Of a stretch of 25,541 nucleotides of DNA, positions 1 to 25,541 are shown in pieces; position 1 is the stretch's first letter; each line of letters opens with the position of its first letter. Source of the DNA: a virus (lineage: Duplodnaviria > Caudoviricetes). The notes beneath the pieces are model-generated. The model was not told the origin of the DNA. It did no database searches and was given only the letters and a program-made list of their open reading frames with translations. The stretch lies in IMG/VR virus record IMGVR_UViG_3300020594_000016, positions 1 through 25,541 of that record. One strand, 5' to 3'. The position numbers were made by a program, and so were the translations under genes.

Positions 1-126
1 ATCGTTATTCGACAGCGCGACTACGGGCTTGCCCAGCAGCTCGGGGCGGAACAGGCGCTCAGCACTGACGTAGAAGCAGTGACAATCGACGAGCCCGAAG
101 CGCTTTGAGGATTTGGCTTTTTGCAT
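1..126 (-). CDS. umuC: Y-family DNA polymerase V catalytic subunit UmuC/RulB, 5' end only (truncated by window edge)
   Basis: Not in the ORF track. Manual translation from ATG 126 gives MQKAKSSKRFGLVDCHCFYVSAERLFRPELLGKPVVALSNND, matching the UmuC N-terminal motif (LxDxNxFYxSxERxFRPxL..PVVVLSNND). Confidence 0.93.
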   Translation of the reverse strand, partial: MQKAKSSKRFGLVDCHCFYVSAERLFRPELLGKPVVALSNND

Positions 127-129
127 GGA

Positions 130-348
130 TTAGCTCGTGAGCAAATCTGTCGAAAATGACAAATCGCCGGTGTTGTCGATCACGAGGTAGAGCTGACGAT
201 GTACCCCCATTCGAGCTTGTAGGCGCTCCAGATGCTCGACTCCTTCGTTGTTGAGTCGAACGATCTCCTCGCGAGACAGCGAGCAAAGAACGTCGAGCTT
301 CTCTTGCTGGTTGGCCAGCTTCATAGCCAGCAGATCCTGGAATGTCAT
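130..348 (-). CDS. Hypothetical 72-aa protein between umuD and umuC
   Basis: Its start overlaps the umuD stop (ATGA, 345-348) and its stop lies 3 nt before the umuC ATG, consistent with translational coupling. Confidence 0.7.
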   Translation of the reverse strand: MTFQDLLAMKLANQQEKLDVLCSLSREEIVRLNNEGVEHLERLQARMGVHRQLYLVIDNTGDLSFSTDLLTS

Positions 349-782
349 GCTGCACCTCGTTGCGGGTGAAGGTTGTATGTCACTACTCCCCAGACCTCGA
401 CCTGCTCATCGTCACCAAGCCGGATGGGAGGGGAGTCCGGGTTTTCGGCTTTCAGCATTCGCACTGAGCCAGAGACGGCGAACGTCTTCACTGTGAAGTC
501 AGCGCCAATCCGAGCGACGATCACATCACCTGGAGCGGGCTCAAGGGCTCGGTTGATGATTAGGTAGTCGCGGTCGAAGATGCCTCTGCCGCACATGCTG
601 TGTCCTGACGCCCGGCCAACGAACATCGAAGGAGCACGCATCCCAACCAGCTCGTCGAGACTCAGCGGTGGCTCCTCGTGGTCAAGCCCAGGTGAGGGAA
701 AGCCGCAGGGGAGCTGGCCTAGCTGCTGCATTAGCTCGGGTTCGTCGGACGGGATGAGAGGGCGTATTTGTATGGCGCGCAT
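345..782 (-). CDS. umuD: UmuD/RulA, S24 autopeptidase subunit of Pol V
   Basis: Cys-Gly cleavage site (LPCGFPSP), catalytic Ser (GHSM) and Lys (FTVK), C-terminal VWGVV. ATG 782 is preferred over GTG 800, which abuts the SOS box. Confidence 0.93.
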   Translation of the reverse strand: MRAIQIRPLIPSDEPELMQQLGQLPCGFPSPGLDHEEPPLSLDELVGMRAPSMFVGRASGHSMCGRGIFDRDYLIINRALEPAPGDVIVARIGADFTVKTFAVSGSVRMLKAENPDSPPIRLGDDEQVEVWGVVTYNLHPQRGAA

Positions 783-797
783 CGCAGACTCAGAAAG

Positions 798-817
798 CAC
801 TGTAAGGATATACAGTA
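798..817 (-). promoter_or_regulatory. LexA (SOS) box
   Basis: Minus strand reads TACTGTATATCCTTACAGTG (CTG-N10-CAG at 800-815), directly downstream of the -10 element. Confidence 0.92.
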
Positions 818-844
818 GTATAGGGATGCTACGGGAAACGCCAA
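817..844 (-). promoter_or_regulatory. Sigma70-like promoter of the umuD operon
   Basis: TTGGCG-N16-TATACT on the minus strand, adjoining the LexA box. Confidence 0.65.
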
Positions 845-845
845 G

Positions 846-876
846 CCCCGCTGGCCCAGTTCCCGCGAAGCGGGGG
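846..876. terminator. GC-rich hairpin after the lysis genes, possible terminator
   Basis: CCCCGCT...AGCGGGG just after the o-spanin stop. The U-tract is poor. Confidence 0.4.
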
Positions 877-878
877 GA

Positions 879-1160
879 TCAGTTGTTGCCAATGCCAGCC
901 GTGGCTGGCCGAGGTGCCTCTGCCCAAGCCTTGATCGCGAGCTTGTCAGCGTTGCACTGCTCAAGCGCGGTGTCGTAGTCGAACAGTCGAGAGGCCGCAT
1001 CTCTCCAGGACTCGATGCCATCGAGGCCGGGCGATGGAGTAAGCAGGTAAAGAAGCGGAGACGGCTTCAGAAACCTTTCTTGTGGCACAAGCTCAACTTG
1101 GGGTGTGCTGCACGCCGCCAAACAGGCCGGCAGGCACAGGCTGATCCAAACACGCGTCAT
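879..1160 (-). CDS. Outer-membrane spanin (Rz1-like lipoprotein)
   Basis: From ATG 1160: MTRVWISLCLPACLAAC has a lipobox, followed by a Pro-rich segment and ALEQCNADKLAI. Overlaps the 3' end of the i-spanin in another frame. Confidence 0.85.
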   Translation of the reverse strand: MTRVWISLCLPACLAACSTPQVELVPQERFLKPSPLLYLLTPSPGLDGIESWRDAASRLFDYDTALEQCNADKLAIKAWAEAPRPATAGIGNN

Positions 1161-1431
1161 CCCTGATCTCCATAAGCGTTTTCTTCCTTTTGTCCAATTC
1201 CCCGGCTGCCCGCTTGTACTGGGCGTCACGCAAGCTGAGCGCGTTCCCCGTGATCTTCAGCTCGCGCTCCAGGCCCTCCGCATGCAGCTTGGTGGCCTGC
1301 TGTTGAAACTGTGCAGCAGCGAGCTGCTGGGCGAGATCCTGGGCCTTCTTTTCACTCCGTGATGACTGCCAGAAGGCGAGCACGAGCAAGGCCAGCAGGC
1401 ACACGGAGATGCCAGCCAGAATCTTCGTCAT
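1093..1431 (-). CDS. Inner-membrane spanin (Rz-like)
   Basis: N-terminal TM helix, long coiled-coil, C-terminal CLDQPVP. Confidence 0.85.
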   Translation of the reverse strand: MTKILAGISVCLLALLVLAFWQSSRSEKKAQDLAQQLAAAQFQQQATKLHAEGLERELKITGNALSLRDAQYKRAAGELDKRKKTLMEIRDDACLDQPVPAGLFGGVQHTPS

Positions 1432-1667
1432 GAGCCGGCTCCAGGCTCAGCCTTCTTGTGCCATTTGTCGTCGAGCGTCGCAAAGCCAAGATAGCCAGTG
1501 ACAATGCCGCCGAACGCGAAGATCAGGGTGTTGAGCACGGACGTTGATTTGTCCATGTTTTCTGGCGCCAGGAACGAGCCCAGCGTGATTCCGATCAGCG
1601 AGAAGAGGCTTATCCAGGCCATCAATCGGCGCGTCTTCCAGCGCTGCCTATTTACATCCTTGTTCAT
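1428..1667 (-). CDS. Holin (two TM helices)
   Basis: 79 aa with a basic N-terminus, two hydrophobic segments and a charged tail. ATGA overlap with the i-spanin. Confidence 0.75.
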   Translation of the reverse strand: MNKDVNRQRWKTRRLMAWISLFSLIGITLGSFLAPENMDKSTSVLNTLIFAFGGIVTGYLGFATLDDKWHKKAEPGAGS

Positions 1668-1668
1668 G

Positions 1669-2880
1669 TCAAACTTCCTTTTTGATTAAGTATCCCTCCA
1701 AATTCAACATTGGACTGTACTTGTCTACGTTGAACCAGCCTCTTATATCTCCAAGTATTCTGCCAACGCCTCTGTGGTAAAAAACCACATCGCATGTGTC
1801 GTAATACTCTTTTAGCTCCTGGAATGAGTCTATAAAAGGCTTTGCGTTATATCTTACTCCTGTCTTGTAATCGCTTCCATAATTAGTTTCAAAGTCATTT
1901 CCAAATACGGTATTGAATGACCGAGATAGATATCTTTTTTCGTACGTCCCGTCTCTCTTCCAAACGAAATACTCTTCAACGTTATTGTTGTTCATGCCTG
2001 CCCCGAGCAAGAAAGATTCAGGGAAAAGTGTTCTTGAATAACGCGCGCTTGACTCCATGACTCGATCACTACTCCAGGAGTACCTTTTTCCGGATGCGGA
2101 CATCTCTACAATAGATGATTGATAATCGTAAATCTTAGAAGACCCACGGTATTTATAGCCGTAATTTATCGGTGCAAAAGCATAGAAATTTCCGTCCAGC
2201 GGATCTCTTTCGATGACATTGCCCTTTTTGTCATATTTGATTTTGTCGTCGATAACGCCAGAATTCTGCTTGAACCAGTTGATGGGAATAATGTGCTGAT
2301 AGAAAACCTTGGCAATAACATCCCGCACTCGCGGCTCTTGAGCAAAGCCAATCAGATCAGGTGCATTAGAGAATTTAAAGTCTAAGACTACGTTGTCACC
2401 CGGCTCAAAGCTGTAGAAAGACGAATCACCAAGGTATTTAATTGGAACATTTGTCCAGATTTGTTTGTTGAACGGAAAGATCTTAACTCTAGCGGTCTCC
2501 CCAAAATTGCCAGATCCATACAGTTGGACGTTGGCGCGTCTCCGGTCTTCGGACATGCTCTCGATTATGCCGAACCAGTATTTTGGCTTAGAAACCTGGA
2601 CGTGTCCGAGCAGAAGTTGATTTCGTAACCAGTTCCACTTTTCCAATGACCGAGGGCTCGCGACAATCTCCCCGTGTCCCAGGTAGACGCCATTAGTGAT
2701 GACGTACGCATTCTGGTTCGGATCGCTTGCGTGAGTGAGAACGGAGCAGAAGTCGCCGACATCAAACACATCTTTTGTCGAAAGGCACCAGCATTGAACA
2801 GTCACAAGTGTGCCCATGGATTGCACTTGAACTACGTACCGGTATTTACCAGTCTTTTGCAATATTTTACCGAGCGGCAC
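1669..2880 (-). CDS. Tail tip protein with AT-rich C-terminal domain (possible receptor-binding protein)
   Basis: Last gene of the tail module. Likely start is GTG 2880 after GAGG, overlapping the upstream gene (ORF track gives 2925). Aromatic-rich C-terminal half. Confidence 0.55.
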   Translation of the reverse strand: MPLGKILQKTGKYRYVVQVQSMGTLVTVQCWCLSTKDVFDVGDFCSVLTHASDPNQNAYVITNGVYLGHGEIVASPRSLEKWNWLRNQLLLGHVQVSKPKYWFGIIESMSEDRRRANVQLYGSGNFGETARVKIFPFNKQIWTNVPIKYLGDSSFYSFEPGDNVVLDFKFSNAPDLIGFAQEPRVRDVIAKVFYQHIIPINWFKQNSGVIDDKIKYDKKGNVIERDPLDGNFYAFAPINYGYKYRGSSKIYDYQSSIVEMSASGKRYSWSSDRVMESSARYSRTLFPESFLLGAGMNNNNVEEYFVWKRDGTYEKRYLSRSFNTVFGNDFETNYGSDYKTGVRYNAKPFIDSFQELKEYYDTCDVVFYHRGVGRILGDIRGWFNVDKYSPMLNLEGYLIKKEV

Positions 2881-3502
2881 ATCGAACCTCGCAATAATTT
2901 GCCGTAGATTCAACGTACATAACAATCTCTGTAGCTACGTAATCGATACCGTCGTAGCTGATTATGTCTCCAGGCTGTAGCTCAGAGTTGGGAGTGATAC
3001 GGATGCTCACCTCGTCATCGTAAAAGGCAACGTAGATGATGTTCGACAGCGAAAGCGATTTGGGAGAGGTCGGCTTCGGGTACTCCAAACTCCCGGCAAT
3101 CGTCATTGTTGAATTGTTAGGCGATAGGGAAGGTGTGACATCCGTGATCTTTGACCGACAAATCTCGCTTTCGACCTTTGACCCGTCCGTGTACTCAACA
3201 ACACGACGCACGTACATCATCTGGCCGACCAGCACTTTTCCTTTATAAGCGGTTCCTCCCGGCACGTAAGCAGTGAGGTACGAAACTCCGTCATTACGCA
3301 ACCGAGACTGAAAGCTCTGCATTGGAACGCGAAGCGTGCCGGCAGGAGTAACAACGTCGAACACATACGCAACTTTCAGCTCGCGAGCAGCATCGACGAT
3401 AGTCTTGCGGTTCGAGAGTGCGTAGACGACCTCAAGCTCACCGAATACAAGGGTTCTTGCGTTGCTGTAGCTGACTACCAGGGAGCATGCGATATCAGGC
3501 AT
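2867..3502 (-). CDS. Minor tail protein (hub-like, putative)
   Basis: Lies in the tail-tip cluster, beta-rich, TAATG coupling to the upstream gene. Confidence 0.55.
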   Translation of the reverse strand: MPDIACSLVVSYSNARTLVFGELEVVYALSNRKTIVDAARELKVAYVFDVVTPAGTLRVPMQSFQSRLRNDGVSYLTAYVPGGTAYKGKVLVGQMMYVRRVVEYTDGSKVESEICRSKITDVTPSLSPNNSTMTIAGSLEYPKPTSPKSLSLSNIIYVAFYDDEVSIRITPNSELQPGDIISYDGIDYVATEIVMYVESTANYCEVRCAAR

Positions 3503-4209
3503 TACGGCACGCTCACGTAGTATTTGATCTGAGCGATGTTCTCGCTGCTGCCGCGAGTGATGTTCTCAGGCACTACGCGCTGAACATAGAACCCAGCCGC
3601 TCCGCCAGCTGGAACCGGACCCAGTGGGAGTGCATCAGTGAGAGAGGAGTAAGCTTTCAGATCACCAGGTGTCAGTCCAACCTGAAACAGGTCACCGCCC
3701 GCAGATTGCTCTAGGAACACCCGAACATTTGTCACGGCCACGGGGCTCAGGTTCTTGAAGTACACGTACCTCAGCTCAGTCGCTCCAACTGTTGCTTGGT
3801 CACTCGAAACGTCCGAGAACAGCGCATTCTTAGCGAAACTGAACTGCACAACCGTGGAAGCCACGCTCGACCCGATCAGCGCCGCATCAGTGATCCGTAC
3901 GTTGATGTAGCGGTTGCTAGCAAAACTCAGTGTGTAGAGCCCAGCAGCCCCCGGATTCACCGAGGCAGTGTTGCCGGCGTAGGAAGCTGTCAGCGTGTTG
4001 CCGCTGAAGGCCAAGGTGATATCCGTGGCCGCAGGCAGGCCGACAGCCTCGATGACTTCCAGCGCCGTGATCGGTGGCTTGCCGACGCTGTAGGTCGCAG
4101 ACATCGAGAACACTTGCTTGCTGCTGATCGTGCCGCCAGTAGAGAGTGCAGGGTTGGTGTTGGATGCTCCACCGGACAAGAAGAGGCCGAAGCTGGCAGG
4201 GTTAGACAT
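3502..4209 (-). CDS. Virion structural protein of the tail tip (putative)
   Basis: ATG 4209 preceded by GGAGG. Ala/Gly/Ser/Thr/Val-rich beta protein downstream of the tape measure gene. Confidence 0.6.
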   Translation of the reverse strand: MSNPASFGLFLSGGASNTNPALSTGGTISSKQVFSMSATYSVGKPPITALEVIEAVGLPAATDITLAFSGNTLTASYAGNTASVNPGAAGLYTLSFASNRYINVRITDAALIGSSVASTVVQFSFAKNALFSDVSSDQATVGATELRYVYFKNLSPVAVTNVRVFLEQSAGGDLFQVGLTPGDLKAYSSLTDALPLGPVPAGGAAGFYVQRVVPENITRGSSENIAQIKYYVSVP

Positions 4210-4549
4210 ACTGCTCCTCCACGTCGAGGTAGAGGGAACAGGTAGTGGCGCCTTCAGCAAACCGGTCTACAGAGCACAGGAATAGGCCGTGGATCGATGC
4301 GATCAGGAGCTTTGGGTACAGCTGCACAAGCCGGCGCACAGCTTCCGAAAGGAGCTTGGAGGCGCGGAAAGTCAGGCTGAAGCTGCGATCTTGGATGCTG
4401 CTGCCACGGTCTTCGGTGACGTATCCACCATCAAGAGTCTGCACCCTGGAGCGGCGGCGAGAGGTCTCACCGAAGCTTGATGTCTCGTAGTCAACGTCTA
4501 GGATCACGACTCCATTTTGGTCAAAGTTGAGTGAATGTATTGCAAGCAT
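4202..4549 (-). CDS. Distal tail (Dit-like) protein
   Basis: First small gene after the tape measure, with RRxSRxxTLDGG...DxG motif. ATG 4549 has the correctly spaced AAGGA; 4555 is the alternative start. Confidence 0.6.
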   Translation of the reverse strand: MLAIHSLNFDQNGVVILDVDYETSSFGETSRRRSRVQTLDGGYVTEDRGSSIQDRSFSLTFRASKLLSEAVRRLVQLYPKLLIASIHGLFLCSVDRFAEGATTCSLYLDVEEQYV

Positions 4550-4587
4550 ATTCATCCTTGAATATTAATATGCAGTAAAGTATATAA

Positions 4588-7500
4588 TTAAACGTCCAAT
4601 CCAACCAGCTGATTTTGCACTTCCTGGGTGGCCTTTACTTGTGCTCTTTCGATGATCTTCTGAAGCACAATATCGAGTTCTGGATAAACCCCGCTTGTTT
4701 CTACAACGATCTTCGCGGCCTGCCCGTTAAGAGACTTTTCGGCCATTTGCGCTTTGATCTCCAGGAGTTTGATGTTTGTTGCAAGCTCTTTGTTAGTAAG
4801 ATCGATTGTCTCCATTTGCTTCTTGAAAGCTTTGTCCCGCATGCTGTCTTCTTTCTCTAATTGCTCAAGCAGTAGATCCTGGGTGTCAGAGTCTCTACTG
4901 CCGAGGTTGATGTACTGCTGTGTCAGCTTGTCCATCCTGTCCCCAGCGTTATCGAATGATTTTGAGAGAGCCTCAAGCGATGCGGTTGCAGCATCAGCTG
5001 AAGCTTTAAGGCTCTTAACCCCGCTGGACATGTCTTTTGAAGAAGAAGCGGCAAGGCCTTTCACAGTATCTGTGAGTTTCTTTACTTTGCCGTCCGCGTC
5101 TGTATAGCTTTCACCTTCTTTTTTGAGGGCATCTACTTTCTTTCCCGAAGCCTCAGGATACTCCTTGGTTTTATCAAGGTGATCTACTTCCTGTTCGGTA
5201 AGTTTCGCTATGCCTCCCGTGTTGTCGATGATCAGTTGCTTGATTTTCTCATCAAGTTCAATACTTTTCTGCTGGCTTTTGAAGGTCTCGTCCTGGTAAT
5301 AACTTTGCTTTTCATACTGCTCTTCAAGCAAGTCAATCTGATCAGATGTCAGCTTTTTAGAACCGAGCATGTAACCGTTCAGGTTGTCGATTCTCGAACC
5401 GAGCCCAGAGAATTGATCGCTCAGCGTCTTGATATTTGTCGCAGAAGTGCTGAGAGTGGAATTCATCTCTTTCAAGATGTCTGTTATCTTTACATCTTTT
5501 AGAAGCGACGTTTCTATCTTGAAGTCTTTAGTGCTGGATGCCGCCGCAGAGGCACTTTTTGCTTGCTCATCAAGAGCCTTCTTGTTCGTGTCGAGTTGCT
5601 TAGTCGAATCCTCGGTCGCAGCGCCAGATTCTTTCATTGCATCAGCAGACTTCTTGGTTGCGTCAGCTTCTTCTTTCTTCTTCGCAATCCAGGCGTCGAG
5701 TTTCTCTTTGTGGTTTTCCAACGTGATGTTGGTATCGCCTGTCTCTTGCCTGTAGCGCTCGATAAGCGGAGCCATATTCTTGAAGCTGTCCGCGAGAAGC
5801 TGGTTCTTGAGCTGAGCTTCGTTCGTATAGCCAGCCATGTTCATCAAGCTGTCTCGCAGGCCATCGGCTCCCTTGCGCACGATCTCGACGTTCTCGTACA
5901 ACCACCAGCCTGTTGCCCCACCAGCTGCCGCAGCACCGCCGAAGATCCCGGCCTTGCCCAGCGCGCTGAGTCCGCCCATTTTCGACATGAGGTCTGTGAG
6001 CCCGGAGCTGAGCTTTTTCAGGTTCCACTTTTCTGGGTTCAGGGCATCGATGACTTTCCCGCCAGCAGAGGTCGCCGTGCTGCCGAGGCTGCCGAAAACA
6101 GAGACCAAGCCACTCAGCGTTGCCTTTCCGGCGCCGGCAGCATCGTTCATCGACAGCAGTTGCTTCACGACGCTGCCAACGGCCAGGAGGGACAGGCCAT
6201 GCCCGATTGCCGACAACCCGTCACCAAGACCAGCAAGGGTCTGGAGGGCAGTGTTGGCTACTTTCGCTATGCCCAGAACTTCGCCGCTTGACTGCTTCGC
6301 AGCGATGTCCAGGCCGTTGAAGGCTTCGATCCCACGCTTGATTTGCTCCCAGGCATTGCCGAACTGCTTGATCATCCCGGAGGTCACGTCGATCAACGAC
6401 TCGATGCTGTTGACGACGAACTGCATGGCCTGTGCGACTGCTTTGGGGTCGTTCAAATCGATGGAGAACGCATCTCCGAAGGCCTTTTGCAGATCTTTAA
6501 GGGAGCGTTCCAGGCCGCTGAAATCCAGCATCTCGAACGCCTGCGGCAGAGATGCAGACAGCTTGTCCAGTTCACTAACGAAGCCCTTGGCGAACTCTTT
6601 GATGATGCCCATCAACTTGTCGAAATTAGCGCCCTGGACCACCTTGTCGAAGCTCTGGATCAGCCCGGTGTTGGCGTTGACGACATCAGTGGTGCTGTCC
6701 AGGTACTTCGTACCGATGCTTGCTGCGAGGTTAGTGACAGACGCCTGGAACATCTTTGTAGCGAATTCCGCACCCTGCGCACGGGTCTCGAACTCTTTGT
6801 TTGCCGAGCCAGCCGAGTCCATAGCGATCTTGTAATACTTCGCCACTTTGTCAGTGTTGTTCATGTAGACGATGAAGCGAGACATCTGGTCGGCGCCGGC
6901 AACCATAGCGGCCACGCGCTGCTTATCAGCAGACGACATATTTTTCGTCTTCTCGACCATCTCTTGCAGTAGAACGTTGGCATCCTTGCGCTTGCCGTTG
7001 GCCTTCATCTGGATGCCAAGCTCTTTTTCGAAGAGATCAGTGACCTCTTTGGTCGGCTTGATCAGGTTCGAGAAAACAGTCTTCAGTGCGTTTGCAGATT
7101 CGCTGCCCGACCTGGTTACCTCGATCATAGGTGTCAACATCGCAGTCGCTTTCTCGACGCTGATGCCCATCTCAGATGCAATCGGAGCAAAGACCTTCAA
7201 GCCGTCACCGAGCATTGCAACGTTGGCACCAGCGTTGTTTGATACGCCGTTCAGCACATCAAGAATGCGGCCAGCTTCGGATGCAGGAGCCTTGAAGCCG
7301 GCAAGCGACCCGATCAGCAGTTCGTTGACGTTCTTCAGATCCATGTCTGCGGCGGTAACGCCCTTCAGGGCCACTTCGGCGAGCGAAAGCGAGTCCTGGA
7401 TGCCATAACCAGCTTGCTTGAATTCAGCTACGGACTTTGTAGTGTCAGCGTTCGACATCGCATACTTCTTGCCGAGCGATGCGATGGAGTCCCCGTACTG

Positions 7501-7782
7501 AGATACCTTGCCCTCAGAATCGGAAAGGACTTTTTGGAGGTCAAGTTGCGAGCTTTGGAGCTTGATGGCCTCTTTTGAAGTGTATGCAGCAACCGCTACA
7601 GCGAGTGCAGAAAGAGCCAAGTCGATCTTCATAACGCCATCGGCAACACCGGCAAGGGGGCCTGTTATGGCTTGGCCTGTACGCGAGAGATCAGAGAGTG
7701 AAGAGCCGATAGTTCTGGTTGTCGAGCTAAGCCCGTCTACGCCCCGAAATGCGATCTCAATGATCTTTGAAACATCTGCCAT
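4588..7782 (-). CDS. Tail tape measure protein (TP901-like core)
   Basis: About 1064 aa from ATG 7782 (AAGGAAG RBS). Helical and Ala/Lys/Ser-rich, follows the tail chaperones. Confidence 0.93.
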   Translation of the reverse strand: MADVSKIIEIAFRGVDGLSSTTRTIGSSLSDLSRTGQAITGPLAGVADGVMKIDLALSALAVAVAAYTSKEAIKLQSSQLDLQKVLSDSEGKVSQYGDSIASLGKKYAMSNADTTKSVAEFKQAGYGIQDSLSLAEVALKGVTAADMDLKNVNELLIGSLAGFKAPASEAGRILDVLNGVSNNAGANVAMLGDGLKVFAPIASEMGISVEKATAMLTPMIEVTRSGSESANALKTVFSNLIKPTKEVTDLFEKELGIQMKANGKRKDANVLLQEMVEKTKNMSSADKQRVAAMVAGADQMSRFIVYMNNTDKVAKYYKIAMDSAGSANKEFETRAQGAEFATKMFQASVTNLAASIGTKYLDSTTDVVNANTGLIQSFDKVVQGANFDKLMGIIKEFAKGFVSELDKLSASLPQAFEMLDFSGLERSLKDLQKAFGDAFSIDLNDPKAVAQAMQFVVNSIESLIDVTSGMIKQFGNAWEQIKRGIEAFNGLDIAAKQSSGEVLGIAKVANTALQTLAGLGDGLSAIGHGLSLLAVGSVVKQLLSMNDAAGAGKATLSGLVSVFGSLGSTATSAGGKVIDALNPEKWNLKKLSSGLTDLMSKMGGLSALGKAGIFGGAAAAGGATGWWLYENVEIVRKGADGLRDSLMNMAGYTNEAQLKNQLLADSFKNMAPLIERYRQETGDTNITLENHKEKLDAWIAKKKEEADATKKSADAMKESGAATEDSTKQLDTNKKALDEQAKSASAAASSTKDFKIETSLLKDVKITDILKEMNSTLSTSATNIKTLSDQFSGLGSRIDNLNGYMLGSKKLTSDQIDLLEEQYEKQSYYQDETFKSQQKSIELDEKIKQLIIDNTGGIAKLTEQEVDHLDKTKEYPEASGKKVDALKKEGESYTDADGKVKKLTDTVKGLAASSSKDMSSGVKSLKASADAATASLEALSKSFDNAGDRMDKLTQQYINLGSRDSDTQDLLLEQLEKEDSMRDKAFKKQMETIDLTNKELATNIKLLEIKAQMAEKSLNGQAAKIVVETSGVYPELDIVLQKIIERAQVKATQEVQNQLVGLDV

Positions 7783-7795
7783 AGAACTTCCTTGT

Positions 7796-7972
7796 TCATA
7801 TCTCACTCCGCGCTTCATTGCGCTCAGCGTAGAAAAGTGCCCACAACTGCCTCTCAAACTCCGTGAGGAAGCCTTCTGGAATCAGGTCTGGGCGTGCTTC
7901 GAAGAGAAACTTCTGCTTCTCATTGCATAAATAGAGGTCTGACTTTATTGAGTCGTAGACCTCAAGGGCTTT
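7796..7972 (-). CDS. -1 frameshift extension of the tail assembly chaperone (gpGT-like C-terminus)
   Basis: The -1 frame after the slippery site is open for 58 codons (KALEVYDSIKSDLYLCNEKQKFLFEARPDLIPEGFLTEFERQLWALFYAERNEARSEI*) and ends 13 nt before the TMP start. Confidence 0.85.
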   Translation of the reverse strand, partial: KALEVYDSIKSDLYLCNEKQKFLFEARPDLIPEGFLTEFERQLWALFYAERNEARSEI

Positions 7973-7977
7973 TTTTT
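7934..7977 (-). other. Programmed -1 ribosomal frameshift signal
   Basis: A AAA AAG heptamer (7975-7969) in the correct frame, followed 5 nt later by the stem-loop GAGGTCT-AC-GACT-CAATAA-AGTC-AGACCTC. Confidence 0.85.
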
Positions 7978-8400
7978 GGCAACAACCGGCCCGTCTTGGC
8001 TCAGCTCGAAGATCTTGTCGCTAAGGGTCTGGAACTCGGCGGGGTAGAACTGCGAGAGACGGACGGCGACTTGGCGGTCGATCTTGGGCTCAACAGAGCA
8101 CATGACCAGTTGTTCGATGCTGCGCCGAGTTGACTCGTGAACCCCATCAACGTCGCCGACGATCTCTTTGATCAGCTTCTGCTTGTCTTCCTCATTGCCG
8201 GCGACGGCTGCAATGGCGGTGTCCAGCAGCTTGTCGTTCTGCTTGGTCTCACGCATGCGGCACAGCTCAGTGTGAGTCATGCCGCGCACGACCCACTTGG
8301 CCTCAGCTTCGCCGAAAAACTGCTGAAGTTTGGGCACATCTACAGTCGCTGTAGCGTGCTCCATTTTGGCTTTGTTGAAGGCGCTGATGTCGAAGCCCAT
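7945..8400 (-). CDS. Tail assembly chaperone (gpG-like)
   Basis: Between tail tube and tape measure; ends at the slippery KKK codons. Confidence 0.85.
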   Translation of the reverse strand: MGFDISAFNKAKMEHATATVDVPKLQQFFGEAEAKWVVRGMTHTELCRMRETKQNDKLLDTAIAAVAGNEEDKQKLIKEIVGDVDGVHESTRRSIEQLVMCSVEPKIDRQVAVRLSQFYPAEFQTLSDKIFELSQDGPVVAKKKPLRSTTQ

Positions 8401-8403
8401 ACC

Positions 8404-9366
8404 TTAGGCCTCGACGTTGATGCCGGATTTCTCCGGGGAGATCGTGAAGTCAGCTTCGACTTTGCTGCCAGCAGCGAATTTCCTGGTACAGCCAAGGATT
8501 CCCTGCTCAAGAATGTGGTTGAGCTGGTCGCGATCAGGGAAGAAGCGGAACCACACTTTCTGGCCGCGCAGCTTGACCAGGGGGTCGCTGATGCCGTCAG
8601 ACAGATAAGCTTTGAAGCTGGCCCCATTCAGCGTCTTGGAGGTGCTGCCTACGGTGCCTCCATAGACTTGAGTTGACGACAGGCTGTACGACTCTTCCGA
8701 AGGCTGGAAATCCGAAGCCAGGTCGATGTCCGCGAAGATCGGCTCTGCATACGAAGCGAATACCTTCTTCGGCTTGTTGCCGACGTGAATCAGTGGCAGA
8801 TCTGCGTTGAAGACAACGGCGCCTGATGCTGAGTCAACCGAGTAAACCGGGCTGGTAGCGATCTCGCGGTGCAGGCCGGGAACAGAGTACAGCTCGGAAG
8901 CTTTCACTGCTGCGGCAGCGGTGGTGTTCAGGCGCACTTGGCCGACTTCGATAGACTCGACCGGAATCAGTGCAGGGCCACCAGCTGCACCGCGTGTCTC
9001 GCTGAAGGATGCGCCGGAAGCACCAGGTACTGCTTCGTAGACGCCAGTCGCATTCACGGTGACAGAGATGATGATGTTCGTGCCGCCAGATGCACGGGTG
9101 ACGCTCAGCTCGGCAGCGGGAACGGTGACTTTGGCGCCGGCGAGGTTGGCGGTAGCAGCAGTGACCTTCACTTTGTTCGAGCCGGTGCCAACGCTCAGCT
9201 CGGCGCCGGTAAGCAGGCCGTTGGGCATTACTACGGGAGCAAAGCCGGTGACGCCGGAGAACTGGTCGGCTTGGCTGGTGAACGTCTTGTTGTCGCCGGA
9301 GTTGTCTAGCTCGGACATCGGGAACGCGTTCTGTCCAGACTCGTATTGCAGCAGTTGATTATCCAT
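8404..9366 (-). CDS. Major tail (tube) protein
   Basis: 320 aa, Ala/Gly/Ser/Thr-rich, immediately upstream of the chaperone and TMP. Confidence 0.75.
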   Translation of the reverse strand: MDNQLLQYESGQNAFPMSELDNSGDNKTFTSQADQFSGVTGFAPVVMPNGLLTGAELSVGTGSNKVKVTAATANLAGAKVTVPAAELSVTRASGGTNIIISVTVNATGVYEAVPGASGASFSETRGAAGGPALIPVESIEVGQVRLNTTAAAAVKASELYSVPGLHREIATSPVYSVDSASGAVVFNADLPLIHVGNKPKKVFASYAEPIFADIDLASDFQPSEESYSLSSTQVYGGTVGSTSKTLNGASFKAYLSDGISDPLVKLRGQKVWFRFFPDRDQLNHILEQGILGCTRKFAAGSKVEADFTISPEKSGINVEA

Positions 9367-9526
9367 AATCGAATTACTTCCTAGTTTTGATCAAAACAAA
9401 TGTTGTGTGTTAATTATAAATACGTTACCTATATTTGTATATATTAAAGCGTAAAGTAAATGTCGTGTGGCAATGAGCCACTCGTGCCGGTATTATCTGG
9501 AGCCAGACCATTGGCACGGAGCGCTT

Positions 9527-10429
9527 ATGAAAAAGGCAGTTCTGGTTCTTGTAGTTTCTTCCATTGCGATTACCGCTTGCTCTACAACATCAAGAGAAGA
9601 ACGGCAAAAGAAACTTTATGATCAGGTTTCGGAAGCGTTCAAGGTTAATGTGATTAATGACTGCTCTTATTCTGGAAAAGGAGTGGCTATCACCGATTTC
9701 AGACCCTTCTTCTCGGACGACTCAGTTAAAAAGTCAGAATATGAAACGCGCGATCAGTATTTGGCACGGATGAAAGCCAAAGTTCCAGAGTACATGACGT
9801 TCAGAGTTCCTGCTAAATATGGGCAATATAATGCTGAAACAGGGATGCTTCATGTTGTAGTAACAAGATATGCAGAGCCTCAGGGGTTGCAGGTTGAATC
9901 GTATGAAGAGCAATTGCGTAAAGAGAAGCAAGAAGCTTCTGGATATCACGTATTTTACGCTGCTAGAAACCTCTATGCAAAAACTAGGAGTTACCCGAGA
10001 GTAGCACTCAAAAGCGAGATCCCGTACTCGACACAAAAGATTGGACAGACAGCCTACGGATACGAGAAAGAGTATACCGCAGCACTGTATGATGAATATT
10101 TCGCTTCGCTTGGCATGCTTGACTCGAAAAATGGCGTAAATGAAGTAAACTATTATGCAGATATTCCAATGACGGGATACGAAGCTCAAAACGCAAAAGA
10201 CAGCCTCGAAATTGAGTTTACAATTAAGGCTGTCGCTCCATACCTGCTGTCTTATGATAAAGAGCCGATTGCTGCGACAATCTCTGAGCCTTATGCGATT
10301 ACTCGATTTCAGCACGTCTTTGTTGGTGATCTGTGCTCAAGCTCATTTGTTGATTCAAAATCCGGGAAAACTTACAACGTTCCACTTCAGCTGAATCTGC
10401 CAAAGCTTGACTATCCTTATTTCAGATAG
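9527..10429 (+). CDS. Moron lipoprotein of unknown function
   Basis: From ATG 9527: MKKAVLVLVVSSIAITAC is a signal peptide with a lipobox. Opposite strand and more AT-rich than its neighbours. Confidence 0.8.
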   Translation: MKKAVLVLVVSSIAITACSTTSREERQKKLYDQVSEAFKVNVINDCSYSGKGVAITDFRPFFSDDSVKKSEYETRDQYLARMKAKVPEYMTFRVPAKYGQYNAETGMLHVVVTRYAEPQGLQVESYEEQLRKEKQEASGYHVFYAARNLYAKTRSYPRVALKSEIPYSTQKIGQTAYGYEKEYTAALYDEYFASLGMLDSKNGVNEVNYYADIPMTGYEAQNAKDSLEIEFTIKAVAPYLLSYDKEPIAATISEPYAITRFQHVFVGDLCSSSFVDSKSGKTYNVPLQLNLPKLDYPYFR

Positions 10430-10430
10430 A

Positions 10431-10910
10431 TCAAACAAGCAGAAACGGATTCCTGGCATCTACCCGGTATCTGACAGCTAGGGTCAGCACCGACCCACAG
10501 TACGGTGACTGACCTTCCCCTACGGCAGGGATAGCGCTTCTTACGACGAGGCTTTCTACTTTCCCGCCCAGCTTCGTACTGATCCTCTCCGGCAGCCCTG
10601 GATCTCTCGACAGTGCGACCCTTGCGTCAGCAGCAAGCTGGTTGGCTTTGTCCGTGAGCGACATGTCGCGGTGTCGATCATAGAACTCGACCAGCACCTC
10701 CAGCTCCCGCAGCTCAACGTAGCCCGTCGCCTCGATCAGTTGGTCGCCGGCAGACCAGTAGTTTATTGCTGGGAGGTCTTTGCCAGCAAACGGCGTCAAG
10801 CTGGCACGCTCAACGCGCACGTCATCAGTGAAAAAGCCATTCCTGGTGTTGATCAGCTTCAGGCGGGCCTCGATGAGATCGAGTATCTGGGTTTCAACGG
10901 GCGTGTTCAT
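10431..10910 (-). CDS. Tail terminator / tail completion protein
   Basis: Size, position before the tail tube, and motifs (LKLIxxxNGF, DLPAI, LxVRY). Confidence 0.7.
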   Translation of the reverse strand: MNTPVETQILDLIEARLKLINTRNGFFTDDVRVERASLTPFAGKDLPAINYWSAGDQLIEATGYVELRELEVLVEFYDRHRDMSLTDKANQLAADARVALSRDPGLPERISTKLGGKVESLVVRSAIPAVGEGQSPYCGSVLTLAVRYRVDARNPFLLV

Positions 10911-11491
10911 TCAAATCTGAGTCCTTTCAGTCGTGAGAGTAGGGTTGGAATTTCTTTCTGAGCTGTTTCTTCGAAGCCCAAGCGAGCAGGCATCTTCACT
11001 TCTTTCACGAGCCAGAACATCGCCTTGCCGCCCTCAATCACCGCAAACCTGGCTTTCCCTGCGTTCTTGAGCTTCACGATGTAGCCGCCGCTGGCAAACA
11101 CGTCGCGGGCAGAACGGCGCATCACGCCAGCCGGTGTTTGATTCGCTTGCGAAGGAATGTTGAGGTACGGGCCACCTGGTAGCATCCGGTATGCGCGCTT
11201 GGCCTTGATCGTCCCTCCAGCCTCGTGAATCGGCGCGTATGGAGACGTGGTGTACGTCGATGAGCCGATGTTGCCGAGCGATGTACCAAACGTGCTGAAC
11301 CGCCAGGATCTTCCGAGTTCTCCAGTTCTGGAGTGCAACGGGCCATTCATCGAACGCTGGGCCATCTGCTTTTGTACAGACATGGCCGTCTCAGCAAAGA
11401 TCTCTTTTGCACTCGATGCTATGTGTTCTGGTAGTTCATTGATAAAGCGTAGGGCTTCATTGAGCCCAATCATCTTAATAGTTTCTGCCAT
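10907..11491 (-). CDS. HK97 gp10-like neck/tail completion protein
   Basis: RTGELGRS and PYAPIHEAGG motifs, C-terminal MPAR. ATG 11491. Confidence 0.75.
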   Translation of the reverse strand: MAETIKMIGLNEALRFINELPEHIASSAKEIFAETAMSVQKQMAQRSMNGPLHSRTGELGRSWRFSTFGTSLGNIGSSTYTTSPYAPIHEAGGTIKAKRAYRMLPGGPYLNIPSQANQTPAGVMRRSARDVFASGGYIVKLKNAGKARFAVIEGGKAMFWLVKEVKMPARLGFEETAQKEIPTLLSRLKGLRFE

Positions 11492-11616
11492 ACGCAATTC
11501 CTTCGTACAGCAATGTTACGTTATTTGTTGATTAAAATACATAAATATATAGTTATGCTTGTTAAAATGCGAAAATACCATGTTATAATAAAATTATAAT
11601 TAAGGAGATTGATGGT

Positions 11617-11976
11617 ATGTGGAATTTCAAATCAAAACAGGAGGCATACAGCTCTGTTGAGGAGTTTTTAGAGAAGAACAAGAGCGAGAGGTTTGTTGTC
11701 GGCTTCTACGAGACGAATGACAAGGGTGGCGGGGCGTTTGTTGACAGAAAAAGGATATCTGGACGGATCTATAGCCCAAGCAACATGCGTTCACCCGTCT
11801 GGATCTTCTGCGTGCGCGAGGACAACGGCAGGGCGACGTTGAGAATCGAAAGCACTAGGGCACAGGTTCGGTCAGAGGTTGAGGCTATGAAAGGCATTCT
11901 GCGCGCTCAGGGCATGCTGGTAGAGCAGGATGTGGTCTGCAACTCTAGAGTCGAGATCAACAGCGTTGCTGCCTGA
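11617..11976 (+). CDS. Hypothetical moron protein (119 aa)
   Basis: Own AT-rich promoter and AAGGAG RBS; opposite strand. Confidence 0.75.
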   Translation: MWNFKSKQEAYSSVEEFLEKNKSERFVVGFYETNDKGGGAFVDRKRISGRIYSPSNMRSPVWIFCVREDNGRATLRIESTRAQVRSEVEAMKGILRAQGMLVEQDVVCNSRVEINSVAA

Positions 11977-12005
11977 AGTCCCGCCACCTGCTGTGCAGAA
12001 AGTGG

Positions 12006-12035
12006 CCAGCGGTAGGTTGGTCCACTGCCCGCTGG
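12006..12035. terminator. Hairpin between the convergent moron and endolysin genes
   Basis: CCAGCGG...CCGCTGG inverted repeat with no clear U-tract. Confidence 0.4.
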
Positions 12036-12061
12036 TCGTGTTCAGCGAAGCTGGTTAAATG

Positions 12062-12451
12062 CTAGCAAAGCTCGAAATGAACGAGATCAAGGAAGCGCTC
12101 GTCCTTCGATTTGCCGTTACCGTTCCAGTCTCCACCCCATCGCACCGCAATGCCCATGCTGTCGGCCACTGCCTGCACGTACCCAGCAAGACTCGCAAAA
12201 GCCAGCGAGTCGTTCCAATCTACTGGATATGGGGCGACATCGACGGCTTGTGACGGCAGAGTGTTGTGCTTCCCCTCCGGCCACCTCAGCTTCGACTTCC
12301 CCTCGCGAAACGCTTTGTCTTGTGCCTCCTGGCCTCGATGACCCTCTAGCACAACGAAGTCCTCATACTTGATGACCTCGTTCAACACCGCCTGAAGCTT
12401 GGGGTGACACGTTGCCAGCCGATCCAGGCTGGTCTTCGAAAATGCAGGCAT
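12062..12451 (-). CDS. Endolysin, peptidase M15 family (L-Ala-D-Glu peptidase-like)
   Basis: From ATG 12451 (AAGGAG RBS): EGxR, Zn ligands in KHNxxxxxAVD and DLVHFEL, and RWGGDW. Confidence 0.9.
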   Translation of the reverse strand: MPAFSKTSLDRLATCHPKLQAVLNEVIKYEDFVVLEGHRGQEAQDKAFREGKSKLRWPEGKHNTLPSQAVDVAPYPVDWNDSLAFASLAGYVQAVADSMGIAVRWGGDWNGNGKSKDERFLDLVHFELC

Positions 12452-12452
12452 A

Positions 12453-12806
12453 TCAATCTCCTTTTGGCCTGTTAATGGGCGCCTTTCCTGGCACCTTCGT
12501 TGTTTCTTGCAGCTCACTGAGAGCGATCCTTCCAACCAGCCCGAACAGGGCGAGCAGGGCAGAGATGATCAGCGCTCCCGTGACTTTCTCGACGATCCGC
12601 TTCCTACGCTCACGTCGTTCCCGCATCTCCTCCGCCATCTCCCTGATCAACGGGGCATACGGCAGAAGCTCATCCAGGGCCTTGTGGTGCGCGGCATGCT
12701 TCTCTTCCCAGTCGGCCTGCCGGCTACCAAGTACCTCTCCCAGCTCGCGTGCCAGCAGCTTGTAATCGATGCCGCCATAGGCTCTTTCAGGTGTATCGAA
12801 CATCAT
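12453..12806 (-). CDS. Single-TM membrane protein, possible second holin or lysis regulator
   Basis: Start overlaps the connector stop (GTGATGATG). Charged helical N-terminus, then TM GALIISALLALFGLVG. Directly upstream of the endolysin. Confidence 0.55.
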   Translation of the reverse strand: MMFDTPERAYGGIDYKLLARELGEVLGSRQADWEEKHAAHHKALDELLPYAPLIREMAEEMRERRERRKRIVEKVTGALIISALLALFGLVGRIALSELQETTKVPGKAPINRPKGD

Positions 12807-13324
12807 CACCAACCCCCAAGCGCATAGTTGCGATAGGGTGCCAGCAGGCGAATCACTTCCTTGAGCAACCCAATCTGGCCGCTGTACTGAACACTCCCAC
12901 CATCGGTGTTCACAGCAGTGGCACCTATCTGATCCTTGCGCTGGTACTCGTGACACGCTTGAAGCACAGCAGCTCGCTTCACGTCTGCCGGGATCTCATC
13001 GAAGCCGCCTTTGTAGACCACCTTGAAGTTGCCTTCCTGGTGCCCACGAAAGCTGATCCGATCCCCACGCGTACGCCAGTTGAGCACCTGTGATTTGCCA
13101 TCAACGATCACCGATTTCACAGAAACCAGGGGCAGGGCGCGGAGCGGAATGTCGAGGCCATCGAGGTAGCCGGTTTCCGTGTACTCATCGAACTCGAAGC
13201 TCCTCTGGCAGTAGTTTTCCAGCGCGGCATGTACCTGTACCAGGATCACCTGCAACTCCGGGTACTTGTCTTCGGCTTTTTCGAGATCGAGCAAGGCCTT
13301 CACGTCGTCAAATTCAACGATCAT
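12806..13324 (-). CDS. Head-tail connector (gp6-like adaptor)
   Basis: Follows the capsid gene. VKALL, ENYCQRSF, YKGGF..IPADVKRA and LLAPYR motifs. Confidence 0.85.
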   Translation of the reverse strand: MIVEFDDVKALLDLEKAEDKYPELQVILVQVHAALENYCQRSFEFDEYTETGYLDGLDIPLRALPLVSVKSVIVDGKSQVLNWRTRGDRISFRGHQEGNFKVVYKGGFDEIPADVKRAAVLQACHEYQRKDQIGATAVNTDGGSVQYSGQIGLLKEVIRLLAPYRNYALGGW

Positions 13325-13342
13325 TTGTCTTCATCCTTGAAG

Positions 13343-13366
13343 AAAACCCCGGCGTGGCCGGGGCTT
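13343..13366 (-). terminator. Rho-independent terminator after the major capsid gene
   Basis: Minus strand GCCCCGGC-CAC-GCCGGGGTTTTCTT. Confidence 0.8.
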
Positions 13367-13372
13367 CTGGCC

Positions 13373-14482
13373 TTACTTCACTTTCACCGGGACGAAGGCT
13401 TCTGGCTGGGTCACGCCGGCAGCGTGGCGAGCCTTCAACAGGAAGCCAGCGGTGTCGGAAGTGTCGTAGTTACCGCCAGTCAGACGCTTCACGGCCATGC
13501 CTTCACGGTCGTAGATCTCGTAGTGCTTCAGATCGCCGATAACGATTGGGAATTTGCCAGTGGCAATGTCATCCAGGTCTTCAGCAGTGACAATGCGGAT
13601 GCCGTCAAAGTAGCTAACTTCACCTTGAGTGGTCAGCAGCTTGCGGCCATCTGCGTCACGGAGAGAATCCAGGTACGCCTCGGTCTGGCTGTTGCACAGC
13701 AATACAGCACGACGGCGGTACTGCTTGCGCAGCTTATAGAACGCCTTCTTGATCAGCGCGATGGCGTCGGCATGTGTGGCACCCAGCACCCCAACTTCGG
13801 CAGAAGTGACGGCGTTGGCTTTGGTTTCGGCAGAAACAATGCCAAGGGGCTCATTGATTCCGGTGCCGACCGAGAAGGCGCGACCTTCTTCTTCTGCCAA
13901 GGACTCGGAGAAGAGATCGATCAGCTTCGACACTAGGTCATATGCGCTGTCACTCAGGCTGTCGTTTGGAATGACAACTAGGGATTTTGCGGTATGAACG
14001 TCCAGGGTTTGAGCGCCGGCAGTCAGTTCCTCTTCGGTCGGAGTGACATTGCCATAGCCGGTTTTCGGGCGGCTCAGAGACGGCAGGAACACGCGGTTGC
14101 GACCCGTACGGCCAACTGATGCCAGGGGGCGGATTTCGTTGAGAATGTAGGCTTTCGACTTGATCTCTTTCGACATGTCGGCAGGAAGGAACACCGCGCC
14201 TTCTTCGTCTGTAGCACCGCTCAGGGTACGCAGCTCGCCGATATCGCCAACACGAGCGTACTGAATGAATGCAGTGGCACGCTTCTCCAGCTCCACGTCA
14301 TTCGCAGCAGGCAGCCCGCCCGGACGGTTCAATTTGACGGTCACGTCATCCAGAGCAGCGCGCAGCTCGACAATCTCTTGCTTCAGGGCAGCGGTCTGTT
14401 CGTTGCTTTCCTGGCCGCGAGCACGCAGCTCGGCTTCAGCGTTTTTGATCGATGCCAGCAGTTCTATCAGTTGTTCTTCCAT
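13373..14482 (-). CDS. Major capsid protein, HK97 fold
   Basis: N-terminal coiled-coil delta domain; GxxxLP, GTGINEPLGI, LRDADGR, IGDL..Y.I.DR and PEAF motifs. Confidence 0.93.
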   Translation of the reverse strand: MEEQLIELLASIKNAEAELRARGQESNEQTAALKQEIVELRAALDDVTVKLNRPGGLPAANDVELEKRATAFIQYARVGDIGELRTLSGATDEEGAVFLPADMSKEIKSKAYILNEIRPLASVGRTGRNRVFLPSLSRPKTGYGNVTPTEEELTAGAQTLDVHTAKSLVVIPNDSLSDSAYDLVSKLIDLFSESLAEEEGRAFSVGTGINEPLGIVSAETKANAVTSAEVGVLGATHADAIALIKKAFYKLRKQYRRRAVLLCNSQTEAYLDSLRDADGRKLLTTQGEVSYFDGIRIVTAEDLDDIATGKFPIVIGDLKHYEIYDREGMAVKRLTGGNYDTSDTAGFLLKARHAAGVTQPEAFVPVKVK

Positions 14483-14502
14483 GATTTAAATATCTCGTAA
14501 AT

Positions 14503-15522
14503 TTAGTGGTTAAAGGTTTTTAGTGATTCACTGAGGCTCTTCATGAGCGCACGTGTCTCAAGCGAAAGCTCGGGGGCTTTCTTCGTCTTAACCGGAAGTG
14601 CGGGCGAGATATCTACTGCTGCGGCTTTGGTTAGTTCTTTGGCAACAAGCTGCCTTACTTCATCGCAAGCGATGAGTTTGGGATCGACTTCGGCAGGAAC
14701 TTGGCCACGACGGAGTGATCGGATTTCTTCAATCGTCAACCTGGACGATTGGGTAAATTCTTCTACAGATTGCTCGCCAAGCATGGCTTGGACGGCCTTG
14801 GACAGATCGTTGGCATCAGGGGCGCCACGGAGTCCTGGATCGACGTTGTACAAATCGTTCAGCCAGCCAACGTACGCCGACTTGAATTCCTCAATGGCCA
14901 GCTCGGTAGCTGATACAACTTCACCTGGTTTCTTCATGCTCCAGGAGATGTCATCGATGGTCTGCGATAGCGCGCTACGGAGGCGGCTGCCGCGTGAGTA
15001 CAGCTCGTTCTTGTCGATTGTTTCAGAGAAGCTGGTGGCCCTGGATTCGTCTTCCTGAGAGCGCACCTGATCAATCGTGGCTGTCTCATTGGCTTCGAAA
15101 TTGACAGGAGAAATCTCTTGTAGAGCCACTTCCGTGTACTCTTTTATCCCGCTGGTGTTGAAGCCGGACTTGATGCCTCGGAAGCCGAAAGACATGGTGT
15201 CGATAGCACCATCGAGCATGAGCTGGTGAGCGTTGCGGCCAGCTTCAGTCGAGAGTGACAGCTGGGCTTCGAAGTAGACTCCCTTCTCGTCCTCTCGGAT
15301 CTCGGTCACAACACCGATTGGCATAGCTCCGAAGTCGTGATTCCAGAGCAGCTTGATGCGAGATCCGCGCTCAGAAAGCGTTTTCTTGAACGATCCGCGC
15401 TTGAAAGTGGTGTTGTAAGTATCGATAGAACCCCAGGTGACGATGTAGCCGGAAAACATTCCAGGCTTCTCATCAGCACGAGTTTCTAACGGTGTAAAAC
15501 TGCGAACTTCCATGTTCTTCAT
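14503..15522 (-). CDS. HK97-family prohead protease with long C-terminal extension
   Basis: FSGY, LLWNHD...PIG, MSFGF and LQEISPV.F.AN..A motifs in the first ~155 aa. Confidence 0.92.
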   Translation of the reverse strand: MKNMEVRSFTPLETRADEKPGMFSGYIVTWGSIDTYNTTFKRGSFKKTLSERGSRIKLLWNHDFGAMPIGVVTEIREDEKGVYFEAQLSLSTEAGRNAHQLMLDGAIDTMSFGFRGIKSGFNTSGIKEYTEVALQEISPVNFEANETATIDQVRSQEDESRATSFSETIDKNELYSRGSRLRSALSQTIDDISWSMKKPGEVVSATELAIEEFKSAYVGWLNDLYNVDPGLRGAPDANDLSKAVQAMLGEQSVEEFTQSSRLTIEEIRSLRRGQVPAEVDPKLIACDEVRQLVAKELTKAAAVDISPALPVKTKKAPELSLETRALMKSLSESLKTFNH

Positions 15523-15543
15523 ATATCAATCCTTGATGCCGTA

Positions 15544-15572
15544 ATTATATTTGATAGATATTATGCGGTAAA
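15544..15572 (-). promoter_or_regulatory. Sigma70-like promoter for protease-capsid
   Basis: TTTACC-N17-TATAAT. Confidence 0.65.
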
Positions 15573-15576
15573 GTAT

Positions 15577-17562
15577 TTATTCACTAAAAGATAACGAGCA
15601 GCGGCAATTAACTCGATCTTTGGTAGTTGTCGAAGAGTCCAGTGGCCACCTGGGCGTCCCGCCGTAGTGCGAGCTAAACCGGCCATCGATGGGGCGCACC
15701 TCGCCAGCCCTGGCAGCGTGGCCATCACGAGCACCACCAGAGGTGTTCCAGATCTTTTTCCCGGCGCCGACCTCTTCAGCTGAAGCAATCTGGCCTACTG
15801 AGCTGACTGCCCCGGTGAGGGTTCTGGCTACACGAAGGGCGCGATCTGGACCGAAGAAGCCGCCAGAAGTTAGGCGATCCTTGAGCTGCTGAACGGTCTC
15901 GTTTGCTGCCCTAGAATCAGCAATCAGGGCAGTAAGGATCTCGACTGAGCTGGCATTCAGGAAGCCCAGCTCCACTTCAATCACATGCTCGGCAGTGAGA
16001 AGTGAGGCGATGCGCAGTGCGACGTTGCTGTCATCGCGAAACTCAACTGGAGCAGCAGAGCGCTTTTTGGCAACAACCACGGCTTTCCCAGCATCAACAG
16101 CAGCCTCTATAGCCAGCTGGCGAATGCCCTTGATGTGTCGCTCGCTGATCGAATGCAGTTCATCGTCCAGGCCGTCCAGGTCGTCGCCATCGTCGATCAG
16201 GCCAAACACCAGGTTGCGCTGCTCATCGAGCAGGGCTTCGAACGCCGGCTTCATGTGCTTCTGAGCCATTTCCTCCCTACGATCGATCTCCTTGTCGATG
16301 TTCCGCAGCTCTGTTGGCATCAACGACCAGTTGGTCATGCCGCGCTTTTCGAGGGCAGGGGCGGAGCGGTCTTCAGCTGCCGAAGCTGCCTGGGCATTGC
16401 TGCGGCCACCAAAGGGCTTTTCCCAGTCCGGATATTCTGTGAGCCCTAACTCAAGTCGGTCGTTAATGACTTTGACGGGGACTCCAAGCTTGAAGAACTT
16501 ACCTGCACGATCAAGTTTCGCATCTTCGCTTTCTCTCAAGGCGTCAATTTGTGAATAGTCGGCTTTTATATAGAAGCCATCTCCCAGCTGATCTTTCAAC
16601 GACCTGTTGAATGCATCAACAATCAAATTGATTAATGGGATAACAGTATTCATCCAGAAGATTCTTTTTGCTTCTGAGATGTTGTTGTATGAACTGGCAT
16701 CTGTAGAAACAAGCTGAATGGGCACGCCGAAGGAGGCAAGGATTACATCCCTGTTGTTCTTCAGGCCCTGGCTGAAATCCATGTCGGTTTGGCTGAACCC
16801 AAGCTTATGGAATACCGTCTTCGCGGCGAGCACGAGCGGGGTTCCAGCTTTCTTTGCGCCGCCAAAGAATTTAGCAATTGATTTTGATACTGTTGCACGC
16901 TGCACATCTGTTTGAACATCTTCAAGGCCGATGGCGAAAGATGGCTTGGCCCCATTTTTCAGCAAGGCGTTATTCCATTCCTGCATCAGATTATCGACAT
17001 CAACAGCTTTTGCGGCAGCCATCAGTGGTGATATGCCACGAACTGGGTCAGCGGGGTCGGCAATACATACTCTAATTACAGAGTCTAAAGTGTAGTCAGG
17101 AGAGAAGGATTTAGGTTGATTGCTCTTAAGTTGTACTTTATAGCCAGATATTAGATTTGCAGAGTCTTCACTGACGACTGGGCATATTCTGTCAGGACTA
17201 ATAGGCCACAACTCTTTTACGATTCCTCGTACGCCGCTTGCTTTCTTGAAGTAAGCCTCACCGGAGAGCTGAAGCCATATCGCTATGAGGCGCATAATGT
17301 CAGCACGTGACATGTCGGGATGGGGGTGATCAAGAAGCTTATGAACCGGGTGGGACGTAACTATTTTGCTTTCTTTGTCATAGACAACAAGAGGCACACT
17401 GGAGACGGCATCAGCTACTAGCTTCGAAGCAATGAAAACCCATGCGCTAGATTTCAGCCCTTCCTTTGTAGCCTTCTCAAGATTCCAATCTTTCCATTCT
17501 GGGTTTGTCCAAGTGCTTATGTGGCAAGATGCCTGAGCCATGTTTCTCGTTTCGAAGTCCAT
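15577..17562 (-). CDS. Portal protein fused to a C-terminal MuF (SPP1 gp7-like) minor head domain
   Basis: HK97-type portal motifs (HPVHKLL..P, LSGEAY, GISPL, NGAKP, FGVP, SYNN) in ~400 aa, then the MuF signature RAxxxART...KxW....R..H...VNCRC in the same frame. Confidence 0.88.
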   Translation of the reverse strand: MDFETRNMAQASCHISTWTNPEWKDWNLEKATKEGLKSSAWVFIASKLVADAVSSVPLVVYDKESKIVTSHPVHKLLDHPHPDMSRADIMRLIAIWLQLSGEAYFKKASGVRGIVKELWPISPDRICPVVSEDSANLISGYKVQLKSNQPKSFSPDYTLDSVIRVCIADPADPVRGISPLMAAAKAVDVDNLMQEWNNALLKNGAKPSFAIGLEDVQTDVQRATVSKSIAKFFGGAKKAGTPLVLAAKTVFHKLGFSQTDMDFSQGLKNNRDVILASFGVPIQLVSTDASSYNNISEAKRIFWMNTVIPLINLIVDAFNRSLKDQLGDGFYIKADYSQIDALRESEDAKLDRAGKFFKLGVPVKVINDRLELGLTEYPDWEKPFGGRSNAQAASAAEDRSAPALEKRGMTNWSLMPTELRNIDKEIDRREEMAQKHMKPAFEALLDEQRNLVFGLIDDGDDLDGLDDELHSISERHIKGIRQLAIEAAVDAGKAVVVAKKRSAAPVEFRDDSNVALRIASLLTAEHVIEVELGFLNASSVEILTALIADSRAANETVQQLKDRLTSGGFFGPDRALRVARTLTGAVSSVGQIASAEEVGAGKKIWNTSGGARDGHAARAGEVRPIDGRFSSHYGGTPRWPLDSSTTTKDRVNCRCSLSFSE

Positions 17563-17625
17563 TTCGTTACCCGTTGATTTCCTCCTTTTTGCTTCCTGCG
17601 AATTGGAGAAATATATAATGCGTTA

Positions 17626-17654
17626 ATTCTAGGTTTATAGATATTAAAACGCAA
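17626..17654 (-). promoter_or_regulatory. Sigma70-like promoter for portal
   Basis: TTGCGT-N17-TAGAAT. Confidence 0.6.
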
Positions 17655-17660
17655 TATATA

Positions 17661-18065
17661 TCAGTTGAACATAAATGAATTATCAGGATACTTTACGTTT
17701 TCCGGTGAATCGTAAGACTCGGGACAATTACGCAGAGCTTCACGGTACTGAGCAAGAGTGATGCGCCTACTGCCTACATCTTCCCCAAGAATCTGCTTAT
17801 CGTTAAGAATCTTCTCGTAGTTGTCAGCATCTTTGAGTAATGAATCACGTTTTGTGCGCACTATTGACCAATCAACAGCCTTCTTCTTGATGACTCGATT
17901 GAATGCCATTTCAGGCTCTACGAGGACGTAATTGAACTGGTTCATGATGCCTGCACGCATATTCTCAGCTTCGACATCAGTCACCTCGACTGAGCGGAAT
18001 TCGTCAGATTTGGATTCTGAAATATAGAGAACTTGTAGGTCTTGGTTAACGATTGCAAATTGCAT
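17661..18065 (-). CDS. Fibre assembly chaperone (Tfa-like)
   Basis: ATG 18065 with GGAGG RBS. C-terminal RxxRDxLL...YREALRxxP....P...YP motif; follows the fibre gene. Confidence 0.8.
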   Translation of the reverse strand: MQFAIVNQDLQVLYISESKSDEFRSVEVTDVEAENMRAGIMNQFNYVLVEPEMAFNRVIKKKAVDWSIVRTKRDSLLKDADNYEKILNDKQILGEDVGSRRITLAQYREALRNCPESYDSPENVKYPDNSFMFN

Positions 18066-18079
18066 GTGATCCTCCCTGA

Positions 18080-19774
18080 TCACTGGACTTTTATATATGA
18101 CTTGGCACCGGATGCGGCGGGAATATTCGGCAGCTTCCACTTCTCTGTTTCGTTGAAAGCAACAGAAAAGAGATTGATGTCGCGGTTGTTCGAGCCGTGA
18201 GTGACAAGCAGTGTGCCGTTGGAACGCGGGTGGAACTGAACCGCCTTCAGGTTTGCTGAGTAGTCTTGCTGAGTCTGCAAGTTGAGGGCGTCGAAGCTAG
18301 TGAAATTGCTGGTCTTAAACACGTCGCCGGCATCGTTAGCAAGCAACACAGACTGCCCGACTATCCGTGCTGATGTGAAAGCCTGGGGCAGCGTGATCAT
18401 TGACGTAGTGACGAGCTGCTCAACGTCGAAGAGCACAGCCTTCACGAGGTCAGTGAGGTACAGCTTGCCATCGATGACATAAACGCGGTCAACAGCACTG
18501 ACGCCCACGTAGCGTGACTGCGTAGCTTCGAGGTCTGCGGCAGCGAAGCTGTCAGCGATGTGCAGGTTCGCGCCGGCCAGGACGGCGATTTTGTTGCCAA
18601 TGCGCCGGATGCAGCTTGGTCGATAGCCGACGTATGAGCCCCATGATGCTGATGAGGTTACGAGGCTCCAGGTCACGGCATCAGGTGACGAGTACACAGA
18701 AGCGCCGACCAGAGCATAGAAGCTAGCCGTTGTGGCGTCGTAGTAGAGCAGGGCAGCCTTCGAGTCATCTGTGATCGTTGCCAGTTGCACTGTAGAGAAG
18801 CTCACAAGGTCCGTGCTGACCGCGATCTCGACGATGAGGTTGCCGTAGTCGCCGAACCCTTCGCTCATGAATACGTGCTTGGAGCCGTCAGTCGCATAAC
18901 CAGAGATGGCTTCACCGCTTGTTTGGTCGCCTGCAACGCAGGGGGCAGATAATGGATCGCTGAATGGGGCAATCACACGCTTCGCGAAAGCGGACAGATC
19001 GCTGGCAAGCTCGTTGACTGTTAGCGAGCGCGGCGAAAGCAGGCTGATGACACCGGCAACATCGATTGCGAGCGTATTCAGCTGCGCCTTCCAGTCGCCT
19101 TCAGCAGCAGTATTCGACCCCATCGTGTTCGTGTACCAAACCGAGCCTGTCGGCACCTTTTCCAGGTACTCGCTGCCTGCGAGATCTGGATACCAGGACA
19201 TGTCGAACAAGCTTCCATCGCAAGCGAGCCAGGGGAAATCTTGGGCTTTAACGAACTGAGAGATCTGGCCTGCAACGAAGCCCGAACCCGAGCCGCTGGA
19301 ACCCCCCGTGACGCTGCCGCAGTCGATAGAGCTGCCATCAGAGAGGAACAGGAAGAGGTTGCCCCATGGCTGAACAGCGGCGCCGACTACAGAGATGCCG
19401 TTGCTGCCGTTGATGCCGTTCTCGCCCCTGATAGTGCCAAGAGGTACAACGCTTCCGTCGCTCATCGAGATGTTCAGCTGACCATCTGTGAGCGTGATAT
19501 TTGCTATCCCACGACCGTCTTTCCCGTCACGGCCATCGCGCCCAGGTAGCCCCTGTATACCCGCAGGGCCTTCGGCTCCTGCCGGAAGGTAGCCAGTGGA
19601 TAACTGCCTGCCGTCCGTGAGCTTGAATATAAGGTTCTTGGCTTCATTGACGAAGATGTCATCGACACCCACGCCGGCAGTGCCGGTATCGCCTTTCTTG
19701 CCAGCGATGACGAGCACATTGCCCACCGAAACCGACACTTCTTGGGTATTTTCAATCGTTGATACGCTATCCAT
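18080..19774 (-). CDS. Collagen-repeat fibre protein with tail-collar motif and probable beta-propeller
   Basis: Gly-X-Y runs, WLACDGS....YPDL collar motif, Asp-box-like repeats, C-terminal LPN...YIK. Confidence 0.8.
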   Translation of the reverse strand: MDSVSTIENTQEVSVSVGNVLVIAGKKGDTGTAGVGVDDIFVNEAKNLIFKLTDGRQLSTGYLPAGAEGPAGIQGLPGRDGRDGKDGRGIANITLTDGQLNISMSDGSVVPLGTIRGENGINGSNGISVVGAAVQPWGNLFLFLSDGSSIDCGSVTGGSSGSGSGFVAGQISQFVKAQDFPWLACDGSLFDMSWYPDLAGSEYLEKVPTGSVWYTNTMGSNTAAEGDWKAQLNTLAIDVAGVISLLSPRSLTVNELASDLSAFAKRVIAPFSDPLSAPCVAGDQTSGEAISGYATDGSKHVFMSEGFGDYGNLIVEIAVSTDLVSFSTVQLATITDDSKAALLYYDATTASFYALVGASVYSSPDAVTWSLVTSSASWGSYVGYRPSCIRRIGNKIAVLAGANLHIADSFAAADLEATQSRYVGVSAVDRVYVIDGKLYLTDLVKAVLFDVEQLVTTSMITLPQAFTSARIVGQSVLLANDAGDVFKTSNFTSFDALNLQTQQDYSANLKAVQFHPRSNGTLLVTHGSNNRDINLFSVAFNETEKWKLPNIPAASGAKSYIKVQ

Positions 19775-19870
19775 GCGCACTCACCACCTGGTCCTTTTCG
19801 CCCGTCCTGGGCGGTTGAATTTGTCTTCAAGAAAACGCTTTATTTGCCTTCAAAACCCGCTGTGTTGCGA

Positions 19871-20260
19871 TTAAACCGTCACGTCCGCCACAACCTCGAT
19901 CCTGTCCTTCCAGTCGCTTGGCGGTGGGGCCAAAGTCGTTGTTGCCAGCCCAAAAGGCGTGTCCTCGACGAGTTGGATGTCCCAGTAGTATTTGCCGGGC
20001 TCCAGGGAAGCGGTTTTGGTTGAAGGCAATGAAAGGATGCAGATGCCGGCGTCCAGGTCATCGAGCGGGCCGGAGCCAACCGGATGGGTGATCTGGAGCG
20101 TGGGAACAGGCTGATCGAGGTCAGACTTGAGCGAGAGGGTAAGCGTGGAGCCAGAGAGGAAGGGTACGGGGACATGGCTGCCGGAGCTGTCTTTGCCGCT
20201 TCTGCTCACTGTGATTTGCTTAGTATCTCCGCGCCTGAACGCACTGATGTATTTCGACAT
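19871..20260 (-). CDS. Fibre adaptor, BppU-N-like beta-sandwich (putative)
   Basis: RGDT...T..L..GKYYWDIQL...V.ADVT pattern typical of small proteins preceding collagen-like fibres. Confidence 0.6.
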   Translation of the reverse strand: MSKYISAFRRGDTKQITVSRSGKDSSGSHVPVPFLSGSTLTLSLKSDLDQPVPTLQITHPVGSGPLDDLDAGICILSLPSTKTASLEPGKYYWDIQLVEDTPFGLATTTLAPPPSDWKDRIEVVADVTV

Positions 20261-20285
20261 TACGTTTACTCTCTAATATTTGCAC

Positions 20286-20314
20286 ATTATCTAATTATTA
20301 AAGAGTAATGTAAA
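20286..20314 (-). promoter_or_regulatory. Sigma70-like promoter for the fibre cassette
   Basis: TTTACA-N17-GATAAT. Confidence 0.55.
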
Positions 20315-20355
20315 TATTAAAGATTGTGGGCAGTCTTATGCAAATTGTAGCAACA

Positions 20356-20395
20356 GGCGGTGCGGCACCTGAGACTCAAAACGTGCCACGCCGCC
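20356..20395. terminator. Imperfect GC-rich hairpin downstream of the 110-aa moron
   Basis: GGCGGTGCGGCAC...GTGCCACGCCGCC. Confidence 0.4.
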
Positions 20396-20411
20396 GTCGA
20401 TGATGGTGCTG

Positions 20412-20744
20412 CTAGCATTTAGTGGCTTCTTGCTCAACAATCTTATAGTTTGTGTGAAGATCACGAGCAATAAAGAATAACTTTTGGGCAGTTGTCTTAC
20501 TGTAATCTACTTTGCCAAGTTCGCGCAATGCAATCAAATCAATTCCAGTTCTCTTTAATATTTCATAGTGAGCGGCTCGAAAAACACCCTGCAATGATCG
20601 AAATTCCCTACGATTTTCTAATGTCGTGTTCTGTTTCCTTGTATGTATTAATCTTCCTACCAATCGATCAATGCCATATTTGTTGACATGATCCTGAACT
20701 ATGTCTTTAACAGTGCCTGCTTCTTCTCTTGTAGTTATTTCCAT
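20412..20744 (-). CDS. Hypothetical AT-rich moron protein (110 aa)
   Basis: Own promoter repeat, AGGA RBS and downstream hairpin. Confidence 0.75.
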   Translation of the reverse strand: MEITTREEAGTVKDIVQDHVNKYGIDRLVGRLIHTRKQNTTLENRREFRSLQGVFRAAHYEILKRTGIDLIALRELGKVDYSKTTAQKLFFIARDLHTNYKIVEQEATKC

Positions 20745-20769
20745 GATTACTTCCTGTTATGTTTGTTTG

Positions 20770-20824
20770 TATTTATAGTATAACGCACTTAATTGAATTT
20801 ATAACATGCAAATTGAAAATAATT
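20770..20824 (-). repeat. 55-bp promoter repeat, copy 1
   Basis: 48/55 identical, ungapped, to 25297-25351. Contains TATACT -10 on the minus strand. Confidence 0.9.
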
Positions 20825-20900
20825 AGAAAATAAATCTACAACTAAAGAATGTCGCTAGATTCATAGAAGAAAGTATTTTGTTTGTCAGCCAAATGGCAGG

Positions 20901-22439
20901 TTAAAAGTCGTCGTCATCATAGTCATCGTATGAGTCCGGCATCTCAATTACGATGTCTTTCTCGAACGTTATGGCTTTACGAGACCACTTCAGGAACTGC
21001 GATAGAGCGTCCACCTGGTCGTCATGCTTGACGAGCGGGAAATTGATCATCTCTTGCTCGAAGTCGTACATCCAAGTAGCCGTCTCCGGCAGCAACACAA
21101 GCCCAGCTTCAAGCAAAGGAGCCTGGGACGACATGCGTATGACCTTGCCGGCCTCGGGCTCAATCTTGATCACCGGCAGGCCTTCCTCGCGCATGTCCTG
21201 GATCAGCGACTGCCCAGATGCTTTGTCTTCAACGAGCACGGCAACGGGCCTGTGAAGCTCGCAGAGAGCGAATACAGTGCGTTTGAGGTTCGGGTATGTC
21301 ACCCGCTTACGCCACACATCGAGGATGTACCAGCGCTTCCGGTATTTGCCCAGGACGATGGCTACTGATGGGTCGTTCTGCTGAGCCTCTTTGTATGCGG
21401 TATCGCAGCTGATAACGATCTGATCAAAATCCACCGGGGCTTCGCGGTAGCGCTGGAACCAGCCAAGCTCGATCATTCCCCCGGTTTCTGGAGTAGGGCG
21501 CTGCTGGTACTGGCCAGAGAACATATACGGAGCTGCGTCTCGCATCCGCACCAGTTCTTCAACTGTGTGCTTGAACGGCCACAAAGCTACCAGCTCGCCA
21601 TCTTCGTTCTCGCGGAGCGCTGGTAGCTCAAGGTGGGTCCATTTCTCGCCAGTTGCACCGCCGAGCAAAAAACCGGTTGTGTCTTCTTCATGCAGACGCT
21701 GCATGACCACAATGATTGGGGTTTTGCGGCTGTTTACGCGGCTGCCAATCGTGTTGACCATCCGCCCATTGATCGTCTTCCTGAGCGCAGCAGACTCTGC
21801 ATCGGCGGGTTTGATGGGATCATCGACAATGATCGCGCCATAGAACTTGCCGTCGTCGGCAGCCTCATTGACCCACTCCAGTTCGATGCCAAGGGCCTTC
21901 AGCTCTTCAAGGTGCGATTTATCTTCGTCACCCTCGGCAGTCTCAGCAGAAGTAGAACCAGCACCAAATCCGGTTACTGCACCGCCAGAAGAGGTCGCAT
22001 ACACACCACCACCGGCAGTCGTGTACCACTTCTTCTTCGACTTAGCGTCGTCCTTAAGCCTTACGTCCGGCCACAGCGCCTGGAACTCTTCAGAGAGGAT
22101 GATCTCCTTGACTTTGGAGCTGTTATCCAGGGCCAGTTCGTCGGAATAGCTCAAGTGAATGAATTTAGCGCGGGGATTGAGCGCAATGGACCATGCCATA
22201 AACATGATCACGATCAGCTCGGTCTTGCCGTAGCGGGGCGGCATGTTGACGATGAGGCGCACGATTTCGGAGGTCGTGCAGGACATCAGGTAGCGAACAA
22301 TCTCGTGATGATGCTCAGCTACGACAAACTTCTTGCCTTCCCTCGTTTTGAAGAAGTATCGGACGAAGAAAAGGAAGTCTGTTTCGCAGCGGTGTTTCGT
22401 GATCGCCCTAGCGGCCTGGGCATGCAGTGCAGAAGACAC
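20901..22439 (-). CDS. terL: Terminase large subunit
   Basis: Walker A NMPPRYGKT, Walker B IIVDDP, MQRLH, YQQRP, and nuclease motifs SCDTA and HDDQVDA. Confidence 0.96.
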   Translation of the reverse strand: MSSALHAQAARAITKHRCETDFLFFVRYFFKTREGKKFVVAEHHHEIVRYLMSCTTSEIVRLIVNMPPRYGKTELIVIMFMAWSIALNPRAKFIHLSYSDELALDNSSKVKEIILSEEFQALWPDVRLKDDAKSKKKWYTTAGGGVYATSSGGAVTGFGAGSTSAETAEGDEDKSHLEELKALGIELEWVNEAADDGKFYGAIIVDDPIKPADAESAALRKTINGRMVNTIGSRVNSRKTPIIVVMQRLHEEDTTGFLLGGATGEKWTHLELPALRENEDGELVALWPFKHTVEELVRMRDAAPYMFSGQYQQRPTPETGGMIELGWFQRYREAPVDFDQIVISCDTAYKEAQQNDPSVAIVLGKYRKRWYILDVWRKRVTYPNLKRTVFALCELHRPVAVLVEDKASGQSLIQDMREEGLPVIKIEPEAGKVIRMSSQAPLLEAGLVLLPETATWMYDFEQEMINFPLVKHDDQVDALSQFLKWSRKAITFEKDIVIEMPDSYDDYDDDDF

Positions 22440-22814
22440 TTAATACTCTTTATCAAGTGCTCGACTGATCGCAGTGATTTGCTCTATTGTGAGAGTTACT
22501 GCACCTTCAGTCTTGATTGCTTCGCCATTCTCGCCAGTCAGCTCGGTTTTATTCGTCTCTTTCCAGCCAGCTTGAGTCTTCAGGTAGAAGAAGATCGAAG
22601 CCGGATGCCCAGCCATCACTTTCTTATAGAGCTGCCCAGCCGCCATTCCTATAGCAACGTTCTTTCCGTTGTCATAGTCCTCTTGGCAATGGCGCTGAAG
22701 GGTGCGCTTATTGAGTTTTAGAACAGAAGCGATTTGATCCCAGGTCAAGCCGTAGCCTGCTAACTCTCCGATCAAAGCGCGTTGTTCAGCAGTAATTTGA
22801 ACAGGTAGTGACAT
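22440..22814 (-). CDS. terS: Terminase small subunit
   Basis: HTH (GLTWDQIASVLKLNKRTL) and SIFFYLKTQAGWKE...ELTGENG. Abuts terL. ATG 22814 follows GAGG. Confidence 0.85.
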   Translation of the reverse strand: MSLPVQITAEQRALIGELAGYGLTWDQIASVLKLNKRTLQRHCQEDYDNGKNVAIGMAAGQLYKKVMAGHPASIFFYLKTQAGWKETNKTELTGENGEAIKTEGAVTLTIEQITAISRALDKEY

Positions 22815-22861
22815 AATTATCCTCGCCAATCCATGGCAAAGATAATTATATGGCTTATATG

Positions 22862-23452
22862 TTATTTGATAAAGATATTATCGAAAATAACAATATCCGG
22901 CAAAATGTCATACAAAGCGAGAAGCGGCTTGTTCGCAGTCAAAATGCTCAGCGCTATGTTTTCGATGTGACTTGTGCTGGGAAGACCATTCACTTGATAC
23001 AAAGAAGTGCTTTGAGCGAGCTTTATGCATCGTGCTCCATTCACTTTGAAGCAGTATACGTGATAAGTCTGGTAAATGTCGTCAACATCGATGTTTCCGC
23101 ACCATCCACATTTCTCTTCATCTTCAAGCGTAGCGATGTCGCCCCGCTCATTTCGAAGCGTAAAATAGATAGAAAAGGATGGAAAAGGAAAAGCGAGGCG
23201 ATCAATGTAGAAGTCATTATCGACAGTCGCATGCTCAAAGCAAAACGAAACAACGCCTTCGTTCAGCAGCTTAGGATCAAGTTCAACGGCTGTCTCAGCA
23301 TACTCCCGAAGCTCAAGAACGGAAGCAACAGTCCTCTCATCGTTCTCAGCGAATCTAGCAATACCGCAAGCATGAACAACGGGAGGAAAGCTCTCTTCTA
23401 CAAATTTCTTAACAGCTTCGAAGTCGAATTTGAGATCAATCACTTGAGGCAT
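22862..23452 (-). CDS. Hypothetical acidic protein (~196 aa)
   Basis: Co-oriented ORF with globular composition. Start uncertain (23452 or 23542). Confidence 0.6.
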   Translation of the reverse strand: MPQVIDLKFDFEAVKKFVEESFPPVVHACGIARFAENDERTVASVLELREYAETAVELDPKLLNEGVVSFCFEHATVDNDFYIDRLAFPFPSFSIYFTLRNERGDIATLEDEEKCGWCGNIDVDDIYQTYHVYCFKVNGARCIKLAQSTSLYQVNGLPSTSHIENIALSILTANKPLLALYDILPDIVIFDNIFIK

Positions 23453-23580
23453 CCAGGTTAAAAGGTGCCGAAAATCTAGCGATATAAATTGCAAAGTCAA
23501 TGGCGGGTTATTTGGCAACAAAACGCACGGTGAAATTGTCATTCAACTACAAAAAACTGTATTTGAAAGCAAAACTTTTG

Positions 23581-23838
23581 TTATTTGGTGTCAATAGATT
23601 TGGCAAAAATGTTTGCCTTTGGGGCATTGAATTCAGCGTCATGAGATGTGGGCGGCAAGGATAGGGCGTCAACGATGCTGCCGGGCTTGATGATGATCTG
23701 CTGGTAGTGAGCGTGTGAGATCAGCACAAAAGCAGGCTTGCCGCCTTCTGTGACGAATACCGGGGCTTCCTGGGCTGCTTTCAGTGCAGATTTGGGATGC
23801 TGCTCAAGCTCTTCAGTCGTGATTTCGCTACTCATCAT
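23581..23838 (-). CDS. Phd/YefM (StbC-like) antitoxin, orphan
   Basis: KAAQEAPVFVTEGGKPAFVLIS..YQ.I....SIVDAL..P....EF..PK matches the Phd antitoxins normally paired with PIN toxins. GGAGG RBS. Confidence 0.8.
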   Translation of the reverse strand: MMSSEITTEELEQHPKSALKAAQEAPVFVTEGGKPAFVLISHAHYQQIIIKPGSIVDALSLPPTSHDAEFNAPKANIFAKSIDTK

Positions 23839-23996
23839 GTTCTACTCCTCCAGCCAAGAAGAGAAAGGATAGAACAGATTGATGCGCTGAACTAAATGAA
23901 ACAGCAATGTTTATGGGAGTGACAAGGCAAGACTAAATATCTACATAACCATCGATTAATTAAGAAGATATTTAGCTGACTTATCTTGAAATTTGA

Positions 23997-24323
23997 CTAT
24001 TTTCTGATGATGTTGATCGCAACTTTGGTTCTTTCTTCTACGCAGTCTGAAAACTGTTCGAGTAAATACTGATTTCTGGCTGAGTAGCTTTTGCCGGCGA
24101 CGTTTCTGGCTTTACCCATCAATTTTGCGTACTCGTCATGCTCAGAAATACGCTGCTCGATAGCGAGGAAGAGACCACGGTCGAAGAGGTTGAACGTGTG
24201 CTGCGAGGCCTCGATGCGAGCGTCGCAGAGCCCTACAGATGAGCGAACGAAGTCATCTACGGGCGTTTCGACTGCCTGGGCTGCTGATGAAAGGAGGGCA
24301 AAAGCGAGGAATGTGTAGCGCAT
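23997..24323 (-). CDS. Exported hypothetical protein
   Basis: Sec signal peptide MRYTFLAFALLSSAAQA, two Cys, AAGGA RBS. Confidence 0.75.
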   Translation of the reverse strand: MRYTFLAFALLSSAAQAVETPVDDFVRSSVGLCDARIEASQHTFNLFDRGLFLAIEQRISEHDEYAKLMGKARNVAGKSYSARNQYLLEQFSDCVEERTKVAINIIRK

Positions 24324-24389
24324 GGTTTCATCCTTATTATTGTTGTTTTGTGGATTTCGGAGGCCTTGGCCCGGCCTCCAGGGCTTGAG

Positions 24390-24734
24390 TCAGTCGTGGA
24401 TGCCTACCTGCTCCAGGAAGTCACGGTGCTCGGGGCTATCGCCGATAAAGCCTAGAATCGTGTGTTGGTCATATCCGTACGACTCGTAGTCGAAAACAGT
24501 GGGATCGCTATCAATGTGTGACTTTGAATTCTTGTAGATAGTTTGCGTAAACCGAAGACTATACATTGGCATGCCTGGCTTGAAGTCTTGCGGGCCAGAC
24601 TCATGGTCAGTGTAAAGCAATTCAATCCGGAAACTTTCTTTGTGCCAACCACGATTTCTGATTAGATCGTACGTGCAATATGCGTACGTTTTGTCATCCG
24701 GTAAGTCAGTATAAATTTTGAAATTCTTGATCAT
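24390..24734 (-). CDS. Hypothetical protein (114 aa)
   Basis: Co-oriented ORF flanked by an AT-rich upstream spacer and a downstream hairpin (24359-24379). Confidence 0.65.
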   Translation of the reverse strand: MIKNFKIYTDLPDDKTYAYCTYDLIRNRGWHKESFRIELLYTDHESGPQDFKPGMPMYSLRFTQTIYKNSKSHIDSDPTVFDYESYGYDQHTILGFIGDSPEHRDFLEQVGIHD

Positions 24735-24876
24735 TTTGCATCGAACTTTTTGATTGCCAATACAGATATATTATCAAAATTTACTAATAAAAACAATTGA
24801 CAGTAGGAATGGAGTGAGGCAGGAGCAGAGCGCAGGTCGAAAGAAAAGCGTGTACAAGTTCAACAGTTGGGAGGGT

Positions 24877-24902
24877 GAAAGAAATCCGGCTTTGCCGGAC
24901 TT
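24877..24902 (-). terminator. Rho-independent terminator
   Basis: Minus strand AAGTCCGGC-AAA-GCCGGATTTCTTTC just after the stop at 24914. Confidence 0.8.
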
Positions 24903-24913
24903 GCTTGTCATGT

Positions 24914-25255
24914 TTAGCTCCTGGCTCTTTGCTGAACTCGCGCATTCATTTTGGATACGAAGTCATGAGCAGCTAGTAACAGGGCATCTTTTGCAGCGAC
25001 AGCTTCAGGTGGTATGTCGATTTTGAGGCCGTGGAGCTTGCAGGTACGGTTTTCGACGGTCATGTAGATGAAGACATTTGCGAAGCTATTTGAGCCGTTC
25101 AAAAAGATTCGAGAGTGATCTCTGTATCCCTTCACCTTCTCGCCGCTTTCTGTAGAAAAGGAGCATGATCGGCTGGTTTCACGCGGGTCTTCATAGTAAT
25201 TCACGATATATGCAGGATCTATTTGTTTGATTGATTCTAGTTTGGCGGCTTTCAT
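24914..25255 (-). CDS. Hypothetical protein (~113 aa)
   Basis: ATG 25255 with AAGGA RBS, own promoter repeat and terminator. Confidence 0.7.
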   Translation of the reverse strand: MKAAKLESIKQIDPAYIVNYYEDPRETSRSCSFSTESGEKVKGYRDHSRIFLNGSNSFANVFIYMTVENRTCKLHGLKIDIPPEAVAAKDALLLAAHDFVSKMNARVQQRARS

Positions 25256-25296
25256 TTGGTTATCCTTATTGTTATTTGAAAACTTCTTTGCTTTCA

Positions 25297-25351
25297 TATT
25301 TATAGTATAACGTACTTTATTTAAGTTTTAACATGGAAAATGAAAATAATT
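25297..25351 (-). repeat. 55-bp promoter repeat, copy 2
   Basis: 48/55 identical to 20770-20824. Confidence 0.9.
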
Positions 25352-25541
25352 TAATATTTTTAACAATGGAATTGGGTGATCTTAGTTTGGCGCTGGCTGT
25401 ATAGGTGAAACTATTTTTTTTGGCAACAAAGGGTAAGCAGTTTTCATTATGGAGAGGTTGATTAACCGCCTGCCAAAATCATTGCTGCAACTTGCAGTGC
25501 AGTCTGTGTTTGCTTAATTCTTGATGAGTATTTATTCATAA

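Follow-up and report, generated by a model that had tools for sequence, protein, structure and literature searches.

The DNA analysed here, a 25,541-nt stretch that we call the window, is the late module of a prophage whose host genus is Pseudomonas, and the short GGA-loop motifs at its virion gene starts are likely operators at which, judging from sequence, RsmA/RsmE-type proteins of the host would block ribosome loading. If this is true, a global post-transcriptional regulator of the host directly controls phage assembly genes, prophage output is tied to Gac/Rsm signalling (cell density, biofilm state), a mechanism is offered for the genetic finding that RsmA restrains prophages, and natural targets can be named for work on why phages carry csrA. 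Testing the proposal is cheap, as the leaders are short and rsm and gac mutants are at hand in the host genus.

The element and its relatives

Scans of viral, genome and metagenome collections with capsid, tube and terL recovered only the window's own contig, L005 (a contig searched over 21 kb), the three more distant relatives G001, G002 and G003, and one 4-kb fragment that was left out of the analysis. No close match was found among annotated phages and plasmids, and within the genus of G004 (151 genomes scanned) and its order (401 genomes) only G004 itself was returned. PADLOC reported nothing on 10 moron-like ORFs. As a stand-in for the host we used the Pseudomonas-type genome G230, which has three Rsm genes plus RsmY; G157 and G165 were dropped from this role because neither gave an RsmY match. 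The gene labels are partly positional: Dit has no Pfam or PHROG match, and the tube and holin match only families of unknown function. One soil RNA library held contigs identical to much of the module, terS leader included, which we set aside because neither strand, ends nor level can be read from such contigs and because they may derive from DNA.

An Rsm-type loop motif is enriched at late-gene starts

Proteins of the CsrA/Rsm family recognise the consensus (A/U)CANGGANG(U/A), and the accessible parts of the literature describe an Rsm site at the start codon of cfcR in P. putida (PMC6849547), a CANGGAYG hexaloop as the SELEX and CLIP motif (bioRxiv 2020.08.24.265819) and, by citation, hcnA as a further host operator of CsrA/RsmA/RsmE. 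Our strict motif is C-ANGGAN-G enclosed by one more base pair, and primary counts cover positions -25..+3 of each gene start. It occurs at 6/23 late starts in the window, 7/23 in G001 and 5/14 in G002 (partly on other genes and with other stems), compared to 0.39 +/- 0.61, 0.36 and 0.50 in SD-preserving shuffles that retain every GGA/ANGGA word (n=5000 for the window; p=0.0002 each). The enrichment is thus common to two of the three distant relatives; G003 shows the motif at 0/17 starts, sits in a host carrying csrA and has its own sigma-factor-like gene in the late module, while the site-bearing relatives have none in the sequence seen. Restricting the count to upstream positions leaves 4, 5 and 3 sites in the window, G001 and G002 vs 0.28, 0.23 and 0.31 shuffled. 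Looser definitions give 7 ANGGAN hexaloops with at least 3 pairs in the window vs 1.12 shuffled (p=0.0002) and 12 loops with any GGA and at least 4 pairs vs 5.21 (p=0.0012); the broad 4-bp GGA-loop test shows no enrichment in G001 (6 vs 5.04, p=0.39). Over the range -30..+16, which was chosen after seeing the data, the window count is 8/23.

Host genes, with starts predicted by a gene caller for this analysis, carry the strict motif at 3/331 starts in G230 and 2/196 in G004, and AT-richer host leaders bearing GGA do so in 1/61 and 1/33 cases. With a single gene caller applied to whole records, seven other Pseudomonas phages yield 2/421, and the window, G001 and G002 yield 5/30, 6/44 and 4/33, all at morphogenesis genes. 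The enrichment over shuffles and host genes that the preliminary description had made the touchstone of a candidate CsrA/RsmA-controlled regulon is present at the virion genes, as is enrichment over other Pseudomonas phages. Across the 22-kb late region we count 11 strict sites, 6 of them within the 667 nt around starts, with 1 on the antisense strand.

The six strict sites of the window lie at offsets of -12 to +2, over the SD or the start codon, and their outer pair is always U-A or A-U. GGA occupies the loop of a short hairpin at the chaperone, connector, Dit, TMP (folded alone), tail terminator and terS, and the capsid, o-spanin and holin +8 motifs have only 2-bp stems. Coding accounts for part of the start-codon sites' sequence, and 4-bp stems also form at host ATG-GA genes, in 3/14 and 1/11 cases. 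Two ANGGA words 15-26 nt apart are found at 5/23 window genes vs 2/331 and 2/196 host genes in a test defined post hoc; connector and Dit, the best sites, have a single GGA site. The candidate sites and neighbouring features are listed here from fibre to lysis genes, together with their state in the relatives:

19762..19780, minus strand: tail fibre start-codon loop, 6-bp stem and heptaloop (a stem of just 2 bp in G001; in G002 a strict site covers the fibre AUG)
18066..18083, minus strand: SD hairpin of the fibre chaperone, strict motif with 6 bp (second loop base G in the window, A in L005 and U in G001; stem kept)
17553..17566, minus strand: portal start-codon loop, 4 bp, more GGA words in the leader (L005 and G001 likewise have a hairpin over the AUG)
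15544..15572, minus strand: sigma70-like promoter just 5' of the protease hairpin, 10/12, a consensus match only
15525..15537, minus strand: weak protease SD hairpin (retained in L005 but lost from G001; G002 has a strict site)
15504..15517, minus strand: second protease site at +11 over an alternative AUG, strict, 4 bp (kept in L005 and G001)
14475..14484, minus strand: strict motif at the capsid start codon on a 2-bp stem (identical in L005 and G001; in its place, the capsid gene of G002 has a GGA-loop hairpin at the SD)
13343..13367, minus strand: terminator-like hairpin 3' of the capsid gene, from the fold, adjoining the connector site (same arrangement in L005 and G001)
13328..13343, minus strand: SD hairpin of the head-tail connector, 5-bp stem with the strict motif (retained in L005 and G001)
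11490..11508, minus strand: neck (gp10-like) hairpin over SD and AUG, GGA not cleanly looped (form not conserved in G001)
10917..10930, minus strand: tail terminator SD hairpin within the neck gene, hexaloop, A-U closed (in G001 a both-sided G-C to C-G change via two synonymous Leu codons, outer pair broken)
9413..9441, minus strand: sigma70-like promoter 5' of the tube gene (-10 box at -46 in the window and G001)
9357..9385, minus strand: tail tube, weak SD site at 9376-9385 plus start-codon loop at 9357-9370 (weak in G001; 4-bp GGA hairpin at the G002 tube SD)
7784..7797, minus strand: tape measure (TMP) SD hairpin, strict motif, 4 bp (in G001 a pentaloop form, with another strict site at -28; in G002 a strict site, two of its pairs changed on both sides)
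4548..4565, minus strand: SD hairpin at the gene that follows TMP (named Dit from its position), strict motif with 6 bp (in G001 one pair changed on both sides, one on one side, one broken)
1654..1685, minus strand: putative holin, weak SD hairpin at 1669-1685 plus strict motif at +8, 1654-1663
1431..1449, minus strand: SD hairpin of the i-spanin with a heptaloop that departs from the Rsm consensus (in G001 weaker and shifted)
1157..1166, minus strand: strict motif that covers the o-spanin AUG and lies within the i-spanin gene

Folding and conservation of the hairpins

All 12 stem-loop strings quoted in the preliminary description occur on the minus strand where it had placed them. Its statement that every stem pairs holds for 10 of the 12 folded alone, namely i-spanin (-8.2 kcal/mol), terS (-6.5), chaperone (-6.2), connector (-4.1), Dit (-3.1), neck (-1.9), tail terminator (-1.7), TMP (-1.6), protease and holin (-0.1 each); o-spanin and tube form none. 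With 25 nt of flank, the quoted hairpins of TMP, protease, holin, i-spanin and o-spanin fall outside the MFE fold. The capsid start had been described as lacking a hairpin, but it bears a strict motif on a 2-bp stem with the start codon as loop, and the o-spanin motif is present as proposed but covers the AUG rather than the SD. The lysis arm of the proposed regulon is weaker than its virion arm, as the holin and i-spanin hairpins, like that of the neck, are not kept in this form in G001: the o-spanin motif and the holin +8/+11 motif are conserved there, yet the former is constrained by overlapping coding and the latter also encodes conserved residues, and the holin SD hairpin at -11 is not retained.

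At the virion genes, hairpins are retained with altered stems in two diverged relatives, while G003 has none at its starts. A raw tally of stem pairs over three informative lineages gives 58 unchanged, 5 changed on one side, 5 changed on both sides and 11 broken. Because MAFFT misaligned the three terS leaders, we relied on folds and on a GGA-anchored table to identify the pairs; four G001 terS pairs count as broken because this table ignores an internal loop.

Weak stems could simply present or partly hide the SD and so set subunit stoichiometry as passive tuners with no protein involved, which would fit with ANGGA being itself an SD core, with the low and unequal strength of the stems and with a terS hairpin that works protein-free in principle. 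We consider this quite unlikely, since the loops hold ANGGAN (14/36) and not other SD words (1/73, counted over overlapping patterns) in the three phages, C-G closes 18/24 of the phage ANGGAN hexaloops vs 4/13 in host genes, and the seven control phages are nearly devoid of such sites. Furthermore, the looped GGA is conserved where it cannot serve as SD. Sites off the SD are the terS loop of L005 and G001, -28 of the G001 TMP, -19 of the G002 terL, and the sites of G002 fibre and endolysin, which cover the AUG. It is more improbable still that another factor reads the motif, be it an unrelated RNA-binding protein or nuclease of phage or host or a DNA-binding dimer that sees inverted repeats, even though the relatives have many small ORFs without any family and G001 an RNA ligase gene, because the match to the Rsm consensus extends to the closing pair and the free second loop position. 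Arms vary, the loop is fixed and G-U pairs are tolerated, which is the reverse of a DNA operator; the DNA-operator reading was ranked low, as was generic SD presentation.

Search for a phage-encoded CsrA or sponge RNA

The sites could instead be read by a CsrA-family protein encoded in the unseen part of the element, as a private late-gene circuit. The phage records are incomplete (CheckV 32, 28, 75%) and those of the window and G001 lack the integrase/replication end; moreover, csrA is known from 9/185 Pseudomonas phages in the available portion of PMC7366521. However, no csrA homologue was found in the window, the 21-kb L005 stretch or the incomplete records of G001-G003. PF02599 gave no match in G001, G002 or G003, while the same search was positive in 2/8 phage records (F116 and phi297), and the best phmmer E against 4137 six-frame segments was 1.5. 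The visible part of G002 runs from integrase through TMP and that of G001 far past umuDC, both free of a csrA match, and the two csrA-bearing control phages have strict sites at just 1/63 and 0/54 starts. We therefore regard a private circuit as unlikely.

The GGA-rich sRNA suggested by the preliminary description as an alternative to a csrA homologue did not turn up in the available sequence of the window, L005, G001 or G002 either. The window and L005 contain no 110-nt stretch with at least 4 ANGGA words, such clusters in G001 and G002 are gene starts, and Rfam gave no CsrB/RsmZ-type sponge match. As neither csrA nor a sponge RNA appears in these incomplete records, host Rsm is the likeliest binder.

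Proposed repression by host Rsm and relation to known systems

In the mechanism that we propose, an Rsm dimer would clamp each weak C-ANGGAN-G hairpin, sometimes bridging to another GGA some 17-25 nt away (as at the protease, portal, fibre, tube and holin), and would thereby mute leaky lysogen transcripts from several internal sigma70-like promoters. Repression might lift once late mRNA from replicated genomes out-titrates free Rsm or, alternatively, when host GacA-driven RsmX/Y/Z sequester Rsm, as at high cell density. CsrA is also an activator of some mRNAs. Rsm binding that activates or stabilises the late mRNAs, or a late transcript set that acts as an Rsm sponge and reprograms the host in the lytic cycle, would suit those sites that do not sit on the SD (the terS loop, protease +11 and holin +8) and the load of about 8-15 sites per genome copy. 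We judge this very unlikely, since the best-conserved sites overlap SD or AUG, the repression geometry of cfcR in the available text of PMC6849547, and since the accessible part of PMC4046660 reports higher prophage expression in Serratia sp. ATCC 39006 once rsmA was lost (39/57 prophage genes up, particles released).

Host Rsm repression of the prophage, as preferred here, would parallel the Serratia case in that prophage genes are restrained by host Csr/Rsm. There, the effects described in the portion of the report at hand are on transcript levels and excision with structural-gene binding sites unnamed, whereas direct operators are predicted here. The predicted sites share loop consensus, C-G closure and SD/start-codon position with the CsrA/RsmA/RsmE host operators as far as the sources on these extend, but lie on prophage virion genes across a 22-kb module. 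Phage-encoded CsrA homologues such as RsmM of P. aeruginosa phages (PMC7366521) and PTXU04 gp28 (PMC11879866) have in common with our case, going by the accessible excerpts, that the Csr family is tied to phage fitness; unlike those phages, this lineage has predicted cis sites and no csrA found in its available sequence.

The terS leader and internal promoters

Two features precede terS:

22811..22851, minus strand: terS leader hairpin, 18 bp, buries SD and AUG, with GGA in the apical loop and a second GGA in the SD arm
22845..22872, minus strand: sigma70-like promoter, 10/12, with its -10 box in the 5' arm of the terS hairpin

A hairpin had been noted here before, though it is actually 18 bp long and its loop GGA is not the SD. 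It folds at -22.9 kcal/mol (z -7.13; 0/200 shuffles) and is kept in L005 and G001 with changed stem pairs and a C-AAGGAY-G hexaloop. The predicted -10 box lies at -30 in the window and at -31 in G001. Region-wide, sigma70-like matches are not enriched (18 vs 13.7 +/- 3.4 shuffled).

We suggest that this leader may add a further lock that needs no protein and resembles that of T4 gene e: SD and AUG would be buried in read-through transcripts, and transcripts from the proximal promoter would lack the lower 5' arm. The predicted unpaired fraction of SD/AUG (-12..+3) rises from long to short transcript from 0.00 to ~0.4 in the window, from 0.02 to 0.43 in L005 and from 0.26 to 0.50 in G001. A broader possibility, which we hold only tentatively and consider doubtful, is that the whole morphogenesis module is wired to the host Gac/Rsm cascade, with many internal housekeeping-type promoters, translation held off by host Rsm, and particle production licensed by population-state sRNAs or self-titration in place of a phage late activator.

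Inhibitory leader hairpins that bury SD/AUG in long transcripts are known for gene e, soc, 49 and I-TevI of T4 (PMC3014915). As for T4 gene e, the block of terS would be removed by a promoter located in the hairpin's 5' arm; unlike there, the terS promoter is sigma70-like by consensus match, and in L005 and G001 an Rsm-type loop caps the hairpin. A contig variant present in sequencing runs X1/X2 retains the terS stem.

A late module of a Pseudomonas prophage

The 25.5-kb window carries a tailed prophage's late gene module, encoded on the minus strand. The genes run in the order terS, terL, fibre, chaperone, portal, protease, HK97-type capsid, connector, endolysin and neck, followed by tail terminator, tube, tape measure (TMP) and tail tip genes; after these come a putative holin, a pair of spanins, umuD and the first part of umuC (the names tube, holin and Dit, the gene after TMP, were assigned by position). 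The portal carries a fused MuF-like head morphogenesis domain (window 15577-17562). Because the nearest capsid clusters include proteins labelled P. putida and P. migulae, and tube homologues are labelled with these two species and P. monteilii, the host genus is, by homology, Pseudomonas. Among relatives, the capsid is 98% identical in the L005 stretch, 88% in G001 (where it is identical to a P. migulae protein) and 59% in both G002 and G003, the latter a Marinobacter segnicrescens contig.

GGA-loop hairpins at late-gene starts

All 12 hairpin strings of the preliminary description occur in the window; 10 of them fold alone (-8.2 to -0.1 kcal/mol), those at the o-spanin and tube do not, and with flanking sequence five of the 12 hairpins are absent from the MFE fold. 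We state results for a strict motif, C-ANGGAN-G with a Watson-Crick pair outside and the GGA within -25 to +3 of the start. It is found at 6 of 23 late starts in the window (chaperone, capsid, connector, TMP, Dit and o-spanin), against 0.39 expected from 5000 shuffles that preserve every GGA and ANGGA word and all sequence from the start codon onward (p=0.0002), so that the proposed enrichment over Shine-Dalgarno (SD)-preserving shuffles was borne out. Upstream-only sites number 4 against 0.28 in shuffles (p=0.0004). The sense strand of the 22-kb late region holds 11 strict sites and the antisense strand one; of the 11, 6 fall in the 667 nt that surround the 23 starts, and two others lie inside genes, at +8 in the holin and +11 in the protease.

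Bacterial genes, with starts from a simple purpose-made gene caller, bear the motif at 3/331 (G230, a Pseudomonas-type genome) and 2/196 starts (G004, another bacterial genome). A single caller applied to whole records gave 5/30 starts for the window, 6/44 for G001 and 4/33 for G002, all of them morphogenesis genes, 1/39 for G003 and 1/49 for Marinobacter phage PS3; seven control Pseudomonas phages (D3, F116, D3112, phi297, PAJU2, F10 and UFV-P2) together had 2/421. This cis feature is real, statistically strong and conserved in the lineage, and the reading that fits it best is a CsrA/Rsm regulon of prophage assembly genes. For the virion and lysis regulon first proposed, the evidence is good at head and tail genes and weak at lysis genes.

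Conservation and turnover among relatives

Strict sites occur at 7 of 23 orthologous starts in G001 (terS, chaperone, capsid, connector, endolysin, Dit and o-spanin) and at 5 of 14 in G002 (terL, fibre, protease, endolysin and TMP), each with p=0.0002 against shuffles; none occurs at the 17 late starts of G003. Since G001 and G002 carry the sites on partly different genes, the motif persists while the gene set bearing it turns over. The capsid and tube SDs of G002 also lie in GGA-loop hairpins. In a GGA-anchored table of stem pair cells, 58 are unchanged (mostly from the near-identical L005), 5 changed on one side, 5 on both and 11 broken, four of these being G001 terS, where the table ignores an internal loop. 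Both-sided changes are seen at tail terminator, Dit, TMP and terS, and that of the tail terminator falls in two synonymous Leu codons.

Against the regulon reading count a broad test in G001 (any GGA loop, 4 pairs), which showed no enrichment (6 vs 5.04, p=0.39), the absence of the protease SD site from G001, and the failure of G001 to preserve the hairpins at the holin SD, the i-spanin and the neck. Around the G001 holin start (L009:9912-10029), a stretch of about 110 nt nevertheless contains six ANGGA words. That the hairpins passively tune expression is a reading we consider quite unlikely given three features that set Rsm-type sites (for RsmA/RsmE/RsmI-type CsrA-family proteins) apart from ordinary SD hairpins: C-G closure, looping of ANGGAN, and off-SD positions. 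ANGGAN hexaloops with at least 3 pairs are closed by C-G in 18/24 cases in the three site-bearing phages vs 4/13 in host genes; 14 of the 36 upstream ANGGAN words sit in a loop, against 1 of 73 counts for seven other SD-like word patterns. Looped GGAs that cannot be an SD lie at -17/-18 (terS), -28 (G001 TMP), -19 (G002 terL) and over AUG codons.

Start-codon and paired sites

The capsid start, previously described as lacking a hairpin, in fact has the strict motif, with a 2-bp stem and the start codon as loop, identical in L005 and G001. This instance may be chance, because the same C and G flanks occur in 2/14 and 1/11 host ATG-GA genes. Stems of 4-6 bp surround the AUG of portal, fibre and tube. 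In P. putida cfcR a validated Rsm site covers the start codon (PMC6849547); CLIP enrichment near start codons and a SELEX hexaloop motif have been described (bioRxiv 2020.08.24.265819). Loop position 2 is G, A or U at the chaperone, a freedom that the Rsm consensus permits (PMC6849547); that a different factor reads the motif is highly improbable.

Bridging by an Rsm dimer has a preferred distance between sites. Two ANGGA words 15-26 nt apart, a spacing test set post hoc, are present in 5/23 window genes vs 2/331 and 2/196 host genes.

The terS leader

Both SD and AUG of terS are buried in an 18-bp hairpin (-22.9 kcal/mol, z=-7.1), whose 5' arm takes in a sigma70-like promoter's -10 box (consensus match). 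Transcripts begun 6-8 nt past this box are predicted to have the start region partly freed in the window, L005 and G001, a predicted parallel to the promoter-dependent freeing of the start region in T4 gene e (PMC3014915). A contig variant of this leader in runs X1 and X2, which look like a single data set, has G-C in place of a G-U pair and retains a GGA loop. Four genes (terS, the 129-aa gene, tube and Dit) are preceded by -10-like boxes at distances that agree between window and G001; promoter-like matches region-wide were not enriched over shuffles.

Which protein may read the sites

Host Rsm proteins probably bind the late-gene leaders and block initiation, as the motif suggests; G230 has three Rsm genes, RsmY and MvaT paralogues. 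The weak stems would fit a protein-stabilised fold. In the lysogen, Rsm would mute transcripts from internal promoters, and after induction abundant late transcripts could titrate free Rsm; alternatively, host RsmX/Y/Z might do so at high cell density. Activation or sponging, instead of a block, appears very unlikely. In Serratia, loss of RsmA increases prophage expression and particle release (PMC4046660).

The preliminary description had allowed for a phage-encoded csrA homologue. None was found by a Pfam model in G001, G002 and G003 (the model is positive in F116, phi297, G004 and G230) or by phmmer among 4137 six-frame segments drawn from the window, L005 stretch, G001-G003 and PS3. These records are incomplete, yet G002 reaches from the integrase as far as TMP, and G001 from a resolvase to far beyond umuDC, and a phage csrA beyond the available sequence is unlikely. 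Published work reports csrA in 30/2517 phage genomes (PMC7366521) and smaller plaques upon phage csrA knock-down (PMC11879866). A GGA-rich non-coding RNA, which the preliminary description had also proposed to search for, was looked for in the window, L005, G001 and G002 and none was seen, and selected ORFs (two sets, 34 and 70) had no match to a CI-like repressor.

In G003, the relative that lacks Rsm-type sites, terL and the 129-aa gene are separated by a sigma-factor-like gene (L012:8358-8963, 202 aa; phrog_351, E=6e-16) that looks FliA-like; the window, L005 stretch, G001 and G002 contain no homologue of it. This is one case only.

CsrA/Rsm regulons are already known, and what is new is candidate sites across prophage assembly genes: the literature available to us in part held no description of Rsm operators across phage virion genes, although CLIP target lists in supplements could hold prophage genes.

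Other genes of the element

Lysis genes lie in two places, the endolysin and a 117-aa membrane-like ORF after the connector (window 12062-12806), and the putative holin and spanins (window 879-1667) 10 kb from the endolysin, after the tail genes. The spanins are followed by umuD, a 72-aa ORF and the umuC start, and CTGT-N8-ACAG upstream of umuD (window 800-815) resembles the LexA-box consensus. An eight-A run (GCCAAAAAAAAG, window 7945-7990) lies near the end of the gene preceding TMP, the usual site of the tail-chaperone frameshift. A Phd/YefM-like antitoxin (window 23581-23838) scores below the Pfam cut-off and adjoins no recognised toxin. Two ORFs inside the tail module, on the strand opposite to the late genes, have no Pfam, PHROG or PADLOC match:

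Window 9527-10429, plus strand: moron-like ORF with lipoprotein-like signal
Window 11617-11976, plus strand: second moron-like ORF

Beyond umuDC, G001 encodes a MobA/VirD2-type relaxase, a small upstream ORF and an MvaT-family silencer (L009:16094-19824); this element could be a phage-mobilisable hybrid, in which the silencer might act on the AT-rich late spacers. Upstream of G001 terS (L008:610-2515) lie a SieB-like exclusion gene and a T4 Rnl1-like RNA ligase.
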